Positions 1 through 64,000 of a stretch of 64,000 nt of DNA are shown one piece after another (the stretch's first letter is position 1; each line of letters begins with the position of its first letter). The stretch covers positions 332 through 64,331 of the forward strand of contig CAMEJM010000009.1 in the NCBI GenBank assembly GCA_945920215.1. Reading direction: 5' to 3'. The translations under genes were made by a program, and so were the position numbers. The DNA comes from an uncultured bacterium. Its GTDB lineage: Bacteria > Bacillota > Clostridia > Oscillospirales > CAG-272. Under the pieces are notes generated by a model, which was not told the DNA's origin, made no database searches, and worked only from the letters and a program-made list of their open reading frames with translations.

Positions 1-858
1 ATACCGGTTTTCTTCCGAGCACTTGGCGACCAGCTTCACGGCGACATTGCTGGAACCGTAGCCCGAGACGCCTTTGTAGAACGGACCTTCCACAATCGCG
101 GGGATAGATGCCTTGAAGTCCTCGAGATGGTCTTTTAAGAGCTTCTCGACAAATTCAAGCGGCACATCGTAGGGGAATTCACAATCCACCACGGCGAGCG
201 AGAGTTCTCTCGAAAGGTTGACGACGTTCTTGATATCGGAGTTGTTGATGATTTTGATATTGCCCGCCATGTCGAGAATCTTGGTTGCGCGGATGCCGAT
301 CTCGGACACCGTACCGCGGAAGTCGTCAATTGAGACGATTTCTCCGACGCTGTATTCGTCCTCAAAGATAATGAACACGCCTGCGATGATATCGGCGATG
401 AGTGATTGTGCGCCGAGACCGATAATCAGCGTGATGACCCCGACCGATTCCCAAATTGCCGCGGTATTGACACCGAACGCTTGGAGCACGAGGAAGATCA
501 GCGCGAGCGCGGCGCCGTATTTAATAATCCCGTCCAACAGGGTGATGACCGTCTTGGCGCGGTTGCTCTTCTGCATCATCTTCTTGAAAACCAAACGCAG
601 AAGCTTGCTGACCGCGTAAATGACGACAATCAGAATGAGGCAGTGAATGACCGTTTTCTGATGCGCCCGCCATGCTGTGGGGAGGGTGGTGACATCCCAG
701 ACGTTCTCTTTTGACCATACGGCAAAAGCGGTCTCGGGCGCGGCGAGTTCGAGGATCACTCCGAGGAGCACGCCGGCGGCGAAGAGAGAGAAGAGTACAA
801 TCATCACAATGGAGAGTACTTTTCTAACGGGTACTTTTTTGGTTTTGTTTTCGGACAT
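1..858 (-). CDS. small-conductance mechanosensitive channel (MscS family); 3' end lies outside the window
   Basis: Absent from the ORF track because it runs off the edge. My minus-strand translation from the ATG at 858 gives MSENKTKKVPVRKVLSIVMIV..., TM helices, then GLGAQSLIADIIAGVFIIFEDEYSVGEIVSIDDFRGTVSEIGIRATKI, the MscS pore-helix/beta-domain signature. Confidence 0.8.
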   Translation of the reverse strand, partial: MSENKTKKVPVRKVLSIVMIVLFSLFAAGVLLGVILELAAPETAFAVWSKENVWDVTTLPTAWRAHQKTVIHCLILIVVIYAVSKLLRLVFKKMMQKSNRAKTVITLLDGIIKYGAALALIFLVLQAFGVNTAAIWESVGVITLIIGLGAQSLIADIIAGVFIIFEDEYSVGEIVSIDDFRGTVSEIGIRATKILDMAGNIKIINNSDIKNVVNLSRELSLAVVDCEFPYDVPLEFVEKLLKDHLEDFKASIPAIVEGPFYKGVSGYGSSNVAVKLVAKCSEENRY

Positions 859-876
859 TGTTGTTGCCTCCGTATT

Positions 877-3786
877 TTATGCAAATTCTACCGTGATAGT
901 CGTTGCGCGGTACCTGCTGCCCTTTAGGGCAATCTCGGTGCTGTACGCATTGTAATTTGTGTCGTAATCGGTAAAGAAGATGACTACCTCCGAGATGGTT
1001 TCCTCCCCGTCTATTATGAGGGTCGGCTCGGTATCGTCTGTACCTGTATAGGTGGTGTAGGTGTATTCCGTGCCGTCACACAGAATCTTGTCGTCGATCT
1101 TGCCATAGTCGGACACGGTAATTTGGACCGTCGTCGAGCCGCCCGACTGGGATACTTTCGCCGTCCCGGGGTTTTCCGAGATCGTCACGCCGCCCGATGG
1201 CAAGTCCGTGTTCATGACATAGTCGACGCCCTCGTACGCGAACATCATGTAGTAGCGGAAATAGTAGTCCTGCAAGGGGAGATTTTCGAGAACGGCATAG
1301 GTGTCCCGCCCGATGCAGTCGTAGGCGCCGGTGTAAACGGTTCTGCCATCGGCATCGGTTTCGAAACCGTTGTAAATGAACGCGTTATAGTAGATACGGC
1401 TGTCGTCGCTGGAGAAGCCGATTTTGCGGTAGAGATTGATGGTGCCGTCGTCGTTATAGGTCACGACAGCGTCTCCCGGATTGACACAGAACATATACGG
1501 GGGGATGTAATTGGTGGACGCGTCCGTCTGAGAGATGGTATAGGTCGACGCCGCGCCGAACGGGTTGCCCTCCTTGTCTACCGCCTGAACGGTCAGGGTA
1601 GAACCGGTATTCCACGGAACCTCGTCGAAATAGTATTCATCCATCGGTTCGATGAGGAGGTCGATTCCGTTTACGGTATCTTTGATAGAGATGGAATAGT
1701 TTGACGGAATCTGATAATCAAACTTCATCACAACAGGGATCGTTGACGCACCCTGTGAGATATCGGCGCTAACGCTCGTCACCGAGAAACGGTAGTCCAT
1801 CGCGTACGCGCTCGCCCCCGTGCCGAGGGTATGCGTCGCACCGTCCGATTGGTTGTCTCTAAACGAGAGGGTTGCCGTCACCGAGACATTCCCGGGCGCG
1901 CCCGTGAGGTTGTCCAGAATCACGACGCCGCTCGCTTCGATGCCGTCGATCTGTTTGACGGAGGTCGTGATACCGTCGCCGGTATCCATCTCCATGGACA
2001 GCATCAAAGACGCATTCGCGTGGTCATAGACCATGTCACAGGTGTAGGAGAGGGTGAAATACTGCCCGTTGAACCCGTAATCGGAAGATAGTTGAACGCG
2101 CGGGACGCAGAACGGAACCCCCTCTTCGATATGCGTGGCATATTCCACTTCGCGGTTCGGGAAGGAGCCGCAGTCGTAGTACGCGAAGCGCAGGGTATCG
2201 AGCCCCGTCCAGTCGTCAATATCAATGGTCGCTTCACCCTGTCCCGCGTATTCTCCAAAGACCGCACCGGCGCTGTTGGTGACTTGTAACTTGTAGTAAT
2301 ACGTGCCCCCGACATCGGTTGTAAATTCGGGGCGTACCGATACCGTGATATGGTCTGCGTGGTACGCGACAGTCGCGTTTTGCGGCAGGACCCTCGTATA
2401 GGAGCCGAGGAACTCCTGCGTGGCGGTGTAGGACTTCACGGTGCTTGTGTAGACGGGCACCTTCTCGTGCGCGTCACTCAGGGTGTAGAGTATGTACTCA
2501 TAGGTCGCAACCCCGTAGTAGGTGCTGCCCTCGACGGTATAGGTCATTGCCTCGGGGTCTATCGAGAGGGTCGCCTCGTGTGACGCGCAGAGCGGGTTGC
2601 CCATGGCGTCGTATTGATTGAAGTAAGCGCCAAAGGCGGTGTCGGGGTCATACGCGGTCAGCGTGCCGCTGACCGAAATCCGATCGGGCATATTGACGAG
2701 GGTTTCCGCGCTCTCATCGACCGCAAGGAGGGGCGCTTCCGCCCGATCCCAATCCGCGGGATAGGTGAGGGGGATCTCTCGGGAGAACAACACGTTTGCC
2801 TCTTGTCCGTCGGGTGTTTCGGTCTCCCCGACGAGATAGAGATACAGGGTGTCGGCAGTGATGCCCGGAACCGTGCCGCGGAAGAATCCTCTTTCGTCCG
2901 GCGCGTCGCTTTCGTATACCACATTCTCAATATGGCGGAGGTCGGTTTGTTCCGCCGTGCAGAGATAGAGCGTGGGACAGCTGTATTTGTGTTCGTAATC
3001 CGAGAGGTAAACGGAGTAGTTGACCGTGGCGGTTTCGGTGACGTCGTCGAAGAAGATCGCATTGTTGAGTTCGTCGTAGACCCCTCGTGCGTCGCTTGTC
3101 TGCGGCGTCGTGACGGTGTCCGAATAGACGGTGGAACTGCTCCCGAGCGATGGATTCTTGCAGATGAGATTGTACGAATAAGAGGTGTTCGGTGTGAGCC
3201 CTGTGACCAAATAAGTGTGTGTCCCGTCTCGCAGTCGGATGGTTTCGGTCCCGGCTTCGGTTGTGACTTCCAAGAGAAAGTCGTCCGCGGTGAGACCGAA
3301 AAACGAATCGTCGGCTTTGAGCACTTCGCCCATGTCGACCGTCAGGGCGAAGAAGTCCATCCCCGTGTCAAGTCCGAGGAATGCCCCCAGTCCCGCGAGA
3401 ATGCCGGCAGAGGCGACCACAAAGACAATGATCGCCGCCACGGCTATGGTGGAAGCCCCGGCAGCCCCTGCGGCGCTCGCGGCGCCGGCGTGTGCCGCCG
3501 AACTCGCGGCGGAGGTGGATGCCGCCGGTGTCGGGGTCGGAGAGGTTTGCGATTGGGTGAGTTTCTCGTATTGCCGCTTAAGGTTTTCCGTGTCGGTTTT
3601 TGCGGTGCTCTCGTTTTTCTTCGCCTGTTCGTCTTGCCCGCGATATGCCTCCGGGATCGGGATGACTTCGACAGGAGACTTCGCCGTTTCGGATGCGTAG
3701 TACTCTTCCGCGGAAAACTGTTTGTATTCGGAGAATGTGTTTTCTTGCTTCGCGTGGTAGAATTCGCCTGTGTCCACGGTCTTCAT
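877..3786 (-). CDS. large membrane-anchored surface protein with repeated Ig/FN3-like modules (function unknown)
   Basis: 969-aa ORF. It has a charged N-terminus, a Pro/Thr/Ser/Ala low-complexity linker, one TM (IAVAAIIVFVVASAGILAGLGAFLG), then about 830 aa of beta-rich sequence with an FN3-like motif (YLVTGLTPNTSYSYNL). It ends 18 nt upstream of the mscS start. Confidence 0.7.
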   Translation of the reverse strand: MKTVDTGEFYHAKQENTFSEYKQFSAEEYYASETAKSPVEVIPIPEAYRGQDEQAKKNESTAKTDTENLKRQYEKLTQSQTSPTPTPAASTSAASSAAHAGAASAAGAAGASTIAVAAIIVFVVASAGILAGLGAFLGLDTGMDFFALTVDMGEVLKADDSFFGLTADDFLLEVTTEAGTETIRLRDGTHTYLVTGLTPNTSYSYNLICKNPSLGSSSTVYSDTVTTPQTSDARGVYDELNNAIFFDDVTETATVNYSVYLSDYEHKYSCPTLYLCTAEQTDLRHIENVVYESDAPDERGFFRGTVPGITADTLYLYLVGETETPDGQEANVLFSREIPLTYPADWDRAEAPLLAVDESAETLVNMPDRISVSGTLTAYDPDTAFGAYFNQYDAMGNPLCASHEATLSIDPEAMTYTVEGSTYYGVATYEYILYTLSDAHEKVPVYTSTVKSYTATQEFLGSYTRVLPQNATVAYHADHITVSVRPEFTTDVGGTYYYKLQVTNSAGAVFGEYAGQGEATIDIDDWTGLDTLRFAYYDCGSFPNREVEYATHIEEGVPFCVPRVQLSSDYGFNGQYFTLSYTCDMVYDHANASLMLSMEMDTGDGITTSVKQIDGIEASGVVILDNLTGAPGNVSVTATLSFRDNQSDGATHTLGTGASAYAMDYRFSVTSVSADISQGASTIPVVMKFDYQIPSNYSISIKDTVNGIDLLIEPMDEYYFDEVPWNTGSTLTVQAVDKEGNPFGAASTYTISQTDASTNYIPPYMFCVNPGDAVVTYNDDGTINLYRKIGFSSDDSRIYYNAFIYNGFETDADGRTVYTGAYDCIGRDTYAVLENLPLQDYYFRYYMMFAYEGVDYVMNTDLPSGGVTISENPGTAKVSQSGGSTTVQITVSDYGKIDDKILCDGTEYTYTTYTGTDDTEPTLIIDGEETISEVVIFFTDYDTNYNAYSTEIALKGSRYRATTITVEFA

Positions 3787-3970
3787 CCCGGTTTCGCCTC
3801 CTGTTCTGTTTACTCATTCACTTATTATACAAGAAACGACAAAAAATTACAATATTTTTATGTTTATTCAAAAAAGAAAAGCCCCGACCGGCACCGAGGC
3901 GGTGTCAGTCGGGGGGGCGGGGTGTGATAGGATCATGGATTTTGACGGTTGACGTGCGCCTCGCCTCGGC

Positions 3971-4852
3971 TTACAGTGTGCGAGGGCGCGCCTCCGCACC
4001 GTCATATCCGTAGAGGATGCGGCGCGTGATTTGCAGCGTCTGCTGCGGCGGGACGGTCAGTATCCCGTCCTTTTCGGAGAGGTCGAGCGTCTCCCCTGCC
4101 GTGTCGGGCAGTGTTTGCCAAGGCTCAATGCAGAGCATCCGAGACCCCTCGGGGTGCCACAGCACCAGCTTCTCCGTGTCGGGGAAAGCGAGGCGCGCTA
4201 CCTGCTCCCCGGTCGTCTTGTGCCGGAGCGCCACCGCGCGCGAGCGCAGGTGATCGAGGCAGATGGACCCGCCCCCGTCGAGCAGGGGTGTGGCAAGGTC
4301 GAGCACCCGCCCCTCACCGAGCGGCACCGTCTCCCCTGTGAGATGCCCGTCCCCGTCCGTAAGATAATCGTCGAGGTTCTCCACCTTTTCAAAGCAGAGC
4401 GCGTATGCCCCGACGGCATCCTCCAGAGCAAAGGAATCGTGCCCGCCGCAGGAGGCGTACAGCACCTCCGCGCCGGTGTTCTCGATCTCATAGGTCACGG
4501 TGAGTGTCCGCCCGTGCAGCGTGTAGATTACGTCGAAGCGGAAAGAAAACGGGTATGCTTTTTTTGTTTCATCATCAGAGAGGAGCCGAAAACGAACGCT
4601 CCGCTCGGTTTGCGCGGCAACGGTGAAGCGCGCTGCCCGTGCAATTCCGTGAAAGGGGCAGGGATAGACCCGTCCGCCCAGCCGCACGGCAGTCGCGCCG
4701 CAGACGGGATAGAGGATCGGGGCGTGTCCCGCCCAGCTCCCGTTCTCGTTCTGCCACAGGCGTTCCCGCCCGTCGCATTGCACGCTTTGGAGCTCTGCCC
4801 CTTGTGCCGACGCCGTGACCGTCAGATATGCGTTGCGTATGGTTACCTGCAT
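3971..4852 (-). CDS. aldose 1-epimerase (galactose mutarotase-like) family protein
   Basis: 293 aa. It shows a mutarotase-like pattern: ...GAELQSV...RERLWQNENGSWAGHAPILYPVCG...PFHGIAR...FRFDVIYTL.... Confidence 0.7.
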   Translation of the reverse strand: MQVTIRNAYLTVTASAQGAELQSVQCDGRERLWQNENGSWAGHAPILYPVCGATAVRLGGRVYPCPFHGIARAARFTVAAQTERSVRFRLLSDDETKKAYPFSFRFDVIYTLHGRTLTVTYEIENTGAEVLYASCGGHDSFALEDAVGAYALCFEKVENLDDYLTDGDGHLTGETVPLGEGRVLDLATPLLDGGGSICLDHLRSRAVALRHKTTGEQVARLAFPDTEKLVLWHPEGSRMLCIEPWQTLPDTAGETLDLSEKDGILTVPPQQTLQITRRILYGYDGAEARPRTL

Positions 4853-4894
4853 CCGTCTTTCCTCCCATGCGCGTGTCGATTCTTTTTGTGCCTT

Positions 4895-6013
4895 TCAGAC
4901 TTTTTTAGGGGCCGTCTGACCGATCGCCGCCGCGAGCATACGGTCATAGACCGCGAGCATCTCGTCCACAAGCTTGAACTGCGTGTGTGCCCGATCAAGA
5001 TTCTGTCTTGCTCGGGTCGTGCGGAAGTAGTGGTCCCCCTCGAGGTAGTCGGTCAGGAACCGCATCCCGCACTCATAGGTCATGAGGATTGCCCCCATGG
5101 GAAGATATTTCTTCTCCTCCTCCGTGATCCCGTCGCCCACAGCGGAGAGATACCCCGCGAGGTAGGTCTCATAGAGATCAAAGCGGAAGTGTACGCGCGC
5201 CGGATCCGGCTCGTCCTCCGCCGCGGAGTTGCAGCCGAAGCGGATGCTGTCACCGAAGTCGTAGCAGAGAGAGCCGGGCATGACGGTATCGAGGTCGATG
5301 ACGGCGATCCCGCGCCCCGTCGCGTTGTCCAGCATGACGTTGTTCAGCTTGGTATCGTTGTGGGTCACGCGCAAGGGAATCTCCCCGCGCTCAATCTTGT
5401 CGACGATCTTGCCGCAGAGGGATTTATGCTCCTTGACCCATGTGATTTCGCCCGATACCTCGCGTGCCCGCTCGCAGACGTCTGTTTCGACTGCGCGCAG
5501 GAAATTCGCGTAGCGCACCTTGGTGTTGTGGAAGTCCGGCAGGACCTCGTAAAGCTGTGAGGCGTCGAAATCCGCCAGCAAAGCCGCGAAGCGGCCGAAA
5601 GCCACCGCGCTTTCGTAGAAATCCCGCGGGTCGCGCACCGCTTGATAGGTAGTGGCTCCCTCAATGAACACGTAGATACGGAAGTAGTCCGTGCCGTCAA
5701 AATAGTAGCTTTCACCCGCTGTCGTCGGGATCATCTGTAAGCACTCGCGCATCGGGTCGCCGCCTGCGGCGATCACGCTCTGACGGCAGAACGCCGTCAC
5801 AAGCTCAATGTTGTGCATGAGCTGCCCGACGTCGCGGAACAGGCGGTGATTGATGCGTTGCAAGATGTAGGCGGTCTCGCCTCTCCCTGTCCGCATCGTG
5901 AGCCGGAAGGTGTCGTTGATGTGCCCCGCGCCGTAGCGGATGCAGGAAACGTACGTCCCCTCTAAGGCAAAATGCGTTACGAGTTCGTTGAAAAATGCGT
6001 CGGTTTCTTTCAT
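4895..6013 (-). CDS. nahK: N-acetylhexosamine 1-kinase (APH-fold sugar kinase)
   Basis: 372 aa. Close motif match to Bifidobacterium NahK/LnpB as I remember it: HFALEG...YG.GHIN.T...IPLRVTHNDTKLNNVMLD...AVIDLDTVMPGS..YDFGDSIRFG...ECGMRFLTDYLEGD.YF. Confidence 0.8.
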   Translation of the reverse strand: MKETDAFFNELVTHFALEGTYVSCIRYGAGHINDTFRLTMRTGRGETAYILQRINHRLFRDVGQLMHNIELVTAFCRQSVIAAGGDPMRECLQMIPTTAGESYYFDGTDYFRIYVFIEGATTYQAVRDPRDFYESAVAFGRFAALLADFDASQLYEVLPDFHNTKVRYANFLRAVETDVCERAREVSGEITWVKEHKSLCGKIVDKIERGEIPLRVTHNDTKLNNVMLDNATGRGIAVIDLDTVMPGSLCYDFGDSIRFGCNSAAEDEPDPARVHFRFDLYETYLAGYLSAVGDGITEEEKKYLPMGAILMTYECGMRFLTDYLEGDHYFRTTRARQNLDRAHTQFKLVDEMLAVYDRMLAAAIGQTAPKKV

Positions 6014-6100
6014 GTCAGTCCTCCCCGGTGCTCTTGTCGGCGCCGTATGTTTTTGTGGGTTGCCCGCCCATGATGGCGCAAAAATGAGGGCACACGCTGT

Positions 6101-6937
6101 TTACGCTTCGACTTCCAAGCCGTCATAGCCGACGAGGAAGCCGTACTTCGCCGCTTCTTCGCTCAGTTCTTCGTGATCGTGACCGTGTAATTCATTATGC
6201 GAAAAATGCGTCACAATGAATGTTGTCTGATCGTCCGCAAGACCTTCTTTGAGAAGGCGATCTTTCATCAGCACATCGGTACGAAGGCTCATGTGACCAT
6301 GGTCCCAGCCCGTAGGAGCATACGTGCCCGTACAATCAAGCGACACAATATCGAAGCGTCCCAAACGCTTCATCTCATCGATCACCTGATTTGTGAACAT
6401 ACCGGTATCATGCGCATACAAAATGCGCTTTTTCTCTTTGTCTTCCACCGCATAAATCACGGGTGTGGATTCGGGACCGTGGTCTGCACGCAGGACAAGC
6501 ACTCTGTTTTCTCCAAGCTGCAACAGATCGCCGGGTTTCACTTCCGTTATACGCGCGCGGGAACTGTCGGCAGCGGGAGACGAGAAAACTTCTTTCATTT
6601 TGTCGTACGCCGATCTTGCCCCGTAAAAATCAATCTGCGAAACATTGTGCGAGTAGTGCGGCTCGGCAAACATGATCAGATCTTCCGGATACAAATGATC
6701 GGAATGGCTGTGCGTGATCAGGCAATACTTGATCTTCGTCCAATCGAATCGGTATGTTTGGTAATGCGCCACGGTGTCGGCGTTGAAGTCAAACAGGATC
6801 TCTTCGTTCAAAAGCGCCTGTGCGCGCGTGCGCAGATTCTTTCCGCCGAGAAGCATCGCCCTTTTACAAGATTCGCATTGACAGAACAGCGCGGGAATGC
6901 CCTCGTATGCCGCTGTCCCAAAATACTTCATTTTCAT
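6101..6937 (-). CDS. MBL-fold metallo-hydrolase
   Basis: Contains the HxHxDH motif (ITHSHSDHLY) and N-terminal Cys pairs (CQCESC) as in PhnP-like MBL enzymes. I chose the MKMKYFG start at 6937. The ORF extends to 7006. Confidence 0.75.
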   Translation of the reverse strand: MKMKYFGTAAYEGIPALFCQCESCKRAMLLGGKNLRTRAQALLNEEILFDFNADTVAHYQTYRFDWTKIKYCLITHSHSDHLYPEDLIMFAEPHYSHNVSQIDFYGARSAYDKMKEVFSSPAADSSRARITEVKPGDLLQLGENRVLVLRADHGPESTPVIYAVEDKEKKRILYAHDTGMFTNQVIDEMKRLGRFDIVSLDCTGTYAPTGWDHGHMSLRTDVLMKDRLLKEGLADDQTTFIVTHFSHNELHGHDHEELSEEAAKYGFLVGYDGLEVEA

Positions 6938-7077
6938 AATTCTCTTCAACCTTTCTCTGACTGTTGGTGACGGTGTTTTTCCAAAGGGTGATTTTCTCGC
7001 AAACATACAGGATGAAAAGCGTTTGATACAACCTATATGCCCGACCGGATGGGAGCGAGAAAAGCAAATGATGAGCC

Positions 7078-7674
7078 TTATATTTCCATATCGTCGATCA
7101 AATGCTGCTGCGCCAGCGAACGCAGAAGAGCAATCTCATTTCGCACGCTCCGCTCGAGGCGTGCGTCTGTGCGCCATCCGAGGCATTGTTCCGCCGTGTG
7201 CTCGGTATAGCCGAACACCTGTATATAGTGAGGTAAAAACAGTTTTGCGAGCGCAAGACTGCGGCGCATATGAAACGGCTCCGTGATGACGGCGACGCTT
7301 TTCACGTCGGTCACATTCCCACGGGCATAGATCGCTCCGAACGAGCAAATCATATTTCCCACGGTATCCCTTGCGTGCGGCTCGTCCACCACGGCGTCGG
7401 CGGGGACACCCAGTGCGAGCAGCCTCTGCCGCATGACCGCGCATTCTGTTTGGGTCGGATCGGATACGGCGGCGCCGGATGCCACGATCCGTGCCGTACC
7501 GCCGCGCAAATAGTACGACGCCGCGATCTCCGCACGAACACACGCATAAGTCGGCTCCGTGCCAAGCAAAAACGCATAGTCGGCGTGCCGCAGGACTTCG
7601 TTGCTCTCGTCAAATAAAAGCGCCTTGATCTGCGCATCCGTCAATTGCTCAAAATAGGCTTCCGATATACGCAT
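7078..7674 (-). CDS. YdcF/ElyC (DUF218) family protein
   Basis: 198 aa. DUF218 pattern: GGTARIVASG...ECAVMRQRLLALGVPADAVVDEPHARDTVGN. Confidence 0.7.
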   Translation of the reverse strand: MRISEAYFEQLTDAQIKALLFDESNEVLRHADYAFLLGTEPTYACVRAEIAASYYLRGGTARIVASGAAVSDPTQTECAVMRQRLLALGVPADAVVDEPHARDTVGNMICSFGAIYARGNVTDVKSVAVITEPFHMRRSLALAKLFLPHYIQVFGYTEHTAEQCLGWRTDARLERSVRNEIALLRSLAQQHLIDDMEI

Positions 7675-8037
7675 AGTTTACTCCTTGCTCTGTTGTTTTC
7701 CGATATTATTTACACGTCCGGTTGGGATAAAACCACTCTCCCTGTTTGGGGAAGCGCAGACAGGCGGATTTCTGAAAACAGCAGTTGCCTGTCCCACAGA
7801 GGTCCACGCACTTTCCGCCTGTTGCACGCTTTCCAAGTGACGCGGCTTGCAATCAAGAGGGGGGCCTTTTGACGGCCGTTTCACTGCCGCGACATTGCAG
7901 AGCGCCGTTTTTCTTTCTATATTATAACTTCATTCCAAGCAAATAGCAAGAGATTTCTGAACATACCGTTAAACATCCGTGCCGCATCACTTTCCTCTTG
8001 ACGCGGCTATGGCTGTGCCCCGCCGGGCAAGCCTGCA

Positions 8038-8066
8038 TTGACAAAGCGTATGACGCGTGCTATCCT
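8038..8066 (+). promoter_or_regulatory. possible sigma-A promoter (TTGACA-N17-TATCCT)
   Basis: TTGACA at 8038-8043 and TATCCT at 8061-8066. The -10 is weak. It overlaps the annotated ORF start, which argues for a downstream translation start. Confidence 0.35.
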
Positions 8067-8154
8067 TATGGTAGGCGGAGAGGGAGGAGAACGGCTTTCG
8101 GCGGTTTTCCTTTCCGTCGCGCCGATTTTGTACTGTTCGGGAGATATTGGACGA

Positions 8155-8913
8155 ATGAAAGCGGTTCATACGGTCATTTCATGGTGCTTTTTGCTTTATT
8201 TTGTCATTCTGTTTGCGGAACGGGCGCAAAGCCTGATCCGTATCTGTCTTGCCTCGGAGACGCGCCTTTTGGGCACGGCGTTTGACGCATTTGTCAATAT
8301 CACGACCATTCTTTCGCTCGGTGCCTCGGTCGTTCTGCTCGCCTGCCTGAACGGCGGGTTCTGGAAGTCTTTGTTCCATTCGGGCGCGCAGGTGAACGAA
8401 TCCGTGCTTTGCATCACCGCCGGGGTCATTCTAATCGCCGGTATGATGCACACCGAATATACCGTTGCGCCGATTCAGTTTGCCGCTTACGGGATGCTGA
8501 TTCTCGCCATGGTTCTGAAAACGGTCTCCGTGCAGAGCACCGTTGCGCACCCCGCGTTGCTTTGGCTGTCGCTGGTCTATCTGACCGCGCTTTCCATGGC
8601 GATTCCCGTGATGTATCGCTCTCAGATCACCTATGCCGCCTTGTTCCACGTGATCGAGGCTGTTGCCGCCTTGGTGCTGGTGGCTGCGTTCACCTTCCTT
8701 TTGCGCCGGGTATTCCTCGGTCAGGGCGAGAATCTCTTTCTCTGGCTCCCGATCCTTCTTGCCGCCGTGCTTGACGGCGTGCTTCTTGCCCTGCGCTGGC
8801 AGGAAAAGGTCAACACCTTTGTCCTGATCTTTCTGATTGCCGCCTGCGTTCTGTTCGCCGTCGGAAAGACCTTTGCCGCCGTGCTGGCAAGACAGACGGG
8901 AACGCAGATCTAA
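8155..8913 (+). CDS. polytopic membrane protein (unknown function)
   Basis: About 7 hydrophobic helices. I chose the start at MKAVHTVISW, which has GGGAGA 10 nt upstream. The ORF track start (8038) coincides with the -35 box. Confidence 0.55.
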   Translation: MKAVHTVISWCFLLYFVILFAERAQSLIRICLASETRLLGTAFDAFVNITTILSLGASVVLLACLNGGFWKSLFHSGAQVNESVLCITAGVILIAGMMHTEYTVAPIQFAAYGMLILAMVLKTVSVQSTVAHPALLWLSLVYLTALSMAIPVMYRSQITYAALFHVIEAVAALVLVAAFTFLLRRVFLGQGENLFLWLPILLAAVLDGVLLALRWQEKVNTFVLIFLIAACVLFAVGKTFAAVLARQTGTQI

Positions 8914-8932
8914 CACAATCAAACCCAAAAAA

Positions 8933-8962
8933 GAGGGGGATTCCGTGCCCCTCTCTTTTTTT
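8933..8962 (+). terminator. rho-independent terminator
   Basis: GAGGGG (8933-8938) pairs with CCCCTC (8948-8953) and is followed by TCTTTTTTT. Confidence 0.7.
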
Positions 8963-9101
8963 GCTCGGACGCTCAAACTCCGCCCCCGGAGAAGCCGCAA
9001 GCGCCTTTTCCGCTATGCGGCACGCGGGCAAAGCCGCGCGCATTTTATGAAGAACAGAAAAGAAAATTGTCCCCTATGACGCTGCATTTCAAAAATGCCA
9101 C

Positions 9102-9130
9102 TTGAATATACAATTGTAATGTGATAGAAT
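9102..9130 (+). promoter_or_regulatory. strong sigma-A promoter of the RHH-SPFH-TIR operon
   Basis: TTGAAT (9102-9107), 17-nt spacer, TAGAAT (9125-9130), in a locally AT-rich patch. A second TAGAAT copy lies 5 nt downstream (TAGAATACTATTAGAAT), giving a direct repeat that could be an RHH operator. Confidence 0.7.
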
Positions 9131-9194
9131 ACTATTAGAATCTAAAACACAAAAAGAGTTTCAAAGAATCAATCACTATGAAGCGAGGTATGTG

Positions 9195-9380
9195 ATGGAC
9201 GGAAAAAAACTGACCATTGTCTCCCGAAAGTACAGGGGAGATTCCGTGGTAATCTCATCGCGGCTGGCAAGCGATCTGCTGAAAAAAATCGACGCCATTG
9301 CCGAGCAAACCGGCAGAACGCGGAATGAAATCATCCAGATCAGCCTGGAATATGCTGTGGACAACATGGAAATCAAGTAA
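9195..9380 (+). CDS. ribbon-helix-helix (CopG/Arc-type) DNA-binding protein
   Basis: 61 aa. A beta-strand segment (VVISSRL) is followed by two helices (ASDLLKKIDAIAEQTGRTRNEIIQISLEYAV). GAGG lies 7 nt upstream of the ATG at 9195. Confidence 0.7.
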   Translation: MDGKKLTIVSRKYRGDSVVISSRLASDLLKKIDAIAEQTGRTRNEIIQISLEYAVDNMEIK

Positions 9381-9394
9381 TACGGAGGGGCAGT

Positions 9395-10645
9395 ATGGCA
9401 ATCGCGTATATTATCAAATACGAGGGGAACAACGCCACGTTTGTGTGGAAGCACCCCGCAGAGGACTTTAACTGTCTGACGCAGCTGATCGTCCACGAAT
9501 CGCAGGAAGCGGTATTCTTCATGAACGGGCAGGCACAGGACGTGTTCGGCCCGGGGCGGTACACGCTTGAAACGCAGAATATCCCTAAAATCGGAAAGCT
9601 CCTCAATCGGGCGACCGGGGACCGAACCCCCTTTCACTGCGAGGTTTACTTTGTCAACAAGACAGAGCAGATGTGCATCAAGTGGGGGACCGACTCCCGC
9701 GTGCAGTATGTGGAGCCCACCTACGGCTTCCCGATCTCGATCGGCGCGTCGGGCGAGATGACCCTGCGGGCGGAGGACAGCCTGAAGCTGCTTGTGAAGC
9801 TGGTCGGCACCGAGGCGTTTCTCGGACAGCAGCAACTGACCTCCTATTTCCGCGCTTTTCTGATGACAAAGGTGAAGACCTATATCGCTTCGGTCATCAA
9901 AGCGCAGAAGATTGACATTTTTGAAATCGACGAGCAATTGCAGCCTCTTTCGGAGGCGCTGAAAGGACTGCTGCGCGGCGATTTCGCAGATTACGGCATC
10001 CGGCTCGAACGCTTCTTTGTGATGAACATCGTCAAACCCGACGGCGAACCCATGTACGAGAAGTTCAAATCCCTGCACTTCCGTCAATACGCCGACATCG
10101 CGGAGGCAAAGCTGCAACAGACGGTGGGCGTGATCAACGCGCAGACCGACGCGCAGAAAACCGTGATTGCCTCGCAGGCGCTGGCAACCAAGCGCGCGCA
10201 GGAGGGCTATACGTATCAGCAGGAGCGCGGCTTTGACGTTGCTTCCGAGGTGGCGCGCAACGAGGCGGTCGGGCAGTTTACCAACATGGGCGTGGGGTTG
10301 GGCACCATGGCAGGCGTCGGCGGAGCCGTCGCAGGTATGGTCGGAGGCGTGATGACCGGCGCCGTGGACGGCGCCATGCAGGAGCCCCCAAAACCGGCGG
10401 CAAATACCGCTTGCCCGAAATGCGGCGCGTTGTTGCCCGCCGGGGCAAGGTTCTGCCTTATTTGCGGGGAGCAGGTCGCCGAGAAAAGCGCAGGAGCAAT
10501 ATGTCCCGACTGCGGAAAACCCGTTCCGACAGGGGCAAAGTTCTGCCCGGAATGCGGGCACCGCTTTGCCGCGGTTTGCCCGAAATGCGGGAAAGAAATT
10601 CCTGCCGGGGCGAAATTCTGCATGGAGTGCGGTGAGAAACTGTAA
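9395..10645 (+). CDS. SPFH/Band-7 family protein (YdjI-like 'virion core protein' type) fused to a Gly-rich hydrophobic segment and three C-terminal zinc ribbons
   Basis: The N-terminal 290 aa match the YdjI-like SPFH pattern (IIKYEG....FVWKHP.EDF...QLIVHESQEAVFF.NG...FGPGRY.L.T.N.P). These are followed by GVGLGTMAGVGGAVAGMVGGVMTG and then 3x CPxCG-N9-11-FCxxCG. GGAGGGG RBS. Confidence 0.85.
   Translation: MAIAYIIKYEGNNATFVWKHPAEDFNCLTQLIVHESQEAVFFMNGQAQDVFGPGRYTLETQNIPKIGKLLNRATGDRTPFHCEVYFVNKTEQMCIKWGTDSRVQYVEPTYGFPISIGASGEMTLRAEDSLKLLVKLVGTEAFLGQQQLTSYFRAFLMTKVKTYIASVIKAQKIDIFEIDEQLQPLSEALKGLLRGDFADYGIRLERFFVMNIVKPDGEPMYEKFKSLHFRQYADIAEAKLQQTVGVINAQTDAQKTVIASQALATKRAQEGYTYQQERGFDVASEVARNEAVGQFTNMGVGLGTMAGVGGAVAGMVGGVMTGAVDGAMQEPPKPAANTACPKCGALLPAGARFCLICGEQVAEKSAGAICPDCGKPVPTGAKFCPECGHRFAAVCPKCGKEIPAGAKFCMECGEKL
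10412..10633 (+). repeat. three tandem zinc-ribbon coding repeats
   Basis: CPKCGALLPAGARFCLICG / CPDCGKPVPTGAKFCPECG / CPKCGKEIPAGAKFCMECG (aa 340-413 of the SPFH protein). Confidence 0.85.
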
Positions 10646-10658
10646 GGAGATTTGACAG

Positions 10659-11366
10659 ATGAAAATCAACAAGTATTTCAAATACTACGGCATTTCATGG
10701 GTTCTGAGTCTGATTCTGTTCCATGTGATCGCTTTTGTGACGCCGCATGAGATCGGCGGTATCAACCGCCTTGAGAAGCCCGCGTTCTGGATCGGCTACG
10801 CGCTGCTGCTGCTCGCGCTCATCGGGCAACTGATATGCAGCTATCTGTTCCTGCGGGACGATAAAAAGGAAAAGATATTCCTGCGCTTTGCGGTGCTGCG
10901 GGTCGGCGCGGTTTCCCTCGCTGTTTCGGTTCTCATCGGCGCGGTGTTCTTCCTGTTGCCGAAGCTGCCCGCCTGGGCGGCGTCCGTCATTGCGTTACTT
11001 GCCCTTGTCTTTTATATCTGCGGGGGCTTGCGCGCCGTTGCCGCAGAAGAAGCCGTGACCGAAATCGGCGAGCGCGGCGACGGGAAAACGAGTTTCATAC
11101 ATACGATTACGGCGGAGGCAAAGGCGCTGACGGGGTATGCCACGCCCGCTACCGAGGACGCCGCCAACCGCGTTTACGAGGCGCTGCGGTACAGTGTTCC
11201 CGCCTCGAAAACCGAAACCGCCGATATTGAAACCGAGATATTCGACGTGTTTGCCGCCTTTTCGGAAAATGTGAAAAACGGCGAAGAGGAGCCGGCAAAC
11301 GAGGCAGCGCGCCGTCTTGTCTCTCTGATTGAGGAACGCAACGCGAAGAGCAGACTTTCCCACTGA
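10659..11366 (+). CDS. 4-TM membrane protein with helical cytoplasmic tail; paralog of 32148..32822
   Basis: 235 aa. AAGGAG RBS. It shares the motifs FWI.YA..LLAL..Q, ALRYS.P and a C-terminal LVS..ERN with the ORF at 32148..32822. Confidence 0.7.
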   Translation: MKINKYFKYYGISWVLSLILFHVIAFVTPHEIGGINRLEKPAFWIGYALLLLALIGQLICSYLFLRDDKKEKIFLRFAVLRVGAVSLAVSVLIGAVFFLLPKLPAWAASVIALLALVFYICGGLRAVAAEEAVTEIGERGDGKTSFIHTITAEAKALTGYATPATEDAANRVYEALRYSVPASKTETADIETEIFDVFAAFSENVKNGEEEPANEAARRLVSLIEERNAKSRLSH

Positions 11367-11431
11367 CGCGGCTGACCGGGGGTAGCTCCGGACTGCAAAA
11401 GAAACAGAATTGTCACTTTACAGGAGACAAC

Positions 11432-14400
11432 ATGGCAATTTTCAAATGTAAAATGTGCGGCGGCTCGCTGGAGGTCAAACAGGGGGCGAGCGTGATCGAG
11501 TGCGCGTACTGCGGGACGAAGCAGACCCTGCCGAAGCTTGAGGACGAGCGGCGCGCGAACATCTATGACCGCGCCAACCATTTCCGCCGGGCGAACGACT
11601 TTGACAAGGCGATGGCGCTCTATGAGCAGATTCTCACGGAGGATCCGAGCGACGCCGAGGCGTACTGGTCGATCGTACTCTGCCGCTACGGAATCGAATA
11701 CGTCAAAGACCCGGTCAGCGGCAGGCGCGTGCCGACCGTCAACCGGATGCAATTGACCTCTGTCCTCGCGGACGAGGACTACAAGTCCGCGCTTGCGCAC
11801 GCCGACGGGTACCAAAGGGGCCTGTACGAGGCGGAGGCAAAGGAGATAGATGGGATCCAGAGGGGAATTCTCGCCATTTCACAGAAAGAAGAGCCGTTCG
11901 ACGTCTTTATCTGCTACAAGGAGACGGACGCAAGCGGGGAGAGAACGCGGGACAGCGTGCTTGCCAACGACCTCTATTACGAGCTGACGCACGAGGGATT
12001 CAAGGTGTTTTTCTCGCGCATTACGCTGGAGGATAAGCTGGGGACGGAATACGAGCCGTACATATTCGCGGCGCTGCAATCCGCGCCCGTGATGGTGGTG
12101 CTGGGGACAAAGGCGGAGCATTTCAACGCGCCGTGGGTGCGGAACGAATGGAGCCGGTATCTGGCGCTTATCCGCGGCGGCGCAAAAAAGACCTTGATTC
12201 CCGCTTACCGCGATATGGACCCCTACGATCTGCCGGACGCGTTCTCGCACTTGCAGGCGCAGGATATGTCCAAACTGGGCTTCATGCAGGACCTTGTGCG
12301 AGGCATCAAGAAACTGATCCGCGGGGAGGCGCCGCAGAAATCCGCCGACGTCAAAGAGGAAGCGGCGCCGTTTCCGCTTTCAGGCGAATTTCAGTACATG
12401 AAGCGGGCGCACATTTATATTGAAGACGGCGATTGGGAATCTGCCGACGAGTATACCGAGCGCGCGCTGGACGTGGATCCGGAAAACGCCAACGCATATC
12501 TTTTGAAACTGGCGGTTTCTCTGCATCTTGACAGCGAAGAAAAACTGTTGCAGCACTGCCGGTCCATTGCCGACAACCCGAACTATATCAAGGCGCTGCG
12601 CTATTCCAAGGGGAAACGGCACGAACAGATTGCCGCGTATGAGACGCAGATACAGAAGAACATCAAGGACGAAACGCGCAACCGAATTGTGCGCGAGGCC
12701 CTGGCATATGCGGAGCGCAGGAATGCCACCGAGCAGGAACTTGAAGGGGCGCTGAAAAACCTCGGCACACTGCGCGATTGCGAACAGGCAGAGGACGCGC
12801 GCGCCAAGGTGCAGGCAGCCTTGAAACGGGTGAGGGGCGAGAATGCCGCCCGAAAAGAAAAAGAGCGGGAGCAGATCTATGCGCGCGCACAGGCGCACAT
12901 GAAGAATCTGAAACGCTATTCGGATTATGAAAGCGCCGTCACCCTTTTTTCACAGCTCAGCGGTTGGCGGGACGCCGACGCGCTCCGCGCGCAATGCGAG
13001 CGGGAACGCGCGAAAATCGAAAAGGCGAGAAAAAGGCGCACATGGATCATCGCCGGAGCCATCCTTTTTCTGACCGTTCTTGCCGTGATCATCACCTGCG
13101 TGGCGGTGAGCAGCTACCGAAAGAGCGCCAAAGCGCAGCTGGTGTATGAGAAGAAGTACGGCGAAGTGATGATCACCGGATACAAGGGGTATCTTTCGTC
13201 CAAACTGGAAATTCCGTCCGTGATCGATCAATGCCCGGTGACGGACATCGGGAGCGGCGCGTTTGAGGGATGCAAGCGTTTGACCTCCGTGACGATACCC
13301 GGCAGCGTTGTGGATATCAGAAGCAACGCGTTCGCCGATTGTACCGCTCTCAAAAGCGTCACCATCGAGGACGGGGTTGAGAGAATCAGGGACGGTGCGT
13401 TTTCCGGCTGTACAAAACTGACCGAAGCGGTCATTCCGGACAGCGTGACGGAGATCGGAAAAAACGCGTTTGCCGCGTGTACGTCCCTGACCTCCGTGAC
13501 CATCGGCTCCGGTGTCGGGAGCATTGGCGACGAGGCGTTTTCCGGCTGTTCGGCGTTGACCTCCGTGACGATTCCGGACAGCGTGACCGACAGCGGGACT
13601 TATGTGTTCAAGGATTGCACGGGTATGACCGCCGCGGTCATCGGAAACGCAGTCACGCTCATCGACAGCGGTATGTTCGAGGGTTGCACAGCACTGACTT
13701 CCGTGTCGTTCGGAGAGAGTGTGAATGAAATCGGTTCCAATGCGTTCTTTAACTGCGGGAGTTTAACGGAGGCGATCCTGCCGGACGGCGTGACAGGTAT
13801 CGGGGACAGCGCTTTTTCGGGGTGCATAGGTCTGAATCGCATTGTCATCCCGAACAGCGTCAAAAGCATCGGAAAGGATGTGTTCGCGGGGTGCACTGCG
13901 ATTCGGTATGCCGCCATGCCGGCAGGGGCGATTTCATCCGTTCCCAAAATCAGCCTGCAAACCGCGGTGATCGGCGGCAGCGGCGGTATTGGCGACCGTG
14001 CGTTCTATGATTGCGGGGCTTTGACTTCCGTAACCGTTGAAAACGGTGTGACGAGCATCGGGGACCACGCGTTCTATTATTGCATGAATCTGACGTCGCT
14101 GACCCTGCCCGACGGCGTGACAAGTATCGGTGACAGCGCGTTTTATTACTGCATGAATCTGACGTCGGTGACTCTGCCCGACACTGTGACAAGTATCGGT
14201 CAGGATGCGTTTTATGGCTGTGCAAGTCTGACTTCCGTGACAATTCCGAAGAGCGTGACGTACATTGGAATTGGTGCGTTCAACAATTGTTTTGATCTGA
14301 CTTCCGTGACATTTGAATATACAGACGGTTGGTATCGGTATGAAAGCGATGCAAGCGGCACTTCCTCTTACGGTGAGGCGGTGTCGGTTACAGACGCGGC

Positions 14401-14458
14401 GGAAAACGCGACAAATATGAGTTTTGCCTATCCACAATGCTACTGGAAGCGTTCCTGA
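11432..14458 (+). CDS. zinc-ribbon / TPR / TIR domain protein with a single TM helix and a C-terminal BspA-type leucine-rich-repeat ectodomain
   Basis: 1008 aa. AGGAGA RBS. The domain order was read directly from the translation (see sub-features). Confidence 0.9.
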   Translation: MAIFKCKMCGGSLEVKQGASVIECAYCGTKQTLPKLEDERRANIYDRANHFRRANDFDKAMALYEQILTEDPSDAEAYWSIVLCRYGIEYVKDPVSGRRVPTVNRMQLTSVLADEDYKSALAHADGYQRGLYEAEAKEIDGIQRGILAISQKEEPFDVFICYKETDASGERTRDSVLANDLYYELTHEGFKVFFSRITLEDKLGTEYEPYIFAALQSAPVMVVLGTKAEHFNAPWVRNEWSRYLALIRGGAKKTLIPAYRDMDPYDLPDAFSHLQAQDMSKLGFMQDLVRGIKKLIRGEAPQKSADVKEEAAPFPLSGEFQYMKRAHIYIEDGDWESADEYTERALDVDPENANAYLLKLAVSLHLDSEEKLLQHCRSIADNPNYIKALRYSKGKRHEQIAAYETQIQKNIKDETRNRIVREALAYAERRNATEQELEGALKNLGTLRDCEQAEDARAKVQAALKRVRGENAARKEKEREQIYARAQAHMKNLKRYSDYESAVTLFSQLSGWRDADALRAQCERERAKIEKARKRRTWIIAGAILFLTVLAVIITCVAVSSYRKSAKAQLVYEKKYGEVMITGYKGYLSSKLEIPSVIDQCPVTDIGSGAFEGCKRLTSVTIPGSVVDIRSNAFADCTALKSVTIEDGVERIRDGAFSGCTKLTEAVIPDSVTEIGKNAFAACTSLTSVTIGSGVGSIGDEAFSGCSALTSVTIPDSVTDSGTYVFKDCTGMTAAVIGNAVTLIDSGMFEGCTALTSVSFGESVNEIGSNAFFNCGSLTEAILPDGVTGIGDSAFSGCIGLNRIVIPNSVKSIGKDVFAGCTAIRYAAMPAGAISSVPKISLQTAVIGGSGGIGDRAFYDCGALTSVTVENGVTSIGDHAFYYCMNLTSLTLPDGVTSIGDSAFYYCMNLTSVTLPDTVTSIGQDAFYGCASLTSVTIPKSVTYIGIGAFNNCFDLTSVTFEYTDGWYRYESDASGTSSYGEAVSVTDAAENATNMSFAYPQCYWKRS
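11897..12316 (+). other. TIR domain (aa ~156-295), candidate catalytic Glu239 at 12146-12148
   Basis: FDVFICYKETD (betaA), GFKVFFSRITL (betaB), IFAALQSAPVMVVLGT, NAPWVRNEWSRY. The W...E lies where NAD-cleaving TIRs carry the catalytic glutamate. Confidence 0.8.
13043..13117 (+). other. single transmembrane helix (aa 538-562)
   Basis: KARKRRT-WIIAGAILFLTVLAVIITCVAVSSY-RKS. The positive cluster lies on the N-terminal (TIR) side. Confidence 0.75.
13184..14314 (+). repeat. about 16 tandem 23-aa BspA-type LRR units
   Basis: Recurrent pattern IP.SVT.IG..AF..C..LTSVT. Units at 14048-14116 and 14117-14185 are about 83% identical at the DNA level (my hand count: 57/69, including an 18-nt identical run). 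Confidence 0.85.
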
Positions 14459-14590
14459 CAGAGAGAAAGAGCATCGGTATGACGTGACGGCGATTCAGGT
14501 CGCACACGTCGGGCGGCTTATCGGCGCGGAGGCGGGGAGCCCGCTTTCGCGCTTTTCGTGCGCCTATGCCGCAGTGTGCGGGGGAAGGAC

Positions 14591-14619
14591 TTGCAAATTG
14601 CTTGGGTTTGTGCTATGAT
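14591..14619 (+). promoter_or_regulatory. sigma-A promoter (TTGCAA-N17-TATGAT)
   Basis: Hexamers at 14591-14596 and 14614-14619. A GC-rich leader of about 115 nt follows before the permease ATG. Confidence 0.55.
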
Positions 14620-14737
14620 GGAGCGCGTCCGCGGCGGGGTGCCTGCATGGCGGTTCGGGGCGGCGCCCCGAAGTCGGAGCATACCCGCGGGGAGATGAAC
14701 AGCGCGCCTGCGCGCGCGGAAAGCAACAGGGGATCTC

Positions 14738-15901
14738 ATGCAGCATACATTGTCGCAAGGCGCCTCCGACACCGGGCGGTGGCACTTGTTTTTACATACC
14801 GCAGCCGGGTTTTGCCGGCACAACGTCGTTTTTCTGATTGCGCTTGCGGCGGCGGTGGCGACCGCGGTGATGGTACCGCCGGACAGGGCATATCTCGGCT
14901 ATTTCGACTTTTCCACGCTGTGCTGTCTGTTCTCCACGCTTGCGGTGGTGAACGCCTTACGTGCCCATCGTTTCTTTACCATACTGGCTGAAAAAATCGT
15001 GTCCGCGACGGGCAACCTGCGGATGTGCGTGCTGGCGCTGGTATATATCACTTTTATCGGTTCCATGTTGATCGCCAACGATATGGCGCTTCTGACCTTT
15101 CTGCCGCTCGGCTGTTATGTGCTGCACGCCACGGGCAATGAGAAGCACATGGCGCTGACCTTTGTCCTGCAGAATATCGGCGCCAATCTGGGCGGAATGC
15201 TGACCCCGTTCGGCAACCCGCAGAATCTGTATCTGTATTCCCGTTTTTCCATTCCCACGGGGCAGTTCCTGCTGACGATGCTGCCGCCGTTCCTGCTGTC
15301 TATGACGCTGGTGACCCTGGCGTGCTTTCTGTTCTTCCCGCGGCGGGCGATCACGGTGGAGCGCCGCATATGCGACAAACTGCCGCCGGTGCGCACGGGG
15401 CTTTATCTGCTGTTGTTTGCGGCTGTGATCCTGGCTGTGTTCCGCCTGCTGCCTTACTATGCCGTGGCTGCCGCGGTGCTGCTTGTTCTTCTGTTTGCCG
15501 ACCGCGGGGCGCTTGCCCGGGTGGACTACCCGCTGCTCCTCACTTTCGTGTGCTTCTTCATCTTCGCCGGGAACATGGTGCGCATCGACGCGGTGCGCGC
15601 GTTTGCGGGCGGTTTGCTGTCCAGAAATCCCTTGCTTGTCTCTACGCTGTCCTGCCAGCTGATTTCCAATGTGCCGTCCGCCATTCTGCTCTCCGGCTTT
15701 ACCGACGCATGGAAGCCGCTGTTATACGGTGTGAACATCGGCGGGGTGGGCACCCTGATTTCCTCTTTGGCAAGTCTGATCACCTTCCGCACCTATGTGC
15801 AGGAGCAGGCGGGCGGAGCCAAAAAATATCTGCTGCTGTTCAGTGCGGTGAATTTCACTTTTCTGTCGGTGCTGTTCCTGCTTTGCTCTTGTCTTGTATA
15901 G
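14738..15901 (+). CDS. ArsB/NhaD-superfamily (CitMHS-like) anion permease
   Basis: 387 aa and about 10 TM helices. Family-typical motifs: ...IANDMALLTFLPL... and LGGMLTPFGNPQNLYLY. The start is uncertain. Confidence 0.7.
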   Translation: MQHTLSQGASDTGRWHLFLHTAAGFCRHNVVFLIALAAAVATAVMVPPDRAYLGYFDFSTLCCLFSTLAVVNALRAHRFFTILAEKIVSATGNLRMCVLALVYITFIGSMLIANDMALLTFLPLGCYVLHATGNEKHMALTFVLQNIGANLGGMLTPFGNPQNLYLYSRFSIPTGQFLLTMLPPFLLSMTLVTLACFLFFPRRAITVERRICDKLPPVRTGLYLLLFAAVILAVFRLLPYYAVAAAVLLVLLFADRGALARVDYPLLLTFVCFFIFAGNMVRIDAVRAFAGGLLSRNPLLVSTLSCQLISNVPSAILLSGFTDAWKPLLYGVNIGGVGTLISSLASLITFRTYVQEQAGGAKKYLLLFSAVNFTFLSVLFLLCSCLV

Positions 15902-15922
15902 TTATTTCTTTTCCGTGACTCT

Positions 15923-15960
15923 CAGCCCGCGCGGTTCTTCCGCGCGGGCTGATTTGGATT
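15923..15960 (+). terminator. rho-independent terminator
   Basis: CAGCCCGCGCGG / CCGCGCGGGCTG, a 12-bp stem (15923-15951), followed by ATTTGGATTT. Confidence 0.6.
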
Positions 15961-16049
15961 TGAAGCGGGCGGGGATTTTCGGTTTCGGCTTGACAGGCGC
16001 GCCGCCGCGGCGGTATCATAAGAGCGAAGACGGTATGCGGAGGGGCGCG

Positions 16050-16934
16050 ATGAATACTCAAAAATGGATGGCGGAACATACGGAGAGCCTTGCGGGGAAA
16101 ACCGTGGCAATCACCGGCGCGACCGGCGGGCTGGGCACCCCTCTTTGCCGCCGTCTGGCGGAGTTGGGGGCGCGGCTGATTCTGCTCGACCGCAACCCGG
16201 AGAAATCCGCCGCCCTGCGCGAAAAATTGTGCGGGGAATTTCCCTCTCTTGAGATAAAGACCGTGCCCGAGAATCTGGAGGACATGGACTCTGTGCGCGC
16301 GGCGTGCGAGCGGCTCGAGGCGGAGCCGCTTGACATACTGATCCACAACGCGGGGGCGTACAGTATTCCGCGGCATAAATGCACGAGCGGATATGACAAC
16401 GTGTTTCAGATCAATTTTGTCTCGCCTTACTACATGACCAAGCGTTTGCTGCCGCATTTGCGGCGGCGCCCCGGCGCGCGCGTGGTGGCGGTGGGGAGTA
16501 TCGCCCACAATTATTCGGTCAGCGACCCGAACGACGTTGATTTCACGGGGAGGAGCCGTGCCTCCAAGGTGTACGGCAACGCAAAGCGCTATCTGATGTA
16601 CGCCTTATGGGAGCTGTTCCGCACGGAAGAGGACGTGCGGCTTTCGGTATGCCACCCCGGCGTGACGTTCACCAACATCACGGCGCACTATCCCAAGGTG
16701 ATTTTCGCGCTGATTCGCTACCCGATGAAGGTCATTTTCCCGCCTCCCCGCAAGGCGTGTCTGTGTATTTTGCAGGGGTGCTTCGACACCTGCGGCGCGC
16801 GGGAATGGATCGGTCCCCGTTGGCTCAACGTATGGGGAAGCCCCCGCAAGCGCTCTGTTCGCACCGCGACCGAGGAGGAAGCAAAGGAAATCTTTGTACG
16901 GGCGCAGACAATCGCCGCGGAACTCGGTATCTGA
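16050..16934 (+). CDS. short-chain dehydrogenase/reductase (SDR) family oxidoreductase
   Basis: TGATGGLG Rossmann motif, NAG, and YGNAK (YxxxK). Start at MNTQKW with GGAGGGG upstream. Confidence 0.8.
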   Translation: MNTQKWMAEHTESLAGKTVAITGATGGLGTPLCRRLAELGARLILLDRNPEKSAALREKLCGEFPSLEIKTVPENLEDMDSVRAACERLEAEPLDILIHNAGAYSIPRHKCTSGYDNVFQINFVSPYYMTKRLLPHLRRRPGARVVAVGSIAHNYSVSDPNDVDFTGRSRASKVYGNAKRYLMYALWELFRTEEDVRLSVCHPGVTFTNITAHYPKVIFALIRYPMKVIFPPPRKACLCILQGCFDTCGAREWIGPRWLNVWGSPRKRSVRTATEEEAKEIFVRAQTIAAELGI

Positions 16935-16979
16935 GAGACAAAAACCGAAAAAATGGCAGGGGAGAAAACGCGTTTCCTA

Positions 16980-17009
16980 TTTACAAAGACAGCGCTGTTA
17001 GATTATAAT
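16980..17009 (+). promoter_or_regulatory. sigma-A promoter (TTTACA-N18-TATAAT)
   Basis: Hexamers at 16980-16985 and 17004-17009, about 50 nt upstream of galT. Confidence 0.6.
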
Positions 17010-17058
17010 TAGATTACAAATATGAAAAACGGCGGGCGCGCCGCGGGAGGCAGAAAAG

Positions 17059-18570
17059 ATGGAACAGATCGACAGACAAATTGCGAAACTGGTGGGATAC
17101 GGCGTACATACGGGTTTAACGGATATTGCCGATGTGCGTTACACCGTCAATGCCATTCTGGAGCTGTTGCAGATGGACGCGCCCGCGGGCGGGGAGCCGA
17201 TTGCTTACGAGGACACGGGCGAGGAGGAGCTGGAGGGCGTGCTGAACGCCCTGACCGATTACGCTTGCGCGCACGGTCTGACCGGCGGAGACAGCGTTAC
17301 CTACCGGGATCTGTTCGACACCCGCCTGATGGCGGCGCTGATGCCGCGCCCCTCGGAGGTGCTGCGCCGCTTCGGTGAGGAATACCGCAAGGGACCGCAG
17401 AACGCCACCGACTACTATTACAAGCTGAGCTGCGACAGCAACTATATCCGCAGATACCGCATCAAGCGGGACCTGAAATGGAAAACGCAGACCCCGTACG
17501 GAGAAATTGACATCACGGTGAACCTGTCCAAGCCGGAAAAGGACCCCAAGGCGATCGCCGCCGCGAAGCTGCAGAAGCAGACCGGGTATCCGAAATGCCT
17601 GCTCTGCAAAGAGAACGAGGGCTACGCCGGCAGAGTCAATCACCCCGCGCGGCAGAACCACCGCATCATTCCCCTGACGCTTGCGGGCGACGAATGGTAT
17701 ATGCAGTACTCCCCTTATGTGTACTACAACGAACACTGCATCGTGTTCAGCGGCAGTCACTCTCCGATGGTGATCCACGAAAAGACTTTCCGGCTCCTCT
17801 TTGACTTTGTGAGGCAGTTCCCGCACTACATCATCGGCTCCAACGCCGACCTGCCGATCGTGGGTGGCTCCATTCTGACGCACGAGCATTTTCAGGGCGG
17901 CGGATATCGCTTCGCCCTCAACCGCGCGCCCCTGGAGCGCACCTTTACCCCCGCGGGCTACGGGGACGTGACCTGCGGCGTGGTGAAGTGGCCCATGTCG
18001 GTTATCCGTCTGACGGGGAAAGACCCGGAGCGCCTGACCGCTCTTGCTTCTCATATTCTCTCCGCTTGGCGCGCATACAGCGACCCCGACGCGTTTGTTT
18101 ACGCGGAGACGGACGGGGAAAAGCACAACACCATCACGCCCATTGCCTGCCGTGTGGGCGACGACTACGTACTGGATCTGGTACTGCGCAACAACATCAC
18201 CACCGAGGAGCATCCGCTGGGCGTATTCCACCCGCACGCCGAGCTGCACCACATCAAGAAAGAAAACATCGGTCTGATTGAAGTCATGGGGCTTGCGGTA
18301 CTGCCCGCGCGACTCAAAGACGAGATGGCGGCGCTCAGAAGCGCCATTCTGTCCGGGGCGGATTTCAGCGCCGACCCCGCTATCGGAAAGCACGCCGCAT
18401 GGGTGGCGGAATTCAAGCCGCGCTACGACAGAATCGATGAGAGCAACATCGACGGAATCTTGCAGGACGAGATCGGGCACGTGTTCGCCCGGGTGCTTGC
18501 CGACGCCGGCGTGTACAAGCGCACCCCCGAGGGGCAGGCGGCGTTCGACCGTTTCCTCGCCACGCTCTGA
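17059..18570 (+). CDS. galT: UDP-glucose--hexose-1-phosphate uridylyltransferase (type 2, Gram-positive GalT)
   Basis: 503 aa. Matching motifs: ...DYYYKLS..SNYIR...GYPKCLLCKENEGY.GR.NHPARQNHRIIP...YSPYVYYNEHCIV...THEHFQGG. Confidence 0.9.
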   Translation: MEQIDRQIAKLVGYGVHTGLTDIADVRYTVNAILELLQMDAPAGGEPIAYEDTGEEELEGVLNALTDYACAHGLTGGDSVTYRDLFDTRLMAALMPRPSEVLRRFGEEYRKGPQNATDYYYKLSCDSNYIRRYRIKRDLKWKTQTPYGEIDITVNLSKPEKDPKAIAAAKLQKQTGYPKCLLCKENEGYAGRVNHPARQNHRIIPLTLAGDEWYMQYSPYVYYNEHCIVFSGSHSPMVIHEKTFRLLFDFVRQFPHYIIGSNADLPIVGGSILTHEHFQGGGYRFALNRAPLERTFTPAGYGDVTCGVVKWPMSVIRLTGKDPERLTALASHILSAWRAYSDPDAFVYAETDGEKHNTITPIACRVGDDYVLDLVLRNNITTEEHPLGVFHPHAELHHIKKENIGLIEVMGLAVLPARLKDEMAALRSAILSGADFSADPAIGKHAAWVAEFKPRYDRIDESNIDGILQDEIGHVFARVLADAGVYKRTPEGQAAFDRFLATL

Positions 18571-18651
18571 AGCGGGGAGAAGCCGCAAATACAGGCGAAA
18601 CGCCGTGCCGCGGCGTTTCGCACCGCAGGTGCAATGCCTGCTTGCAGACAG

Positions 18652-18696
18652 AAAAAAGCGAGATGGAAACAGCTTCCGTTCTCGCTTTTTGTTTTT
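18652..18696. terminator. bidirectional rho-independent terminator
   Basis: AGCGAGA...TCTCGCT stem with an inner GGAA/TTCC extension. It is flanked by an A-run (18652-18657) and TTTTTGTTTTT (18686-18696). It lies between convergent galT and the thioredoxin gene. Confidence 0.75.
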
Positions 18697-18756
18697 GCAT
18701 CCAAAGAGTTTTTGTCCGCGTCGGATTTTTCACCGCGCGGACAAGCGGCGCTTCGG

Positions 18757-19086
18757 TCAGTTCCGTGTCGATGCGGCGGCTTCCGGGTTGACCAGCAGTT
18801 CATGCAGAACGTGGCGGGTCAGGGCGCCGGACGCGCGCGCGATCACCTTTCCCCGGCGGAGGATAAGGGTGGTGGGAATGGCGTTGACGCCGAAATGCGC
18901 CGCTACATCCGGTACGGCGTCCGTATCCACGGTGGCGAAGGTATAGTCGGGATACTTGTCCGACGAGTCGGCAAACAGGGGGGCGTAGGCGCGGCAATGG
19001 GGACAGCGCGCGGCGGTCAGGCACAGAACCAGCGTGCCCGGGGCGGACAGGACAGAGTCAAGGCTGTCAAGAGTGATGACGGACAT
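18757..19086 (-). CDS. thioredoxin-family protein
   Basis: 109 aa. CPHC active site, ...FATVDTD...A..FGV.AIPT..ILR.GK. Confidence 0.8.
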   Translation of the reverse strand: MSVITLDSLDSVLSAPGTLVLCLTAARCPHCRAYAPLFADSSDKYPDYTFATVDTDAVPDVAAHFGVNAIPTTLILRRGKVIARASGALTRHVLHELLVNPEAAASTRN

Positions 19087-19182
19087 GAGATCACCTCCTT
19101 TTCAGAGGTAGTGTACCCATATCCGCGGCAGTTATCACAGAGCGCGGCGAAAATACAGGAACACCGAGATGCGCCGCCGCGG

Positions 19183-20373
19183 TCAATCCGACGGCGCGTC
19201 AAACAGCACCGTGCAGTTGTCGGGCGCCAACAGGGCGTCCGATACCTTTTCAAAAAGCAGAAGATTACGCAGGTAGGCGGGGTCCCGGACGGCGGTGGCG
19301 TCCTCTGCGCAGACGCGTTCCGTGAGGGCGGCAAGCTCGGCTTCGGTATAGGAGAGCGCAAGTGTGCGATAGGCGGCGGCAACCGCCATGTTGGCAAGGG
19401 TCAGTTCCCGCGCTTCCTGCGCCAGACGGGCAAAGCCCTCCACCGGCGAGGAAAGACCGTAGGTGCGGGCAAGATAAGCGCCGAGGGTCTTGGGGACATC
19501 CGACGGGTTACCGTATGCGGTGACGATCCCGCTTTCGTAGGCGCGGAGGCTGTCATAGTAATTGTACAGCGCCGAAAAGTTATAGTTTAGATCCTCCTCC
19601 GGGTAGGCGGCGGGGGTAAAGACAGAAAGCAGATAGGAGAGCAGGGCGCTGTCAAGAGCGTGACAGTATTCCTCCTCTGCCGCCGCTTGCAGTTCTGTTT
19701 TGACCGTCTCCTCAAAGGCGGCGACGACCGTCTGCGGGTCGGAGCAGTCGGTTTGCCAGCCGAGCGTATGCAGAATATAGTCCGCATCCGGCTCCGACAG
19801 GACGGTCTCTACCCGCACGGAGACCGGCAAGACCTCCACCGACAGGGTTTTGCCTCGGAGGAGGGCAATGGGGTGATCTGCGGGGGCGGTGACGGAAAAC
19901 GTCAGAGAGGAGCCTGGAACAGCGGCAACGAGCCGTGCATTGAAGCCGGGAAGGGACAGAAAATCGGCTCCTCCGAGCGCTATTTCCGCCGCTTCGCCGT
20001 CCTCTGCGGTACAGGACACAAGCATTTCTTCTCCACAGGAGATAGAATAGTAAAAACACAGGGTATCTTCTGCCGCCGCGGCGCGGTCTGTGAGATAGGA
20101 GACTTTGGGATAGGCGGCGAGCAGACGCGCCATATAGTCATCGTAGGTTTGCGCGGTATAGCGGCAGGAGGCGGGGAGGGACAGGGTGATGTGCCGGAGG
20201 CATTCCGGCGGGATCGTCCCGCAGGCGGTCGTATCCGCGGAGAGGTAATCATACTGCACCGGGCAGGGGGACGCCTGTTCTTTGCCGCACCCCGAGAGAG
20301 CCGCGCAGGACAGCAGCAGAGCCAGCGCCGCACGCGCAAGGCGCGTGGCACATCCTTTTTCTTTTGTCTTCAT
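19183..20373 (-). CDS. lipoprotein (unknown function; possible chaperone/PPIase-associated fold)
   Basis: Signal peptide with a lipobox: MKTKEKGCATRLARAALALLLSCAALSGC. Confidence 0.6.
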   Translation of the reverse strand: MKTKEKGCATRLARAALALLLSCAALSGCGKEQASPCPVQYDYLSADTTACGTIPPECLRHITLSLPASCRYTAQTYDDYMARLLAAYPKVSYLTDRAAAAEDTLCFYYSISCGEEMLVSCTAEDGEAAEIALGGADFLSLPGFNARLVAAVPGSSLTFSVTAPADHPIALLRGKTLSVEVLPVSVRVETVLSEPDADYILHTLGWQTDCSDPQTVVAAFEETVKTELQAAAEEEYCHALDSALLSYLLSVFTPAAYPEEDLNYNFSALYNYYDSLRAYESGIVTAYGNPSDVPKTLGAYLARTYGLSSPVEGFARLAQEARELTLANMAVAAAYRTLALSYTEAELAALTERVCAEDATAVRDPAYLRNLLLFEKVSDALLAPDNCTVLFDAPSD

Positions 20374-20445
20374 ATCCGCCTCCCAAGAAAAACCGGTATC
20401 CGCCGCGGCGGATACCGGTACATATATATGAGGGCAAGGCGGCGT

Positions 20446-21483
20446 TCATGCGCGCGCTTCTATGATATAGGTGATAATGGTCAGAATCATTTCGCCGAAG
20501 CAGGTGATGAAGAACAGGATAAAACCGGGGTTGCACGCCACTGTGTTGAAACGGGTCCCCACAGGGAGGGGAGACGGCTCAATGTAGGTTTTCAACTTGC
20601 GGTAGTATTTGATGAAGACAATCAGACCGGCGATGGCGAACACGTAGGGAAGATAAGAGACAAGACTGATGGCGAGGAACGCCAAGGGGGAGCTTTGAGA
20701 AAGCTGTTGCAGCGTCTGCGCATCGGTCACAGAGACGCCGGGCGCGGCAAAATGCATAACAAGAGTGGGCAGAACCCCGCCGAAGAAGTTGATTACCGCG
20801 TGTATGGCGACGGTGACAAAGACGTTGCCGGTATTGAGGTAGATATACGCCAGCAGACAGCCGAGCAGGGCGGCGTAAAAGAACTGATCCAGGTTCCCGT
20901 GGAACAGCCCGAAGAAGATACCCGAGGTCAGAATGGCAGCCCACTGCCCCATGGGCGCGATACGGTCGACCAGGAGTTTGCGGAACAGCAGCTCCTCCAT
21001 GAGCGGGGCGACTATCAGGGAATACACGCAGGTAAGCCATAAGGTAGAGCTTTCCACTGCCTCCGTGATACCGCTGCCCTGCTCCGCGCCGACAAATCGG
21101 CTAACCATGTCGTTGACGGCGTTGCCGATAATGCTTCCGCCCACCATGAAAAAGAAGGCGATCAGCAAAAACAGGAGAAAGGTAAGCGGGGTGATGGGGC
21201 GCCGCGCGGGCGGCTGTGAGGGAACACGCCTTAGCAGCAGGTAGGCGAGCGGGGCGGCGACCAAATACAGCGCCACCATGGTCACGGTGAAATTCAGCCA
21301 CGGGGGATTCTGCTCCCAGCCGTTGTTTTTTGCCGCCAAGAGATACAAGAGTATCGCAATGTTGGAGGCGGCAATGAATACTGCCGACAGCACGAAAAAC
21401 GCCAGACCGACGCGGTTGGAACGGCGGCGCAACTCCTGCAGATCTGGCAGGGTGGGAGAGGGAGAGTAGAATCTGTCTTCCAT
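20446..21483 (-). CDS. CPBP-family intramembrane glutamic endopeptidase (CAAX protease/Abi)
   Basis: Motif 1 APLMEELLFRKLL, motif 2 FGLFH, motif 3 AIHAVINF. Multiple TM helices. Confidence 0.8.
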   Translation of the reverse strand: MEDRFYSPSPTLPDLQELRRRSNRVGLAFFVLSAVFIAASNIAILLYLLAAKNNGWEQNPPWLNFTVTMVALYLVAAPLAYLLLRRVPSQPPARRPITPLTFLLFLLIAFFFMVGGSIIGNAVNDMVSRFVGAEQGSGITEAVESSTLWLTCVYSLIVAPLMEELLFRKLLVDRIAPMGQWAAILTSGIFFGLFHGNLDQFFYAALLGCLLAYIYLNTGNVFVTVAIHAVINFFGGVLPTLVMHFAAPGVSVTDAQTLQQLSQSSPLAFLAISLVSYLPYVFAIAGLIVFIKYYRKLKTYIEPSPLPVGTRFNTVACNPGFILFFITCFGEMILTIITYIIEARA

Positions 21484-21642
21484 GATACTCCTTTTGACCG
21501 CAGCGCGGTCGGATTTGATACTATTATTCTAACATACGCGCCCTTAAAATGCAAGATGAGGGAGGTCCTCAAAAAGAATGAGCAAAGCCGCCCGCTTGGG
21601 GCGGGCGGCTTTCGGAAACATAGCGTCGAAGAACGCTCTTAG

Positions 21643-22287
21643 TTACCGGCATTCCTGCCGGGCGGCGACGGTGACAGACACCTCGCATATGACGGGAATC
21701 CGAGGAGAACACTCTCCATACGGGTCGCACGGCGGCATGGCGGGCATTTCCCGCAGTTCCACCGTATTGAGGTCGGCAAGACCGAGGGCTTTCAGCTTTT
21801 CCTCGGCGTTGGCGATCGCAAGGCGCAGCGCCTCCGCTCTGGCGGCGCTGTCGTCGCCAAGACGATAGCGGGTCCCGTACACTCCCGTCACGCCGCACGC
21901 CAGCAGCTCTTTTGCGCGCCCTTCCGCGTCCGCGGCGGAGGTTGTCAATTCCATCGTGCGCTGAAAATCGGCGCGCGCTTCCTCCGGGCAGGGGCAGCAC
22001 CATTGGTTGACGTTGCACTCCGTCAGGGCTTCTCCCGTGCGGAGCGTGTTTTTGACCGCGGTCAGAATAGCGGTGTTCGCCGCCTGCGCCGCTTCGGCGG
22101 TTTCCCCTTGCGTTTCAACGGAAAAAGTAATGACCGCGGCGTCTGCCTGCGCCGTTACGGCGGCGCGCCCGGTCACGGTAGCGCGGTGCAGGTCTGTCTG
22201 CATGGCGGATGCGCTCACGGTCAGCCCGGCAAGCACCGAGAGGGACAGGGTGAGTGCCGCAACAAAAAGTATCGGTTTGCGTTTCAT
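21643..22287 (-). CDS. SIMPL (DUF541) domain secreted protein
   Basis: Signal peptide MKRKPILFVAALTLSLSVLAG. SIMPL-like ...VTG.A.V...AD.AVITFSV.T.GETA..A...N. GGAGGA lies 7 nt upstream of the ATG at 22287. Confidence 0.55.
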   Translation of the reverse strand: MKRKPILFVAALTLSLSVLAGLTVSASAMQTDLHRATVTGRAAVTAQADAAVITFSVETQGETAEAAQAANTAILTAVKNTLRTGEALTECNVNQWCCPCPEEARADFQRTMELTTSAADAEGRAKELLACGVTGVYGTRYRLGDDSAARAEALRLAIANAEEKLKALGLADLNTVELREMPAMPPCDPYGECSPRIPVICEVSVTVAARQECR

Positions 22288-22496
22288 ATTCATTCCTCCT
22301 ATGCCCCATAGCGTGTACCGAATCCGAGAAAGCATACGCGGAAAGTTTGTCTGATCAATTGCCGTATAAAAATCATGGGAATCGTGCAATCCGCAAGTTC
22401 TTTTTCTCTATCGGAAAGAAATGCGTTTTCCGTATGGATACGGTATTGATTTCTTGCCGATAGCCATCCCGGCTGACGGATTTCACCATGATTTTC

Positions 22497-23417
22497 TCAG
22501 GCGTCGAGGAGCGTGACGACAAAGCCGGAGGAGCCGTCTCCGCTGACGGTATAGGGCAGGGTGGACGGCAGGGTGACGGAGGCGACGCCGTGGTCTGCCG
22601 GGACATAGAAAATCCGCCATGTGCGGGTACCGTTTGTGACCTGCAAGGGCGAGGACTGGGGGTGGGTGCGCAGCATGGCGAGGTACGCCTCCGGGGTGCA
22701 CGCGTTCTGCTCTATCGCGGCGGCGTGCGCCGCACCGACGTACAGAAGATGCGCGGGATTCTCACTCTGCGGGGCGATAAAGCCGAAACGCGCACGGTTG
22801 GAGAGGATCCAGCGGGCGGCGCTCGCACTGACGGGGTTGGTATCCGCATTTGCGGGGGAGATATCCTGCGCGGTACCTCCGTTTGTGACCCGCAGGGTAT
22901 AAGTCAGGGCGTATCCGGTATGAAGATCGGTTTTCCCCGCCATCGTCCCCGCCGCATCGTAGGTCCGGTATGCTTCGGTAATCACGGGGGTAGCGGCGAC
23001 GCCGGTCAGGGCGAGGGCAGAACACATATCCCGCAGCGCCATGACTGCCTCGGGCTGGGCTTGCAGAGTAGGCGACGCCGTCAGATACGGCTCCGCGCCG
23101 TCAGAGAAGGAACAAAGAGAGATCAGAGCCCCGGCGGTGGCGTCCACCTGCGCTTCGCTGCGCGGGCAGTTTGGGCTGCACAGGGCGAGGGGACCGCGCA
23201 CGGGATTTTCAAGCCAGCAGGCAATTCCCCGGTCGACGGGGGTTTCGGCAGTGATTTTCAGGCGGTCGGCTTCCGCGGTGCGTTCTCTCTTGTATTTCAG
23301 CAGGGCGTGAACGCCGGTCGCGAGCATAACGGCTGCTACAAGAAAAGCGACGGCGCACAGCATATTGAAGGTTTCGGGGGCAAGGCGTTTCTTCGGGGCG
23401 GGGGACGATTGCTTCAT
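22497..23417 (-). CDS. membrane-anchored VanY/M15B D,D-carboxypeptidase-like protein (possibly degenerate)
   Basis: N-terminal TM (MLCAVAFLVAAVMLATGV). Segments resemble M15B motifs: EAYRTYD (SxYRSY), LHTGYAL (SEHxTGxAxD, with the Asp not evident), NPAHLLYVG (EPWHxRYVG). The ORF-track start inside pnp is rejected in favour of MKQSSP at 23417. Confidence 0.45.
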   Translation of the reverse strand: MKQSSPAPKKRLAPETFNMLCAVAFLVAAVMLATGVHALLKYKRERTAEADRLKITAETPVDRGIACWLENPVRGPLALCSPNCPRSEAQVDATAGALISLCSFSDGAEPYLTASPTLQAQPEAVMALRDMCSALALTGVAATPVITEAYRTYDAAGTMAGKTDLHTGYALTYTLRVTNGGTAQDISPANADTNPVSASAARWILSNRARFGFIAPQSENPAHLLYVGAAHAAAIEQNACTPEAYLAMLRTHPQSSPLQVTNGTRTWRIFYVPADHGVASVTLPSTLPYTVSGDGSSGFVVTLLDA

Positions 23418-23474
23418 AGGACACCTCAAACTGACATGGAATCGGAAGTTCGGACGTTTTCTGACTGAAACAAA

Positions 23475-23506
23475 GCAAAAAGGCAGTGAAATGAATTCAC
23501 TGCCTT
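23475..23506 (-). terminator. rho-independent terminator of pnp
   Basis: Minus strand reads AAGGCAGTGAATTCATTTCACTGCCTTTTTG. 11-bp stem at 23480-23490/23496-23506. Confidence 0.85.
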
Positions 23507-23548
23507 GATTTGAAATATCCTGTTTTGTGCTGACGGGGCGGCGCCGGA

Positions 23549-25681
23549 TTATTCGGCGTCTTTCATGGAGAAGTCCTGTCTGCCCTTCTTGTCGATCCCC
23601 ATGTACTTGACACGGACGGTATCGCCGATCTTGCAGACGTCCTCGCAACGCTCGGTGCGCGCCTTTTGCAGCTTGGAGATGTGAACCAGCGTATCCTTGC
23701 CGGGTGCGTACTCGACAATCACGCCGACGTCCTTGGTTTCGTCGTCCTTGCTCTTTACGATACGGGTGACAACCCCCTCGTAGATCTCGCCCACGACAGG
23801 CTCGAACACGATTGCTTCGATGATCGTCTTGGCGGTGTCGATGGACTTCTGCTCCACCGCCGCGATGCAGACGGTGCCGTCGTCGCTGATGTCGATCTTG
23901 GCGCCGGTTTCGGCAACGATCTTCTGAATGACCTTGCCGCCGCTGCCGATGACCTCGCGGATCTTATCGGGGTCAATATGAATGGTGACCATCTTGGGCG
24001 CATACGGAGAGAGGGTCTTGCGGGGCTCCGGAATGGCTTTCAGCAGGAATTCATCGATGATATAATCTCTGCCGGCATGGGTGGTTTCGAGAGCCGCGCG
24101 GATGATCTCGGGGGTCAGACCGTCAATCTTCAGGTCCATCTGAATGGAGGTAATTCCCTTGTGGGTACCGGCGACCTTGAAGTCCATATCGCCGTAGAAG
24201 TCTTCAAGCCCCTGGATATCGATCATGGTTGTCCAGGAACCGTCGTCCTCGGTGATCAAGCCGCAGGAGATACCGGCAACGGGCGCCTTGATCGGAACGC
24301 CTGCATCCATGAGCGCAAGGGTGGAGCCGCAGACCGACGCCTGCGAGGTGGAACCGTTGGAGGACAGCACCTCGGAGACCACGCGGATGGCGTAGGGGAA
24401 TTCCTCCTCGGAGGGCAGCACGGGTATCAGGGAGCGCTCTGCGAGCGCGCCGTGACCAATCTCACGTCTGCCGGGGCTGCGGACAGCCTTGGCTTCACCC
24501 GTGGAGTAACCGGGCATATTGTACTGGTGCATATAGCGCTTGGAGGATTCGTCGTCCAAGCCGTCGAGCTTCTGCGCGTCGGACAGAGTGCCGAGGGTGG
24601 CAACCGAAAGCACCTGCGTCTGACCGCGGGTGAACATACCCGAACCGTGGGTACGGGGCAGCAGACCGACCTCTGCGGCGAGGGGACGGATTTCGTCCAT
24701 CCGTCTGCCGTCCACACGCTTCTTGTCGTTGATGAGCCAGCGGCGGACAATCTTCTTCTGAATCTTGTAGATCAGCTCGGGGAGCTGAACGGACAGGTTG
24801 GGGTACTTCTCGGAGAAGGTAGCAGCGATGTCCTCGATGATGGGCTGGAGACGCGCGTCGCGCACGTTCTTGTCGTCGGTGTCGAGCGCTTCCATGACGC
24901 GGGTTTCGCAATAAGCGAAAATCTCGTCGAACATATCGTGGTCAAGCTCGCCGGAGGGATAGGAGAACTTCGGCTTGCCGATTTCGGCGATGATGCCGTT
25001 GATGAATTCCAGCAGGCTGCGGATTTCCTTGTGCGCGAGCATAATGGCGTCGAACATCTCGTCGTCGGTGACTTCCTTTGCGCCGGCTTCGATCATGACC
25101 ACCTTTTTCATGGAGGCAGCCACGGTCAGCTCCAGCGTGGATTTCGCACGCTGTTCAGCGGTCGGGTTCACCACATATTCGCCGTCCACCATACCGATGA
25201 AGGCGCCGCCGATCGGTCCGTTCCACGGAATGTCGGAGATGGAGAGGGCGATGGACGCGCCGATCATCGCGGTGATCTCGGGCGAGCAATCGGGGTCAAC
25301 CGACATGACGTCGAGAGACAGGGCAACGTCGTTGCGCAGATCCTTCGGGAACAGGGGGCGCACCGGGCGGTCGATGACGCGGGAGGTCAGAATCGCCTTT
25401 TCGGAGGGCTTACCCTCACGCTTGAGGTAACCGCCGGGGATTTTGCCGACGGCGTACATTTTTTCATTGTAGTCCACGGACAGGGGCAGAAAGTCGATGC
25501 CCTCGCGCGGTGCGGCGGAAGCGGTCGCGGTGGCGAGAATACAGGTGTCGCCGTAATGGATCATGCAGGCGCCGTTTGCCAGCCCTGCCATTTTTCCGGT
25601 TTCGACCACCAGCGGGCGGCCGGCATAGGTATAATTGTATACCTTGTAGTTGTCAAATACTTTGTGCTGTGCTTCTGACAT
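23549..25681 (-). CDS. pnp: polyribonucleotide nucleotidyltransferase (PNPase)
   Basis: 710 aa with two RNase PH domains, KH and S1. Unmistakable motifs: ...GRP..VETGK.A..A.G...FLPL.V.Y.EK.YA.GKIPGG..KREGRPSE.... AGGAG RBS before MSEAQ at 25681. Confidence 0.95.
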   Translation of the reverse strand: MSEAQHKVFDNYKVYNYTYAGRPLVVETGKMAGLANGACMIHYGDTCILATATASAAPREGIDFLPLSVDYNEKMYAVGKIPGGYLKREGKPSEKAILTSRVIDRPVRPLFPKDLRNDVALSLDVMSVDPDCSPEITAMIGASIALSISDIPWNGPIGGAFIGMVDGEYVVNPTAEQRAKSTLELTVAASMKKVVMIEAGAKEVTDDEMFDAIMLAHKEIRSLLEFINGIIAEIGKPKFSYPSGELDHDMFDEIFAYCETRVMEALDTDDKNVRDARLQPIIEDIAATFSEKYPNLSVQLPELIYKIQKKIVRRWLINDKKRVDGRRMDEIRPLAAEVGLLPRTHGSGMFTRGQTQVLSVATLGTLSDAQKLDGLDDESSKRYMHQYNMPGYSTGEAKAVRSPGRREIGHGALAERSLIPVLPSEEEFPYAIRVVSEVLSSNGSTSQASVCGSTLALMDAGVPIKAPVAGISCGLITEDDGSWTTMIDIQGLEDFYGDMDFKVAGTHKGITSIQMDLKIDGLTPEIIRAALETTHAGRDYIIDEFLLKAIPEPRKTLSPYAPKMVTIHIDPDKIREVIGSGGKVIQKIVAETGAKIDISDDGTVCIAAVEQKSIDTAKTIIEAIVFEPVVGEIYEGVVTRIVKSKDDETKDVGVIVEYAPGKDTLVHISKLQKARTERCEDVCKIGDTVRVKYMGIDKKGRQDFSMKDAE

Positions 25682-25725
25682 GAGTAGCTCCTTTTCGGTA
25701 GATATATTTGTTCGGGCAGGAGCCA

Positions 25726-25766
25726 TAGCACTTAATCAAGCCGCGACCATGCTTGATTAACTGCTA
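25726..25766 (-). promoter_or_regulatory. long stem-loop in the pnp 5' leader
   Basis: 16-bp inverted repeat with one mismatch (TAGCACTTAATCAAGC / GCTTGATTAACTGCTA), located between the rpsO terminator and the pnp start. This is analogous in position to the autoregulatory pnp leader hairpin known in E. coli. Confidence 0.5.
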
Positions 25767-25796
25767 TAAATCTCCGTGCCGGGAACGCGGAATGGA

Positions 25797-25833
25797 GAGA
25801 AAACGGGGAACGCGAGTGATACCGCCTTCCCCG
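25797..25833 (-). terminator. rho-independent terminator/attenuator after rpsO
   Basis: Minus strand reads CGGGGAAGGCGGTATCACTCGCGTTCCCCGTTTTCTC. Confidence 0.75.
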
Positions 25834-25846
25834 TCCTGTGCGGGTC

Positions 25847-26110
25847 TTACTTACGCAGACCCAGTTTTTTGATGATTTCGCGATAGCGGTTGATATCCTT
25901 CTTCTGGAGATAACCGAGCAGGTTCTTTCTCTTACCGACCATCTTGGACAGACCTCTCTGAGAGTGGAAGTCCTTGGGGTTCTTCTTCATGTGTTCGGTC
26001 AGGGTGTTGATTCTGCTGGTCAGGATGGCAACCTGCACTTCGGGCGAACCGGTATCGTTCTTTTTGGTACGGTTGTCCGCAATGATCTGCTGCTTGAGTT
26101 CCTTATCCAT
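25847..26110 (-). CDS. rpsO: 30S ribosomal protein S15
   Basis: 87 aa. ...[18 protein letters not shown]...N.KD.HS.RGL..MVG.R..LL.YL. Confidence 0.95.
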
Positions 26111-26346
26111 CTTGTTTCACCTTTCTGCGGCGGCGCCGCGGTTTATTTGCTCCCGCATCACAGCAAACGGCGGGTGATACGCGCGGTGTGCCGCGCCTTT
26201 ATCCGTAAACCGTGGTGGGGAAACCAAACGAGATTATAACATGGTTTTTCCGTTTTGTAAAGAGTTATTTCCGAAAACGGGAAAGTAATTTCGCATCATG
26301 CCCGTATCAGCCCTCGGCGTCAAGAGCGGCCGCAGTGGTACGGCGA

Positions 26347-27018
26347 TTATTTTTTCCCGCTGACGTAGGGCCACAGATGCACGAGATAATCCACGCCGGA
26401 GCCGACGGTGGTGACGGTGATCGCCGCCATGGCGAGGTAGGAGAAAAGATGCCCGTCCGCCACAAGGGAGAAGGAATCGGCGGGATTGACAAAGGGAAGT
26501 ATCAGAACCGGCTCCATGAGAATGACGACGAGGGAAATGATCTGCATGGTGGTTTTGACCTTGCCCCACCACGAGGCGGGGACGACCACGCCCCGGGAGG
26601 CAACCACGAGGCGCAGGGAGGTGACACCCAGCTCCCGCAGCATGACGATCGCGCATACCCACACGAACACGGGGCGGATCCCGACGTAAACCTCCGACGA
26701 GAGGACGGCTATCAGTATTCCGAACACCATGAATTTATCGGCGAGGGGGTCGATGAATTTACCGAAATCGGTGATCAGATTGTATTTGCGGGCGATCTTG
26801 CCGTCCAGCAGATCGGTCAGAGAGGTGATGATGAAAATGACCGCCGGAATCAGGCAGATCAGCCAGGTGCGCAGGGTATTGTCCGCGATGCCGCGGCACA
26901 GGGCGGGCATATACAGAATGGCGGCGATACAGACGGGGACCAGAACCATGCGGACAAGAGACAGGATGTTCGGTACGTTCATCAGACGGGGTGCTTGAGG
27001 CTGCTTGTTGTCGCTCAT
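26347..27018 (-). CDS. pgsA: CDP-diacylglycerol--glycerol-3-phosphate 3-phosphatidyltransferase
   Basis: CDP-alcohol phosphatidyltransferase motif DLLDGKIARKYNLITDFGKFIDPLADK. Start at MSDNKQ (27018) with GGAGGAAA RBS. Confidence 0.9.
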   Translation of the reverse strand: MSDNKQPQAPRLMNVPNILSLVRMVLVPVCIAAILYMPALCRGIADNTLRTWLICLIPAVIFIITSLTDLLDGKIARKYNLITDFGKFIDPLADKFMVFGILIAVLSSEVYVGIRPVFVWVCAIVMLRELGVTSLRLVVASRGVVVPASWWGKVKTTMQIISLVVILMEPVLILPFVNPADSFSLVADGHLFSYLAMAAITVTTVGSGVDYLVHLWPYVSGKK

Positions 27019-27043
27019 ATTTGCGTTTCCTCCGGGATTGAAT

Positions 27044-28375
27044 TTATCGGGTTTTGACGAGTTCGCCGACCAGGTCATAGTCGAGGGAATCGGTGATATG
27101 TACCTGCACGAATTCACCGGGCTTTACACGGTGCGGTGCCGAGAAAAACACCTTCCCGTCGATGTCCGGGGCGTCGGCGGCGCTCCGCCCGACGTGGGTG
27201 GAGGCGGCACGGTCGTACCCCTCGCAGAGCACGGTCAGGGTCTTGCCGATTTTCGCGCGTTGCAGCTCCTCGGAAATCGGAAGCTGGGTGCGCATGAGAA
27301 TGTCGTAGCGGTCCTGCTTTACCTGCTCGTCAATCTGGTTCGGGAAAGCGGCGGCGGGGGTGTCCTCCTCCGCGGAATAGGTGAACGCGCCGAAATGGTC
27401 AAAGCGCATTTCCTTGATAAAGGCGCAGAGTTCTTCAAATTCTTCGTCCGTCTCGCCGGGGAACCCGACAATGGCGGTGGTGCGCAGGGTGATGTCCGGG
27501 ATCGCGGCGCGCAGGCGGGCAATCGTGGAACGGATCAGCGCGGCGTTGCCGTGCCGGTTCATGGCGGTGAGAATCCGGTCGTTGATATGCTGCACCGGAA
27601 TGTCCATGTAGGGCAACAGGCGCGGATTGGTTTTCATCTCGGCGATCAGGTCGTCGGTGATCTTGTCCGGGTAGCAGTACAGCAGGCGAATCCACGGAAT
27701 GGAGGTCTCGCGGCAGATGGCGCGCACCAGGTCCGCAAGGCGGTAGGAACCGTAGAGGTCCAGCCCGTAACGCGAGGTGTCCTGCGCGATGAGGTTCAGC
27801 TCCTTTGTGCCCGCCGCTTCCAGGCGCTTGGCTTCCTCCACGATGTCCTCGATGGGACGGGAGCGGAGCCTGCCGCGGATCAGGGGAATGGCGCAGTAGG
27901 TACAGCGGTTGTCGCAGCCCTCCGCGATTTTCAGGTAAGCCGAATAGGGACCTTCGGTGAGAATGCGTTCCCCGCCGAGGGCGGAGCGCTCCTTATCGTC
28001 GAACGCGGAGAATTTTTCACCCGCCTCCACCTTTTTCACCGCTTCGATGATGCGGTCGAGAGAGCCGACACCCACCAGAGCGTCCACCTCGGGCATTTCG
28101 GAGAAGATCTGCTCGCGGTAGCGCTCCGCCATGCAGCCGGTGACCACGATCCCTTTGAGGGACCCGTGCTCCTTGAGCCACGCGATGTCGAGAATGTTTT
28201 CAATCGATTCCCGCTTTGCGCTTTCGATAAAGCCGCAGGTGTTGATCACCACGATGTCCGCTTTGGTTTCGTCCGCCACCAGTTCATACCCCGCTTCGGC
28301 AAGGGAATGAAGCATGACCTCGGTATCGATGCGGTTTTTGGAGCAGCCAAGGGAAATAAAGCCTACTTTTGTCAT
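27044..28375 (-). CDS. rimO: ribosomal protein S12 methylthiotransferase RimO
   Basis: 443 aa. N-terminal VGFISLGCSKNRIDTE, radical-SAM motif CDNRCTYCAIP, and a C-terminal TRAM domain. Confidence 0.9.
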   Translation of the reverse strand: MTKVGFISLGCSKNRIDTEVMLHSLAEAGYELVADETKADIVVINTCGFIESAKRESIENILDIAWLKEHGSLKGIVVTGCMAERYREQIFSEMPEVDALVGVGSLDRIIEAVKKVEAGEKFSAFDDKERSALGGERILTEGPYSAYLKIAEGCDNRCTYCAIPLIRGRLRSRPIEDIVEEAKRLEAAGTKELNLIAQDTSRYGLDLYGSYRLADLVRAICRETSIPWIRLLYCYPDKITDDLIAEMKTNPRLLPYMDIPVQHINDRILTAMNRHGNAALIRSTIARLRAAIPDITLRTTAIVGFPGETDEEFEELCAFIKEMRFDHFGAFTYSAEEDTPAAAFPNQIDEQVKQDRYDILMRTQLPISEELQRAKIGKTLTVLCEGYDRAASTHVGRSAADAPDIDGKVFFSAPHRVKPGEFVQVHITDSLDYDLVGELVKTR

Positions 28376-28397
28376 AGAAAATCCTTTATGTTTGCGT

Positions 28398-28949
28398 TCA
28401 GCCGCGCGTCAGCCAGCGGCGCACGCGGTCACTGTATTTTGCAAGGTAAAGCGCGATGAGACGGGTGAGGAGAATGTCATAGAGCAGATAGCAGAGATTG
28501 CCGAGCACCGCGAGGATCGCCGGGAACAGATAAGGGGGGACGGTGACTCCGAAGAATACCAGACTATCGTTCTCCACGCCGAGCACAAAGAAAAACAGGC
28601 ACAGCATCCCGGCGTAAAGCGCGTTGAAGGACAGAAATTTCAGAAGCCACTGCGGGAGCGGCGGGAGCCTTTCGAGAAAATTCTTGAGAATCGTGAGAAG
28701 CCCCACCATCAGGTATTCGATCGCCGCGAATTTGTTCGGGAGCAGCAGCACCGAGAGCAGCGCGGAGGCAGCCCAGACCATCCAGTACCACCACCCGCCG
28801 AGTTCCAGCACGGCAAACGCGACGAACACGCAGGCGAGGAACACGGTCACCAGATCCAGCACCTCGATGAGGGAGCCGAGATAGAGCAGTACCGTGATCA
28901 GCGCCGTGAGCGCCGCGGAAAGGGTGAGCTTTTTGGTGCGTTTGATCAT
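28398..28949 (-). CDS. small polytopic membrane protein (unknown function)
   Basis: 183 aa with 5 hydrophobic helices. It is tightly packed upstream of rimO. Confidence 0.55.
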   Translation of the reverse strand: MIKRTKKLTLSAALTALITVLLYLGSLIEVLDLVTVFLACVFVAFAVLELGGWWYWMVWAASALLSVLLLPNKFAAIEYLMVGLLTILKNFLERLPPLPQWLLKFLSFNALYAGMLCLFFFVLGVENDSLVFFGVTVPPYLFPAILAVLGNLCYLLYDILLTRLIALYLAKYSDRVRRWLTRG

Positions 28950-29064
28950 GTTCTGATTCCTTGTCGGGTGTGAAAAACCGTTCGCCGCACATAGGTGGGC
29001 GCGGTATTCTGCGGGCGCCCCGGTTCATGGCTGCCGCCTGTTGCCGGCGCGCAGCGGAGGGGTG

Positions 29065-29676
29065 TCAGATACAGCGGCACAGATCGCCGCCCATGCACTC
29101 GCAGCAGCAGTCTGCGATGATCAGATTAGAGCAGCAGTTGCAGACGTCGTTCGCGGCGGAGCGCTGCCCCGCGTTGCCGTAGGCGTTGGTGCGGTATGCG
29201 TTCCCGTAACGACCCGCGCGGTTGCGGTAAATGTCGCGCGACTGCGCGTACTCCCGGTTGCCGGGGTCCATCTGGCAGGCAATATCCAGTTCGGTCATGG
29301 CGTCGTTCGGTCTGCCGCGACGGTCGAGACAAATGCTCTTGAGAAAGTGCCACTCGGCGTTCCGGGCGTCCGGCATGATTTTATCCAGCTCGCTTTCCGC
29401 CGCCGCAAAGTTATTCTGACCCAGCAGGCTGCGGATGTAGGAAAAGGGGGACGACGCGTCGTAGGAGGACGAGGAGGAGCCGTTGCGGGCGCGGATAATC
29501 GTGTCGTACGCTTCGTTGACCTCTTTCATCTTCTCTTCCGCCAAATGGGCGAGAGGGTCGTCGGCGGAGTAGTTATCGGGGTGATATTTACGCGCCAGTT
29601 CCCGGTATGCGGCTTTGATCTCCGAATCGGTGGCGTTGGGGCTGACGCCCAGCACTTCATAGGGATTTTTATTCAT
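29065..29676 (-). CDS. J-domain protein with TPR-like middle and Cys-rich C-terminal tail
   Basis: [32 protein letters not shown] (HPD motif). C-terminus [28 protein letters not shown]. Confidence 0.85.
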
Positions 29677-29703
29677 TCTTTTTCTCTCTGTCCTTTCCTG
29701 TGA

Positions 29704-30594
29704 TTACGGCAGAACGCCGTCATAGGGACGCGGGGTGCGGGAGGGGCGCTTCTCGCCTGTCAGGAGAAACGCAACGCGGCGGGGCAAGCCGTCATAGAGG
29801 ATGTTTTCAATCAGGCGGCGCATGGTCACGGTTTCGCCGAAAGGCAGGGTCTTCCACGCGGCTTCCCCCTCGGCGAGAATGCAAAGCAGGGCGTCATGAA
29901 TATCCCGGCGGGCGTCCGGCGTGAGCGCGCCCCCGTACATTCTGACATAAGGGTTGTAGTTGCCGCTGCGTAGATCATCCTCGAAATCCTCGGCGGCGTC
30001 GGCGGCGTAGACAAATCTGCCGACCGTATTGCCGAGTTCCCACAGCGCGCAGGCGTGCTCCTGCGGCGCGTCATAGGCGAAGATGTCTCCGAGCAGCTCT
30101 CCGAATATCCCGGCGGGGATGTCGATCGACGCCACCCCCTGCTTCTCCGCTTCGGAGAGCGCCGCAAGGTGGGCGGCAATGCGTTCGTCCAGCTCCGGCA
30201 GGGCGGCGCGGCGGCGGGCACGGGAGAAGACCGACAGGGCGGCGGAGGGCGGCAGCTTTCCGAGGAAACGCTTGTCCCGTTTGTCGTCGAGCAGTTTGTA
30301 GTAAATCAGAATGGCGCTGACCCTTGCGGCGTAATCCACGGCGGCGCTGTCGGTCAGCATGGGACGGCGGCGAAGCGGGTGCGCGATACAGCGGCGCGGG
30401 ACAATCCTGACGTGGTTTTCACCGCACAGAAGCCGCACCAGCGCGAGAAACACAAAATCGTAACTCAGGGAAAAGGAGGTCAGCGGACCTGTCAAACGCT
30501 TCATGGAGCGGCAGACGCCGCAGTATACGGCGCGGTAGAACTCATAGTCGCCCGCCACGAGCGAGGGGCGATAAGGCTTGACATAGCCGAACAT
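29704..30594 (-). CDS. DUF5685-like protein (partner of the J-domain protein)
   Basis: N-terminus MFGYVKPYRPSLVAGDYEFYRAVYCGVCRSMK is typical of this clostridial family as I recall it. It sits 27 nt upstream of the J-domain gene. Confidence 0.6.
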   Translation of the reverse strand: MFGYVKPYRPSLVAGDYEFYRAVYCGVCRSMKRLTGPLTSFSLSYDFVFLALVRLLCGENHVRIVPRRCIAHPLRRRPMLTDSAAVDYAARVSAILIYYKLLDDKRDKRFLGKLPPSAALSVFSRARRRAALPELDERIAAHLAALSEAEKQGVASIDIPAGIFGELLGDIFAYDAPQEHACALWELGNTVGRFVYAADAAEDFEDDLRSGNYNPYVRMYGGALTPDARRDIHDALLCILAEGEAAWKTLPFGETVTMRRLIENILYDGLPRRVAFLLTGEKRPSRTPRPYDGVLP

Positions 30595-30917
30595 AAAGTC
30601 TCCTCTCCGAAGCGTACTTGCAGGCGGCGCGGGGAACCCGGCGCCCGCTTCAGTCGTGTTTCACGGTTTCAGTATAGTATAGCATAACCCCGCCGAAAAT
30701 ACAATGTTGTTTTTATGAATAGATCCCCGGAGCCACGCCCGACGGAAAAAAGCGAGGCGGGCGTGTAAAGCGGCGGAACGCTCCCGTCACGGAAGTCGGG
30801 GAAGAATTAAAAAAGCCGCGGCGACAACGCGGCAAAGAAAAGGCATATCTGCATGGCTCCGCGCTGACAAAGGTCAAATAAAGGCAAGAAAATCGGGGAT
30901 TTTTGGCATCCGCGCAC

Positions 30918-30946
30918 TTGACGGCGCGCCCCGGATGTAGTATACT
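30918..30946 (+). promoter_or_regulatory. sigma-A promoter (TTGACG-N17-TATACT)
   Basis: Hexamers at 30918-30923 and 30941-30946, followed by a 108-nt leader to the exonuclease gene. Confidence 0.6.
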
Positions 30947-31054
30947 CAACAGCGTGTTGGGTACTTTGCCGGGCGCACTGCCGACAGGCGCCGCCGCAGC
31001 GCGGTGCCGTCAGGTGAATTAGCCGCGGACGCGGCGGAAAGAGATTTCATATTC

Positions 31055-32053
31055 ATGTTTTATATTACTCTTGACCTGGAGTGGAACCAGGCGTACGCCG
31101 AGCAGTCGCAGGCGGTACAGAAACGTCTGGGCGCCCGCCTGCGCGGGGAAGTCATCCAGATCGGCGCGGTGAAACTGGACGAATCGCTCCGGCTTTGCGG
31201 CAGTTACAGCGTCATTGTCAAACCGCAGTTCTTCCGCAAGATACATCGTCATGTCAGACAGTTGACGGGTATCACGCAGGATATGATCAACGGCGGCGTT
31301 CCCCTGCCGGAGGCGGCGGAGAGATTCCACCGCTGGTGCGGAAACGATTTCGCGTTCCTGACATGGGGTCCCGACGATATCCCCATGCTGAAGGACAATC
31401 TGCGGGTACACGGGCGCGACACCGCGTGGCTGGACAGGGTGTATGACCTGCAACCCATTTTCAACGCGCAGACCGACGGCGTTTCCAAGCAGCGTTCGCT
31501 GGAATTCGCCATGGAACACTTCCATATCGAGCAGACCCTGCCCGCGCATGACGCCCTCAACGACGCGTATTTCACGGCGCAAGTAGCCGCGAAGATGGAT
31601 ATTGAAAAGGGCATCGAGAACTATTCTCAGAAGAACGGCTCTTATCTTGAGGAAACCGAGATCGGCAACGCCGATACGGGGGAGGAGGGATTCCCGGAGA
31701 TCGGGGATCTGCTTGCCAGCCCCGCGGTGGCACAGCCCGCCTGCCCGATGTGCGGCGCGACCCTTTCCGTGATGGATCGCACCCTGCATTCCAAGGGGCA
31801 GAGATATACGGTGCTGCTGGGTTGTCGGGAGCACGGGCAGATGCTGATGAGCCTGAAGCTGCACCGCAACTTCAACGAGACGTGGCGCGCCCGCAAGCTT
31901 CTGGTCGAGGCGGATGAGGAAACAGTCGCCGCCTACCGTGAAAAGCTCAAAGAGGGAGAGGTGCGGCGCAAGACCCGCACCCGCCGCCGTCGCAGAAAAC
32001 CGCGCGAGGGCGGGGCAGAAGAACGGGTGCCGGCGGGAAAAGCCGGCGAGTGA
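31055..32053 (+). CDS. DEDDh 3'-5' exonuclease (ERI-1/KapD-like) with C-terminal zinc-ribbon and Arg-rich tail
   Basis: ExoI LDLEWN, ExoII FLTWGPDDIPML, ExoIII HDALNDAYFTAQV. These are followed by CPMCG...C.EHG and RRKTRTRRRRRKPR. Confidence 0.75.
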   Translation: MFYITLDLEWNQAYAEQSQAVQKRLGARLRGEVIQIGAVKLDESLRLCGSYSVIVKPQFFRKIHRHVRQLTGITQDMINGGVPLPEAAERFHRWCGNDFAFLTWGPDDIPMLKDNLRVHGRDTAWLDRVYDLQPIFNAQTDGVSKQRSLEFAMEHFHIEQTLPAHDALNDAYFTAQVAAKMDIEKGIENYSQKNGSYLEETEIGNADTGEEGFPEIGDLLASPAVAQPACPMCGATLSVMDRTLHSKGQRYTVLLGCREHGQMLMSLKLHRNFNETWRARKLLVEADEETVAAYREKLKEGEVRRKTRTRRRRRKPREGGAEERVPAGKAGE

Positions 32054-32087
32054 GCCGTTTGAAGCCTGTCATAAAAGAATCAGCATG

Positions 32088-32124
32088 AAAAAGCAGAGGA
32101 CGAACCTCTGCTTTTTCTGTTTTT
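32088..32124. terminator. bidirectional rho-independent terminator
   Basis: AAAAAGCAGAGG-ACGAA-CCTCTGCTTTTTCTGTTTTT, between convergent genes. Confidence 0.85.
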
Positions 32125-32147
32125 CCGGATAACGGAGTAGCGGAAAA

Positions 32148-32822
32148 TTATTTGCTCAGGTTGACGACGCGGTTGCGCTCGGAGACAAGACCGTTTGCGT
32201 CGGCAATCAGCTTCTCCGCCTTCTCGGGGTCGGAAAGCGCGCCTTTCAGCTCCGCGATGACGGCGGCGAGTCCAGCGTCGCACTCCGCGGTGTTCGCCGC
32301 GGGGTTGGCAGGGCTGTACCGCAGGGCGGCGGCGAGATCCGCAAGCTGCCCTTTCAAGCCGGCGGGGGCGGCATTGGCGAGGGCGTCCGCTTCCGTGGCG
32401 AGGGCGCGCATCGGGTAACGGTTGACGCGGCCGGCAGTCTCCAGCGCGCGGACTTCATCTTTTGCGAAGAGGGTAAGCAGCAGGAAAATCAGCGCTACCC
32501 CGAACAGGATGGAAAGAATCAGAACAGCGTACTGCGGCGCGAGTTTTGCGGCAAAGGGCAGCATGATCGCGCAGGCAATGAGCTGCACAGCGGTATACAC
32601 CGAGGAGACCGCGAATGCCGGAATTTTCAGAAAGCGGGTGGCGGGGGCGCGGGAAGACGCCTGCGCGCAGGTCAGCGCCGTCTGAATGAGCAGGGCAAGC
32701 AGTGTAAAGGCATAGATGATCCAGAACGTGGTGCTGTGCGTAAAGGGAAGCAGAAAGACCAAGAGGTGGAAAATCGCGAGCAGAACCAGACATACGGAAA
32801 ATGAAAGCGCGAATTTTTTCAT
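32148..32822 (-). CDS. 4-TM membrane protein, paralog of 10659..11366
   Basis: Start at MKKFALSF (32822). Same helix layout and shared motifs (FWIIYAFTLLALLIQ, ALRYSPA, LVSERN) as the membrane protein in the TIR operon. Confidence 0.65.
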   Translation of the reverse strand: MKKFALSFSVCLVLLAIFHLLVFLLPFTHSTTFWIIYAFTLLALLIQTALTCAQASSRAPATRFLKIPAFAVSSVYTAVQLIACAIMLPFAAKLAPQYAVLILSILFGVALIFLLLTLFAKDEVRALETAGRVNRYPMRALATEADALANAAPAGLKGQLADLAAALRYSPANPAANTAECDAGLAAVIAELKGALSDPEKAEKLIADANGLVSERNRVVNLSK

Positions 32823-32943
32823 ATGGGTATCCTTTCTTGTCGCCCCGCAGGGGCGGTGTGTAATGAGAAAGCCTGCGGCGGGGGATGTGACCGCGCGGCG
32901 GGACAGCGGACGGACAGGTGCGCAGCTTGCGGCGGAGCAGCCG

Positions 32944-33195
32944 TTACAGGGCGTCCAATGCGGGAAGCAGCTCCGCCGGGGTGACGCCGAGCGCAGCCGA
33001 GAGATAGACAAGCTCATAATCCGTGACCATGCGGGCGTTGTGCTCGATCTTGCTCACCATCTGCTGGTCGATCGAGATACCGTAGGTTTGCAGTTTTGCA
33101 GCCAATTGCCCCTGCGACATTCCGCGCGAGGTGCGCAGGTTTTTCAAAGCAGACGAGATGACGTTTTTGTGACCGTTATAATCTGTTTTTTTCAT
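32944..33195 (-). CDS. XRE-family helix-turn-helix transcriptional regulator
   Basis: 83 aa. LKNLRTSRGMSQGQLAAKLQTYGISIDQQMVSKIE. GGAGG RBS before the ATG at 33195. Confidence 0.8.
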   Translation of the reverse strand: MKKTDYNGHKNVISSALKNLRTSRGMSQGQLAAKLQTYGISIDQQMVSKIEHNARMVTDYELVYLSAALGVTPAELLPALDAL

Positions 33196-33270
33196 TGACG
33201 GTGCGAACCTCCTTATTTGGTATTTACGGATTCTTCCATTAAATTTTACCATATATTTGGTTTTTGTGTA

Positions 33271-33301
33271 CGCTATATTAGAGTAATAAGCGAATATAGC
33301 G
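33271..33301. promoter_or_regulatory. operator-like perfect 9-bp inverted repeat
   Basis: CGCTATATT-N13-AATATAGCG, in the AT-rich divergent region between the XRE gene and the structural operon. Confidence 0.45.
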
Positions 33302-33638
33302 TAAAACGGGACCGGATAAAAAACGGGGAGTGCGGCATGGAGGACAGACGAAAAGGAGCGGAGACGAAACAGGCGGGGCGGAGAGGGAGGAGGGCGCAGG
33401 GGGAACGGAGTGTGCAAAGGAGAGCGACTGGGTGCGAAAAGAGGGATTTGCAGGCGGGGAAAAATCGCATGGTTTCGCATCGTTTCGCTTGGTCAGCGGC
33501 GGGCTGCGGAGAGCCGGGCCAGGTCGGTCAGGGTGTTTTCACCGAGAGAAAAGCAGGCGCCAGAACAACGGCGAAACGCCTTGCATTTCAGGCAACGCTT
33601 TGTTTTTCGGGGCAGGGGCGGGACAAGTGCATATACGC

Positions 33639-33670
33639 GGCGGGCGGCAGCCCGCCTTATTTTGTTTTAC
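33639..33670 (+). terminator. intrinsic terminator inside the leader of the structural operon
   Basis: GGCGGGC-GGCA-GCCCGCC followed by TTATTTTGTTTT, 136 nt upstream of terS. Confidence 0.6.
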
Positions 33671-33805
33671 CCCCCGAAAAAGACCTTTTCGGTTCCGTGG
33701 CAAATGAGCCCGACGGCAGGCGCCGCCGCCTTAGAATGGAGATGCGGTGAAAGCGAGGGGCAACCCGAGCAGCCCCGATACAAGCGAAAGAGAAAGGAGA
33801 GACGA

Positions 33806-34126
33806 ATGGCGTACAGTCAATGCTTTGAGCGGCAGATGCTCCAATATTTTTCGGACGAGTCCACGCCGGAGTTCCCTACCTTTGCATCGTTTGCGATGAA
33901 GATCGGGGTGCCGATGAGGGAGCTGGAGGCTTGGCGGCGCGAGCAGTCGACTTTTGCCGCCGCGTGGGAGGAATGCCGGGAGAGGCAGAAATCCGCCCTG
34001 ATACGCGGCGCTTTGGCAAAACGGTATGACGCGAGCACCGCCAAATACCTTCTGGGAACCCTGTTCGGGCTTGGCGAGGAGCAGGCGGAACAGAGTTTCT
34101 CCGTCACGGTGGAGGTGGTCGAATGA
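33806..34126 (+). CDS. terminase small subunit
   Basis: 106 aa. HTH-like PTFASFAMKIGVPMRELEAWRRE...AAWEECRERQKSALI.GAL...Y....AKYLL, typical of terS. ATGA stop/start overlap with terL. AAAGGAGAG RBS. Confidence 0.65.
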   Translation: MAYSQCFERQMLQYFSDESTPEFPTFASFAMKIGVPMRELEAWRREQSTFAAAWEECRERQKSALIRGALAKRYDASTAKYLLGTLFGLGEEQAEQSFSVTVEVVE

Positions 34127-35490
34127 AGCTGCGCGTGACGCGCAAACAGAAGCAATTTCTGGACGCGAGCGCGACAGAAGTGCTGTTCGGCGGTGCTGCC
34201 GGGGGCGGCAAATCCTACGGACAGCTCATCGACGCCTTCCTCTTTGCCCTGCGCTATCCCGCTTCCAAGCAGCTGATCCTGCGGCGGACGTTTGCCGAGC
34301 TTGAAAAGTCCCTCATCCGCGTGAGTCTGACCCTGTTCCCGCGCACGGTATATACCTACCATGCGACGGCGCACACGGGCAGATTCCCGAACGGGAGCCT
34401 GATCGACTTCGGTTACTGCGCAAACGAAAACGACGTATTTCAGTATCAGAGCGCGGAATACGACGTGGTACGCTTTGACGAGCTGACGCATTTCACGGAA
34501 TTTCAGTACCTTTATCTGATTTCCCGTGTGCGCGGCGCGAACGGCTACCCCAAGCAAATCAAGTCCTCGACCAACCCCGGCGGCGTGGGCCACGGGTGGG
34601 TCAAGGCGCGGTTTGTCGACCCTGCGCCGCCCGAAACCGTCTTTGAAGCGGCGGACGGCAGCACAAGGGTTTTCATACCGTCAAAAATCGATGACAACCT
34701 GTTCCTGACGCGCGCCGACCCCGACTATCGTCGGCGGCTGCTGGCACTGCCGGAGAGGGAGCAGAGGGCGCTTCTGCGGGGAGACTGGAACATTTTTGAA
34801 GGACAGTACTTCACGGAGTTCTCTTATGAAACGCACACCTGCGACCCGCTTCCTCTGCCCGCCGAATGGCGGCGCTATCGCACCATTGACTACGGGCTTG
34901 ACCGCCTGGCTTGCCTGTGGGTGGCTGTGGATCACGAACGGAACGCGTATGTCTATCGGGAACTGTGTGAGTCGGATCTGATTGTTTCCCGTGCCGCGGA
35001 GAAAATTCTGGAAGCCACCCCGCCCGAGGAGCGCATTTATGCCACCCTTGCCCCGCCCGATCTCTGGGCGCGCAGTCAGGAGAGCGGGCGCAGCAAGGCG
35101 CTCCTGTTCGCGGAGAACGGACTTCATTTCACCAAGACCGCAAACGACAGGGAAACAGGCTGGCTTTCCGTCAAGGAGCTGTTGCGCCGCGACGGCGAAG
35201 GGAGGGCGCGTCTGCACATTTTCAGGACGTGTACGGAGCTGATCCGGTGTCTGCCGATGTTGCAGATCGACCCGTTGCGCCCGACCGACACGCTGACCGA
35301 GCCGCACAGCATCACCCACGCACCCGACGCCCTGCGCGGGTTCGCCATCTATTACAGCCGCCCCGCCGATCCGCCCTCGCCGGCGTCGGCGGTCTGGTCG
35401 CCGGACTTGATGGAGGACTACGAGCGGGCAGGCGAGGAGGAGAGGGAATATCTGCGCAGGCGGTGGGGAACTCCCTCTTTTCCCACATAG
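34123..35490 (+). CDS. terminase large subunit
   Basis: Walker A FGGAAGGGKSY, Walker B VVRFDELTHF, and a C-terminal RNaseH-like nuclease half (DYGL...). Confidence 0.9.
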   Translation: MKLRVTRKQKQFLDASATEVLFGGAAGGGKSYGQLIDAFLFALRYPASKQLILRRTFAELEKSLIRVSLTLFPRTVYTYHATAHTGRFPNGSLIDFGYCANENDVFQYQSAEYDVVRFDELTHFTEFQYLYLISRVRGANGYPKQIKSSTNPGGVGHGWVKARFVDPAPPETVFEAADGSTRVFIPSKIDDNLFLTRADPDYRRRLLALPEREQRALLRGDWNIFEGQYFTEFSYETHTCDPLPLPAEWRRYRTIDYGLDRLACLWVAVDHERNAYVYRELCESDLIVSRAAEKILEATPPEERIYATLAPPDLWARSQESGRSKALLFAENGLHFTKTANDRETGWLSVKELLRRDGEGRARLHIFRTCTELIRCLPMLQIDPLRPTDTLTEPHSITHAPDALRGFAIYYSRPADPPSPASAVWSPDLMEDYERAGEEEREYLRRRWGTPSFPT

Positions 35491-35502
35491 AAAGGACAGA
35501 AG

Positions 35503-37332
35503 ATGTATATTGACAAGCACACCGACCGCCTGAGGTTCTTTTCGGAGCTGTATGAGAGCGCCAAGAACAGCCGGAGCGACGTTGCGGCGAGCCTGACGCG
35601 CCACTGGAACCAATACTGCGGCAGCGACGAGATCGACGGCAGCGCCGAGAGGGCGCAGGCGGTGCGGAACATTACCTATGAAATCATCGAGAGTCAGATC
35701 AACTCCGATATCCCCGCCCCGAAGGTGGACGCCAAGCGGTACAGCGTGCGCCATGACCATAACGCCACGGCAATCGAACGCCTGTGCGCCAAGGTGCGGG
35801 ACGAGCTGCCCTTTGAGGAATTCAACGATATGGACGAGCGCTATACCTATATCTTCGGCGGCAGCGTCTGGCTGGTGGAATGGGACAGCGAGCGCGTGGA
35901 CGCGGGCGAGGTCGGCGGCGTGAAGGTCAGCTGCATCAGTCCCGAGGACTTCGTGCCGCAGCCGAACATCTACCGCGTGGAGGATATGGAGTACTGCTTC
36001 CTGCGGTTCATCACCACGCGCGACGAGCTGTGCAGGCGCTATCATATCACGGCGGAGCAGGCGCGGAAAGCCGCCACCGAACAGGAGGGGCTGTGCCGTG
36101 CGGACGACGACACCGTGACGCTGGTGGTTTGCTTCTGGCGGGACGAGGCGGGCGAGGTCTGCCGTTTCGCATGGTCGGGAGACGTGATTCTCTCGGACGT
36201 GGAGCGGTATTACAGGCGCAAGGACTGCTTCTGCAAAAAATGCGGGCAGCGTGTGAATCTCTGCCGGTGCGAAAAGCCGGAGCGGGAGCTAAGGGACCTT
36301 GACGGGGAAACTCTTACCCATCCCATTTTCCTCAGCGACAACAACTGCATTCCCGCCACCACCACCGTATTCGGCGGAGAGGGGGACGAGGGGTGCTACG
36401 AGGTGCCGACCAGACTGCCGTACTACCAACCGCATTCTTTTCCCATCGTGATCCGCCGCAACATCAGCGCCGACAAGCAGCTGCTGGGGCAGTCGGACTG
36501 TGAATTCCTGCGGCCGGAGCAGCAGCAGATCAACAAGGTGGAGAGCCGGATTATGCAGAAGTTGATGCGCTCCGGGATCACGCCTCTTGTGCCGGAGGAC
36601 GCCTCCGTCACGCTCAACAACGCGATTTTCGGACAGGTCATCCGCCTCAGACCCGGAGAGAGCGCCGCCAATTACGGCACCGTGGATACCACCCCCGACA
36701 TCGCGCAGGACATCGCGCAGGCGGAGCGACTGTACGAACACGCCAAGCGCGTCATCGGCATTTCCGACGCGTATCAGGGGCTTGACACCACCCACAACGA
36801 GTCCGGTTACGCGCGACAGATCCGAATCCGCCAGGCGGCGGGGCGCTTGGAATCCAAGCGGCGCATGAAGTATACCGCCTATGCCGCCATCGACCGCCTG
36901 ATTTTCGAGCATTACCTCGCTTACGCGGACGAGCCGCGGGTGCTCAGTTACACCGACTGTTTCGGGGTCAAGCGCCAGTCCACCTTTAACCGATACGATT
37001 TTCTGGAGTACGACCCCGCGCGGGATCTGTATTACTATGACGACGGGTATCTCTTCTCGGTGGATCTGTCCGGCGGGCCGGAACAGCAAAGAGAGGAAAT
37101 GTGGGAGAAAAACCTTGAAAATCTGCAGGCGGGCACGCTCGGCGACCCTGCCGACTACGCAACGCTTCTGCGCTACTGGCAGAACCAGGAGCGCTCCCAC
37201 TATCCCTTTGCGAAAGAAAACGTCGCGTATTTCTTGGATCTGATACGCAGGAAAGGAGAGAGTGACGGTGAGTACAACGGGCAGTACAACGGTGAAGAAT
37301 CCGGAGATTGCGGAATACCTGAAACTGTATGA
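35503..37332 (+). CDS. portal protein (with a Cys-rich insertion)
   Basis: 609 aa, immediately after terL. The N-terminal motif ...AVRNITYEIIESQI.S.IP.PKV... resembles portal families. Insertion: CFCKKCGQRVNLCRC. Confidence 0.75.
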   Translation: MYIDKHTDRLRFFSELYESAKNSRSDVAASLTRHWNQYCGSDEIDGSAERAQAVRNITYEIIESQINSDIPAPKVDAKRYSVRHDHNATAIERLCAKVRDELPFEEFNDMDERYTYIFGGSVWLVEWDSERVDAGEVGGVKVSCISPEDFVPQPNIYRVEDMEYCFLRFITTRDELCRRYHITAEQARKAATEQEGLCRADDDTVTLVVCFWRDEAGEVCRFAWSGDVILSDVERYYRRKDCFCKKCGQRVNLCRCEKPERELRDLDGETLTHPIFLSDNNCIPATTTVFGGEGDEGCYEVPTRLPYYQPHSFPIVIRRNISADKQLLGQSDCEFLRPEQQQINKVESRIMQKLMRSGITPLVPEDASVTLNNAIFGQVIRLRPGESAANYGTVDTTPDIAQDIAQAERLYEHAKRVIGISDAYQGLDTTHNESGYARQIRIRQAAGRLESKRRMKYTAYAAIDRLIFEHYLAYADEPRVLSYTDCFGVKRQSTFNRYDFLEYDPARDLYYYDDGYLFSVDLSGGPEQQREEMWEKNLENLQAGTLGDPADYATLLRYWQNQERSHYPFAKENVAYFLDLIRRKGESDGEYNGQYNGEESGDCGIPETV

Positions 37333-37975
37333 AAAACTGCGCGGCGGCACCTCCGCCTCGTATGCGCGCTATCTCGCGCAAAGCAATGCCGACCCGGAGG
37401 TGGCGTATGCCAAGGCGGTGACGGCGGCGAAGAATACCTACGCGCGCTCTCTTTCGGAATACGGCGCCACCGCCGAGAAGCTCGCCCGCAAGGGCCTCGA
37501 TGACAGCGGATACAGCAAGCTTCTCGCCGAGGGCGTCCGCGACCGATACCAAAGCGCGCTGGAGCAAGCCGAACGACAGCGCACGCAGGACGTGCAACAG
37601 AATATCTCCGGCTACGCCGACTACCTGCTCAAAGAGGGAAAGACGGCAAAGAGCATGGTCGGAGAGTTGCAGAACAAGGGCGTGAGCGATTTTGACACCG
37701 CTTACGCATACGCGCTTACGTCGGGACTGGACAAGGACACCGCCACGCTGACCGCCACACTGGTGGGGCAGATGGCAAACAAAGCCGCCAGCACCACCGC
37801 CGTCAAGCAACGGGTGACGATTTTGCGCCGCCTTGTGGAGCTGAATCTGCCGCGGGACTCCGCGTACGCCTATGCATTGGCGTGCGGGGTGGGAGACGAG
37901 GTTGCCGGAGAACTGGCGGACGCCGCGACCCGCGCCGTGCAGGAGCAGAATCAGAATCATCATATAGCCTACTGA
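37262..37975 (+). CDS. phage-island protein, helical, unknown function
   Basis: 237 aa. GTG start at 37262 or 37268 after AAGGAGAG. It overlaps the portal 3' end by about 65-71 nt. Confidence 0.45.
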   Translation: MTVSTTGSTTVKNPEIAEYLKLYEKLRGGTSASYARYLAQSNADPEVAYAKAVTAAKNTYARSLSEYGATAEKLARKGLDDSGYSKLLAEGVRDRYQSALEQAERQRTQDVQQNISGYADYLLKEGKTAKSMVGELQNKGVSDFDTAYAYALTSGLDKDTATLTATLVGQMANKAASTTAVKQRVTILRRLVELNLPRDSAYAYALACGVGDEVAGELADAATRAVQEQNQNHHIAY

Positions 37976-37993
37976 TCAAAAAAGGAGAACACC

Positions 37994-38125
37994 ATGAAAA
38001 ACAAAATGAAAAAGCAGAACCCCTATGCAACCAATCACGGCGGCAAGATCGAGGCGCCGCACCGTGAGAAGAACGAGCCGAAAGGCAGCCGCAAGAGCGG
38101 CGAAGACCTGCGCGTGAAGCGCTGA
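37994..38125 (+). CDS. small basic protein (43 aa)
   Basis: Below the ORF-track size cut-off. AAAGGAGAA RBS 5 nt before the ATG. MKNKMKKQNPYATNHGGKIEAPHREKNEPKGSRKSGEDLRVKR. Confidence 0.35.
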   Translation: MKNKMKKQNPYATNHGGKIEAPHREKNEPKGSRKSGEDLRVKR

Positions 38126-38136
38126 GGAGGAGCGGC

Positions 38137-38670
38137 ATGGAAGAGACGATCATCACACAGACCCCGCCCGCGGAGCAAAGCGCTCCGATACAGACGATGG
38201 GGGAGATACAAAATCCTGTCGGCGAGACGCAAAATGCTGCGCCCGCAGAGCAGGCTTCCCTGACCCAAGAGGTGCCGGAGTCGGCTACGGGAGACGGCGA
38301 AGCAATTCCGGAGACGGCGCCGGCGGTGGATTACGCCCGCCTGGCGGCGGAGGACCTTGCCGAAATTCAGCGGATCGCGCCGGCGCTCGCCGGGTTCGGA
38401 CACCTGTCGGAGCTGCCGAACGCGGCGCGTTACGGCGCCCTGCGGGACGCGGGTCTGAGCGTGGAGGAGGCTTTTTGGGCTGCCTGCCACGGCGTGGCGC
38501 TGCGCTCCGGGGGTTATGACAACCGCTCCCATTTGCAAACCGCCGTACCGCGCCCCGCAAGCGGCAACCCCGCCATGATGAGCGCTTCCGAGATGGCGCA
38601 GGCAAAGGAGCTGTTTTCGGATATGAGCGAAAGCGACATTCAGCGCCTGTACGCCAAATGCCGCGCCTGA
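38137..38670 (+). CDS. putative capsid scaffolding protein
   Basis: 177 aa, acidic and disordered at the N-terminus, helical at the C-terminus. The call is by position upstream of the capsid gene. GGAGGAG RBS. Confidence 0.45.
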   Translation: MEETIITQTPPAEQSAPIQTMGEIQNPVGETQNAAPAEQASLTQEVPESATGDGEAIPETAPAVDYARLAAEDLAEIQRIAPALAGFGHLSELPNAARYGALRDAGLSVEEAFWAACHGVALRSGGYDNRSHLQTAVPRPASGNPAMMSASEMAQAKELFSDMSESDIQRLYAKCRA

Positions 38671-38703
38671 CTATCAAATCATCACAATACAAAGGAGAAC
38701 GAT

Positions 38704-39105
38704 ATGTTTCGTTTAGTGAAAATTCTCAACGGTCGCACCAACCAGGCGGAGCCTGTAAAACTTGCGACCACCGCCTCTGAAAGCTATTCCGTCGGCGAGG
38801 CGCTCGTCCTCTCCGGCGGCGCGCTGACCAAGTGCGGCGCCACGGAAAAGCCGACCTATATTGCCGCCGCGGATTATACCGCCCCCGCCGCCGAACAGGC
38901 ACCCCTGACCGCTTATCCCGTCTCGGACGGCATGATTTTCGAGTGCCCCGTGGGCGCGGCACCCACGAGCCTGCATATCGGCGATAAGGTGACCCTGGCA
39001 ACGGACGGGCAGGGCGTAACCGCCACCACGGCAAGCGGTGTGGCAACGGTATGGGATCTTGCGGGCGCCGCCGCGTCCGGCGACAAAATCCTGGTAACAT
39101 TCTGA
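38704..39105 (+). CDS. putative head decoration-like protein
   Basis: 133 aa, beta-rich, Ala/Gly/Thr-rich. It sits directly before the capsid gene, as gpD does in lambda. The call is by position only. Confidence 0.35.
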   Translation: MFRLVKILNGRTNQAEPVKLATTASESYSVGEALVLSGGALTKCGATEKPTYIAAADYTAPAAEQAPLTAYPVSDGMIFECPVGAAPTSLHIGDKVTLATDGQGVTATTASGVATVWDLAGAAASGDKILVTF

Positions 39106-39121
39106 AAAGGAGAGATATGAC

Positions 39122-40189
39122 ATGGCAATTTTATTTTCCAAATCTTCGGGGGTGAACAACGCCCAGATCGGCAAGCTGGAAACCCCCATCAAAATGGTCA
39201 TCGAGCATGAGTCGGATTTGCAGACCAAGCAGGGCGGCATCCGCGACTGGCTGTTCAATGTGGAGAAGTCCAACAAGTTCGGCGAGACCATCGTCGGGCA
39301 GAACGAGTTTGACGTCTTTCAGGCGGCTGTGGAGGGCGCCGGCGCCGAAAACGACGATATGCAGGAGACCTACCGCAAGTTCATCGAGCACATTCAGTTC
39401 ATGAAGGAGTTTACCATCACCGCCGAGATGATGGAGGACGCAAATTACGGCGTGGCGGCGGACGCCAAACGCCGTGCGGAAAACTTCACCCGCGCGTACT
39501 ACAAGACCCAGCACAAGATCTGCGAGTACGCGCTTTCTCACGCAACCGCCAAGAGCGGCACCTTCGCCAAGGCAACCCTTGACCTGACGGCGCCCGACGG
39601 GCTGGCGCTCTTCTCCTCCTCTCACAAGTGGGGCGGCAAGAAGGCAAGCGGCACGCAGTCCAACTACTATTACGGCGATATCTTCAGCCACACCGACGCC
39701 TCCGACAACCGCGTTTCCTCCACCTCCGTGTTTGAGGAAGCGCTGTCCAACCTTGCGGCGAAGATCCGCAATATGAAAGATGAAAACGGAGACGTTCTGG
39801 GCTATACCGCCGACACGCTGATCCTGCCCGGTAACCGCCCGGCGGCAGAGGCGATTGCCAAGAAAGTATGCGGCTCCGAGGGGGCGACGGGCAACGGCTA
39901 CAACGACATCAACCTGCACTTCGGCAACTGGAACATCATTGTGATGCCCAACTGGCAGACGGATGACGACCGCGTGATGATCATGTCCCGCGAGGCGAAC
40001 AAGAACCTGTGCGGCAATATGTTCTTCAACCGCGTTCCGCTGACCGTGAGCAGCTGGTGCGACCACCACACCGGCAACTATATCTGGAACGGCAGATGCC
40101 GCTTCGGCGTGGGCTTTGGCTCCTACAAGCATATCCTGCTGGCGGTTGACTCCGGCAGCGCGGTGAGCGGCGCCACCAAGCTTTCGTAA
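39122..40189 (+). CDS. major capsid protein (HK97-fold candidate)
   Basis: 355 aa. The position and size fit, and the ORF has strong codon bias and an RBS. No diagnostic motif could be verified without a profile search. Confidence 0.65.
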   Translation: MAILFSKSSGVNNAQIGKLETPIKMVIEHESDLQTKQGGIRDWLFNVEKSNKFGETIVGQNEFDVFQAAVEGAGAENDDMQETYRKFIEHIQFMKEFTITAEMMEDANYGVAADAKRRAENFTRAYYKTQHKICEYALSHATAKSGTFAKATLDLTAPDGLALFSSSHKWGGKKASGTQSNYYYGDIFSHTDASDNRVSSTSVFEEALSNLAAKIRNMKDENGDVLGYTADTLILPGNRPAAEAIAKKVCGSEGATGNGYNDINLHFGNWNIIVMPNWQTDDDRVMIMSREANKNLCGNMFFNRVPLTVSSWCDHHTGNYIWNGRCRFGVGFGSYKHILLAVDSGSAVSGATKLS

Positions 40190-40201
40190 AGGAGGCGGGC
40201 A

Positions 40202-40813
40202 ATGACCCTTGCGGAATGTAAAGCCGCGGCGGCAAGCCTTGCGTTTGCGGAGGACCTCTCGGACATTGACGAGAGCGCGGAAAATATGTTTTTCTCCTCT
40301 CTCAACCGCGCTCTGACGGTTGCCGATGGGGCGCGCCCGCGCAGAGCAAGCCTGACCCTTGACCACCGCTCCCCTTTCTCTTCGGGTGCGCAGGAGACGG
40401 AGGACGGCGCCTACATACTGTACGAGCTGACCGCCATGGCGCCCGACCTTGCCTGCCTGACCGCCCCGCCGGCGCTGTTTTCGGAGGAGGCGTACTACCC
40501 CTTGAGCGACGGCTATATGCTGGAGGACGGCGTGCGCTTATATCTGCTGCGCAGCCGCCCCGGCGTGTATCGGCTGGAATACAGGCGCCGCCCGCCCACT
40601 GTCTCCGCCGATACGCCGGAGGATACCGTGCTCTCCCTTGACGACGAGGTGTGCCAGCTGGCGGTCCTGCTTGTTGCGCATGACCTGCTCCTGGACGACG
40701 ACCCCGACAAGGCGCAGGTATATCTGACGTTGTTCCGGGAGAGGTACGCGCTGCTGCGCGGCGAGGCGCATACGCTGTCGCCTGCGCTCTATCGTTCGGT
40801 CAACGACTGGTAA
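40202..40813 (+). CDS. putative head completion / head-tail adaptor protein
   Basis: 203 aa. AAAGGAGG RBS. The call is by position after the capsid gene. Confidence 0.35.
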   Translation: MTLAECKAAAASLAFAEDLSDIDESAENMFFSSLNRALTVADGARPRRASLTLDHRSPFSSGAQETEDGAYILYELTAMAPDLACLTAPPALFSEEAYYPLSDGYMLEDGVRLYLLRSRPGVYRLEYRRRPPTVSADTPEDTVLSLDDEVCQLAVLLVAHDLLLDDDPDKAQVYLTLFRERYALLRGEAHTLSPALYRSVNDW

Positions 40814-40825
40814 AGGAGGAAAAAC

Positions 40826-43627
40826 ATGAAAGCAACGAGCACAGGACATTACCAGCGCCTGCTCGGAGATTTCGGCGGGCTGGACTGCACCTCCGACCCT
40901 GCGGGCGTGGCCTCCAACCGCTTTGTGCGGCTGGACAATCTGTGGCGGGATTACCGCGCGGGGGACGGCAACGCCATCGAAACCTTTCCCGGCTTCCGCC
41001 GCCTGAGGAAATACGAGGGGGCAGTCCACGGCATCTGGTGCTGGCGCACCTCCTCCGGGGAGTATCTCGTGATCCATGAGGGCACACGGCTGTGGGTACA
41101 GGACATGAGCGATACTAACCAAACCGTGCTCGCGTCGGACGGCGAGAGCGTCGGCGGTCATACCGTCTTTCTTGCCGACAGCACTTCGTGCGCCTTCGCG
41201 TGGGAGGACTCGCTGTATCTGCTGGACGGAGAATACTACTATGTTCTCAAGCAGACCGATACCGGCTTCACCATGAAGATCGTGGAGGACATTTACAACC
41301 CCGTGACCTATCTCGACGGGGAGCGGTACGAACAGCGAAATCTGCTGTCGGATTATTCCGTGGCACGGTATCACATCGGCGTCCCGACCTTTGACGGGTA
41401 CGCCACCCCGGTACTGACTTACAGCGTCGTCGATCCTGTCGCACACACCTGCGAGGTCACGGGCTTGGACCGGTCGTATACGGTGCCGAAAATTTACGTC
41501 CCCGGAGAGGTGAAGATCGGCGCCGAGACATACCGCGTGATACGGATCGCGTGGAAAGCGTTTTATCAGGACGAGGACCTGATCGCCCTGCACGTGGCGA
41601 ACGGCGTGGAGGAAGTCGGCGCTTCGGCGTGCGAGGGCTGCACCAACCTGCTGACCCTGACCCTGCCGGACAGCGTGCGGGTGGTCAGCAAAAGCGCTTT
41701 CCGCTACTGTCCTCTGCAAAAAACGGTACTGGGGGCTTCACTTGCGGAAATCGCGGAGAGCGCTTTCACAAGTTCTGCGGAAACAAACGTGGTCGTCTAT
41801 CACGGCGCGGCGGAAAACTATCAGGCAATTACGGTGGGAAGCGGCAACATCGGTCTGAGCGACGCCACCGTCCAATACGTGAATGTATATCCGGTGCAGA
41901 TTGCTTATCTGCGCCTGTACGAACCCGTTGCGGGTATTACCAGTATTAGCCTCGGAGGTGTGACCCTCCCGAGCAGCTGTTATACGTCGATCTTCAATGG
42001 GTATATCTGCGGCGTCATCATAGACGGCGGCGATACCTACAACCTGATGGGCGGCGTCATTGACATTACGTGCAGACTGGATAACAAGGCGTATCTGAAT
42101 GAACCGGGAAAAGAAAAGTTCGTCATGGCGCGCTGGGGGTATATTCTGGTCGCCATTGCGCACTGCACGTCTGCGTGCGTATGGGACGACAGGGTTTTCT
42201 TCTATGGAAACCCCGATCTGCCGAACATGATTTTTTATGCCTCGCGCGACCTGACGGGGCATATCAATCCGTGCTACGTCGGCGAGATGAACTATTTTCA
42301 GAACGGCGGCGGCAGGGTGCCGAACAGCGCTCTGCTCCCGACCTCCTCTTACCTTGCCGTCATCAAGGCGGAGCCTTGCGGGAACGGCACCGTTTCGTTT
42401 TACTGCGGACAGGATACGGGGGAGCACCTGCTGCCGCGCATCTATGTGCGGACGGACGCCGTGGCAGGGCGCGGCTGTCGGGGCAGAGCGCTGGATTTCA
42501 TGGACGACCCCGTGTATCTTTCCGACGAGGGGTTGGAGGCGCTCGGCAGAGAGGCGCTGAACCGTGAGCGCAGCCTGATGCACCGCTCCACCCTCATCGA
42601 CGCGGCTCTGGCGGCGAAAGACCCAGCCGCCGCGATGTGCGCCGAGTGGGAGGGGTATCTGGTACTGCTGTACCCCGACGGAGAAGCCTACCTTGCCGAC
42701 GGGCGCCGCACCTGTACGACGGCGCGCGGGGCAGAGTACGAATGGTATCATCTCTGCGGCGTCGGCTCCTATACGGACGACCTGACCGTTTACCGTTATG
42801 CGGGCGGTTATCCCGCCGACGCGCCGACGGTCATTACCTACGGAGGCGAGGAGGTGACGCTGCTGCTCCACCCGGATGCGGACGCCTTGCCCTTCGGGGT
42901 GGATTACGACGGTTACCCCGCCGTATACGAACGGATTTTATCCGGGGTTGACGCGGAGGGAAACGACGTGTATTTCACGTTGGAAGAAGAAGGGGGAGAA
43001 AGCCGCTTCTATCTGCTGAGCAAAACCGAGGAGCGCACGGGAGGGACGTTTTCCTCTCCCACCGCGCTGCTGTCTGCAGGGGGAAAACTGTTTTTCGGGT
43101 GCGCGGACGGCAGTCTGTGCGTGGTCAATACCGACAGGCGCGGCGTGATGAACGCGGCGCAAAGCGCGGACTACTCTGCGGCGGAATACGCCGCGTTCTG
43201 GGGGCAGACCATCAACCCGGAATGGTACACCTACGCGGGGCACCGCATTGTCAGCGGGTTTATCACCTCCATGGATGACTGCGGCGTGCCCAACTACACC
43301 AAGAAAACCGTGCGCTGCTCCACCGTCGCGGAAATGAAAGCGGGGCTGGGGTGCGACATTGTGTTTGAGGTGCGCATCAACCACGGCACCTACCCGATGG
43401 AATGCGACAGCGTGTCTTTCGGCGGCGGCGGAATGGATTTCACCGCGTTGGATTACGGGCGGTTTGTATTTGGCACCGCCGAGACCAACACCGCGGTGTT
43501 GCAGGAAAAGACCAAGCGCTGGGTGCGCAAGCAGTATCGCGTCTGGTCGGACGGCTTCACCCGCCCGTTCGGAATGTACCGCCTTGCCTACACATGGAAG
43601 GTGGAGGGCAAGGTCAAAAACAAATAA
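40826..43627 (+). CDS. large virion structural protein (beta-propeller-like) with an embedded BspA-type LRR cassette
   Basis: 933 aa. aa ~200-350 read as a complete BspA-type cassette (...CEVTGLDRSYTVPKIYVPGEV.IG...Y.V..I...AF...GVEEVGASACEGCTNLLTLTLPDSVRVVSKSAFRYC...VVVYHGAAENYQAITVGSGN). The remainder is rich in Y/W/G beta-strand repeats. Confidence 0.65.
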   Translation: MKATSTGHYQRLLGDFGGLDCTSDPAGVASNRFVRLDNLWRDYRAGDGNAIETFPGFRRLRKYEGAVHGIWCWRTSSGEYLVIHEGTRLWVQDMSDTNQTVLASDGESVGGHTVFLADSTSCAFAWEDSLYLLDGEYYYVLKQTDTGFTMKIVEDIYNPVTYLDGERYEQRNLLSDYSVARYHIGVPTFDGYATPVLTYSVVDPVAHTCEVTGLDRSYTVPKIYVPGEVKIGAETYRVIRIAWKAFYQDEDLIALHVANGVEEVGASACEGCTNLLTLTLPDSVRVVSKSAFRYCPLQKTVLGASLAEIAESAFTSSAETNVVVYHGAAENYQAITVGSGNIGLSDATVQYVNVYPVQIAYLRLYEPVAGITSISLGGVTLPSSCYTSIFNGYICGVIIDGGDTYNLMGGVIDITCRLDNKAYLNEPGKEKFVMARWGYILVAIAHCTSACVWDDRVFFYGNPDLPNMIFYASRDLTGHINPCYVGEMNYFQNGGGRVPNSALLPTSSYLAVIKAEPCGNGTVSFYCGQDTGEHLLPRIYVRTDAVAGRGCRGRALDFMDDPVYLSDEGLEALGREALNRERSLMHRSTLIDAALAAKDPAAAMCAEWEGYLVLLYPDGEAYLADGRRTCTTARGAEYEWYHLCGVGSYTDDLTVYRYAGGYPADAPTVITYGGEEVTLLLHPDADALPFGVDYDGYPAVYERILSGVDAEGNDVYFTLEEEGGESRFYLLSKTEERTGGTFSSPTALLSAGGKLFFGCADGSLCVVNTDRRGVMNAAQSADYSAAEYAAFWGQTINPEWYTYAGHRIVSGFITSMDDCGVPNYTKKTVRCSTVAEMKAGLGCDIVFEVRINHGTYPMECDSVSFGGGGMDFTALDYGRFVFGTAETNTAVLQEKTKRWVRKQYRVWSDGFTRPFGMYRLAYTWKVEGKVKNK

Positions 43628-43688
43628 GAGGGTTTTCCCCCGCCGCGGTTTGCCCGCGGCGGTTGCGGGGACCCGGAAAGGAACATAC

Positions 43689-44393
43689 ATGAAGAAAATT
43701 TGGTTATGGGTTGCGGCGCTCGCGCTGTGCTGTTGTCTGAGTGCGGGGCTGCGCGTATCGGCGGAAAGCGCCGACGGCGCGGTGCCGGAAGATCCGGCTG
43801 CTGCCGGTGCGGAAGCAGCCGCGGAGACAACCGGACAGCCCGATAGCGAGCCGGACGGCACCTCGGCGCAGAACACCGCCGACCGCAGCTTCGGCGCGGT
43901 ATTGCTTTCGGTTCTGGACGCGCACGCGTCGGAGCTTCTGTCGGCGCTGACCCTGGTTGCTTCTCTGGTTCTGGCGCACGCCTATAAAAAGGGGCTTGTC
44001 CCTACGCTTTGGGGCGGGCTGAACAGCATTGCCCGCACCGTGCAGGACACGGGAGAACAGACGCGCCTGCTCGCCGAGACGGCGCAGAAGTCGATCGACG
44101 GCGTCAGTCAATCCGCGGCGCCTCTTCTTGAACAGGTGGAAGTGCTGTGCGGCACGGCGGAGGAAACAGCGCGGCAGAACGCGCAGCTGAAGAGTCTGAT
44201 TGCACAGACCGAGACCGACCGCGCGCGCATGGTGACGTTTATGCAGGGGCTTGCCGGGATGTTGTACGAGGTCTTCTCGGTTGCCAACCTGCCGCAGTAC
44301 GCGAAGGAGCAGCTGGGCAGAACCTATACCGCCATCATGGCGCAGGCGGAGGGTGACAGGCATGAAAACACAGACTGCGATCCGACTGTATAA
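43689..44393 (+). CDS. secreted/membrane protein with coiled coil (ejection-protein- or holin-associated candidate)
   Basis: Signal peptide MKKIWLWVAALALCCCLSAGLRVSA, an acidic linker, one TM (LLSALTLVASLVLAHAY), then coiled coil. Confidence 0.5.
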   Translation: MKKIWLWVAALALCCCLSAGLRVSAESADGAVPEDPAAAGAEAAAETTGQPDSEPDGTSAQNTADRSFGAVLLSVLDAHASELLSALTLVASLVLAHAYKKGLVPTLWGGLNSIARTVQDTGEQTRLLAETAQKSIDGVSQSAAPLLEQVEVLCGTAEETARQNAQLKSLIAQTETDRARMVTFMQGLAGMLYEVFSVANLPQYAKEQLGRTYTAIMAQAEGDRHENTDCDPTV

Positions 44394-44751
44394 GATAATC
44401 GGACTGCTGCTTTGCACGGTGCCCGCGGCGGTGACGACGCTTTTGCATTTTCCGCTTTGGCTCAGTCGTGAGGACAGCGGATTCTCGGTGCTTTCGATAT
44501 TGGTACTGTCGCTGTGCGCCATCCCCGCGCGGAGAATGCTGCGGGATTTTTTCCGCAATCCGTCGGCGTGGAAAATGTGGCTTGTCCTTTGGATTCTGTT
44601 TACCGTGACCGACAATCTCATCGACGGACTGCGGGCGGTTGCCTGCGTGGCGTGCCCCGCCAGCGCGCTCGGCGCACTGTTCTTTTGGCTGGCGAAACGG
44701 CAGGAGAAAAAGCTGTCGGAGGGAGAGAGACATGACGGAACAGAGAGATGA
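44362..44751 (+). CDS. small 3-4 TM membrane protein
   Basis: 129 aa. It overlaps both neighbouring genes. Confidence 0.5.
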   Translation: MKTQTAIRLYKIIGLLLCTVPAAVTTLLHFPLWLSREDSGFSVLSILVLSLCAIPARRMLRDFFRNPSAWKMWLVLWILFTVTDNLIDGLRAVACVACPASALGALFFWLAKRQEKKLSEGERHDGTER

Positions 44752-45616
44752 CGGGGGTGTGTTTCCCATGCCGCTCGACTTGCGGATGCGAGCGCCGAGC
44801 AGGCGCTATATGGGGCTTTGGGTCGGCTTTGTCACCGTAGCGGTCGCGGCGGCTGCGCTCTTCTGCGAGATGCACATGACGGCAGTCCCCGTGGAGCAGA
44901 CCTTCATGACCGCTGCGGTGATGATCCTGTGCTGTTTTATCATGTATACGTCGATGTTTGACGCGGGACACCAAAGGTCCTGCACCGCGGCGGCATACCG
45001 GGAGAAAGCCGCACAGTATGCGGCAGTCAGGGAAAGGGTGCGGAGCGAGGTCGGTACCGAGGGGCTGGACGGCTTTTGCACCCGCTATATCGCGGAGGAG
45101 CTGCGTGAGGCGCGCGAGAGGATTCTGACGGCGGCGGGCGAAAGTCTTGACGGCTTTGAAGCGTGGCGGGAGGCGGAGAAGCCCCGCGCATATTTGCGTG
45201 CCCTGCCGCGCGAAAAAAGGAGAGCGCTGCGCCGCGCGGCGCGCTTGTCCGCTCTGCGCCTTTCGGCGGGAATGCTGATGAGCGAGGGAGGAAGCGCGCA
45301 CCGACAGGCAATCCCCTCCGTGCGCGGCGCCAGAGTCAAAAGGACGGTGACCGCCTTGCTGCCCACAACAATCGGTTCCCTGATCACGGTTGCCGTGACG
45401 CTGGAGGGAACCGCCATGACCCCCGCCGCCATGATTGCGGGTCTTTTGCGCCTGTTCACCGTGGTGTGGACGGGGGTGCGCGGATATTCCGCAGGCTCCT
45501 ACGCGGTGAGCGAGGACGACGCGGCGGCGCTGGACTGCAAAATCACATTGCTGGGGATGTACTGCGCCGCGGAAGAAAACGGCGCGGCGCCCGAAAAACA
45601 AGGCGCCACGCAATAG
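44732..45616 (+). CDS. membrane protein (2+2 TM with a basic helical loop)
   Basis: 294 aa. GGAGGGAGAG RBS before the ATG at 44732. Confidence 0.5.
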   Translation: MTEQRDDGGVFPMPLDLRMRAPSRRYMGLWVGFVTVAVAAAALFCEMHMTAVPVEQTFMTAAVMILCCFIMYTSMFDAGHQRSCTAAAYREKAAQYAAVRERVRSEVGTEGLDGFCTRYIAEELREARERILTAAGESLDGFEAWREAEKPRAYLRALPREKRRALRRAARLSALRLSAGMLMSEGGSAHRQAIPSVRGARVKRTVTALLPTTIGSLITVAVTLEGTAMTPAAMIAGLLRLFTVVWTGVRGYSAGSYAVSEDDAAALDCKITLLGMYCAAEENGAAPEKQGATQ

Positions 45617-45642
45617 AGTCCGAACGGCAATGCCGGAGCGAT

Positions 45643-45684
45643 GAAAAAGAGGTGATACGCTTGTCGTATCACCTCGATTTTTTA
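45643..45684. terminator. bidirectional rho-independent terminator
   Basis: AAAAAGAGGTGATACG-CTTGT-CGTATCACCTCGATTTTTT, between the convergent structural and early operons. Confidence 0.85.
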
Positions 45685-45694
45685 TGGGAGCCGC

Positions 45695-46000
45695 TCAGGA
45701 GTTCAGAAGTCCCAAATTGCGCGCAATGGTATATTTTGCGCGCCGTTTGTAGCGCTTGTAGGTCGCCGGAGACAGCTCATACAGCGGGCTGTATGTAGCG
45801 CCGCGGCGGCAGGCGATATCCTGCCGCATGGCAACGCGCGCAGGGCGGTCAAGGGCGGGGAGGGAATCATCCAGAGCGGCGTCAATGGTGCCGTTGAGAT
45901 AAGAGTAAAAGTTTCTTGTATCATCGTCCGCGCCGCGGCTTGTGAGAACGCGCTGACGGCGTTCATAGTCCTCGCAGTAGGCGATGACAATGTGTTCCAC
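45695..46000 (-). CDS. small HTH protein, candidate late-gene activator (sigma region-4/RinA-like)
   Basis: 101 aa. C-terminus LSPATYKRYKRRAKYTIARNLGLL resembles a region-4-type HTH. The family assignment is tentative. Confidence 0.4.
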   Translation of the reverse strand: MEHIVIAYCEDYERRQRVLTSRGADDDTRNFYSYLNGTIDAALDDSLPALDRPARVAMRQDIACRRGATYSPLYELSPATYKRYKRRAKYTIARNLGLLNS

Positions 46001-46017
46001 ACTGCGCTCCAGGGCGC

Positions 46018-46320
46018 CTAACCGTCCTCCGCTGCGTCCTCTCCTTCGCGCGGGGTGCGCAGGGGCCAGCGCTTGGCGGCGTTTGCCCGATTGACTTCGG
46101 AGCGGTGGCGGGAGCGATCCAACTCGCTTCCCATGCGCGCCGCGATGAAAGCAAACGCCATCTGTGCGGGCGGGGTCAGGGTGGAGGACGTATCCGCGCC
46201 GTCCGCATAATCGAAAAGAGACATCAGGAGCTGCCCGCGGTCGCTGTCGGAGAGTAGTGCCAGCGAATCGCGGTAAGAGGAGTACAGGCGAAAGCAGCTT
46301 ACATCCTTTGCATGAGACAT
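46018..46320 (-). CDS. small phage-type protein resembling the N-terminal domain of replisome-organiser proteins (DUF4373/DUF6291-like)
   Basis: FRLYSSYRDSLALLSDSDRGQLLMSLFDYADG...AFAFI pattern. Only 100 aa, so no helicase-loader or origin-binding portion is present. Confidence 0.4.
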   Translation of the reverse strand: MSHAKDVSCFRLYSSYRDSLALLSDSDRGQLLMSLFDYADGADTSSTLTPPAQMAFAFIAARMGSELDRSRHRSEVNRANAAKRWPLRTPREGEDAAEDG

Positions 46321-46601
46321 AGGGTTTCGCTCATCTCCTTCTGAAGGGCACGCAGCTCTTCTCCGTACCCGTCGATCTCGCCGAGAGCGGCTTTCGCTTC
46401 TCCCAAAAGGACCTCCAGCAGCTCCTCCGTGCGGCAATCCTCTGTGTGATGGTTGAGCGCGTCTCTTGCGGCTTCCAATGCCGCATAACGCTCATGTGCG
46501 GCTGTAATACCACGCCCCACGCGGTTGATTTCGGTGCGGATGTCGCAGGGGTCTCGCCAAATAATCGGCTCATCCGCGCCTTTTTCGACATAATGCAACA
46601 T
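46299..46601 (-). CDS. hypothetical early protein
   Basis: 100 aa, helical. It is the first gene of the leftward operon opposite the CI-like repressor. Confidence 0.4.
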   Translation of the reverse strand: MLHYVEKGADEPIIWRDPCDIRTEINRVGRGITAAHERYAALEAARDALNHHTEDCRTEELLEVLLGEAKAALGEIDGYGEELRALQKEMSETLCLMQRM

Positions 46602-46822
46602 TTTTTGTTCCTTTCAAATTGTATAATCAAAATGCACAATCCGCATATTGGTGGAGAACCCAACAGGCAGATTAGGGTTTACACACAGCAGGGGGCGATG
46701 CCGTGCGACAGCCCGGTAACGGCGAGTGTCGGGCGCCTGACCGGTATATTTATGGTATCACTATATGAAGTAACCTGTCAAGTTACTTTATCGCTAAAAA
46801 ATGAAGAAATCTGTTGAAATAA

Positions 46823-46851
46823 TTGACAAAGTGTAGTAGAATATACATAAT
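46823..46851 (+). promoter_or_regulatory. sigma-A promoter of the CI-like repressor (TTGACA-N17-CATAAT)
   Basis: Hexamers at 46823-46828 and 46846-46851, in a 260-bp AT-rich divergent region. Confidence 0.6.
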
Positions 46852-46863
46852 GTAACTTTTAAG

Positions 46864-47439
46864 GTGACTGAAATGATATTTGGTGAGAATCTAAAACGAC
46901 TGCGAAAAGACAAAGGGATGACGCAGGAAACCCTGGCGGAACTGGTCGGAACGAAAAAACAGACCATACAGCGATATGAATGCGGCGTGATTCAGTGCCC
47001 GCCGTACGACAGAATTGAGGCGCTCGCCATGGCGCTTGCCACCACGCCCGCGAACCTGATGGGGTGGGAGGAGGACGCGCCTCTCGCCGCGCCTGTGACG
47101 GAGCAGGGGGGCGTGCTGGAGGAGCCGAGCGCGGTGTGCAAGGAAGAAAAAGAATCCGTTATCGTTGCGCCGGACGATACCATGCTGTATGCGCGTATCG
47201 GCGTGGGCGACCGCGTTTTGTTCCGCGAGGACGGAATTGTCAAACACGGCGGACTCGGAGTGGTGGAACTGGACGGCGAGCGCATGATACGCCGCGTATG
47301 GTTTGACCGGCAGCATGATGCCGTTCTGCTGACCGCGGAGGGGGCGCAGCTTTGGGAGCCGCTGATCCTCAACGGAGAGGAGAGGGAGAGGCTGCACATT
47401 CTCGGCGCCGTTGCTTCGGTGATCATTTCTTTCCTTTGA
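46864..47439 (+). CDS. CI/LexA-like repressor: XRE HTH plus S24-peptidase-like domain with substituted catalytic dyad
   Basis: N-terminus NLKRLRKDKGMTQETLAELVGTKKQTIQRYE. In the C-terminal S24-like fold, DDTM replaces the usual GDSM and MIRRV replaces the usual VKRL (my alignment by eye). Confidence 0.75.
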   Translation: MTEMIFGENLKRLRKDKGMTQETLAELVGTKKQTIQRYECGVIQCPPYDRIEALAMALATTPANLMGWEEDAPLAAPVTEQGGVLEEPSAVCKEEKESVIVAPDDTMLYARIGVGDRVLFREDGIVKHGGLGVVELDGERMIRRVWFDRQHDAVLLTAEGAQLWEPLILNGEERERLHILGAVASVIISFL

Positions 47440-47452
47440 GCAGAATGCAAGC

Positions 47453-47480
47453 AAAAAACCGCCTCGGAAAGGCGGTTTTG
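47453..47480. terminator. bidirectional rho-independent terminator
   Basis: AAAAAACCGCC-TCGGAAA-GGCGGTTTTG. Confidence 0.8.
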
Positions 47481-47520
47481 CTATGACGGGCGCGGGTTTC
47501 CCCGCGGCTGTGTTTGCGGA

Positions 47521-48057
47521 TCATTTTGCGAGTGCCAACTGGTTTTCGATAAAGGGCAGGACTTCGTCCGGCGCGATGCACATGGCTGCGGCAATCTCGC
47601 CGAACAGGATGCGCTCCGCTTTCTTGAGCACGTTTTCGTCCGCCATCAGATTCTTTTTTCCGCGGTTGGCAAGCTCCTGCTTATGCAGGTAAATGTTGCG
47701 CGTGAGCTGCAAAAGGTCTCCGGTTCTGGAATCCGAAAGGATCTTCTGAAAGTGGTTGCTGCGTGCGTGGTTGTCGGCAATCCAGACGGGCTTTGTCCCG
47801 GGCAGGGAGCGAATCAGAGAGCGGATCTCCTCGGGCGGCAACAGCGGGCGCATCCGGGACACGAGCTGTTCACTATCTGTCGGCACGAATACATGGGAGG
47901 CGGAGCCGACGGGCTTCAGGACATAATACAGGCGTTTTTCACCGGAAAAATCTTCTTCCCGGATATCGGTAATGTTGCATACGCCGTTGGAAGCATACAT
48001 CACCTGAGAGCCGATTTCGTACACAACACACCCTCCTGTTCGCATTGCTGTTTTCAT
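47521..48057 (-). CDS. CarD/CdnL-family RNA-polymerase-binding transcription regulator
   Basis: YEIGSQVMYASNGVCNITDIREEDFSGEKRLYYVL.P.......FVP matches the CarD_CdnL_TRCF N-domain. The C-terminal domain is helical. Confidence 0.8.
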   Translation of the reverse strand: MKTAMRTGGCVVYEIGSQVMYASNGVCNITDIREEDFSGEKRLYYVLKPVGSASHVFVPTDSEQLVSRMRPLLPPEEIRSLIRSLPGTKPVWIADNHARSNHFQKILSDSRTGDLLQLTRNIYLHKQELANRGKKNLMADENVLKKAERILFGEIAAAMCIAPDEVLPFIENQLALAK

Positions 48058-48191
48058 TAACTATATATATTATAGCAGAAAAAACGCAAAAAAGTCAAAG
48101 CAAAAATTTTTGTCTGAAAAAACTTTGTTTTACGCCTTGACAAAGCAGGGGCGGTATGCTATGATAATGGGGCTTGATTGCATTACTATAT

Positions 48192-48278
48192 GCGGGTGTG
48201 GCGGAATTGGCAGACGCGTAAGATTCAGGTTCTTATGGTCGCAAGGCTGTGCAGGTTCAAGTCCTGTCACCCGCACCA
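48192..48278 (+). tRNA. tRNA-Leu (anticodon CAG), CCA encoded
   Basis: GCGGGTG acceptor pairs with CACCCGC. Anticodon stem TAAGA/TCTTA with loop TTCAGGT. Long variable arm GGTCGCAAGGCTGT. T-arm GCAGG TTCAAGT CCTGT. Ends in ACCA. Confidence 0.9.
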
Positions 48279-48280
48279 AT

Positions 48281-48319
48281 AACAAAAGAAACGATGCCTT
48301 GTGCATCGTTTCTTTTGTT
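48281..48319 (+). terminator. terminator hairpin after the tRNA
   Basis: Perfect 17-bp stem AACAAAAGAAACGATGC / GCATCGTTTCTTTTGTT. Confidence 0.75.
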
Positions 48320-49135
48320 ATGCGGGGACAGGACTTGAAGGACGAGCTGTACAGAGCAACCTTCCGGTTCCAGTCAAACAGAAGGCATACAGTTGCCCCC
48401 GCGGTGGCAACTGCTAAGGCAAACAACGCAATTTGAGATGATTCCGGGAGTCCGGGGTTTGCCGGACAGCAGAGCGACCAAGGCGAAAGTTTTGCAACGC
48501 AAAACTGATAAGACAAGTTGCCGTCAGGCAATCTTGCGTAGTTCGCGCCACGGTTCCCCGACGGCTCGAAAATGCGGTCAGAATGCGCGCTCGGCGGCGC
48601 TCGCTTCATTTCCCCCGTTTTCTTCGTGGGGCTTCCTTTTCATATGTACAAAAAACACGAGTTTGAACAAACCCGTGTTTTTTTATCAAAGCCGACGTCA
48701 GAAGCCTTGGTACGGCATCGCGCCTTTGGCGTAATCGGGAGACGAATTTGGATGGGCTATCAATTATTTGTTCTGATGATTCTCTTTGTTCTGTTCATCC
48801 GAAGCGGCGGGGCGGCTTCTGTGAATTTTGATCAACAAATAGACGGCTGCCGCCAAGGTCAGGGCGCAGAGGGTAATCCCGAATGTTTTTCCGACGGTCC
48901 TCGGGCTTTTTACGGCGCACAGGATTCCGAGAAAAAAATTGCCGCGCACAGGACGGTCACGAGGAGATACCTCGCCCACTTACTTGGGTGCTTTCGGGTT
49001 GTTTATAAAATCGGCGATAAAGGGTTCCATACGTTTCTCCTCAAATGCAAGGGCGGTAAAGCGTCCTTGTTTCTATATATCCTGATCCAAAATATCTGCT
49101 CGCCCGGCTTTCGATTGCAGGCGGGCATGGCGCCG

Positions 49136-50002
49136 TTATACGGGGATGAGCATGGCGAGGGTGCCGGCGACGATCAGCACCAGTCCCGCGGCGGCTTTTT
49201 TGGAAAGCTTCTCATGGAACACGAAGAAGGAAAAGGCGACGGTCACCAGGATACTCAGCTTATCGATGGGCACCACCGCGCTGGCGGGACCCATTTGCAA
49301 CGCTTTGTAATAGCAGAGCCATGACGCGCCGGTGGCAAGCCCGGAGAGGCAGATAAAGCCGAGTTCTCCTTTCGGAATGCCGCGCAGTCCATGCTGCGCT
49401 CCCGTGGCAAAGACGACCACCCATGCCATGACAAGCACCACGCAGGTACGGATGGCGGTGCCGAGATTTGACTCCACCCCCGCAATGCCCACTTTGCCGA
49501 GAATTGCGGAGAGACTGGCGAACACCGCGGAGAGAATCGCGTACAGGAGCCATGTGCGGCGGGAGGCTTGCGCCTCCCCCGCGTCTTTTTTCTGTATCAT
49601 CAGATAAGTGCCTGCGGCAATGGCGACCACTGCGATCGCTTTGACCCATGTGATCCCCTCGCGGAGAAAGATCAGCGCCAGCAGAATGGTCAGGACGGTG
49701 CTGGACTTATCGACCGGCACCACCCGGTTAATGTCTCCCGTCTGAATCGCGCGGAAATAACAGAGCCACGACGCGCCGGTGGCAAGCCCGGAGAGGATCA
49801 GGAACACCCATGTTCTTGCGCTGATCTGGGTGATCGTACCCGCGGAGCCGGCAATCAGCACCATCACCCATGAAAACAGCAGAACCACGACGGTACGGAT
49901 GGCGGTGGCGACATTGGAATCGGTTTTCCGAATGCCGCATTTGGCGAGCACGGACGTGACCCCCGCGAACAGGGCGGAGCCGAACGCGAATAGAATCCAC
50001 AC
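49136..50002 (-). CDS. EamA/DMT-family transporter
   Basis: 288 aa. Two EamA repeats, each ending in ...SGLATGASWLCY..A...G....V.P.DK.S. Confidence 0.85.
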   Translation of the reverse strand: MWILFAFGSALFAGVTSVLAKCGIRKTDSNVATAIRTVVVLLFSWVMVLIAGSAGTITQISARTWVFLILSGLATGASWLCYFRAIQTGDINRVVPVDKSSTVLTILLALIFLREGITWVKAIAVVAIAAGTYLMIQKKDAGEAQASRRTWLLYAILSAVFASLSAILGKVGIAGVESNLGTAIRTCVVLVMAWVVVFATGAQHGLRGIPKGELGFICLSGLATGASWLCYYKALQMGPASAVVPIDKLSILVTVAFSFFVFHEKLSKKAAAGLVLIVAGTLAMLIPV

Positions 50003-50124
50003 GGTTTTTATCCTCTCGAAGAAATTACTTTACAGAACTTTCTTAATGTTTTTGACTTGCGGGTTTTCAGCCGGCGACAGCCATCCCGTTTTCAGGCGCC
50101 CGCTGCGATGACAAGCGGCCCCGC

Positions 50125-50583
50125 TCAGCGTTTATCGCTCTCCCGCGTTCCCCACGGCGGCGGAAGAGTGCCGTCTCCTCCCATCAGGGCGGTCATCTCC
50201 TCGATGCGCTCGAGAGGGAAAGGCGGTGAGGTCAGCGGCTTCATGGCGATGCTCATCAGCTTCATGGGGTTATCGTCGGCGGCGACGCGATTGGAGCTGA
50301 TTTGTCCGCAGCGGCGGCAACGGTGGAGGATCGCCCACTCGCCGCCCTTGCGCACCCATACCCCGATGGGCTCCATCACACCGCCGCAATCGGCGGCGCA
50401 GTCCCCCGGCTCCACGTCGACATGGAGACTGCACAGGCAGTTCGGGCAGTGGTTGCGGTGTTCGGTGCCTGCCCCCTGCGGCGCGACGGGGCGGTCGCAG
50501 ACCCGGCAGATAAAGCTTTCATGGCAGGCGTGCGTTTGATAATATCCTTTTTGGAATTGTTTGCGTTTATTTTCTCTGTTCAT
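50125..50583 (-). CDS. RNHCP domain protein
   Basis: EHRNHCPNCLCSLHVD plus additional Cys pairs. AAGGAG RBS before MNRENK at 50583. Confidence 0.75.
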   Translation of the reverse strand: MNRENKRKQFQKGYYQTHACHESFICRVCDRPVAPQGAGTEHRNHCPNCLCSLHVDVEPGDCAADCGGVMEPIGVWVRKGGEWAILHRCRRCGQISSNRVAADDNPMKLMSIAMKPLTSPPFPLERIEEMTALMGGDGTLPPPWGTRESDKR

Positions 50584-51090
50584 ATCGGACTCCTTAAAAA
50601 AACGGTAAGATCTTGCCAAACGTTTTCGGGAGCCTGACTTTGCTGTCATGCGCGGAAACTTTCTTGTACGGGGCGCCGCAAAAGAGGCGGGCGCCGGGGC
50701 GCCGTAGGAAGCGCCCGAAGACAAAGAGAGCGGCAGGCAACCCGCCCGGATGCCTGCCGCAATACCGCGCAAACGGCGCGGGTGTTTTCGGAATGTCGGC
50801 ACGCGTTGGACGGGCACTGCAAAAACGCCTCGCGCGGGCGAAGCTTTTTTTGCGGTTTTGCCTCTCGGAGAAGCAGAGTCAGGCTCTGACCTCTCTTTTA
50901 CGAAACGACATCCATTGTCTCCTGTCTTTCAGATAAGACGATAGTACTCCTTTTCACGGAAAAAGTCAAGCGGCGCGCGGTTGCTTGAAAATACGTTGTG
51001 CAAACATCACAAAAACGGTTTTCTGATTTAATGCAAAACGCATTGAAAAAGAGAAATCTATAAAAAAATATCGATTTTGAAAAATAACTA

Positions 51091-51119
51091 TTTCAAAGTA
51101 AGAATTTTTCTGCTATAAT
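51091..51119 (+). promoter_or_regulatory. sigma-A promoter of rex (TTTCAA-N17-TATAAT)
   Basis: The -10 lies at 51114-51119, only 5 nt before the ORF-track start. The real rex start must therefore lie downstream. Confidence 0.6.
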
Positions 51120-51153
51120 AGGAATGAAAGCCGGGAAAGGGACGGTCAGCGAT

Positions 51154-51828
51154 ATGGAACATCATATGTCGATACAAACCCTGAAGCGCCTGCCCATCTA
51201 TCTGACGCTGCTTAAAGAGAAGCAACAGAGTGGGACGGTGAATATCTCCGCCGGCGCGATCGCGCAGGAGCTGGGGTTGGTGGAAATACAGGTGCGCAAA
51301 GACCTTGCCTGCGTGAGCAACGGCGGCAAACCCCGCGTGGGGTATGTGCTGGACGCGCTGGTCAGAGACATCGAGCACGCGCTGGGATATGACAACGCCC
51401 GCGACGCCGTCTTGGTCGGCGCCGGAAAGCTGGGAAAAGCCTTGCTTTCCTACGGCGGGTTCCGTGAATACGGGCTGAATATCGTGGCTGCCTTTGACAT
51501 TGACGAGCGGCGCTGCGGGACCGACGAGAGCGGCAAGCGCATTCTCCCCATGGAGGACATGAAAGAGCTGTGCGAGCGCATGAGCATCAAAATCGGGATC
51601 ATCACCGTGCCTGCCGTCTGCGCGCAGCAGGTGTGCGACAAGCTGGTGGACGCGGGCGTGATTGCCCTCTGGAACTTCGCTCCCACGCACCTGAAAGCCC
51701 CCGACAATATCATGATCAAAAGCGAAAACATGGCGGGCTCGCTGGCGCAGCTTTCCAGACACCTTGACGAGAAGCTGCACGCTCAAGAGCCTCATGTACC
51801 GGCCGACAAAACGATACAATATAATTAA
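51154..51828 (+). CDS. rex: redox-sensing transcriptional repressor Rex
   Basis: KRLP.YL..L......G....S...A..LG.....VRKDL...G..G.PRVGY. Rossmann motif VLVGAGKLG. The start could be 51154 or 51166. Confidence 0.9.
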   Translation: MEHHMSIQTLKRLPIYLTLLKEKQQSGTVNISAGAIAQELGLVEIQVRKDLACVSNGGKPRVGYVLDALVRDIEHALGYDNARDAVLVGAGKLGKALLSYGGFREYGLNIVAAFDIDERRCGTDESGKRILPMEDMKELCERMSIKIGIITVPAVCAQQVCDKLVDAGVIALWNFAPTHLKAPDNIMIKSENMAGSLAQLSRHLDEKLHAQEPHVPADKTIQYN

Positions 51829-51859
51829 AATAAAAGTAACACAGCAAGGAGACAAACAC

Positions 51860-54481
51860 ATGGAAACCAACCAGACGCGTGAAATCATTGACGGCGTGGA
51901 AAAGTTGGAGGCTGCGCTCGCACGCCTGAAAGAGGCGCAGAAAGAGTACTCCTCCTACACGCAGGAACAGGTTGACAAAATCTTCTTTGCAGCAGCCGTT
52001 GCCGCAAACAAGATGCGCATACCGCTCGCAAAAATGGCGGTGGAAGAGACCGGCATGGGCGTAGTGGAAGATAAGGTCATCAAGAACCACTATGCCGCAG
52101 AGTATATTTACAACAAATACAAAAATACCCAAACTTGCGGCGTCATTGAGGAAGATAAAGAATTCGGCATCAAGAAGATCGCGGAGCCGATCGGCGTTGT
52201 GGCGGCGGTCATTCCGACCACCAACCCCACCTCGACCGCAATCTTCAAGACCCTGCTTGCCCTCAAGACCCGTAACGCCATCATCATCAGTCCTCACCCC
52301 CGCGCCAAGAAGAGCACCGCGGCTGCCGCAAAGGTTGTCTTGGACGCCGCTGTGGCTGCCGGCGCGCCGGCGGGGATCATCGACTGGATCGATATGCCCA
52401 GCCTTGACATGACCAACCTGGTGATGAAGGAAGCCGACATCATCCTGGCGACCGGCGGCCCCGGCATGGTGCACGCCGCTTACTCCAGCGGCAAGCCTGC
52501 CATCGGCGTCGGCGCGGGCAATACCCCTGCGATCATTGACGAGAGCGCGGACATTCTGCTTGCCGTCAACTCCATCATTCACTCCAAGACCTTTGACAAC
52601 GGTATGATCTGCGCGTCCGAGCAGTCGGTCATTGTCCTTGACAAGGTTTACAATAAGGTGAAACGCGAGTTCGCCGACAGAGGCTGCTACTTCCTGAAAG
52701 GGGAGGAACTCGACAAGGTACGCAAGACCATTCTGATCAACGGCGCGCTCAACGCAAAGATCGTCGGTCAGTCCGCTTGCAAGATTGCGGAGCTGTCCGG
52801 GGTCAAGGTACCCGAAAGCGCCAAGATCCTGATAGGCGAAGTGGAGAGCGTGGATATTTCCGAGGAATTCGCGCATGAGAAGCTGTCCCCCGTCCTCGCC
52901 ATGTATCACGCCAAGGATTTCGGCGACGCGCTTGACAAGGCGGAGAGACTGATCGCCGACGGCGGTTACGGTCACACCTCCAGCGTGTACCTCAACGTCA
53001 TCACCGAGCAGGAGAAGCTCGCCACATTCGGCGCCCGCATGAAGACCTGCCGTATCCTGGTCAACACCCCCTCCTCTCAGGGCGGTATCGGCGACCTGTA
53101 TAACTTCAAGCTCGCGCCCTCGCTCACGCTGGGCTGCGGTTCTTGGGGCGGTAACAGCGTATCCGAGAACGTAGGCGTGAAGCACCTGCTTAACATCAAG
53201 ACAGTCGCCGAGAGGAGAGAAAATATGCTTTGGTTCAGAGCCCCCGAAAAGGTTTATTTGAAGAAGGGCTGCCTGCCCGTCGCTCTCGACGAGCTGGGCA
53301 CCGTGATGCACAAGAAGAAAGCCTTCATCGTCACCGACAGCTTCCTTTACCAAAACGGCTTTACCAAGCCGATCACAAACAAACTGGACGAAATGGGAAT
53401 CACCCATGCCACCTTCTTCGACGTGGCGCCCGACCCGACCCTGGCTTGCGCCAAAGAGGGCGTGGCACAGATGAGAGCGTTCGCGCCCGATGTGATCATC
53501 GCGCTGGGCGGCGGCTCCGCAATGGACGCTGCCAAGATCATGTGGGTGATGTATGAACACCCCGAAGCGGACTTCATGGATATGGCAATGCGCTTCTCGG
53601 ATATCAGAAAGCGTGTTTACACCTTCCCGAAGATGGGTGAAAAGGCATATTTCGTGGCTGTCCCGACCTCTGCCGGTACCGGCTCCGAGGTGACGCCTTT
53701 CGCAGTCATTACCGATGAATCCACCGGTGTGAAATATCCGCTTGCCGACTATGCCCTGATGCCGAACATGGCGATCGTGGACGCCGATATGCATATGACC
53801 GCGCCCAAGGGTCTGACCAGCGCGTCCGGTATCGACGCCGTGACCCACGCTCTTGAGGCATATGCTTCCATGATGGCAACCGACTATACCGACGGTCTGG
53901 CTCTCCGCGCGCTGAAGGTCATCTTCGAATATCTGCCCCGCGCGTACGACAACGGTCAGAACGACCCCGTGGCGCGTGAAAAGATGGCAAATGCCGCCAC
54001 TATGGCGGGCATGGCGTTCGCCAACGCGTTCCTCGGCGTCTGCCACTCCATGGCGCACAAGCTCGGCGCCTTCCATCACCTGCCGCACGGCGTGGCGAAC
54101 GCGCTGATGATCGAACAGGTGCTGCGCTTCAACGCCGCAGAAGTGCCGACCAAGATGGGTACTTTCCCGCAGTATGACCACCCGCACACCCTTGCCCGCT
54201 ACGCGGAGGTTGCAGACTTCCTCGGGATCAAGGGTAAGAACGACGAGGAGAAGCTCGAGGGTCTGATCAAGGCGGTCAACGACCTCAAGACCCGCGTCGG
54301 AATCAAGGCGACCATCAAGGACTACGGCGTTGACGAAAAGTACTTCCTCGACAATCTTGACAACATGGTGGAGCAGGCGTTTGACGACCAGTGCACCGGC
54401 GCTAACCCGCGTTATCCTCTGATGAGCGAAATCAAGCAGATGTACCTCAACGCATATTACGGAACCAACGAAAAAGTGTAA
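51860..54481 (+). CDS. adhE: bifunctional acetaldehyde-CoA / alcohol dehydrogenase
   Basis: 873 aa. N-terminal ALDH domain (...EPIGVVAAVIPTTNPTST..FK.L.ALKTRNAIIISPHPRA) plus a C-terminal Fe-ADH domain (GGGSAMDAAK...). Confidence 0.95.
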   Translation: METNQTREIIDGVEKLEAALARLKEAQKEYSSYTQEQVDKIFFAAAVAANKMRIPLAKMAVEETGMGVVEDKVIKNHYAAEYIYNKYKNTQTCGVIEEDKEFGIKKIAEPIGVVAAVIPTTNPTSTAIFKTLLALKTRNAIIISPHPRAKKSTAAAAKVVLDAAVAAGAPAGIIDWIDMPSLDMTNLVMKEADIILATGGPGMVHAAYSSGKPAIGVGAGNTPAIIDESADILLAVNSIIHSKTFDNGMICASEQSVIVLDKVYNKVKREFADRGCYFLKGEELDKVRKTILINGALNAKIVGQSACKIAELSGVKVPESAKILIGEVESVDISEEFAHEKLSPVLAMYHAKDFGDALDKAERLIADGGYGHTSSVYLNVITEQEKLATFGARMKTCRILVNTPSSQGGIGDLYNFKLAPSLTLGCGSWGGNSVSENVGVKHLLNIKTVAERRENMLWFRAPEKVYLKKGCLPVALDELGTVMHKKKAFIVTDSFLYQNGFTKPITNKLDEMGITHATFFDVAPDPTLACAKEGVAQMRAFAPDVIIALGGGSAMDAAKIMWVMYEHPEADFMDMAMRFSDIRKRVYTFPKMGEKAYFVAVPTSAGTGSEVTPFAVITDESTGVKYPLADYALMPNMAIVDADMHMTAPKGLTSASGIDAVTHALEAYASMMATDYTDGLALRALKVIFEYLPRAYDNGQNDPVAREKMANAATMAGMAFANAFLGVCHSMAHKLGAFHHLPHGVANALMIEQVLRFNAAEVPTKMGTFPQYDHPHTLARYAEVADFLGIKGKNDEEKLEGLIKAVNDLKTRVGIKATIKDYGVDEKYFLDNLDNMVEQAFDDQCTGANPRYPLMSEIKQMYLNAYYGTNEKV

Positions 54482-54503
54482 GGAAAACAGGGAGGATAAA
54501 AGA

Positions 54504-55253
54504 ATGAAACTGGATCAAGTGATTGCAAAGCGCCCCAACAAGACCATTTACCGTGACGGCGACAAGACCATCAAGGTTTTTGAACCCAGCTTTTCCACCG
54601 CCGACGTCCTCAACGAGGCGCTGAACCTGGCGCGCGTCGGCGAGACTTCTCTCAACATTCCCAAGCTCCACGAGGTTTCCAAAATCGACGGCAAGTGGGC
54701 GATCGTCTATGATTATATCGACGGTCGCTCCCTGACCGACCTCATGCTTGCCTATCCCGAAAAGCACGAGGAACACCTGAACCTGTTTGTGGATCTGCAG
54801 ATTCAGATTCAGAGCCAGCGCGTGCCGCTTCTCACCAAGCTGCGCGATAAAATGCACCGCAAGATCGACCAGACCGATCTGGATGCCACCGCACGGTATG
54901 AGCTGCATACCCGCCTGGAGGGTATGCCCCGCCACAACAAGCTCTGCCACGGCGACTACAACACCGCCAATATCATCATCACCAAGGACGGCACCCCGTA
55001 TATTCTGGACTGGTCCCACGCCACCCAGGGCAATGCGTCCGCCGACGTGGCGCGCACCTACCTGCTGTACAGCCTGAAAGGTATGCGCGAGGAGGCGGAG
55101 CAGTACGTCAACCTCTTCTGCCGCAAGACCGATACCGCGAAGCAGTATGTGCAGAAATGGCTGCCGATCGTCGCCGCTTCCCAGTCCGTCAAGGGGCGCC
55201 CCGAGGAAAAGGAATTCCTGAGCCAGTGGGTCAACGTCGTTGAGTTCGAGTGA
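54504..55253 (+). CDS. APH/choline-kinase-fold protein kinase-like phosphotransferase
   Basis: 249 aa. Catalytic loop LCHGDYNTANIIITKDG.PYILDW. Confidence 0.7.
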   Translation: MKLDQVIAKRPNKTIYRDGDKTIKVFEPSFSTADVLNEALNLARVGETSLNIPKLHEVSKIDGKWAIVYDYIDGRSLTDLMLAYPEKHEEHLNLFVDLQIQIQSQRVPLLTKLRDKMHRKIDQTDLDATARYELHTRLEGMPRHNKLCHGDYNTANIIITKDGTPYILDWSHATQGNASADVARTYLLYSLKGMREEAEQYVNLFCRKTDTAKQYVQKWLPIVAASQSVKGRPEEKEFLSQWVNVVEFE

Positions 55254-55267
55254 TCGGAGACTCACCG

Positions 55268-55507
55268 ATGAAAGTAACCGTTTGCATCGGCAGCTCCTGC
55301 CATCTCAAAGGCTCTCGCCAGGTGGTGGAGACATTGCACGCCCTGATTGAGGAGCATCAATTGACGGGGCGCGTGGAGCTTGCCGGGACGTTTTGCATGG
55401 GCAATTGTCAGAGCGGCGTGTGCGTGCGGCGCGACGGGGAGTTGTTTTCCGTCACGCCCGAAACCGCGCGGCACTTCTTTGAAACCGAAATTTTGCCGGT
55501 TTTGTAA
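55268..55507 (+). CDS. thioredoxin-like [2Fe-2S] ferredoxin
   Basis: 79 aa. VTVCIGSSCHLKGS...AGTFCMGNCQSGVCV has the four-Cys pattern of NuoE/HndA-type ferredoxins. Confidence 0.65.
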   Translation: MKVTVCIGSSCHLKGSRQVVETLHALIEEHQLTGRVELAGTFCMGNCQSGVCVRRDGELFSVTPETARHFFETEILPVL

Positions 55508-55611
55508 TGTACATAGCAAAGGCTGCCCCGCCGGCGAATACCCGGTGCGACAGCCTTCGCCATTGATACCGTCATGGCGCGCCCCCTCTGTCAGGGGGCG
55601 GAGGAGTGAAT

Positions 55612-57288
55612 ATGGCAGATTTTCTGAAACTCAAAAAATCGAACTGTAAAAACTGTTATAAATGTATCCGCCATTGCCCCGTCAAGTCCATCCGCTTCTC
55701 CGGGGGACAGGCGCATATCATCGGGGACGAGTGCATTCTGTGCGGTCACTGCTTTGTGGTCTGCCCGCAGAACGCCAAGGAGATCGTCGGCAGCGTGGAG
55801 GCGGTCAAGGTACTGCTCGCGGGGGACGCCCCCGTGTACGCGAGCATCGCTCCCTCTTTCGTCGCCAACTATGAGGGCGTTGGCATTGAGGCAATGGACG
55901 AGGCGCTGCGCAAGCTGGGCTTCGCCGGTGCGGAGGAAACCGCCATCGGCGCGACCATTGTCAAAAAGGAATATGAACGTCTGCTGAAAGAGGAAAAGCG
56001 CGACGTTCTGATCTCCTCCTGCTGTCACAGCGTCAATCTTCTGATACGCAAGTATTATCCCGCCGCGCTGCGCTATCTTGCCGACGTCGTGTCTCCGATG
56101 GAGGCGCACAGCCTGGACATCAAGCGCCGCTATCCCGGCGCCAAGACCGTGTTCATCGGTCCCTGCGTCGCCAAAAAGGACGAGGCGGACAAGAGCGGGG
56201 GAATCACCGACGAGGTGCTGACCTTCGAGGAGCTGACCGAATGGCTGGCGAGCGAGGGGATCGAACTTGAAAAGCGCCGCGAGAAGCGCGCGGACAGCCG
56301 CGCGCGCCTGTTCCCGACCACCGGGGGAATCCTGAAAACCATGGTGTGCGATCAGGCGGAATATACCTATCTTGCTGTGGACGGTGTGGAGAACTGCATT
56401 GCCGCGCTGAAGGATATTGAGAGCGGAAAGCTGCATCACTGCTTCATAGAGATGTCCGTGTGCGCGGGGAGCTGTATCGGCGGCCCCGTGATGGAGAAGT
56501 ACCACAATTCCCCGGTGCAGGGCTATGTCAACGTGACGGAATACGCGGGAGAAAAGGATTTCCCCGTATCGCAGCTGACCAAGGAGCAGACCAAGCAGCG
56601 GATGCTGCCCATTCCGGATACGAACAAAACGCCGAGCGAGGTGGAGATCGCGGATATTCTCCGTCAGATGGGCAAGACCCGCCCCGAACACGAGCTGAAC
56701 TGCGGCTCCTGCGGGTATAACTCCTGCCGTGAAAAGGCGATTGCCGTTTACCGGGGCAAGGCGGAGATTTCCATGTGCTTGCCGTATCTGAAGGACAGGG
56801 CGGAGGACTTCTCCGATACCATTATCAACAACACCCCCAACGGCATTCTGGTGCTCAACGAGACGCTGGAGGTGCAGCGCATCAACCGCGCGGCGCAGAA
56901 AATCCTGAACATCCGCAACCAGAGCGACGTGCTGGGGGAGCAGGTGGTCAGAATCCTCGACCCGCAGGACTTTTTGCAGGTCATGCACAGCGGCAGGGAT
57001 ATCCGCGAGAAGCGGGTGTATCTTGCGGAATACAACCGGTATGTGGACGAAACCATTATGTTTGATCCGCAGTACCGTGTTCTGGTGTGTATGCTGCGCG
57101 ACGCGACCGAAGAGGAGACCGAGAGGGAAAAGAAGGAAACCATCCGCACCCGTACCGTGGAAACCGCCGACAAGGTGGTGGATAAACAGATGCGGGTCAT
57201 TCAGGAAATCGCGTCCCTGCTCGGCGAGACCGCCGCGGAGACAAAGATCGCCCTGACCAAGCTCAAGGAGTCGATCGGCGATGAATAA
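55612..57288 (+). CDS. hydS: sensory-type [FeFe]-hydrogenase-like protein with C-terminal PAS domain (HydS/HfsB type)
   Basis: 2x[4Fe-4S] ferredoxin N-terminus. H-domain motifs ISSCCHS, GPCVAKKDE, IEMSVCAGSCIGGP. An extra Cys4 (CGSCGYNSC...C). Then a PAS-like segment: TIINNTPNGILVLNETLEVQRINRAAQKILN. Confidence 0.85.
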   Translation: MADFLKLKKSNCKNCYKCIRHCPVKSIRFSGGQAHIIGDECILCGHCFVVCPQNAKEIVGSVEAVKVLLAGDAPVYASIAPSFVANYEGVGIEAMDEALRKLGFAGAEETAIGATIVKKEYERLLKEEKRDVLISSCCHSVNLLIRKYYPAALRYLADVVSPMEAHSLDIKRRYPGAKTVFIGPCVAKKDEADKSGGITDEVLTFEELTEWLASEGIELEKRREKRADSRARLFPTTGGILKTMVCDQAEYTYLAVDGVENCIAALKDIESGKLHHCFIEMSVCAGSCIGGPVMEKYHNSPVQGYVNVTEYAGEKDFPVSQLTKEQTKQRMLPIPDTNKTPSEVEIADILRQMGKTRPEHELNCGSCGYNSCREKAIAVYRGKAEISMCLPYLKDRAEDFSDTIINNTPNGILVLNETLEVQRINRAAQKILNIRNQSDVLGEQVVRILDPQDFLQVMHSGRDIREKRVYLAEYNRYVDETIMFDPQYRVLVCMLRDATEEETEREKKETIRTRTVETADKVVDKQMRVIQEIASLLGETAAETKIALTKLKESIGDE

Positions 57289-58450
57289 GCTGTGCGCCGA
57301 TATCGGCTGGAGAAGCATGAATAAATGGGGGGAGGAGCTCTGCGGCGACCATGTGGAGATCGTGGAGAACGACTCCGCCACCACCGTCGTGCTGGCGGAC
57401 GGACTCGGCAGCGGGGTCAAGGCGAACATCCTGTCGACCCTGACCGCCAAAATCATATCCACGATGATCTCCCAGGACATGGAACTGGAGGAGTGCGTCA
57501 AGACGGTGATCTCCACCTTGCCGGTCTGTGCGGTACGCGGCGTTGCCTACTGCACCTTTACCATCATCCGTATCACCAATTCCGAGGAAGCCGAGATCAT
57601 TCAGTACGACAATCCGCAGGTGATTCTCCTGCGGGACGGGCACGGGGTGGATTATCCCGTGACGGAGATGAACATTGAGGGGAAGACCATTCTGCGCTCC
57701 CGCGTCAAGCTGCGGGAGGGCGACGTGTTCATCGCCATGAGCGACGGCTGTATTCACGCGGGGGTCGGTATGGAGCTGAACTTCGGGTGGGAGCGCAAGG
57801 ACATCGTGGAATTCATGGAGCCGATGAGCGTGACGGATTTCACAGCCAAAACCCTCAACACCATTCTGCTGGACGAGTGCAACCGCCTCTACGGAGGACA
57901 GCCGGGGGACGACACCACCGCTTGCACGGTCAGGATCCGGGAGCGCAAGCCCATGAACCTTTTGATGGGACCGCCCGCCGACCGCGACGACTGCAACCGT
58001 ATGATGAGCCTGTTCTTCGCCAAGGGGGGCAAGCATATCGTATGCGGCGGCACCACTTCGTCCATCGCCGCGGAATACCTCGGCAAGCCCGTGGTGCCCG
58101 ACCTGGAGTTTTCCGACCCGGAAATTCCGCCGACCGCGACCATCGAGGGCGTGGATCTGGTGACGGAGGGCGTCATCACCATGAGCCATGTGCTCACCTA
58201 CGCGCAGGACTACCTTGCGGACAATGCGCTGTACACCAAATGGAGCTACGGGCAGGACGGCGCGTCGAGAATCGCGCAACTCCTGTTCGAGGAGGCGACC
58301 GACATCAATTTCTTTGTGGGGCGGGCAATCAACCCCGCGCATCAGAACCCTGCGCTGCCCATCAATTTCAGCATTAAAATGCGCATTGTCGATCAACTTG
58401 CGGAATGCCTTGAAAAAATGGGGAAAAAAGTGAAGGTCAGTTACTTTTAA
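57281..58450 (+). CDS. PP2C/SpoIIE-family serine phosphatase
   Basis: GEELCGDHVEIVE...VVLADGLGSGVKANILS...IAMSDGCIHAG. It overlaps the hydS stop by 8 nt. Confidence 0.85.
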   Translation: MNKLCADIGWRSMNKWGEELCGDHVEIVENDSATTVVLADGLGSGVKANILSTLTAKIISTMISQDMELEECVKTVISTLPVCAVRGVAYCTFTIIRITNSEEAEIIQYDNPQVILLRDGHGVDYPVTEMNIEGKTILRSRVKLREGDVFIAMSDGCIHAGVGMELNFGWERKDIVEFMEPMSVTDFTAKTLNTILLDECNRLYGGQPGDDTTACTVRIRERKPMNLLMGPPADRDDCNRMMSLFFAKGGKHIVCGGTTSSIAAEYLGKPVVPDLEFSDPEIPPTATIEGVDLVTEGVITMSHVLTYAQDYLADNALYTKWSYGQDGASRIAQLLFEEATDINFFVGRAINPAHQNPALPINFSIKMRIVDQLAECLEKMGKKVKVSYF

Positions 58451-58461
58451 GGAGAAAGAGA

Positions 58462-59886
58462 ATGAGAAAGTTCGACACAAAGGTACAGCACCTCAAATAT
58501 AAGGTACTGCGGGAAGTGGCGCGCGACGCGTGGAACGGCACGCTGGCAATGTCCGCTTTGGATATTCCGAAGCGCATCGTGCCGGGGAAAACGCCGACGA
58601 TGCGTTGCTGCGTGTACAAGGAACGCGCCATCCTTGCCGAGCGTGTCAAAATCGCAATGGGGTGGGACAAGGAAAATCCCAACGTCATTGAAGTCATCGA
58701 TATCGCCTGCGACGAGTGCCCGGTCGGCGGCTACGAGGTGACGGAATCCTGCCGCGGCTGCCTTGCCCACCGCTGCGAGGATGTGTGCCCCAAGGGCGCC
58801 ATTTCCTTTGACAGCCATCAGAAAGCGCATATCGACAAGACCAAATGCGTCAACTGCGGTGCCTGCGCCAAGGTATGCCCTTATACCGCCATCAACAACC
58901 ACAAGCGCCCCTGCGAGGCGGCTTGCAAGGTCAAGGCGATCAGCCCCGGCGCAGATCTTTCCGCTACGATCGACAACAGCAAGTGCATTGCCTGCGGCGC
59001 GTGCGTATATCAGTGTCCGTTCGGGGCGATTACGGATAAATCCTATATCGTCGACGTGATTGATATTCTGAAGCACAGTCAAGGCGGCAGCGCCTACAAG
59101 GTGTACGCCATTGTCGCGCCCTCGGTTTCCAGTCAGTTCACATACGCGAAGCTGGGGCAGGTGGTCAGCGGCATCAAGGCGCTCGGCTTCCACACCGCCA
59201 TTGAAGCGGCGCTCGGGGCGGATATGGTCGCCTATGCCGAGTCGCGCGAGCTGGTGGAAAAGGGAATCCTGACAAGTTCCTGCTGCCCCGCGTTTGTGGA
59301 CTATATCCGCAAGCAGTTCCCGCAGCTTGAACAGTACATCTCTCACAACCTTTCCCCGATGGCGACCATCGCCAAATACATCAAGGAGCAGGACCCCGCG
59401 TGCAAGACCGTCTTTATCGGTCCCTGCACGGCGAAGAAAATGGAGTTCCGCCGCCCGGAGGTCGCGCCGTACATCGACAGCGTGATCACCTTTGAGGAAT
59501 TGCAGGCGCTCTTTGACAGCCGCGATATAGACATCACCTCCATGGAGGAGAACGTCATGGACAACGCCTCCTATTACGGGCGCATTTTTGCCCGTTGCGG
59601 CGGTCTTTCCGACGCGGTCAGGGAGGGGCTTAAGGAGCAGGGGAGAGAGGACTTCGAGGTGCGCAGCGCTTCCTGCGACGGAATCGAGGAATGCCGCATT
59701 GCTCTCCTGAAACTGTCACGGGGGTTGCAGAACGCCAATTTTATCGAGGGCATGGCGTGCGTGGGCGGCTGTATCGGCGGCGCGGGCTGTCTGACCCATG
59801 GGGAGAAGAACAAGGCGGAGGTTGACAAATACGGAAAGCTTGCGCATGAAAAAACCATTTCCGACGCGATTTCCGTCCTGAAATAA
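58462..59886 (+). CDS. hydA: [FeFe] hydrogenase catalytic subunit (monomeric, multi-ferredoxin N-terminus)
   Basis: H-cluster motifs TSSCCPAFV, GPCTAKKME and EGMACVGGCIGGAGC. Several CxxCxxCxxxCP clusters lie upstream. Confidence 0.9.
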   Translation: MRKFDTKVQHLKYKVLREVARDAWNGTLAMSALDIPKRIVPGKTPTMRCCVYKERAILAERVKIAMGWDKENPNVIEVIDIACDECPVGGYEVTESCRGCLAHRCEDVCPKGAISFDSHQKAHIDKTKCVNCGACAKVCPYTAINNHKRPCEAACKVKAISPGADLSATIDNSKCIACGACVYQCPFGAITDKSYIVDVIDILKHSQGGSAYKVYAIVAPSVSSQFTYAKLGQVVSGIKALGFHTAIEAALGADMVAYAESRELVEKGILTSSCCPAFVDYIRKQFPQLEQYISHNLSPMATIAKYIKEQDPACKTVFIGPCTAKKMEFRRPEVAPYIDSVITFEELQALFDSRDIDITSMEENVMDNASYYGRIFARCGGLSDAVREGLKEQGREDFEVRSASCDGIEECRIALLKLSRGLQNANFIEGMACVGGCIGGAGCLTHGEKNKAEVDKYGKLAHEKTISDAISVLK

Positions 59887-59898
59887 CATCCGACACAA

Positions 59899-59934
59899 AT
59901 GTGCGGCGCAGCGGGCGCCGCACATCTCTTTTTC
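59899..59934 (+). terminator. rho-independent terminator of the rex-adhE-hyd operon
   Basis: ATGTGCGGCGC-AGCGG-GCGCCGCACAT followed by CTCTTTTTC. Confidence 0.85.
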
Positions 59935-60122
59935 ACGATAAGCGGTCCCGTTTGGGGAGCCGCTTTTTCGCATTTCTGCAAGTGTTTTCATGCGGATAAA
60001 AAGAGAATGGAAGAAAAGAGAATATTTGGCGGGGTTATATTACGCCGCAGCGAAAAACACTAAGGGTAATGACAAATAACGGCGTTGCGCCGGAAAATAC
60101 GGCGCCGCGCGGGGAGGCTACG

Positions 60123-60833
60123 ATGAAAATACGGAAAACGGCGCTGTGCGCGGCGGTTGCACTGCTGATACTGCTATGCCCTGTTCTGCACGTGCGCGCG
60201 GAGATTGACGACAGCGTGGCGCGCGTCCAATGTAATGAAAAACTGGTCGCCCTTACCTTTGACGACGGACCTCACCCGCGCTATACCGACCGTGTGCTGA
60301 AAGTACTCGCCGACCACGGCGTGAAAGCCACCTTCTTTATGATCGGTCAGAATGTGAAGTATTATCCCGAAGCCGCGAAGCACGTGGCGGAGGCGGGGCA
60401 CGAAATCGGCAACCACACCTATTCCCATCCTCACTTGTCCCGCGTGGGAGAGGGGGAGCTGGCGGAGCAGATCCGGAAGTGCGACGGGGTCATCCGTGAA
60501 GTGACCGGCGTGACGCCGGTGCTGTTCCGCCCGCCGGAGGGAAAACACGGGATACGGCAGTGCGCGCTGGTGCAGGAATGCGGGTACCGGCAGGTGCTGT
60601 GGAATGTGGACACCCTGGATTGGAGCGGGTGCGGTACGGACAAAATCATCGACCGGGTTCTCCGAAATGTATCGGGCGGGGACATCGTTTTGTTCCACGA
60701 CTATGTGGGAAAGAAGTATCACTCTGCCGACGCCTTGGAGGTCATTATTCCCGCGCTTCAAAAAGACGGGTATCGGTTTGTCACGGTTTCGGAGCTGATT
60801 GCCGCCGGCACCCCTCTGCCGCCGACCTATTGA
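60123..60833 (+). CDS. polysaccharide deacetylase (NodB/CE4) family, secreted
   Basis: Signal peptide, then TFDDGP, HEIGNHTYSHP and LFRPPEG motifs. Confidence 0.85.
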   Translation: MKIRKTALCAAVALLILLCPVLHVRAEIDDSVARVQCNEKLVALTFDDGPHPRYTDRVLKVLADHGVKATFFMIGQNVKYYPEAAKHVAEAGHEIGNHTYSHPHLSRVGEGELAEQIRKCDGVIREVTGVTPVLFRPPEGKHGIRQCALVQECGYRQVLWNVDTLDWSGCGTDKIIDRVLRNVSGGDIVLFHDYVGKKYHSADALEVIIPALQKDGYRFVTVSELIAAGTPLPPTY

Positions 60834-60972
60834 CCCGCCGCCCGCTTTCCTTTTGATTCATTCCGATTCTTTTGCTTGCAGATAATCAATTCCCCCGGTT
60901 TCGTATTCCGACGCAAACTTCAAAACGCCGCGTGCAGCGGCGTTTTTTGCGTGAAAAGAGGGATTGTAACGT

Positions 60973-61018
60973 GAGGGGCGCGGAAAGTCGGAAACAGAGG
61001 GGCGCGGAAAGTCGGAAA
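60973..61018. repeat. tandem direct repeat, 2 full copies (period 24) plus a partial third
   Basis: GAGGGGCGCGGAAAGTCGGAAA at 60973-60994 and 60997-61018 (22/22 identical), then GAGGGC. It ends 8 nt upstream of the -35 of the ABC-exporter promoter. Confidence 0.9.
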
Positions 61019-61026
61019 AGAGGGCA

Positions 61027-61055
61027 TTGACATTAAAAAAGCAGTATGTTAGAAT
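61027..61055 (+). promoter_or_regulatory. sigma-A promoter (TTGACA-N17-TAGAAT)
   Basis: Hexamers at 61027-61032 and 61050-61055. The ORF-track start at 61027 is therefore rejected for the ABC gene. Confidence 0.7.
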
Positions 61056-61140
61056 ACATAATACGCGCGCGACGGCAGAGGTGCAAACGCTTTTCCGCCG
61101 CCGACCGTTGACTGTTTTATCGTTCGAGAGAGGGGTATTC

Positions 61141-62940
61141 ATGATTAAAAAACTACTGGGCAGTGTGCGGGAATACAAGCGTGCCACGATCCTGACGGCG
61201 GTGCTCGTCGTTTTTGAGGTCGCCATCGACTGTATGCTTCCGTTCATCATTTCCAATCTTGTCAACAGAATCCAGCAGGGGTGCGATTATTCCGTGATTG
61301 TCAGATACGGGGTGCTTCTCGCGGTGCTGGCTGTTCTGTCGCTGCTGTTCGGCTCGGTTGCCGGGTCAACCTGCGCGACTGCCGCCTGCGGCTTCGGCAA
61401 GAATTTGCGCAAGGATTTGTATTACCGCGTGCAGGATTTCTCGTTTGAGGACATTGACCGCTTCTCCTCTTCCTCGCTCGTGACCCGTATGACGACAGAC
61501 GTGGTCAATGTGCAGAGTGCGTTCATGATGATTATCCGCACCGCGGTGCGCAGCCCGCTGATGATTCTCTTTTCCTTTATCATGGCGTTCGTCATGGGCG
61601 GCGCGTTGGCGGTCGTGTTTGTGGTGGTGATTCCCGTTCTGGGCTTCGGTCTGTATCTGATCATCCGCAAGGTCATGCCGCTGTTCAACAGCGTGTTCCG
61701 CAAGTACGACGCCGTAAATGAGTCCGTCGAGGAGAATATCCGCGGAATGCGCGTGGTGAAATCCTACGTGCGAGAGGATTATGAAAGCGACAAGTTCACC
61801 CGTGCGGCGAAGGGGTTGCAGAAGGACTTCACCCGTGCGGAGATCATTCTCGCTCTGAACAACCCTCTGATGCAGTTCTGTATGTACGCCATCATGCTGG
61901 TGGTGCTGTTCTTCGGCTCCTACCTTATCGTGAAATCCCGCGGCGGAGAGAACGGCGGGATAGGCGTCGGGCAGTTGTCCGGGATGCTGACTTACGGCAC
62001 GCAGATTCTGTTCAACCTGATGATGCTCTCCTTTGTGTTCGTCATGCTTGCCATCTCTGCCGAGTCCACCAGCCGTATTGCGGAGGTGCTGAATACCGAA
62101 AGCACGTTACATAGCCCCGCAAACGCATTGACGGAGGTGAAAGACGGCTCCATTGATTTTGACGGCGTGAGCTTCAAATACTCCGCTATCGCAGAGAAGA
62201 TGGCGCTGCGCGACATCGATCTGCATATCGCCTCCGGGGAGACCATCGGGATCATCGGCGGCACAGGCTCCTCCAAGACGACCCTGATTCAGTTGATTTC
62301 CCGCTTGTACGACGTCACCGAGGGGTGCGTGCGCGTGGGCGGAGAGGACGTCCGCCGTTATGATCTGACCACCTTGCGCGACAGCGTGGCGGTGGTACTC
62401 CAGAAGAATGTGCTTTTCTCCGGCACCATTGCCGAAAACCTGCGTTGGGGCAACCCCGACGCAACCGACGAGGAGCTGAAAGAAGCCTGCCGCTTAGCGC
62501 AGGCGGATGAATTCGTATCCCAGTTCCCGGACGGGTATCAGACCTATATCGAACAGGGCGGAACCAACGTATCCGGCGGGCAGAAGCAACGCCTGTGCAT
62601 TGCGCGGGCATTGCTCAAGCACCCGAAAATTCTGATTCTCGACGATTCCACCAGCGCGGTGGATACCAAGACCGACGCCCTGATCCGCCGCGGGCTTTCT
62701 CAGTACATCCCGGAGACAACCAAGCTGATCATCGCGCAGCGCCTGTCCTCGGTGCAGGACGCCGACAGGATTGTCATTATGGACAACGGTACGATTGCCG
62801 CGGTCGGCACGCATGAGCAGCTGATGGCGGGCAATGAGCTGTACCGCGAAATCTGGCATTCTCAGACCCGCGCGAGCAGCGCAGATGAAGCGGAAACTCC
62901 CGCCCCGTTGGAGCAGAGCGCAGAGGGAGGCGAACAGTGA
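61141..62940 (+). CDS. ABC exporter, fused permease/ATPase (heterodimer subunit A)
   Basis: 6-TM ABC_membrane domain, Walker A GGTGSSKTT, signature VSGGQKQR, Walker B ILILDDSTSAVD. Confidence 0.9.
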   Translation: MIKKLLGSVREYKRATILTAVLVVFEVAIDCMLPFIISNLVNRIQQGCDYSVIVRYGVLLAVLAVLSLLFGSVAGSTCATAACGFGKNLRKDLYYRVQDFSFEDIDRFSSSSLVTRMTTDVVNVQSAFMMIIRTAVRSPLMILFSFIMAFVMGGALAVVFVVVIPVLGFGLYLIIRKVMPLFNSVFRKYDAVNESVEENIRGMRVVKSYVREDYESDKFTRAAKGLQKDFTRAEIILALNNPLMQFCMYAIMLVVLFFGSYLIVKSRGGENGGIGVGQLSGMLTYGTQILFNLMMLSFVFVMLAISAESTSRIAEVLNTESTLHSPANALTEVKDGSIDFDGVSFKYSAIAEKMALRDIDLHIASGETIGIIGGTGSSKTTLIQLISRLYDVTEGCVRVGGEDVRRYDLTTLRDSVAVVLQKNVLFSGTIAENLRWGNPDATDEELKEACRLAQADEFVSQFPDGYQTYIEQGGTNVSGGQKQRLCIARALLKHPKILILDDSTSAVDTKTDALIRRGLSQYIPETTKLIIAQRLSSVQDADRIVIMDNGTIAAVGTHEQLMAGNELYREIWHSQTRASSADEAETPAPLEQSAEGGEQ

Positions 62941-64000
62941 TGCAGAACAAACCGAATAAAAAGCAGCCTGCAAAGGGCACGCTCCGGCGGCTGATGAAAG
63001 ATCTGTTTTCGTTCTATCCCAAGATGCTTCCGCTGACCGTCGCCCTGATTCTGTTCAGCGCGGTTTCCGCCGCCATTCCCGCCGTTTTCATGGAGAATGT
63101 CGTGACCGTGCTTGCGGACGCCGCCAAGACCGGGAACTGGGACTGGGGCGCCATCCGGGCGCAGATCCTGCCGATGCTGGGAATATTGGTCGCGATTTAT
63201 GCGGTTTCTCTGATTGCCAACTATCTCTATCACCGTATGCTGGCGGTGATGACGCAGGGGGCGCTGACGAAAATCCGTATCCGTATGTTTGACCGCATGC
63301 AGAGACTGCCCATCCGATACTTTGACACGCATAACTACGGGGACGTCATGAGCTGTTATACCAACGACACGGACACCCTCCGTCAGCTTATCGGAGAGAG
63401 CCTGCCGCAGATTCTCGTCTCTGCCGTCATTGTCATTTCCGTGTTCTGCATTATGATGTGGTACAGCGTGTGGCTGACCCTTGTGGTGGTGCTGGGCGTG
63501 ACCTTCATGACCCTGATCACCAAGCGGATCGGCGGCAAGTCGGGCAAGTACTTCCTGCTCCAGCAGAAGGGAATCGGCCGCACCGAGGGCTTTGTGGAGG
63601 AGATGATGAATGGGCAGAAGGTCATCAAGGTTTTCTGCCATGAAGAGCAGAGCAAAGCGGACTTTGACCGCCTCAACGATCGGCTTTGCGAGGATTCCAC
63701 CCGCGCAAATAAGTTCGCCAATATGCTCATGCCCATCCTGTTCAATATCGGCAATATCATGTATGTGCTGGTGGCTCTGGCCGGCGGCGCACTGCTCATT
63801 TCCGGCGTATGGAACCTGAGTATTGCCGGGCTGGCAGGCACCGCAGGCGCAACCCTGTCCATCAGTGTGGTGGTGGCGTATCTGAATATGACCAAGCAGT
63901 TTGCCGGCAATATCGGGCAGGTGTCCGGTCAGCTGAACCCCTTGATCATGGGTTTGGCGGGCGCGGGGCGCATTTACGCGCTGATCGACGAGATGCCGGA
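62940..64000 (+). CDS. ABC exporter, fused permease/ATPase (heterodimer subunit B); 3' end outside the window
   Basis: TGATG stop/start overlap with the upstream gene. TM domain with FDTHNYGDVMSCYTNDTDTLRQ, an ABC_membrane coupling motif. Not in the ORF track because it runs off the edge. Confidence 0.85.
   Translation, partial: MQNKPNKKQPAKGTLRRLMKDLFSFYPKMLPLTVALILFSAVSAAIPAVFMENVVTVLADAAKTGNWDWGAIRAQILPMLGILVAIYAVSLIANYLYHRMLAVMTQGALTKIRIRMFDRMQRLPIRYFDTHNYGDVMSCYTNDTDTLRQLIGESLPQILVSAVIVISVFCIMMWYSVWLTLVVVLGVTFMTLITKRIGGKSGKYFLLQQKGIGRTEGFVEEMMNGQKVIKVFCHEEQSKADFDRLNDRLCEDSTRANKFANMLMPILFNIGNIMYVLVALAGGALLISGVWNLSIAGLAGTAGATLSISVVVAYLNMTKQFAGNIGQVSGQLNPLIMGLAGAGRIYALIDEMP

Follow-up and report, generated by a model that had tools for sequence, protein, structure and literature searches.

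A Conserved SPFH/4-TM/TIR Operon of Gut Clostridia and Its Possible Role in Surface-Linked Defence or Signalling

In this study, we found that genes for an SPFH protein, a four-TM (4-TM) protein and a TIR protein form a recurring set in hundreds of Clostridia from gut and rumen. In the window, which is the whole stretch of 64,000 nucleotides analysed, they follow an RHH gene and form one operon with it. The system looks like a surface-linked form of defence or signalling, apparently undescribed and laid out like a Toll-like receptor. We see an even chance that this RHH-controlled operon encodes a conserved membrane complex, in which a TIR receptor and an SPFH/4-TM lattice would serve in conflict with phages or at the surface. 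None of the four proteins matched a PADLOC model, and no description of an SPFH/4-TM/TIR system was found in the literature or among the PADLOC models. The window alone does not reveal the most informative features: how large the family is, that its ectodomain can be swapped or mutated by DGRs, and that related loci have invertible promoters and a slot for defence-gene cargo.

Results

Organization of the operon

The operon and its boundaries comprise the following features.

8927..8961, plus strand: terminator of the upstream gene, hairpin and T-run, arms AAAAAAGAGGGGG and CCCTCTCTTTTTT
9102..9130, plus strand: promoter; -35 TTGAAT (9102-9107), 17-nt spacer, -10 TAGAAT (9125-9130)
9110-9117, plus strand: palindrome ACAATTGT inside the promoter spacer, candidate RHH operator
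9122-9123, plus strand: extended -10 TG within the promoter
9195-9380, plus strand: RHH gene (GTG 9192 as alternative start), 61 aa, CopG-type, Pfam RHH_1 E 7.8e-5
9395-10645, plus strand: SPFH gene, 416 aa, Pfam Band_7_1 E 5e-39, DZR E 3e-25
10659-11366, plus strand: 4-TM gene, 235 aa, without a Pfam family
11367..11431, plus strand: 4-TM/TIR junction of 65 nt, the cargo slot in its empty state
11432-14458, plus strand: TIR gene, 1008 aa, Pfam TIR_2 E 7e-10, TPR, LRR_5 E 1.6e-103
14521..14557, plus strand: weak hairpin with a T-rich tail downstream of the TIR gene, at consensus level only
14591-14619, plus strand: promoter-like site for the following gene, at consensus level only and separate from the operon promoter

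The hairpin at 8927..8961 terminates the upstream gene (8038-8913) and marks the left edge of the unit, and the transcript likely ends at the weak hairpin at 14521..14557. The sequence-only reading had described a TTGAAT-N17-TAGAAT promoter followed by four co-oriented genes with Shine-Dalgarno sequences, and the ORF listing and the DNA bear this out: the four genes lie on the plus strand with gaps of 14, 13 and 65 nt and are preceded by GAGGT, GGAGGGG, AAGGAG and AGGAG, respectively. A match to the promoter consensus is weak by itself, because the scan returned 9 sites against 3.3 in shuffled sequences. The relatives L002 and L011 keep the -35 element, the spacer palindrome TACA-N2-TGTA and the TGnTAGAATAC segment, while their flanks are not alignable. 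The gene caller placed the RHH start at ATG 9195, which fits the alignment with relatives, and translation most likely begins there.

The RHH gene is gene 1 in every related locus that possesses it, and its product is likely an autorepressor of the operon. We infer that the palindrome in the promoter spacer is its operator; binding of the RHH protein at this site would repress the promoter.

The SPFH and 4-TM proteins

The following segments were assigned in the two proteins.

aa 28-216 (nt 9476-10042), plus strand: SPFH domain of the SPFH protein, Band_7_1
about aa 297-327 (nt 10283-10375), plus strand: Gly/Ala/Val-rich hydrophobic stretch of the SPFH protein
aa 339-416 (nt 10409-10642), plus strand: three zinc ribbons of the SPFH protein, DZR
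within aa 10-121 (nt 10686-11021), plus strand: TM helices of the 4-TM protein, four segments by hydropathy
aa 122-235 (nt 11022-11363), plus strand: cytoplasmic helical bundle of the 4-TM protein

The hydropathy scan gave no strong TM segment in the SPFH protein, which is classed as cytosolic and, as had been proposed, is of the YdjI type (Pfam Band_7_1). The 4-TM protein had no Pfam match at E<=0.01, and its AF2 model, all-helical with a pLDDT of 83.6, had no fold match in the PDB at E<=0.001. Its family holds 3450 representative clusters and is without a Pfam model. The 4-TM module also occurs fused to Ser/Thr kinases, and these fusions fit a signalling adaptor. Across 124 loci, the gap between the SPFH stop codon and the 4-TM gene had a median of 14 nt and was <=30 nt in 94%.

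The TIR protein

The TIR protein is divided by one membrane helix into a cytoplasmic half and a predicted extracellular half.

aa 1-537 (nt 11432..13042), plus strand: cytoplasmic half, Pfam TIR_2 and TPR
aa 1-34, plus strand: four-Cys zinc ribbon
aa 39-85, plus strand: first TPR
aa 86-152, plus strand: conserved beta-hairpin/helix region
aa 153-298 (nt 11888-12325), plus strand: TIR domain
W235 at 12134-12136 and E239 at 12146-12148, plus strand: TIR catalytic residues, codons checked
aa 318-535, plus strand: TPR and long coiled coil
aa 538-561 (nt 13043..13114), plus strand: single TM helix WIIAGAILFLTVLAVIITCVAVSS, by hydropathy
13115..14458, to the stop codon, plus strand: LRR_5 (BspA-type) half, predicted extracellular, E 1.6e-103

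Pfam and hydropathy thus agreed with the domains first read from the letters, namely the RHH, the SPFH domain with three zinc ribbons, the 4-TM and the TIR-TM-LRR arrangement. The best homologs of the cytoplasmic half shared 62-72% identity. Its W-x3-E motif reads W235-V-R-N-E239; E239 was conserved in 183 of 185 family sequences, W235, N238 and W240 in 183-184 of 188 alignment rows, and the four Cys of the zinc ribbon in all 181 ungapped sequences. In the AF2 model of this half (pLDDT 81), Foldseek matched the TIR fold to the TIR domains of plant L6, L7 and RUN1 with a probability of 1.00. The modelled fold and the conserved W-x3-E glutamate point to a TIR domain of the catalytic NADase type.

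The protein has no signal peptide, and a KARKRR motif sits N-terminal to the TM helix. According to the positive-inside rule, this places the N terminus inside and the C terminus outside, so we predict a type-II membrane protein with its LRR half outside.

Family, synteny and host range

The TIR family comprises at least 7948 protein clusters, across which the cytoplasmic order zinc ribbon-TPR-TIR-TPR is nearly invariant. With the N-terminal half of the TIR protein as query, linkage to the SPFH and 4-TM genes was seen in 57 of 80 genome loci overall. In the 33 loci flanked by >=3 kb on both sides, the SPFH gene was present in 30 and both partners in 29. The reverse query from the SPFH protein found the TIR gene in 37 of 39 metagenome loci with >=4.5 kb downstream. 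This confirmed the synteny across Clostridia that had been set as a test. The order and strand of the linked genes are fixed and the gaps are tight, and the hosts include Oscillospiraceae, Lachnospiraceae, Christensenellaceae, Anaerovoracaceae and others. One close relative, L002, keeps the RHH, SPFH and 4-TM genes and has no adjacent TIR gene. It could be cited for the view that the genes are chance neighbours or merely co-transcribed, without a joint function; this view is already contradicted by the synteny counts, with two-way linkage over several families in constant order and strand, and we regard it as very improbable.

The gene neighbourhoods outside the module vary from genome to genome, and the module is flanked by ordinary housekeeping genes, not defence islands. 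The proposal of an inserted accessory cassette is supported by these differing flanks, but not by base composition, as the GC anomaly is confined to the promoter region and none was found over the rest of the cassette. Tandem paralogs also occur in related loci.

Variable features in relatives

Among 85 family members, the ectodomain position was occupied by DUF6273 in 53, LRR_5 in 11, an RCC1-like domain in 11, Flg_new in 3, RHS in 2 and MORN in 1. DUF6273, the most frequent, is C-type-lectin-like. Many members are tail-anchored and expose just 4-16 residues on the outside, or lack a predicted TM helix (some may be truncated gene calls), so an outside ligand is not a universal trigger.

In some relatives, DGRs (bAvd, RT, TR/VR) aim at the 3' end of the TIR gene. 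TR/VR pairs were found in 6 of 80 genome loci (L016, L020, L021, L030, L044 and L053), and three loci together had 63 mismatches, 58 of them at template adenines. Perfect or near-perfect inverted repeats surround a segment of 116-245 bp beside a tyrosine recombinase in 8 of 8 loci tested, and the repeats of these recombinase-bearing relatives flank the promoter. The RHH gene and this recombinase/inverton type are mutually exclusive, never occurring together in related loci. In the 64-kb window there is no RT or bAvd homolog and hence no DGR, and between 8850 and 9450 neither promoter-flanking inverted repeats nor a recombinase were found.

The 4-TM/TIR junction, empty in the window with only 65 nt, is occupied in 50 of 113 related loci by an additional gene at least 300 nt long. 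These slot genes encode DUF2971, HEPN, DUF4365, SIR2, AbiH and small TIR proteins, and several match the PADLOC models PDC-S31, PDC-S66, PDC-S48 and ThsB. Their GC content is 35%, against 47% for the module, so they may be hitch-hiking cargo, not partners.

Such surface variation raises another explanation, which we consider unlikely: the protein may be a variable adhesin or colonisation factor, which would attach to host glycans, to mucus or to other cells through its outer domain (LRR or lectin), with DGR mutation and phase variation serving niche adaptation or immune evasion, and with the TIR/TPR half, the SPFH and the 4-TM proteins only clustering, anchoring or reporting attachment. BspA-type LRR, Flg_new and C-type-lectin-like domains are typical surface binders, DGRs and invertible promoters are common on the surface structures of gut bacteria, DGR mutation with phase variation is just as typical of adhesins, and the module is flanked by housekeeping genes. 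However, the cytoplasmic half is far better conserved than the ectodomain, and its catalytic Glu would be needless for a passive anchor. Members without an ectodomain also speak against adhesion, and the HEPN, DUF2971, AbiH, SIR2 and ThsB-like genes inside the operons indicate conflict instead.

Discussion

The function that we propose for this operon is that of a membrane-associated receptor complex. An SPFH oligomer would be docked under the membrane by the 4-TM protein, and this lattice would either keep the TIR receptors apart or gather them. The outer half of the TIR protein would be a replaceable ligand-binding domain, which is an LRR in the window. TIR NADases are activated by self-association. 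Here, it may be triggered by a multivalent outside ligand on the ectodomains, with a phage particle or other foreign surface as the likeliest candidate, or by membrane damage. The assembled TIR domains would cleave NAD+, with depletion or a cADPR-type signal as the result, and growth would stop or co-encoded cargo effectors would be turned on. Several observations weigh against this reading: the four proteins have no PADLOC match, the flanks are housekeeping genes, many family members have little or no ectodomain, the slot genes are of much lower GC content than the module, L002 has no adjacent TIR gene, and the window has no DGR, inverton or slot gene. A more specific form of this proposal is possible, and we put it forward only tentatively: an outside-in immune receptor of gut Clostridia, in which a surface ligand domain, DGR-hypermutated and antibody-like in some lineages, would act through the TM helix on a TIR NADase held in the SPFH/4-TM lattice, so that an encounter with a phage or foreign cell at the surface would set off an NAD+-based arrest at DNA entry or earlier.

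If this is true, a common, uncatalogued system of dominant gut anaerobes couples surface sensing to a TIR enzyme; to our knowledge, sensing in the known bacterial TIR systems is intracellular. SPFH (flotillin-type) microdomains host immune receptors in eukaryotes, and the bacterial SPFH scaffold would gain a concrete role in organising an immune-type receptor, a part also proposed for the SPFH proteins of animals and plants. DGRs in gut Firmicutes would likewise be given a use to the cell, and the 4-TM family, with its 3450 clusters, and the conserved zinc ribbon-TPR-TIR module would receive an annotation. Phage pressure could be followed in metagenomes by means of the invertible promoters and the cargo slot.

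Comparison with known systems

The operon shares with PspA-YdjGHI (SamGHI) a cytosolic SPFH protein of the Band_7_1 family whose C terminus bears a zinc ribbon, as well as integral membrane partners, one of them starting with a zinc ribbon, and in both the complex is probably assembled under the membrane. Integral partners bring the YdjI protein of B. subtilis to the membrane (PMC8581546). The C-terminal zinc ribbon of YdjI is native (Ravi et al., bioRxiv 10.1101/2020.09.24.301986), so the fusion of SPFH and zinc ribbons is uninformative, and the "Rosetta stone" link once drawn from it between a phage-shock scaffold and the TIR protein does not hold. The suggested parallel to pspA-ydjGHI fails as well. 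PspA is missing from the operon in the window and is outside the top 25 families among 150 flanking genes of related loci, and the membrane partner, with four TM helices and a helical bundle, has no TPM domain, unlike YdjH. YdjG is described with two zinc ribbons, an NTF2-like domain and a TM helix, which sets apart the TIR protein, with one zinc ribbon, TPR-TIR-TPR, a TM helix, a large ectodomain and no NTF2-like domain. The ectodomain swaps, DGRs and invertons of the TIR family are further differences.

These differences also weigh on the rather improbable explanation that the operon is an envelope-stress module, in which the SPFH/4-TM pair would sense membrane damage as YdjGHI (SamGHI) does, with the tethered TIR protein as output and the ectodomain only positioning or anchoring it. 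SamGHI is a membrane stress sensor, the SPFH protein falls in the YdjI family, the L002 locus has the first three genes without an adjacent TIR gene, and the tail-anchored TIR members indicate that sensing need not be extracellular. A pure stress sensor nevertheless leaves the swapped and hypermutated ectodomains, the tandem paralogs and the defence-type cargo unexplained. Of the earlier suggestion of a membrane-linked defence or stress module, a defence-type or membrane-linked role is still the best reading, but the PspA/YdjGHI argument for it fails.

The TIR domain shares its fold and W-x3-E motif with Thoeris ThsB, AbTir and plant L6/RUN1, and plant TIR NADases are its nearest structural matches. 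Unlike these bacterial and plant effectors, it is membrane-tethered and joined to an outer domain by one TM helix, and there is no STAND or SAVED module and no ThsA-type partner, as no ThsA-like gene (SIR2 or Macro/SLOG effector) was found in the operon. The NCBIfam model of Thoeris type III ThcB4 matched the TIR protein weakly, scoring 23 bits where the cut-off is 220.

Gut phages have DUF6273 domains in their receptor-binding proteins (PMC11792537, PMC10743442). In the TIR family, DUF6273 is likewise the majority ectodomain, with the variable region at its C-terminal end. In contrast to the phage proteins, the family is cellular (2 matches in IMG/VR and 0 in INPHARED) and fused to a cytoplasmic TIR module, with LRR_5 in the window.

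DGR-diversified putative antigen sensors have been described in Proteobacteria and cyanobacteria as STAND NTPase or MoxR/vWA ternary modules that are mostly cytoplasmic (Dore et al. 2024, PMC10907252; Kaur et al. 2020, PMC7159879). Some TIR family members similarly link a DGR-hypermutated C-type-lectin-like domain to a TIR effector. Here, however, there is no NTPase, the sensor lies across the membrane from the TIR domain, the partners are SPFH and 4-TM proteins, and the hosts are gut Clostridia.

An LRR ectodomain, a single TM helix and a TIR domain in the cytoplasm are also the elements of animal Toll-like receptors; here the topology is predicted. The polarity is reversed, with the N-terminal TIR inside and the C-terminal LRR outside, the LRRs are BspA-type, and the TIR domain keeps the enzymatic Glu rather than an adaptor role. 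If the proposed function is true, bacteria would have their own version of the logic of Toll-like or B-cell receptors, in a defence system of a so far uncatalogued kind; its likeness to Toll-like receptors is a convergence of layout rather than a demonstrated homology of the whole protein.

Organization of the operon and its expression signals

ORF calling in the window gave four co-oriented genes separated by 14, 13 and 65 nt, and a purine-rich ribosome-binding site was seen in the DNA before each of them, in agreement with the spacing and the Shine-Dalgarno sequences claimed by the sequence-only reading.

Features of the operon region (window positions)
8927-8961, hairpin with a T-run at the end of the upstream gene
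9102-9130, + strand, promoter TTGAAT-17-TAGAAT with an extended -10 TG (consensus scan)
9192/9195-9380, + strand, RHH gene (ORF calling)
9395-10645, + strand, SPFH gene, 416 aa (ORF calling)
10659-11366, + strand, 4-TM gene, 235 aa (ORF calling)
11432-14458, + strand, TIR gene, 1008 aa (ORF calling)
~14521-14557, weak hairpin after the TIR gene

The domain assignments of that reading (RHH, SPFH with three zinc ribbons, 4-TM and TIR-TM-LRR) also agreed with Pfam and hydropathy. The RHH protein matched RHH_1 (E 7.8e-5), the 416-aa protein matched Band_7_1 (E 5e-39) and carries three zinc ribbons, and the 1008-aa protein matched TIR_2 (E 7e-10), TPR repeats and BspA-type LRR_5 (E 1.6e-103). By hydropathy, the 235-aa protein has four TM segments and the TIR protein a single one at aa 538-561; the SPFH protein has none. 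For RHH, the ATG at 9195 is taken as the start, because alignment and the public gene call both place it there. The near-consensus promoter noted previously is present, and we take it as real because it is kept, together with the palindrome ACAATTGT in its spacer (a candidate RHH operator), in two relatives whose adjoining DNA is unalignable; promoter-type matches in themselves are not rare (9 found vs 3.3 in shuffles). GC content gave no GC island across the operon region. The contig belongs to MAG GCA_019972995.1.

Two upstream genes were also observed. A Lactamase_B_2 gene (metallo-beta-lactamase fold; 6101-7006, - strand), three genes upstream of the operon, has a weak precomputed match to Anti-Pycsar Apyc1. 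The gene next to the operon on its upstream side, also on the + strand (8038-8913), is an ORF for a 291-aa multi-pass membrane protein without a Pfam family; the terminator parts it from the operon, and it is not conserved beside the module in other loci.

Conservation of the SPFH, 4-TM and TIR genes

The SPFH, 4-TM and TIR genes form a conserved unit. Synteny of SPFH and TIR genes across Clostridia, which had been set as a test by the sequence-only reading, was found from both sides. A query made of the first 431 aa of the TIR protein matched at least 7948 protein clusters; among the matches listed, the best were 62-72% identical, with differing C-terminal parts. When one genome per species was scanned, at least 571 confirmed stretches were found, and the best 80 of these loci, nearly all from MAGs of gut or rumen Clostridia belonging to several families, were retained, their ORFs being called and searched with the proteins of the window. 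An SPFH homolog was found in 57 and a 4-TM homolog in 57 of these best 80 loci; where at least 3 kb flanked the TIR genes on each side (n=33), SPFH was present in 30 and SPFH with 4-TM in 29. From the other side, the SPFH query gave 434 confirmed stretches in a metagenome scan, and among the loci with at least 4.5 kb downstream, the 4-TM gene followed in 36/39 and the TIR gene in 37/39. The gap between SPFH and 4-TM has a median of 14 nt and is 30 nt or less in 94% of 124 cases. The commonest order is an optional RHH gene, SPFH, 4-TM, an optional single variable gene and one to three TIR copies, all on a single strand; the order RHH-TIR-SPFH-4TM also occurs, and one close relative (L002) has RHH-SPFH-4TM without an adjacent TIR gene.

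With the N-terminal TIR query, tblastn found no match among INPHARED phages and none among PLSDB plasmids, and IMG/VR gave 2 loci only; on this ground a prophage- or plasmid-borne origin was rejected. The SPFH protein gave no more than weak partial tblastn matches in INPHARED and PLSDB. The module is cellular. The 150 genes that flank it are varied housekeeping genes, with tyrosine recombinases as the commonest family. These flanks are not defence islands, which weakens a role in defence or conflict. Two loci (L010 and L013) come from MAGs labelled Bacteroides and Sphaerochaetaceae and encode proteins 65% identical to the Clostridia ones, which points either to short contigs binned wrongly or to a recent transfer. 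Locus L084 is from an isolate, Anaerotignum sp. MSJ-24.

The SPFH and 4-TM proteins

The SPFH protein belongs to the YdjI family (Pfam Band_7_1), and the sequence-only reading compared the operon with the B. subtilis pspA-ydjGHI membrane stress system. It has been reported that YdjI consists of a Band-7 domain with a C-terminal zinc ribbon, that YdjG has two zinc ribbons, an NTF2-like domain and a TM segment, and that YdjH is a TPM-domain membrane protein (Ravi et al., bioRxiv 10.1101/2020.09.24.301986). Since YdjI itself carries a zinc ribbon, the SPFH-zinc-ribbon fusion is the norm of the family, and its earlier interpretation as a "Rosetta stone" link does not hold. The module has in common with pspA-ydjGHI the protein that joins SPFH to zinc ribbons and the notion of partners in the membrane, and nothing else. 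With YdjG, YdjH and YdjI compared by description, the module departs from pspA-ydjGHI in three of four defining features, and PspA was absent from the 25 commonest Pfam families among the 150 flanking genes. We consider a stress module of the YdjGHI kind, with TIR as its output, unlikely. A long SPFH variant of 600-640 aa, with an extra N-terminal stretch of ~127 aa that opens with a zinc ribbon, was observed in eight loci (L015, L038, L045, L048, L049, L050, L055 and L077).

No Pfam family covers the 4-TM protein. In its AF2 model (pLDDT 83.6), four TM helices are joined to a helical bundle on the cytoplasmic side, and Foldseek found no PDB fold match at E<=0.001. An exhaustive profile search gave 3450 representative clusters (E<=1e-3), of which 2325 remain at E<=1e-10, compared with which the 21 matches of a word-index search underestimate the family. 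Fusions found by the profile search (P0220, P0249, P0182, P0212 and P0255) join the 4-TM protein to N-terminal Ser/Thr kinases, one with a zinc ribbon (P0249), or to a C-terminal trypsin-like peptidase, RCC1 or Flg_new repeats. These fusions fit a general membrane adaptor for signalling enzymes.

The TIR protein

An alignment of 188 N-terminal halves showed that all four zinc-ribbon cysteines are kept in 181/181 ungapped sequences and that the most conserved block is the TIR domain. Residue E239 is kept in 183/185 sequences in the context W235-V-R-N-E239-W, the W-x3-E arrangement of catalytic TIR domains such as AbTir and plant TIRs. In the AF2 model of aa 1-600 (mean pLDDT 81), Foldseek matched the TIR part to the TIR domains of plant L6, L7 and RUN1 with probability 1.00; the low TM-scores over the full query are due to the multi-domain model, for which the Foldseek list is dominated by TPR proteins. 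The PDB sequence search gave matches limited to the TPR and zinc-ribbon parts. The catalytic motif is intact in a membrane-tethered protein, a putative NADase. Given the lack of a signal peptide and the KARKRR cluster N-terminal to the TM helix, the N-terminal half is predicted to be cytoplasmic and the LRR half outside.

The outer domain is variable in the family, as seen in the region after residue 430 of 85 members.

Outer domains among 85 family members
DUF6273, 53/85
LRR_5, 11/85
RCC1-like, 11/85
Flg_new, 3/85
RHS, 2/85
MORN, 1/85

The LRR form of the window is thus a minority beside DUF6273. Many members are tail-anchored, with 4-16 residues past the TM helix and no ectodomain (P0022, P0023, P0029, P0041, P0044, P0048 and others); in others several TM helices, or none at all, are predicted, and some of these may be truncated calls. 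Short and long forms are often adjacent in tandem TIR arrays. Membrane tethering is general in this family and an ectodomain is not, and the forms without an ectodomain weaken a defence or conflict role.

Diversification and regulation in related loci

In several related loci, bAvd and reverse-transcriptase (RT) genes lie 3' of the TIR gene (bAvd or RT in 12/142 TIR-bearing loci), and DGR repeats of 124-127 nt pair the 3' end of the TIR gene with a template between bAvd and RT.

DGR repeat pairs
L020, 12312-12435 vs 13026-13149
L021, 12424-12550 vs 13117-13243
L030, 6520-6646 vs 7213-7339

In these three loci, 58/63 mismatches fall at template adenines, so the outer domain is hypermutated in some members. 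Pairs were also found in L016, L044 (two variable repeats) and L053, a total of 6/80 genome loci. The template codes for the CWWWLRSPG...VRPAL motif of DUF6273, which is C-type-lectin-like. DUF6273 is a known DGR target in gut phage receptor-binding proteins (PMC11792537, PMC10743442).

Regulation of the module also varies across loci. In each of the eight loci tested that carry a tyrosine recombinase (~280 aa) upstream of SPFH, an inverted repeat of 18-34 nt (core ACATAAT-N4-ATTATGT), perfect or nearly so, brackets 116-245 bp of the intergenic region, a candidate invertible promoter.

Inverted-repeat segments
L018, 4057-4325
L020, 7287-7575
L021, 6954-7131
L044, 4588-4866
L054, 1929-2209
L061, 5887-6109
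L066, 6154-6422
L079, 7110-7361

The recombinase type was found in 22 loci and the RHH type in 19, with both in 0 and neither in 58, so that RHH and recombinase look like two alternative controls of the operon. Window-specific searches gave no DGR in the window and no inverton at its operon. DGRs and invertons are no less typical of adhesins, which weakens the defence or conflict reading and would suit a variable adhesin with a cytoplasmic organiser. The TIR chemistry and the genes carried within related modules speak for defence or conflict, and we regard the adhesin as improbable.

Genes inserted between 4-TM and TIR

The 4-TM/TIR junction is shorter than 150 nt in 57 loci, the window among them, and is 300 nt or longer with an inserted gene in 50; this slot is occupied in ~44% of related loci. 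The inserted genes, which abut their neighbours stop-to-start, encode DUF2971, HEPN (RiboL-PSP, pEK499_p136), DUF4365, SIR2_2, AbiH and small TIR proteins, and several match PADLOC models (PDC-S31, PDC-S66, PDC-S48, ThsB).

Examples of inserted genes
L020, 9455-9994
L033, 9384-9995
L046, 2063-2488
L063, 8772-10004

Conflict-type genes are thus embedded in the module of related loci; in the window the junction is short and the slot gene absent. A single conserved slot family is ruled out by the heterogeneity of these genes, and no flanking repeats were seen by eye. Their GC content is 35.4%, compared with 46.7% for the module genes, and is lower in 63/67 cases (Wilcoxon p 2.6e-12). It suggests hitch-hiking, which weakens the defence or conflict reading.

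A prophage in the window

The left edge of a prophage in the window carries a stand-alone paralog of the 4-TM gene beside an Xre-type gene.

Prophage genes
32148-32825, - strand, 4-TM paralog (27% identity over full length, E 1e-8, no Pfam family)
32944-33480, - strand, Xre-type HTH repressor gene
34123-35490, + strand, terminase large subunit
35503-37332, + strand, portal
40826-43627, + strand, 933-aa protein with BspA-type LRR_5 repeats

The LRR_5 repeat type is common to the 933-aa protein and the ectodomain of the TIR protein. Neither the paralog nor the 933-aa protein was matched in INPHARED. As a phage copy, the paralog might mimic the host module or block it.

Proposed model and comparison with known systems

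Taken together, the chemistry of the TIR domain, the machinery of diversification and the inserted genes favour a role in defence or conflict. We propose that the 4-TM protein would dock an SPFH oligomer beneath the membrane, that the SPFH lattice may govern self-association of the TIR receptors, and that TIR activity would be freed by an outside ligand or membrane damage. We give this membrane-TIR conflict model an even chance.

PADLOC models gave no match for any of the four operon proteins. No published description of the operon was found in literature on SPFH with TIR, NADase or anti-phage activity, or on TIR with DGR or BspA, in a search with partial journal coverage, so an earlier description is possible. 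That the module represents an outside-in receptor of a genuinely new class is a tentative proposal, with the chances against it. With Thoeris and other TIR systems, the catalytic TIR is the sole shared feature. The predicted layout of the TIR protein is that of Toll-like receptors (LRR, TM and TIR) in reverse, and the likeness is probably convergent. The DGR-diversified antigen sensors of multicellular bacteria (PMC10907252, PMC7159879) have in common with the module the idea of a lectin sensor joined to TIR; the module differs from them in being without their NTPase cores, in spanning the membrane and in occurring in gut Clostridia.

Follow-up and report, generated by a model that had tools for sequence, protein, structure and literature searches.

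A conserved operon ends in a gene for a TIR-LRR protein

The window, a 64,000-nucleotide stretch of DNA from an uncultured bacterium, carries on its + strand a conserved operon whose last gene (11432..14458, +) encodes a single-pass protein by prediction, with a zinc ribbon, TPRs, a TIR domain, a helical region, a transmembrane (TM) helix and LRR_5 repeats (the TIR-LRR protein). The first gene encodes a 62-aa RHH (CopG-family) protein (9192..9380, +; Pfam RHH_1, E=7.8e-5), a putative transcriptional regulator. Two overlapping sigma-70-like promoter candidates precede it (9102..9141, +), both of them weak consensus-scan matches at 9/12 positions each. It is followed by a gene for a 416-aa SPFH/Band-7 protein (9395..10645, +; Pfam Band_7_1, 5.4e-39; DZR, 2.7e-25; Zn_Ribbon_1, 4.7e-23) with a Gly/Ala/Met-rich low-complexity linker and three C-terminal zinc ribbons, a layout like that of YdjI/SamI. 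Hydropathy analysis found no hydrophobic segment, and hence no TM helix, in the SPFH protein. The third gene (10659..11366, +) encodes a conserved 235-aa protein with four TM segments by hydropathy (the 4-TM protein) and a helical tail of ~105 aa, predicted to be cytoplasmic. Its AF2 model (pLDDT 83.6) had no fold match in the PDB, and the protein belongs to no Pfam, PADLOC or NCBIfam family. The TIR-LRR gene is putatively co-transcribed with the RHH, SPFH and 4-TM genes. The sequence AGGAGA lies 7 nt 5' of the ATG that opens its 1008-aa ORF, and a consensus scan identified a weak terminator-like hairpin 3' of the ORF (14532..14550, +).

A sequence-only reading of the locus had described, from N- to C-terminus, a zinc ribbon, TPR-like helices, a TIR domain, further helices, one TM helix and about 16 LRRs, and Pfam and hydropathy analyses bore out this order in every detail. 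The CxxC...CxxC zinc ribbon (C6, C9...C24, C27; 11447..11512, +) forms four short strands in the AF2 model (aa 2-32), and all four of its cysteines are invariant among 65 family members. A TPR-like helical pair follows (aa 45-84; 11564..11683, +), identified by Pfam TPR_16/TPR_14 and by matches to consensus TPRs in the PDB. A conserved beta-hairpin and further helices, up to aa 152, complete a compact pre-TIR domain that was modelled at pLDDT 88-97. Past the TIR domain, a second TPR (aa 322-352; Pfam TPR_2/TPR_1) leads into a charged, coiled-coil-like helical spacer that ends at aa 530 (12395..13021, + for both); E, K, R, D and Q account for 43% of aa 356-535, a segment with one proline. The length of this region differs between homologues, which places their TM helix anywhere from aa 420 to 660. 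The KARKRR motif (aa 531-536) and the single TM helix (aa 537-560), a predicted N-in/C-out signal-anchor (13022..13111, +), separate the spacer from the BspA-type LRR_5 array, which is predicted to be extracytoplasmic (13211..14314, +). The Pfam LRR_5 match (E=1.6e-103) falls in three stretches, the first starting at aa 604. Set in 23-aa frames, aa 594-961 give ~16 units, one of them irregular, with 12 exact [AG]FxxCxx[LMI] cores, in agreement with the number and register of repeats first proposed.

A genuine TIR domain with an invariant glutamate

The TIR domain, predicted to be cytoplasmic, spans aa 156-295 (11897..12316, +). Pfam TIR_2 scored 39.8 bits, above its cutoff of 28 (E=7.2e-10, aa 158-282). 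The motifs quoted in the sequence-only reading were all found, like KARKRR, where it had placed them (FDVFICYKETD at aa 156, GFKVFFSRITL at 189, APVMVVLGT at 218 and NAPWVRNEWSRY at 232). In Foldseek searches with the AF2 model (pLDDT 83.4), the TIR domain retrieved only TIR structures, at target-normalised TM scores of 0.6-0.73. AbTir (7uxu, 0.73) and Hydra TRR-2 (4w8g, 0.70) were among them, as were SARM1, BtTir, Roq1, MyD88 and SPARTA, so that the suggested comparison with the AbTir and SARM1 TIRs returned both. A family TIR profile compared with solved structures had its best sequence match in the TLR15/TLR2 TIR (7ylf, 3.7e-5). By profile and by fold, the TIR domain is genuine.

Glu239 had been proposed to occupy the position of the catalytic glutamate of NAD+-cleaving TIRs. 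Its GAA codon (12146..12148, +) encodes the last residue of W235-x-x-x-E239 in helix alpha-C, the site at which TIRs canonically carry their glutamate, and the residue is invariant in every aligned family member. W235 and E239 align with WCLmEL of the flax L7 TIR (7vu8), E239 falling on the catalytic glutamate of this plant TIR, and E239 also aligns with the corresponding glutamate of TLR15/2. Residues of the beta-A strand, the AA-loop and the BB-loop are invariant in the family as well, as are those of WxxxE. This conservation suggests a TIR of the catalytic type, which may be enzymatically active. E239 alone is insufficient for an NADase assignment, because the same glutamate is frequent in the non-catalytic TIRs of TLR1/2/6/10 (PMC7075850).

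Predicted topology of the TIR-LRR protein

Kyte-Doolittle hydropathy (19-aa window) gave a single peak over the whole protein (aa 537-560, score 2.9) and no signal peptide at the N-terminus, as had been read from the sequence. The N-side flank of the helix has a charge of +6, the C-side flank one of +2. Of 120 full-length homologues, 103 likewise have one strong TM helix, in an equivalent position; in these 103 proteins, the K+R residues flanking it number 6.1 on the N side versus 1.65 on the C side, which by the positive-inside rule indicates an N-in/C-out topology. Hydropathy and the positive-inside rule thus predict a type II single-pass protein with the LRRs outside and the TIR inside, the Toll-like layout in reversed order that was originally envisaged. 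Should this topology call be wrong, either because the hydrophobic segment is no signal-anchor or because it inserts N-out, the LRRs would be cytoplasmic and the protein an ordinary cytosolic fusion of TIR and sensor; TM-less TIR-LRR_5 and TIR-DUF6273 family members do exist. We consider such an error highly improbable, given the height of the peak over 19 residues, its recurrence among homologues, the strong positive-inside bias and the implausibility of exporting a 530-aa Zn-binding N-terminal half that lacks a signal peptide. LRR_5, DUF6273 and Flg_new domains are, furthermore, typically extracytoplasmic.

The predicted topology also bears on the possibility that the protein is a host-directed effector of the Tcp type (TcpB/TcpC/TirS-like) that disturbs animal TLR signalling in the gut. 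There are precedents for bacterial TIR proteins subverting the TLR signalling of a host (PMC7075850), and the carriers of the family are gut and rumen Clostridia. But the TIR domain is on the cytoplasmic side, there is no secretion signal, the operon supplies cytoplasmic and membrane partners, and the family is as common in rumen and environmental MAGs, all of which makes this role extremely improbable.

Only ~35 aa separate the TM helix from the LRR array, which, we infer, is probably covered by the cell wall or embedded in it. Of the surface sensing initially suggested, the extracytoplasmic location of the LRRs is retained as a prediction; exposure at the surface is improbable, and a membrane-spanning design does not extend to the ~10-15% of family members without a TM helix.

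A Clostridial receptor family with exchanged ectodomains

A survey of homologues and their neighbourhoods, as the sequence-only reading had advised, recovered more than 8,000 full-length homologues and a conserved operon. At E<=1e-30, 4,113 50%-identity clusters matched the N-terminal 300 aa. With these numbers, the architecture cannot be due to chance. The cytoplasmic Zn-ribbon/TPR/TIR module is ~80% identical across Clostridial families, and all 56 scanned members carry TIR_2. Their C-termini bear DUF6273 (30 members), LRR_5 (8) or RCC1 (5), and in the rest MORN, Flg_new or RHS; a C-lectin-like domain (DUF6273) is therefore the commonest ectodomain and LRRs are in the minority. Even the closest relative of the N-terminal module (P0019, 86% identity) has a different, larger C-terminus, the largest members reach 3,073 aa, and tail-anchored members without an ectodomain occur. 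These proteins form a Clostridia-specific receptor family whose members differ in a distal, exchangeable ligand-binding domain. The TM-less members, LRR_5 and DUF6273 proteins among them, bear the same binding domains as the TM-bearing ones, and the common logic is thus that of a binding domain linked to a TIR module, usually, though not in every member, with the membrane between the two. We found no description of the TIR-LRR protein in the literature searched, and the large family is apparently unstudied.

The repeats raise the alternative of a surface adhesin or binding protein, whose LRR, C-lectin or RCC1 domain would bind host glycans, mucus or other cells while the Zn-ribbon/TPR/TIR module and the SPFH protein only anchor and cluster it in membrane microdomains. 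Repeats of the LRR_5 type are those of the adhesin BspA, and the TIR-LRR protein shares with BspA-like surface proteins a long array of them. NCBIfam returned partial matches to the HupY/LrrG adhesin and Gli349, family members can be very long and have Flg_new or RHS repeats, as surface proteins typically do, membrane-anchored binding proteins are commonly diversified by diversity-generating retroelements (DGRs; PMC8144416), and SPFH proteins organise membrane domains. However, BspA-type adhesins are secreted and anchored to the wall or the outer membrane, whereas the TIR-LRR protein has no N-terminal hydrophobic segment that could serve as a signal peptide, no wall anchor, sortase motif or stalk, and a cytoplasmic half of 530 aa of the signalling type. 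An array starting this close to the helix would be buried under the wall. The TM-less members, being cytoplasmic, would have no use for an adhesin, and their sharing of the same binding domains fits a sensor instead. An invariant motif of the TIR active-site type, together with the BB loop, is also hard to square with a pure anchor in thousands of proteins. Such a non-signalling role is quite unlikely, and no identity with a characterised adhesin was found. This was one of three outcomes that had been named beforehand as weighing against the TIR receptor reading; on the other two, the TM helix was found and the TIR profile matched.

Conserved partners of the TIR receptors

Of 79 genome loci seeded with the TIR protein, 54 have the SPFH gene as a neighbour of the TIR gene; among the 26 with 3 kb or more of flanking sequence, 23 do. 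The reciprocal, SPFH-seeded search found the TIR gene in 60 of 80 metagenome loci and in 19 of 20 that were well flanked. The 4-TM gene is present in 48/79 genome loci and in 66/80 loci fetched with SPFH, and its median gap from the SPFH gene is 14 nt. RHH homologues head the cluster in 14/79 genome loci, followed either by SPFH or immediately by the TIR gene. The gene order is RHH, SPFH/Zn-ribbon and 4-TM followed by one to three TIR receptors, the last three types being co-directional, and the family loci contain no further conserved neighbour family. The initial interpretation was sound as to the layout and the genuine TIR, but it did not include the operon of which this gene is the last, and LRRs proved to be a minority ectodomain. 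The family size, the operon and the signals of conflict described below go beyond it.

This arrangement resembles the PspA-YdjGHI (SamGHI) system of B. subtilis, in which a cytosolic SPFH protein that has a low-complexity linker and ends in zinc finger(s) is encoded beside two membrane proteins, one of them with an N-terminal zinc ribbon and a TM helix (PMC8581546; PMC11237479; bioRxiv 10.64898/2026.02.06.704340). The operon could accordingly be the Clostridial counterpart of ydjGHI/samGHI, a module for envelope stress or membrane homeostasis. The TIR protein would take the role of YdjG, itself composed of Zn ribbons, a domain and a TM helix (PMC11237479), by virtue of its N-terminal Zn ribbon, cytoplasmic domain and TM helix; its outer domain would read the state of the wall or envelope, and its TIR would chiefly be a scaffold for assembly or signalling in a physiological response rather than in immunity. 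The SPFH protein does have the YdjI/SamI layout, as matched to the published description (PMC8581546), and the very tight operon linkage, the extreme conservation of the cytoplasmic parts, the tail-anchored members without an ectodomain and the flanks, which in the window and in the further loci inspected consist mostly of housekeeping genes, all fit such a module. But neither a pspA gene nor another conserved partner is part of the Clostridial cluster, and the 4-TM protein (no Pfam match) lacks the TPM domain of YdjH. A TIR and a variable ectodomain replace the NTF2-like domain in the Zn-ribbon protein, DGRs and defence-type genes accompany the cluster, and the catalytic-type TIR residues are invariant. 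We regard a homeostatic module as unlikely.

Signatures of biological conflict

In three sister loci (L019, L043 and L044), TR/VR mismatches fall at template adenines in 18/20, 24/26 and 16/17 cases, and a bAvd-like gene and a reverse transcriptase lie immediately downstream. The variable region in these loci lies in the ectodomain of TM-bearing members, which are thus DGR targets. The window gene has neither a reverse transcriptase nor Avd within ~10 kb on either side. Across loci, a variable slot in the operon holds HEPN, SIR2, ThsB-like TIR, DUF4365 or DUF2971/PDC-S31 genes, and the ThsB-like TIR in the slot of L082 matches PADLOC at 1e-24; the window operon is without a slot gene. The flanks also seem enriched in defence genes, which is only suggestive and has no baseline. 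DGR hypermutation, ectodomain swapping and defence-type slot genes are hallmarks of conflict systems, not of homeostasis.

The sister members resemble putative antigen sensors diversified by DGRs, in which a TIR or peptidase effector is found in multicellular bacteria (PMC7159879, PMC10907252): they, too, have an N-terminal TIR and a DGR-rewritten, C-lectin-like C-terminus. The described sensors are STAND NTPases or MoxR-vWA ternary systems of cyanobacteria and proteobacteria and mostly cytoplasmic, whereas the Clostridial proteins are single-pass receptors of unicellular gut bacteria, with an SPFH partner and no NTPase, and the window gene combines an LRR ectodomain with the absence of a DGR.

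Known bacterial TIR effectors and their relatives (Thoeris ThsB, TIR-SAVED, TIR-STING, SPARTA TIR-APAZ and AbTir/SARM1-type NADases) share with the TIR-LRR protein the TIR fold, the alpha-C glutamate and the coupling of a sensor to the TIR. Oligomerisation-dependent activity is a feature of the known systems, which are all cytosolic, unlike the membrane-spanning TIR-LRR protein. The suggested classification check found no PADLOC TIR model for it, and none for any of the three core proteins of the operon; its match to the Thoeris-III ThcB4 model of NCBIfam was sub-threshold (23 bits versus a cutoff of 220). Nor is a ThsA-like reader gene (SIR2/SLOG or Macro) a conserved neighbour in the family loci, which sets the operon apart from Thoeris, with its ThsB-family TIR and adjacent ThsA.

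A model for TIR receptor activation

The TIR-LRR protein is probably a trans-membrane ligand sensor with a TIR output that is used in biological conflict, and the family may allow bacteria to detect threats at their surface. The best explanation overall, to which we give about even weight, is a type II receptor with a TIR activated by clustering and restrained by the SPFH and 4-TM proteins. The 4-TM protein would recruit the SPFH protein to the membrane, and the two together would keep the TIR receptors inactive and dispersed, by analogy with SamI, which restrains SamGH in B. subtilis (PMC8581546; bioRxiv 10.64898/2026.02.06.704340). A multivalent ligand on the outer domain, such as a macromolecule from a competitor or the host or a phage component that gets as far as the membrane, or else a perturbed envelope, could then cause the receptors to cluster. 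The invariant BB loops might allow the clustered TIR domains to assemble, with active sites forming around E239, and the cleavage of NAD+ would, through depletion or a signal, lead to growth arrest or defence. Several observations weigh against this model. The identity of the cytoplasmic module is far above that typical of fast-evolving defence proteins and more like that of a housekeeping or scaffold protein. The flanks are of the housekeeping kind, PADLOC has no model, and the family loci hold no conserved downstream effector able to read a TIR-made signal. The window gene itself has neither DGR nor slot gene, and its glutamate is shared with non-catalytic TLR TIRs.

The resemblance to animal TLRs is one of analogy rather than homology, and it is very unlikely that the architecture as a whole goes back to a common ancestor. 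TLRs are type I proteins with a signal peptide, N-terminal LRRs of the TLR type with LRRNT/CT caps and a C-terminal TIR. In the TIR-LRR protein, by contrast, the linear order and topology are reversed (type II, no signal peptide), the repeats are of the BspA/LRR_5 type, a Zn-ribbon/TPR region precedes the TIR, and SPFH and 4-TM proteins are the partners in place of an adaptor pathway. Both have, in the Clostridial case by prediction, LRRs outside, a single TM helix and a TIR inside, and the Clostridial family, like the TLRs, combines a conserved TIR with a wide choice of ectodomains.

Domain architecture and topology of the TIR protein

The TIR gene (11432-14458, + strand) encodes a 1008-aa protein from an ATG start codon located 7 nt 3' of an AGGAGA motif, as the sequence-only reading had delineated it. 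All of the peptide motifs quoted in that reading and the KARKRR cluster (aa 531-536) were recovered at exactly the positions assigned to them, as was the codon for Glu239 (GAA, 12146-12148). Pfam searches agreed with the proposed TIR domain (TIR_2, aa 158-282, with 39.8 bits exceeding the gathering score of 28), the TPR-like helices (TPR models at aa 45-84 and 322-352) and the BspA-type LRR array (LRR_5, E=1.6e-103, from aa 604), which spans approximately 16 repeats in aa 594-961 when read in 23-residue frames. Further, a hydropathy scan identified a sole peak in the protein (aa 537-560, score 2.9), consistent with the one transmembrane (TM) helix claimed, and nothing resembling a signal peptide at the N-terminus. 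Thus, the architecture stood, as did its novelty; the receptor function suggested for it is best treated as a proposal from sequence, and the genomic context proved richer (an operon) than first described.

A full-length search retrieved at least 8,000 matches, and nearly all of the best 120 combined TIR_2 and LRR_5 and came from Clostridia metagenome-assembled genomes. A single strong hydrophobic helix was present at aa 420-660 in 103 of these 120 homologues, always separating the near-invariant, cytoplasmic N-terminal module (zinc ribbon, TPR and TIR) from the distal domain. The 15 residues beside the helix contained in these 103 proteins an average of 6.1 Lys and Arg on the N side versus 1.65 on the C side; the corresponding net charges flanking the window helix are +6 and +2. 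Hydropathy and flank charge therefore predict, with a clear positive-inside signal, an N-in/C-out orientation. PASTA kinases and RsgI anti-sigma factors use the same type-II layout. On the basis of this topology we rejected a host-directed, Tcp-like effector. The array starts approximately 35 residues past the helix and so is probably covered by the cell wall, making "envelope sensing" a safer wording than "surface sensing."

Fold and conserved residues of the TIR domain

We modeled aa 1-330 with AlphaFold2 from 51 family sequences (mean pLDDT 83.4). The model shows, in order, a four-stranded zinc ribbon, three helices forming a TPR-like motif, a conserved beta-hairpin, two helices and a five-stranded alpha/beta domain. 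Its top Foldseek matches in the PDB were TIR domains only, including those of SARM1 (6zfx, E 4.9e-5), Hydra TRR-2 (4w8g, TM 0.70) and AbTir (7uxu, TM 0.73), with BtTir, Roq1, MyD88 and SPARTA also in the top 10. By sequence, the only PDB matches to the same residues were designed TPRs and, marginally, one TIR domain of a TLR, and a profile built from the family TIR region matched the TLR15/TLR2 TIR structure 7ylf (3.7e-5). A weak profile alignment with flax L7 (7vu8) paired W235 and E239 with the Trp and Glu of WCLmEL, the motif that contains the catalytic Glu in plant TIRs. E239 was invariant in all of the alignments made, together with W235, N238, W240 and R242, residues of the beta-A strand (D157, F159, C161, Y162, K163), the AA loop (G169, R171, T172, D174) and the BB loop (L199, E200, D201, G204), and neighbors of the latter were nearly invariant. 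The non-enzymatic TIRs of TLR1/2/6/10 frequently carry the same Glu (PMC7075850). Hence, E239 permits catalysis but proves none, and a TIR that serves only as a scaffold is possible. None of the PADLOC TIR models (ThsB, TIR-SAVED, TIR-NLR, RT-TIR, bSEFIR) matched the window protein, which therefore represents a separate TIR clade. PADLOC and NCBIfam searches with the three core proteins retrieved no defense family; the only matches, all below threshold, were with the ThcB4 TIR and adhesin LRRs.

The TIR gene belongs to an SPFH operon

Immediately upstream of the TIR gene, which the sequence-only reading had treated on its own, are three co-directional genes. The first (9192-9380) encodes a 62-aa RHH protein; the second (9395-10645), a 416-aa SPFH/Band_7_1 protein that lacks a TM helix and carries three zinc ribbons at its C-terminus; and the third (10659-11366), a 235-aa protein whose four TM helices (4-TM) precede a helical tail. 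The four genes lie between a site resembling a promoter (9102-9141) and a hairpin resembling a terminator (14532-14550), both weak evidence. Housekeeping genes flank the window gene, and neither Rfam nor tRNA scanning found anything close to the operon; the sole Rfam or ARAGORN match in the 64 kb was a tRNA-Leu (CAG) at 48192-48278 (+).

We examined 79 genome loci retrieved through their TIR module. By tblastn, 54 contained the SPFH gene, 48 the 4-TM gene and 14 the RHH gene; of the 26 loci that extend at least 3 kb to either side, 23 contained SPFH. The commonest order was SPFH, 4-TM and one to three TIR paralogues, with (RHH), TIR, SPFH, 4-TM as the alternative and a median gap of 14 nt from SPFH to 4-TM. 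A reciprocal search in an independent collection of 80 metagenome loci fetched with SPFH recovered a TIR-module gene in 60 and the 4-TM gene in 66, and the TIR gene in 19 of the 20 loci whose flanks each span at least 4.5 kb. Orphan TIR copies with no SPFH nearby (three exact-protein contexts) had pointed to a stand-alone gene, a reading that the 79-locus survey overturned. All-against-all clustering of the flanking ORFs revealed no further widely conserved neighbor, no PspA and no ThsA-like reader. The 4-TM protein, for which a word-index search found 21 homologues, did not match any family in Pfam, NCBIfam or PADLOC. Although its AlphaFold2 model was confident (pLDDT 83.6), no PDB structure shared its fold. 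It appears to represent a family not described before, one found strictly together with the SPFH protein.

The layout of the SPFH protein is that of Bacillus subtilis YdjI/SamI, a soluble SPFH protein with a low-complexity linker and a C-terminal zinc finger that YdjG and YdjH bring to the membrane and that restrains YdjG/YdjH signaling; YdjG itself has zinc ribbons, a domain and a TM helix, and its gene begins MIISYKCPNC (PMC8581546; PMC11237479; bioRxiv 10.64898/2026.02.06.704340). An envelope-stress role like that of SamGHI is, on this comparison, possible. The clostridial operon, however, lacks pspA, and a TPM domain is absent from its 4-TM protein; we regard the operon as analogous to SamGHI, not the same.

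Two or three tandem TIR-module paralogues were present in L013, L014, L027, L034, L038, L048, L052, L055, L079, L081 and L004-L006 (fetched loci), typically combining a main-subfamily member (~76% identity to the window module) with a member of a second subfamily (~57%). This arrangement hints at heteromeric pairs or at a receptor repertoire using one SPFH/4-TM pair. Separately, a tyrosine recombinase gene (Phage_integrase, 6e-26; 2419-3258 in L019) was located just upstream of SPFH in seven loci (L019, L028, L044, L049, L064, L082, L083), and serine recombinase genes were nearby in others. These genes may mean that the cluster is part of a mobile island or that site-specific recombination shuffles its paralogues.

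An invariant module with interchangeable distal domains

Searches with aa 1-333 alone retrieved 4,181 matches, the best of which were 70-80% identical across the module and just 330-580 aa long, being soluble or tail-anchored via a C-terminal helix. An exhaustive phmmer search of 1.84 billion cluster representatives recovered 4,113 clusters at E<=1e-30, with proteins of up to 3,073 aa. The module is encoded in more than 497 stretches of one-genome-per-species contigs, in Oscillospiraceae, Acutalibacteraceae, Ruminococcaceae, Lachnospiraceae, Christensenellaceae and Anaerovoracaceae, and database names of its members are just "leucine-rich repeat protein" or "TIR domain-containing protein." It had no match among 50,697 phage records and, thus, the gene is not phage-borne.

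Main-subfamily proteins averaged 80% identity over their first 300 residues (84 sequences from ~79 species) and diverged completely past residue ~300. P0019, whose module is closest to that of the window protein (86% identity), is 1,470 aa long and carries Flg_new and LRR_5 domains. We infer from this that the module recombines with different distal domains. In a tally covering the window protein and 76 family members encoded at the genome loci, the distal domain was DUF6273 (32 with and 6 without a TM helix), LRR_5 (8 and 1), RCC1 (6 and 1), MORN (0 and 1) or none recognized (16 and 6). Pfam scans upheld these assignments and also found Flg_new and RHS. The TM helix is present in ~80% of members, the remainder bearing the same binding domains; ~10-15% of the family truly has no hydrophobic helix, LRR_5 proteins included (P0027, P0105, L062).

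Diversified ectodomains and defense-type cargo

In the sister loci L019, L043 and L044 a TIR/TM/DUF6273 gene is followed by a gene for a bAvd-like four-helix bundle, a template repeat (TR) and a reverse transcriptase. The variable region (VR) is at the 3' end of the TIR gene, which encodes the ectodomain (VR 8312-8435 and TR 9026-9149 in L019; 8424-8550 and 9117-9243 in L044; 6520-6646 and 7213-7339 in L043). Within these 124-127-nt pairs, 18/20, 24/26 and 16/17 mismatches were at template adenines (89%-94%), the signature of a diversity-generating retroelement (DGR) writing into the ectodomain. An Avd-like gene also follows the TIR gene in at least three further loci, and DUF6273 is a known C-lectin-like DGR target in Faecalibacterium phages (PMC11792537; PMC10743442).

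The space between the 4-TM and TIR genes, a 65-nt gap with no gene in the window, contained an extra, unrelated ORF in 32 loci (for example, L082 5515-5964, L041 5408-5998, L028 5505-6011 and L044 5114-6001). Those recognized encode DUF2971 (Pfam, four loci; the PADLOC candidate PDC-S31 matched five of the extra ORFs, best 4e-28), DUF4365 (two), a HEPN pEK499_p136 protein (two), a stand-alone ThsB-like TIR (one, 1e-24), SIR2_2 (one) and PDC-S66 (one). PADLOC also returned a few strong matches (NsnB, AbiLi, AriA and mad3) in a random sample of 148 flanking ORFs, a defense-island signal that is no more than suggestive, that has no baseline and for which the ATPase models cross-match each other.

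Evidence for a sensor and a proposed mechanism

The sequence-only reading left room for an adhesin-type protein. Several features of the family point to a sensor instead: the TIR module is invariant and the binding domains are interchangeable and sometimes hypermutated; a TM helix is the rule, with the same binding domains in members that have none; several paralogues can share one SPFH/4-TM pair; and the operon carries defense-type cargo. In the mechanism we prefer, ligand binding or envelope perturbation would cluster the receptors, whose TIR domains would assemble and cleave NAD+, with the SPFH/4-TM pair serving as a scaffold or brake. The unusually strong conservation of the module, the housekeeping flanks in the window and the flanking ORFs, among which no reader or effector gene was seen, counsel caution toward this clustering and NAD+-cleavage model.

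We tentatively propose, as a possibility we consider rather unlikely in its full form, that gut Clostridia carry a transmembrane receptor repertoire in which a germline-swapped or DGR-hypermutated outer domain is mounted on one invariant, SPFH-gated TIR enzyme that would detect phages or foreign macromolecules at the envelope, before or during genome entry, and answer by NAD+ cleavage. If true, this would be a functional bacterial analogue of TLRs or antigen receptors, its LRR/transmembrane/TIR logic being independent of, and convergent with, that of animal TLRs. To our knowledge, every characterized bacterial TIR immune protein senses its trigger in the cytosol; the proposed system would be the first bacterial TIR immunity with sensing outside the cytoplasm. 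Thousands of membrane-spanning TIR proteins would bring extracytoplasmic sensing into bacterial TIR biology and connect a signaling enzyme with SPFH scaffolds, proteins with poorly understood roles in bacteria. DGR-diversified "antigen sensors" with TIR effectors are known in multicellular bacteria (PMC7159879; PMC10907252), and TIR-containing DGR targets have been mentioned in passing (PMC5758913). A full-text literature search found no description of the TIR architecture or operon. Thus, cytosolic TIR effectors and DGR-diversified sensors are known, and the proposed transmembrane, SPFH-linked, receptor-repertoire form of TIR sensor-effector appears to be new. Dominant Clostridia of the human gut and rumen (Oscillospiraceae, Ruminococcaceae, Lachnospiraceae, Christensenellaceae) carry the family in abundance, and it may therefore affect phage-host dynamics or the output of NAD-derived metabolites in the microbiome. 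The compact four-gene operon and an obvious catalytic-position mutant (E239A) make the proposal directly testable.

Two neighborhood observations are of separate interest. In L002/L003 (196-7936), the gene for an LRR-bearing homologue (P0108) directly follows a run of phage genes (portal, dUTPase and methyltransferase) at a prophage edge. In the window, a Lactamase_B_2 MBL-fold hydrolase is encoded ~2.3 kb upstream of the operon (~6101-6937, - strand; 4670-5506 in L001); it had a weak precomputed match to the anti-Pycsar Apyc1 family and is probably an ordinary metallo-hydrolase.

Follow-up and report, generated by a model that had tools for sequence, protein, structure and literature searches.

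Among the systems described so far, the closest precedent for the locus reported here is FpGTA, a podovirus-like gene transfer agent (GTA) of Faecalibacterium with a comparable 10.5-kb operon (PMC12946183). In Oscillospiraceae, Christensenellaceae and Ruminococcus callidus, too, packaging of DNA in a GTA-like manner has been observed; the gene cluster was not identified there (PMC12946183). Within a 64-kb window (the whole stretch of DNA analysed here, from an uncultured CAG-272 bacterium), we describe a 12-kb set of head, DNA-packaging and short-tail genes whose layout is similar to that of FpGTA. [quoted passage not shown]

The set forms a single rightward operon (33.8-45.6 kb, + strand) in the order terS, terL, portal, two scaffold-like genes, a 133-aa head protein, major capsid protein (MCP), adaptor, a 933-aa protein and three membrane proteins. 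An initial annotation, made from the sequence, had proposed a packaging and capsid island at this position, and its terS, terL, portal, capsid and adaptor-like genes are indeed matched by Pfam and PHROGs families; the strong RBSs that it described as uniform lie upstream of nearly every gene. The small terminase subunit TerS (106 aa, 33806..34126) matches PF16677 GP3_package (7e-6) and the terminase family phrog_3064 (1e-10), is 27-51% identical to its relatives, and is detected in most related loci with a contig spanning that region. It matches P22 gp3 and keeps an N-terminal helix-turn-helix-like segment, as read by eye from the sequence, so packaging may begin from a defined pac site instead of randomly. 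The large subunit TerL (455 aa, 34123..35490; Terminase_6N 8e-11, phrog_979 6e-48) carries the Walker A motif GGAAGGGKS and is 64-81% identical between species, with a dN/dS of 0.04-0.13. The portal protein (609 aa, 35503..37332) is assigned by phrog_156 (7e-35), with weak SU10_portal and P22_portal matches. Of the two scaffold-like proteins, both without a profile match, the helical 227-aa one (37292..37975) is so named by position and is syntenic in 41 loci (cluster u237), and the acidic 177-aa scaffold candidate (38137..38670), with a low-complexity N-terminus, is syntenic in 61 (dN/dS 0.13-0.44). The head-associated 133-aa protein (38704..39105), decoration-like by position, matches phrog_24113 (2e-25), a family of unknown function, and lies directly 5' of the MCP gene in 56 loci and also in the distant relative L095. 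The MCP itself (355 aa, 39122..40189; phrog_371 major head protein 5e-8, PF25209 Phage_capsid_4 weak) shows 73-90% identity among 80 genome loci and IMG/VR fragments, with a dN/dS of 0.02-0.14, and an NCBIfam protease/MCP-fusion model is matched by 40 of the 74 members of its family.

The initial annotation found no tail tube or tape measure; the cluster does have a short tail of podovirus type, consisting of adaptor and nozzle. The head-to-tail adaptor (203 aa, 40202..40813) matches PF24175 SU10_adaptor over residues 1-188 (7e-5), a family also matched in the relative L097. The 933-aa protein (40826..43627; LRR_5 6e-11 at aa 241-319) yielded an AF2 model (pLDDT 85, pTM 0.79) for which a Foldseek search of the PDB, a check that had been recommended for this gene, returned the nozzle proteins of cyanophage A4 (1e-19), Carin-1, T7 gp12, SU10 and P22 gp10. 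By its modelled fold, it is a tail nozzle/hub of the T7/P22/SU10 type with an inserted LRR domain, as expected from the annotated option of a minimal podovirus-like module in P22 order. The BspA-type LRR insertion, at about aa 200-440, is likely to be the receptor-binding part. An intact nozzle is found in 64 loci, and for most of seven further loci the alignment is lost only at the region of the insertion domain; the LRR region of L009, L026, L034 and L058 does not align to that of the window. The last three genes were characterized by hydropathy and sequence. They encode a 234-aa protein (cluster c8, 43689..44393) with a Sec-type signal peptide, an acidic linker and a coiled coil (DUF3450 coiled-coil match, weak), a 129-aa membrane protein (cluster c10, 44362..44751) with three to four TM helices and a charged C-terminal tail, and a 294-aa membrane protein (44732..45616) with two N-terminal and one or two C-terminal TM helices; they are conserved in 52, 49 and 54 loci, respectively. 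The 129-aa protein has no profile match and resembles a holin by shape only, and to call the three membrane proteins ejection proteins is one of two possible readings.

Among the ORFs between 29.7 and 50.8 kb, searches of Pfam, PHROGs and NCBIfam found no integrase or other recombinase, no replication gene (polymerase, primase or helicase), no endolysin or other lysis gene, and no tail tube or tape measure, just as the initial annotation had it, and neither lysis genes nor further loci were found within the 64-kb window. The att-like repeats that it missed by eye are likewise absent, direct repeats being at chance level (blastn-short E=0.9). The cluster has housekeeping genes on both sides: PNPase, S15, a MiaB-like gene, DnaJ, DUF5685 and a DEDDh exonuclease to the left, and a CarD-like gene, tRNA-Leu(CAG), EamA, RNHCP and AdhE to the right. 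A bidirectional terminator (45649-45675) follows the 294-aa gene, the last of the conserved operon. On the other side, an XRE-type HTH gene (32944..33195, - strand; HTH_3 3e-9) adjoins the element, and none of the 80 loci, not even the closest (L001, L006), has a homologue of it beside the cluster; since it is seen only in this genome, the conserved unit begins at the terS promoter region, at about 33.7 kb.

The putative promoter of the structural operon (33700..33740, + strand) is proposed from a motif at conserved spacing. Upstream of terS, GGAA-N8-TACTTACA-N17-TGnTATAAT occurs in 28 of 53 related loci, whereas shuffled sequences give about 2. In the window, the place of the conserved TACTTACA/TACCCAAA box is taken by GAGCCCGAC, which begins the 25-nt interval to the -10 hexamer TAGAAT (33732-33737) further downstream and was judged by eye to be a variant of equal spacing; a terminator-like hairpin (33639-33656) precedes it. 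The opposing leftward operon of three genes of about 100 aa was correctly annotated. Its first gene (46299..46601, - strand; 100 aa, dN/dS 0.17) has no profile match and is conserved in L001, L006 and L081, as is the following gene for a 100-aa DUF6291 protein (46018..46320, - strand; PF19808 3e-14). The third (45695..46000, - strand) encodes an all-helical 101-aa protein, a sublineage-specific candidate regulator for which a set of 5.8 billion proteins contains only 28 homologues, with identities of 59-98%. For several of these the length of the longest contig equals one listed for an MCP or nozzle homologue, so that they appear to share contigs. Its dN/dS is 0.08, and its AF2 model has a pLDDT of 90, yet a fold search gave no significant match. 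A switch region with divergent sigma-70-like promoters (46602..46872) follows, in which an AGTAAC..GTTACT palindrome (46765-46791), a putative operator, overlaps the -35 of the leftward promoter. Beyond it lies the gene for a CI-like repressor (46873..47439, + strand; HTH_3 and Peptidase_S24 by Pfam) whose catalytic dyad, aligned to orthologues and LexA, is degenerate (Ser to Thr, Lys to Arg). The catalytic Ser and Lys are also missing in the CI-like proteins of L081, L001 and L006, and the L056 homologue retains GDSM...K. Of the repressors annotated at both ends, then, only the CI-like one accompanies the element in other genomes, although it and the three leftward genes are confined to this sublineage, and the XRE gene is no conserved part. 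The CI-like protein, now without self-cleavage residues, probably represses the divergent three-gene operon, which would act upstream of particle production.

A close relative of the MCP is encoded in at least 140 species-representative genomes, those listed being all uncultured Clostridia, and the same operon was found in the fetched loci (n=80), with a core of 11.6-16 kb and accessory fibre-like genes gained and lost among them. The comparison across species that the initial annotation called for shows the operon conserved between housekeeping flanks. Both flanks are alike across many species, and the recurrent flanking clusters inspected are ABC-F, RecA, GroEL, MiaA, a DinG-like helicase and CysK; when the flanks were compared with PHROGs, the best 25 of 91 families were covered, and an integrase that is rare among the relatives could have escaped notice. 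Context differs by lineage, with at least eight chromosomal contexts, circularly permuted gene order in L009, L011 and L014, and two copies of the cluster in one MAG (L008 and L021); a related phage may conceivably have inserted independently in some lineages. These observations count against a GTA reading, as does the pac-type start suggested by terS.

The core genes evolve with the chromosome around them. Divergence of the portal, MCP and nozzle follows that of the adjacent housekeeping gene ABC-F (Mantel r 0.91, 0.75 and 0.86; 0 of 2000 permutations as high), the MCP diverging by 19% and ABC-F by 31%, and dS of core genes is about that of flanking host genes within the same species pair. 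Core GC tracks flank GC (r=0.93 over 41-67% GC), as the annotated host-like composition would have it, but is on average 2.3% higher, and in the window the island stands at 60.1% against 57.6% for the rest. TerL, portal and MCP genes are intact in 59/59, 58/58 and 79/79 loci, no frameshift was seen in any locus checked for intactness, and dN/dS values of 0.02-0.45 over all core genes indicate purifying selection. The cluster is thus fixed in the chromosome, vertically inherited and co-diverging with its host across at least 140 species of uncultured gut Clostridia, which favours the domesticated, GTA-like option among those first listed.

We suggest that the cluster is probably a domesticated, podovirus-type, GTA-like element. 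It would be a chromosomally fixed remnant of a short-tailed phage, reduced to the parts for a DNA-filled particle: both terminase subunits, portal, scaffold-like proteins, capsid and small head protein, adaptor, LRR nozzle and three envelope proteins. With no integrase, replication genes or recognisable endolysin, it has no means of excision, self-replication or viral spread. The host would turn on the single long operon through the conserved promoter, capsids would assemble, and terminase would pack chromosomal DNA by headful. Exit from the cell might depend on lysis genes at other sites in the genome or on the three membrane proteins, and the short tail would pass the DNA into related cells. 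From this gene set we would predict particle formation, the kind of DNA packaged, release and delivery, and with them the packaging and transfer of host DNA.

A domesticated element could instead serve as a fixed platform for lateral transduction, in which one-way headful packaging from a pac site inside the cluster takes up the cluster and then the downstream chromosome rather than random DNA. The gp3-type TerS would suit such a start, the core could fit one or two headfuls, and packaging from pac would have to occur in place, as the element cannot excise. We nevertheless regard this as unlikely: no pac site was identified, downstream genes vary by lineage, so that no specific cargo is conserved, and genome coverage in FpGTA is fairly even (PMC12946183). 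The same fixation and selection would be expected of a particle with a function other than transfer, either a PBSX-like killer that delivers no DNA or programmed DNA release for biofilm or nutrients. PBSX packages host DNA but works as a bacteriocin, a point raised for FpGTA as well (PMC12946183). The non-aligning nozzle insertions in several lineages and the variable fibre-like genes would fit an arms race over targets. Tailocins, however, kill with contractile or long tails, and we know of no podovirus-type killer particle. The strong purifying selection on terS, terL and portal also indicates that DNA packaging is central to function, and we think this alternative distinctly improbable.

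The possibility of a satellite has been discussed for similar clusters of gut MAGs (bioRxiv 10.64898/2026.07.08.737213), and a capsid-forming satellite or mobile island moving between genomes, with a helper phage supplying integration, replication or lysis, would account for packaging and capsid genes unaccompanied by replication and lysis genes, for the varying contexts and for permuted order. It is very unlikely to be the explanation here, given flanks alike in many species, equal synonymous divergence inside and outside the cluster, and GC fully ameliorated to that of the host; the PICI-type satellite first proposed is rejected, there being no integrase, primase or other replication gene, or att repeat, a fixed, co-diverging position, and an adaptor and nozzle of its own, which capsid-forming PICIs do not have. 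The remaining reading, a decaying cryptic prophage or a functional minimal temperate podophage, is extremely improbable. In its favour, the genes derive from a phage, a CI-like repressor and divergent early operon stand at one end, and a tRNA-Leu lies near the cluster in four lineages. Decay, also among the initial options, is ruled out by the intact genes and by dN/dS well below 1 throughout. An autonomous phage is ruled out by the missing replication, integration and lysis genes and because phage and IMG/VR collections hold no free genome of the element, the IMG/VR entries being fragments without terminal repeats. Phage ancestry is supported by distant MCP relatives (28-30% identity) in phage-like contigs, one with YopX, pRha and HTH_17 and the other ending in a GH25 endolysin.

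The GTA-like element that we propose has the adaptor-then-hub gene order in common with P22. The small terminases of RcGTA and FpGTA are reported to be without a DNA-binding domain, whereas that of the cluster retains its helix-turn-helix-like segment. Its capsid protein also belongs to a different family from that of FpGTA, and the cluster is therefore probably an independent domestication.

We propose that the rightward phage-derived operon at 33.8-45.6 kb, which lies in a stretch of an uncultured Clostridia MAG with 58-61% GC, is very probably a vertically inherited, selected and non-mobile particle cluster; that it operates through a full gene transfer agent (GTA)-like mechanism is somewhat more likely than not. 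The genes form a single close-packed operon on the forward strand, and inspection of genes and ribosome-binding sites upheld the claim of the initial annotation that the latter are strong along its whole length. The operon opens with terS (33806-34126; GP3_package, phrog_3064), terL (34123-35490; Terminase_6N, phrog_979 at 6e-48) and the portal gene (35503-37332; phrog_156 at 7e-35, with weak SU10/P22 portal matches). Two scaffold candidates, named by position only and without a profile match (37292-37975 and 38137-38670), are followed by the genes for a head-associated 133-aa protein (38704-39105; phrog_24113), the major capsid protein or MCP (39122-40189; phrog_371, weakly PF25209), an adaptor (40202-40813; SU10_adaptor) and a 933-aa protein with a BspA-type leucine-rich repeat (LRR) segment (40826-43627). 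Three genes for membrane proteins close the operon, and a bidirectional terminator (45649-45675) separates it from a convergent leftward operon. A permissive Pfam scan of the unknown core proteins returned no match, and PDB sequence searches with the MCP and portal gave nothing useful.

The predicted structure of the 933-aa protein identifies it as a tail nozzle. Its AlphaFold2 model, based on 35 homologues and confident (pLDDT 85, pTM 0.79), has as its top Foldseek matches in the PDB the nozzle or hub proteins of short-tailed phages, namely cyanophage A4 (1e-19), Carin-1, T7 gp12, E1004, P-SCSP1u, LME-1, Kp9, SU10 and P22 gp10, with E-values from 1e-19 to 1e-9 against A4, T7 gp12, SU10 and P22 gp10. 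The LRR segment, at about residues 200-440, is an insertion into this fold, and the insertions of several relatives cannot be aligned to it, as would be expected of a receptor-binding part. Portal, adaptor and beta-propeller nozzle or hub thus occur in the order of the short-tail module of T7, P22 and SU10, and the suggestion of a podovirus-type module survives. Since nozzle, portal and SU10-type adaptor make up a complete minimal podovirus tail, the element is not tailless; it lacks only a long tail.

The membrane proteins comprise one with a Sec-type signal peptide and a coiled coil, one of 129 aa with 3-4 transmembrane helices and a charged tail, and one of 294 aa with transmembrane helices at both ends. 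They may be ejection proteins, as was proposed at the outset, or they may constitute a release module: they occupy the position where relatives have an endolysin, and one carries a signal peptide while another is holin-shaped.

When every ORF at 29.7-50.8 kb was scanned against Pfam, PHROGs and NCBIfam, no recombinase, replication protein, endolysin, tail tube or tape measure was found among them. Neither the cluster nor the 64-kb window contains lysis genes, the rest of the window has no further phage-like locus, and no second operon of the type known from the Faecalibacterium prausnitzii GTA (FpGTA), with baseplate, fibre, receptor-binding protein (RBP), holin and endolysin genes, lies within the 64 kb. 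Both flanks are housekeeping in character, with PNPase, S15, a MiaB-like gene, DnaJ, DUF5685 and a DEDDh exonuclease to the left, and a CarD-like gene, tRNA-Leu(CAG), EamA, RNHCP, AdhE and hydrogenases to the right. A search for direct repeats yielded 43 short families, about the number expected by chance. The one repeat pair that brackets the island (32847/48145; 23 nt, 83% identity) was rejected as an att site, with a blastn-short E-value of 0.9 and no counterpart in the related loci L001, L006 and L088. The lack of phage genes around the island, the housekeeping flanks and the chance-level repeats together confirm what the initial annotation had described, an island with neither integrase, replication, lysis, tape-measure or tail-tube genes nor att-like repeats, and no larger prophage extends beyond its bounds.

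Elsewhere in the window, a 1008-aa protein encoded at 11432-14458 (+) combines TPR repeats, a TIR_2 domain (residues 158-282) and three BspA-type LRR_5 blocks; upstream of it are genes for an SPFH/Band-7 protein with multiple zinc ribbons (9395-10645) and a 235-aa protein (10659-11366). This gene could be a TIR-based one for defence or signalling. Two large ORFs, at 877-3786 (-; 969 aa) and 19183-20373 (-; 396 aa), have no Pfam match.

The cluster is widely distributed. Database searches returned 1783 relatives of the MCP, with the best 120 clusters all 77-100% identical, and when one genome was scanned for each GTDB species, 140 proved to encode a close MCP relative. The 80 of these carriers that were listed are nearly all labelled as Clostridia, Eubacteriales or Oscillospiraceae MAGs and come from human, ruminant and other guts; we know of no cultured carrier. 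Across 80 loci fetched, gene order is kept: terS, terL and portal come first, then the two scaffold candidates, the 133-aa gene and the MCP; adaptor and nozzle follow, and between the nozzle and the three membrane proteins lies a variable set of one to five genes, fibre-like or unknown. The variable set is missing from the window and its closest relatives. Among accessory genes of the relatives, six protein clusters (c2, c16, c19, c14, c27 and c59) gave no Pfam match except DUF6273 in one. Identity to the window is 73-86% for the MCP, 64-81% for terL, 50-74% for the portal and 22-71% for the remaining core proteins.

The recurrent flanking clusters inspected are housekeeping genes that differ by lineage. 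A large share of loci have an ABC-F ATPase and an amino-acid ABC transporter upstream; RecA, MiaA and OGG make up another set, and GroEL with SpoIIAA/AB and a sigma factor a third; downstream are a DinG-like helicase, CysK or an MFS transporter. The top 25 of the 91 PHROG families matched by 118 non-redundant flank ORFs were host-like families and regulators, with no integrase among them. Gene order is circularly permuted in three loci (L009, L011 and L014), where terS and terL come after the last membrane-protein gene and RecA, MiaA and OGG stand upstream of the capsid genes. One MAG (JAZRQS01) carries two copies, L008 and L021; the second of these and L098 (53% MCP identity) gave no match to terS, terL or portal. 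In L021 (365-8188) and in L098/L099 (1-8000), the capsid genes are preceded by a giant ORF of 2600-2800 aa without a Pfam match. Four lineages have a tRNA-Leu(CAG) on the downstream side of the cluster (window 48192-48278; L001 19425-19511; L006 19462-19548; L088 17190-17276), in L088 about 150 nt past the last operon gene and with no regulators between. This tRNA may mark the ancestral site, though the element sits on its 5' side, and the differing contexts, the permuted lineage and the two-copy MAG may reflect a few independent insertions.

The comparison of the locus across related species revealed shared flanks and co-divergence, and a cluster which has long been at the same chromosomal position, evolving with its neighbours. 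Wherever a contig spans the gene, terL (59 of 59 loci), portal (58 of 58) and MCP (79 of 79) each gave one uninterrupted match; the nozzle is uninterrupted in 64 loci and split or partial in 7 more, mostly around the insertion domain. Core length is 11.6-16.2 kb, and core GC follows flank GC (r=0.93 over a range of 41-67%), lying on average 2.3 points above it in the 29 loci with both flanks, whose hosts span 41-62% GC. Estimated in 14 species pairs, dN/dS falls at 0.02-0.45 for all core genes, with 0.02-0.14 for the MCP, and the dS of core genes roughly equals that of flanking host genes in the same pair: 0.12-0.28 for the core against 0.16 for ABC-F and 0.10 for a permease in L037/L040, and 0.25-0.64 against 0.44 for ABC-F and 0.34 for an MFS gene in L043/L045. 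In a Mantel test of 22 species with ABC-F directly upstream, divergence correlated with that of ABC-F at r=0.91 for the portal, 0.75 for the MCP and 0.86 for the nozzle, with none of 2000 permutations as high. Mean divergence is 19% for the MCP and 31% for ABC-F, so that the capsid protein has changed less than this housekeeping gene.

Several readings of such an island had been entertained. Simple decay of a prophage would be expected to leave frameshifted orthologs, and these are precisely what the unbroken terL, portal and MCP genes do not provide; intactness, GC, substitution rates and co-divergence exclude it, and they also argue against recent horizontal spread. An intact temperate prophage should carry integration, replication and lysis modules beside its structural genes; the scans gave none of these, and the flanks are housekeeping. 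As for the capsid-forming satellite, cf-PICIs are likewise small islands with their own terS, terL, portal and capsid genes. These satellites, however, are equipped with an integrase, att sites, alpA and a module for priming and replication and are without tail genes, and the cluster is the opposite on every point: profile and repeat searches gave neither integrase nor att sites, the only candidate for a primase or rep gene is a DUF6291 gene, with no known replication role, and the cluster brings its own adaptor and nozzle where a satellite would use helper tails. We therefore reject the satellite reading. A domesticated GTA-like element stands, by virtue of co-divergence, selection and the missing mobility genes: the island is a phage-derived structural and packaging cluster without genes for integration, excision or its own replication, and the shared flanks, dS, dN/dS, Mantel correlations, GC and intactness are those of vertical inheritance under purifying selection.

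As to its origin, cultured phages offer only remote relatives, with at most 29% identity for the MCP and 32% for the portal. IMG/VR holds only fragments of 4.5-17 kb of the same conserved cluster; no terminal repeats were found in these contigs, and one fragment has host-like sequence at both ends, including a tRNA-Leu downstream. More distant MCP relatives (28-30% identity) occur in phage-like contigs, one with YopX, pRha and HTH_17 genes and another ending in a GH25 endolysin. The remote phage relatives and these contigs point to a short-tailed Firmicutes phage as the ancestor, whose early, lysogeny and lysis modules the conserved clade has lost.

Of 53 loci, 28 (within L012-L079) have a promoter-like motif ahead of terS, against about 2 in shuffled sequences. 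It takes the form GGAA-N8-TACTTACA-N17-(TG)nTATAAT, with an unusual and highly conserved -35 region, and other loci have the variant GTACCCAAAA at the same spacing. In the window (33700-33740), GAGCCCGAC stands at the same 25-nt distance from a -10 element TAGAAT (33732-33737), an assignment made by eye. The conserved -35 region hints at a dedicated activator or sigma factor. In the predicted leaders, the 5' end pairs with the segment immediately upstream of the A-rich RBS (CGAAAGGAG), for example in L015, L016, L019, L035, L037, L053, L057 and L070; the paired sequences vary by locus (GCAAGG/CCTTGC, GCGAAC/GTTCGC, GTCGGG/CCCGAC and others) and enclose an interior of 20 to more than 200 nt. 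With the transcription start placed by inference, this pairing looks like a 5'-terminal mRNA-stabilising stem. An Rfam scan of the whole window at the gathering threshold returned the tRNA-Leu only, and no leader RNA family.

Regulators had been noted at both ends of the island, and the two have fared differently. The XRE gene beside terS is found in this genome only among the related loci, while the CI-like gene (46873-47439) is shared with L001, L006 and L081, together with the leftward operon of three genes of about 100 aa, one of them a DUF6291 gene, and these four genes are under purifying selection. The leftward operon and the CI-like gene, which encodes a helix-turn-helix (HTH) and an S24 domain, diverge from a 270-bp switch region that has sigma-70-like promoters in both directions and an AGTAAC..GTTACT palindrome overlapping the leftward -35. 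Against what we take to be the LexA catalytic residues, the S24 dyad of all four repressors has its serine replaced by threonine or alanine and its lysine by arginine; the homologue in L056 keeps both (GDSM...K). With both residues replaced, the CI-like repressor is predicted not to cleave itself, and such a loss would uncouple the switch from the SOS response. Another of the three leftward genes encodes a 101-aa protein with an almost invariant C-terminal half and only 28 homologues; for several of these the longest contig has the same length as one listed for an MCP or nozzle homologue, which suggests that the contigs are shared. The 101-aa protein was considered as a sigma region-4 or RinA-like activator and set aside, since its confident model gave insignificant fold matches (PDB best E=1; BFVD best E=0.14, to a 'transcriptional regulator'); that it is a regulator at all is a guess.

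To our knowledge, gene transfer agents have been characterised in a handful of lineages only, mostly Alphaproteobacteria. Tentatively, and at somewhat less than even probability, we posit that the cluster is the hitherto unidentified machinery for part of the packaging of short host fragments in gut Oscillospiraceae, Christensenellaceae and Ruminococcus-like bacteria: an ancient podovirus-type GTA, domesticated independently of FpGTA and conserved in well over 100 species of uncultured Clostridia. A dedicated promoter and 5' leader, both conserved, would drive it, and in one sublineage it would have come under a CI-type switch uncoupled from SOS cleavage. Reading of the terS sequence indicates that an HTH-like N-terminal segment has been kept, and packaging may consequently be lateral, initiating from a pac site, instead of random. 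In 2026, long-read viromics reported that gut Clostridia package host DNA abundantly in a GTA-like manner, with the gene cluster pinned down only in Faecalibacterium (PMC12946183). A second, unrelated cluster of this type would, if true, imply that short-tailed phages have been domesticated repeatedly in gut Firmicutes, and that such domestication provides a major route, maintained by the hosts, for exchanging DNA in the microbiome. The present cluster is conserved in at least 140 species, with a capsid protein slower than a housekeeping gene. The capsid protein, the nozzle and the promoter motif can serve as markers by which producers may be sought in metagenomes, viromes and proteomes.

Among known systems, the virion modules of T7, P22 and SU10 share with the cluster the portal, the SU10_adaptor-type adaptor and the nozzle of T7 gp12/P22 gp10 fold in the same order, and P22 also a gp3-like terS. 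Unlike those phages, the cluster is not a virus genome and is without replication, lysis and early genes; its nozzle bears an inserted LRR domain, and in place of internal core or ejection proteins of their type, none of which is recognisable, it has three membrane proteins, one with a Sec signal peptide. PBSX of Bacillus subtilis is likewise a Gram-positive, defective phage-like element kept by its host under repressor control, and it packages host DNA; it differs in being myovirus-like, with its own lysis genes, bacteriocin activity and unrelated genes. The RcGTA-type agents of the Alphaproteobacteria resemble the cluster in being encoded by about 15 kb of head and tail genes that lack integrase, replication and lysis functions and are inherited vertically across an order-level clade under purifying selection. 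Their GC is slightly above the host's, as reported by Kogay et al. (2020; PMC7360931), and the present cluster shows a comparable excess (+2.3%). They differ in being siphovirus-like, with a tail tube and tape measure, unrelated genes and a terS lacking a DNA-binding domain, and they are regulated by CtrA and GafA, for which no counterpart was identified in the cluster.

The closest parallel is FpGTA (Borodovich et al., Nat Commun 2026; PMC12946183), with a 10.5-kb operon of terS, terL, portal, a Prp-like gene, an 'N4-gp56 family' MCP and hypotheticals, a second operon of 5.5 kb with fibre, RBP, holin and endolysin genes 125 kb from the first, and particles of about 40 nm containing 8.4-8.9 kb of host DNA. 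That study also saw GTA-like packaging in Oscillospiraceae, Christensenellaceae and R. callidus without finding the genes behind it (PMC12946183), and a 2026 preprint adds candidate clusters in Coprocola and Butyricicoccaceae (bioRxiv 10.64898/2026.07.08.737213). Like the cluster, FpGTA belongs to a gut Clostridia host, is near-ubiquitous in its clade, and has a single operon of about 10-12 kb with podovirus-like proteins, free of integrase and replication genes, in which terS, terL and portal come first, followed by the MCP and conserved hypotheticals; compared by description only, the order terS-terL-portal-(small protein)-MCP-hypotheticals agrees. FpGTA differs, however, in the Prp-like gene between portal and MCP and in its second operon, whereas the cluster has adaptor, nozzle and, in most lineages, fibre-like genes in one operon, and no lysis genes were found in the 64-kb window; FpGTA also has experimental support, and the present cluster is known from sequence. 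The capsid proteins are distinct as well. At E<=0.1, NCBIfam gives no match for the window MCP, and none of 74 diverse members of its family matches the N4-gp56 model of the FpGTA MCP (RCH50849.1), while 40 of the 74 match NF045541; among the cluster entries for ten distant MCP representatives there was neither a Faecalibacterium sequence nor the name of a capsid family. Because its MCP family differs from N4-gp56, we file the cluster as GTA-like and outside the FpGTA family, set apart by MCP model and by description, and it probably represents a domestication independent of FpGTA. What is new is thus a further member of a GTA-like kind that has been recognised very recently and is still sparsely populated.
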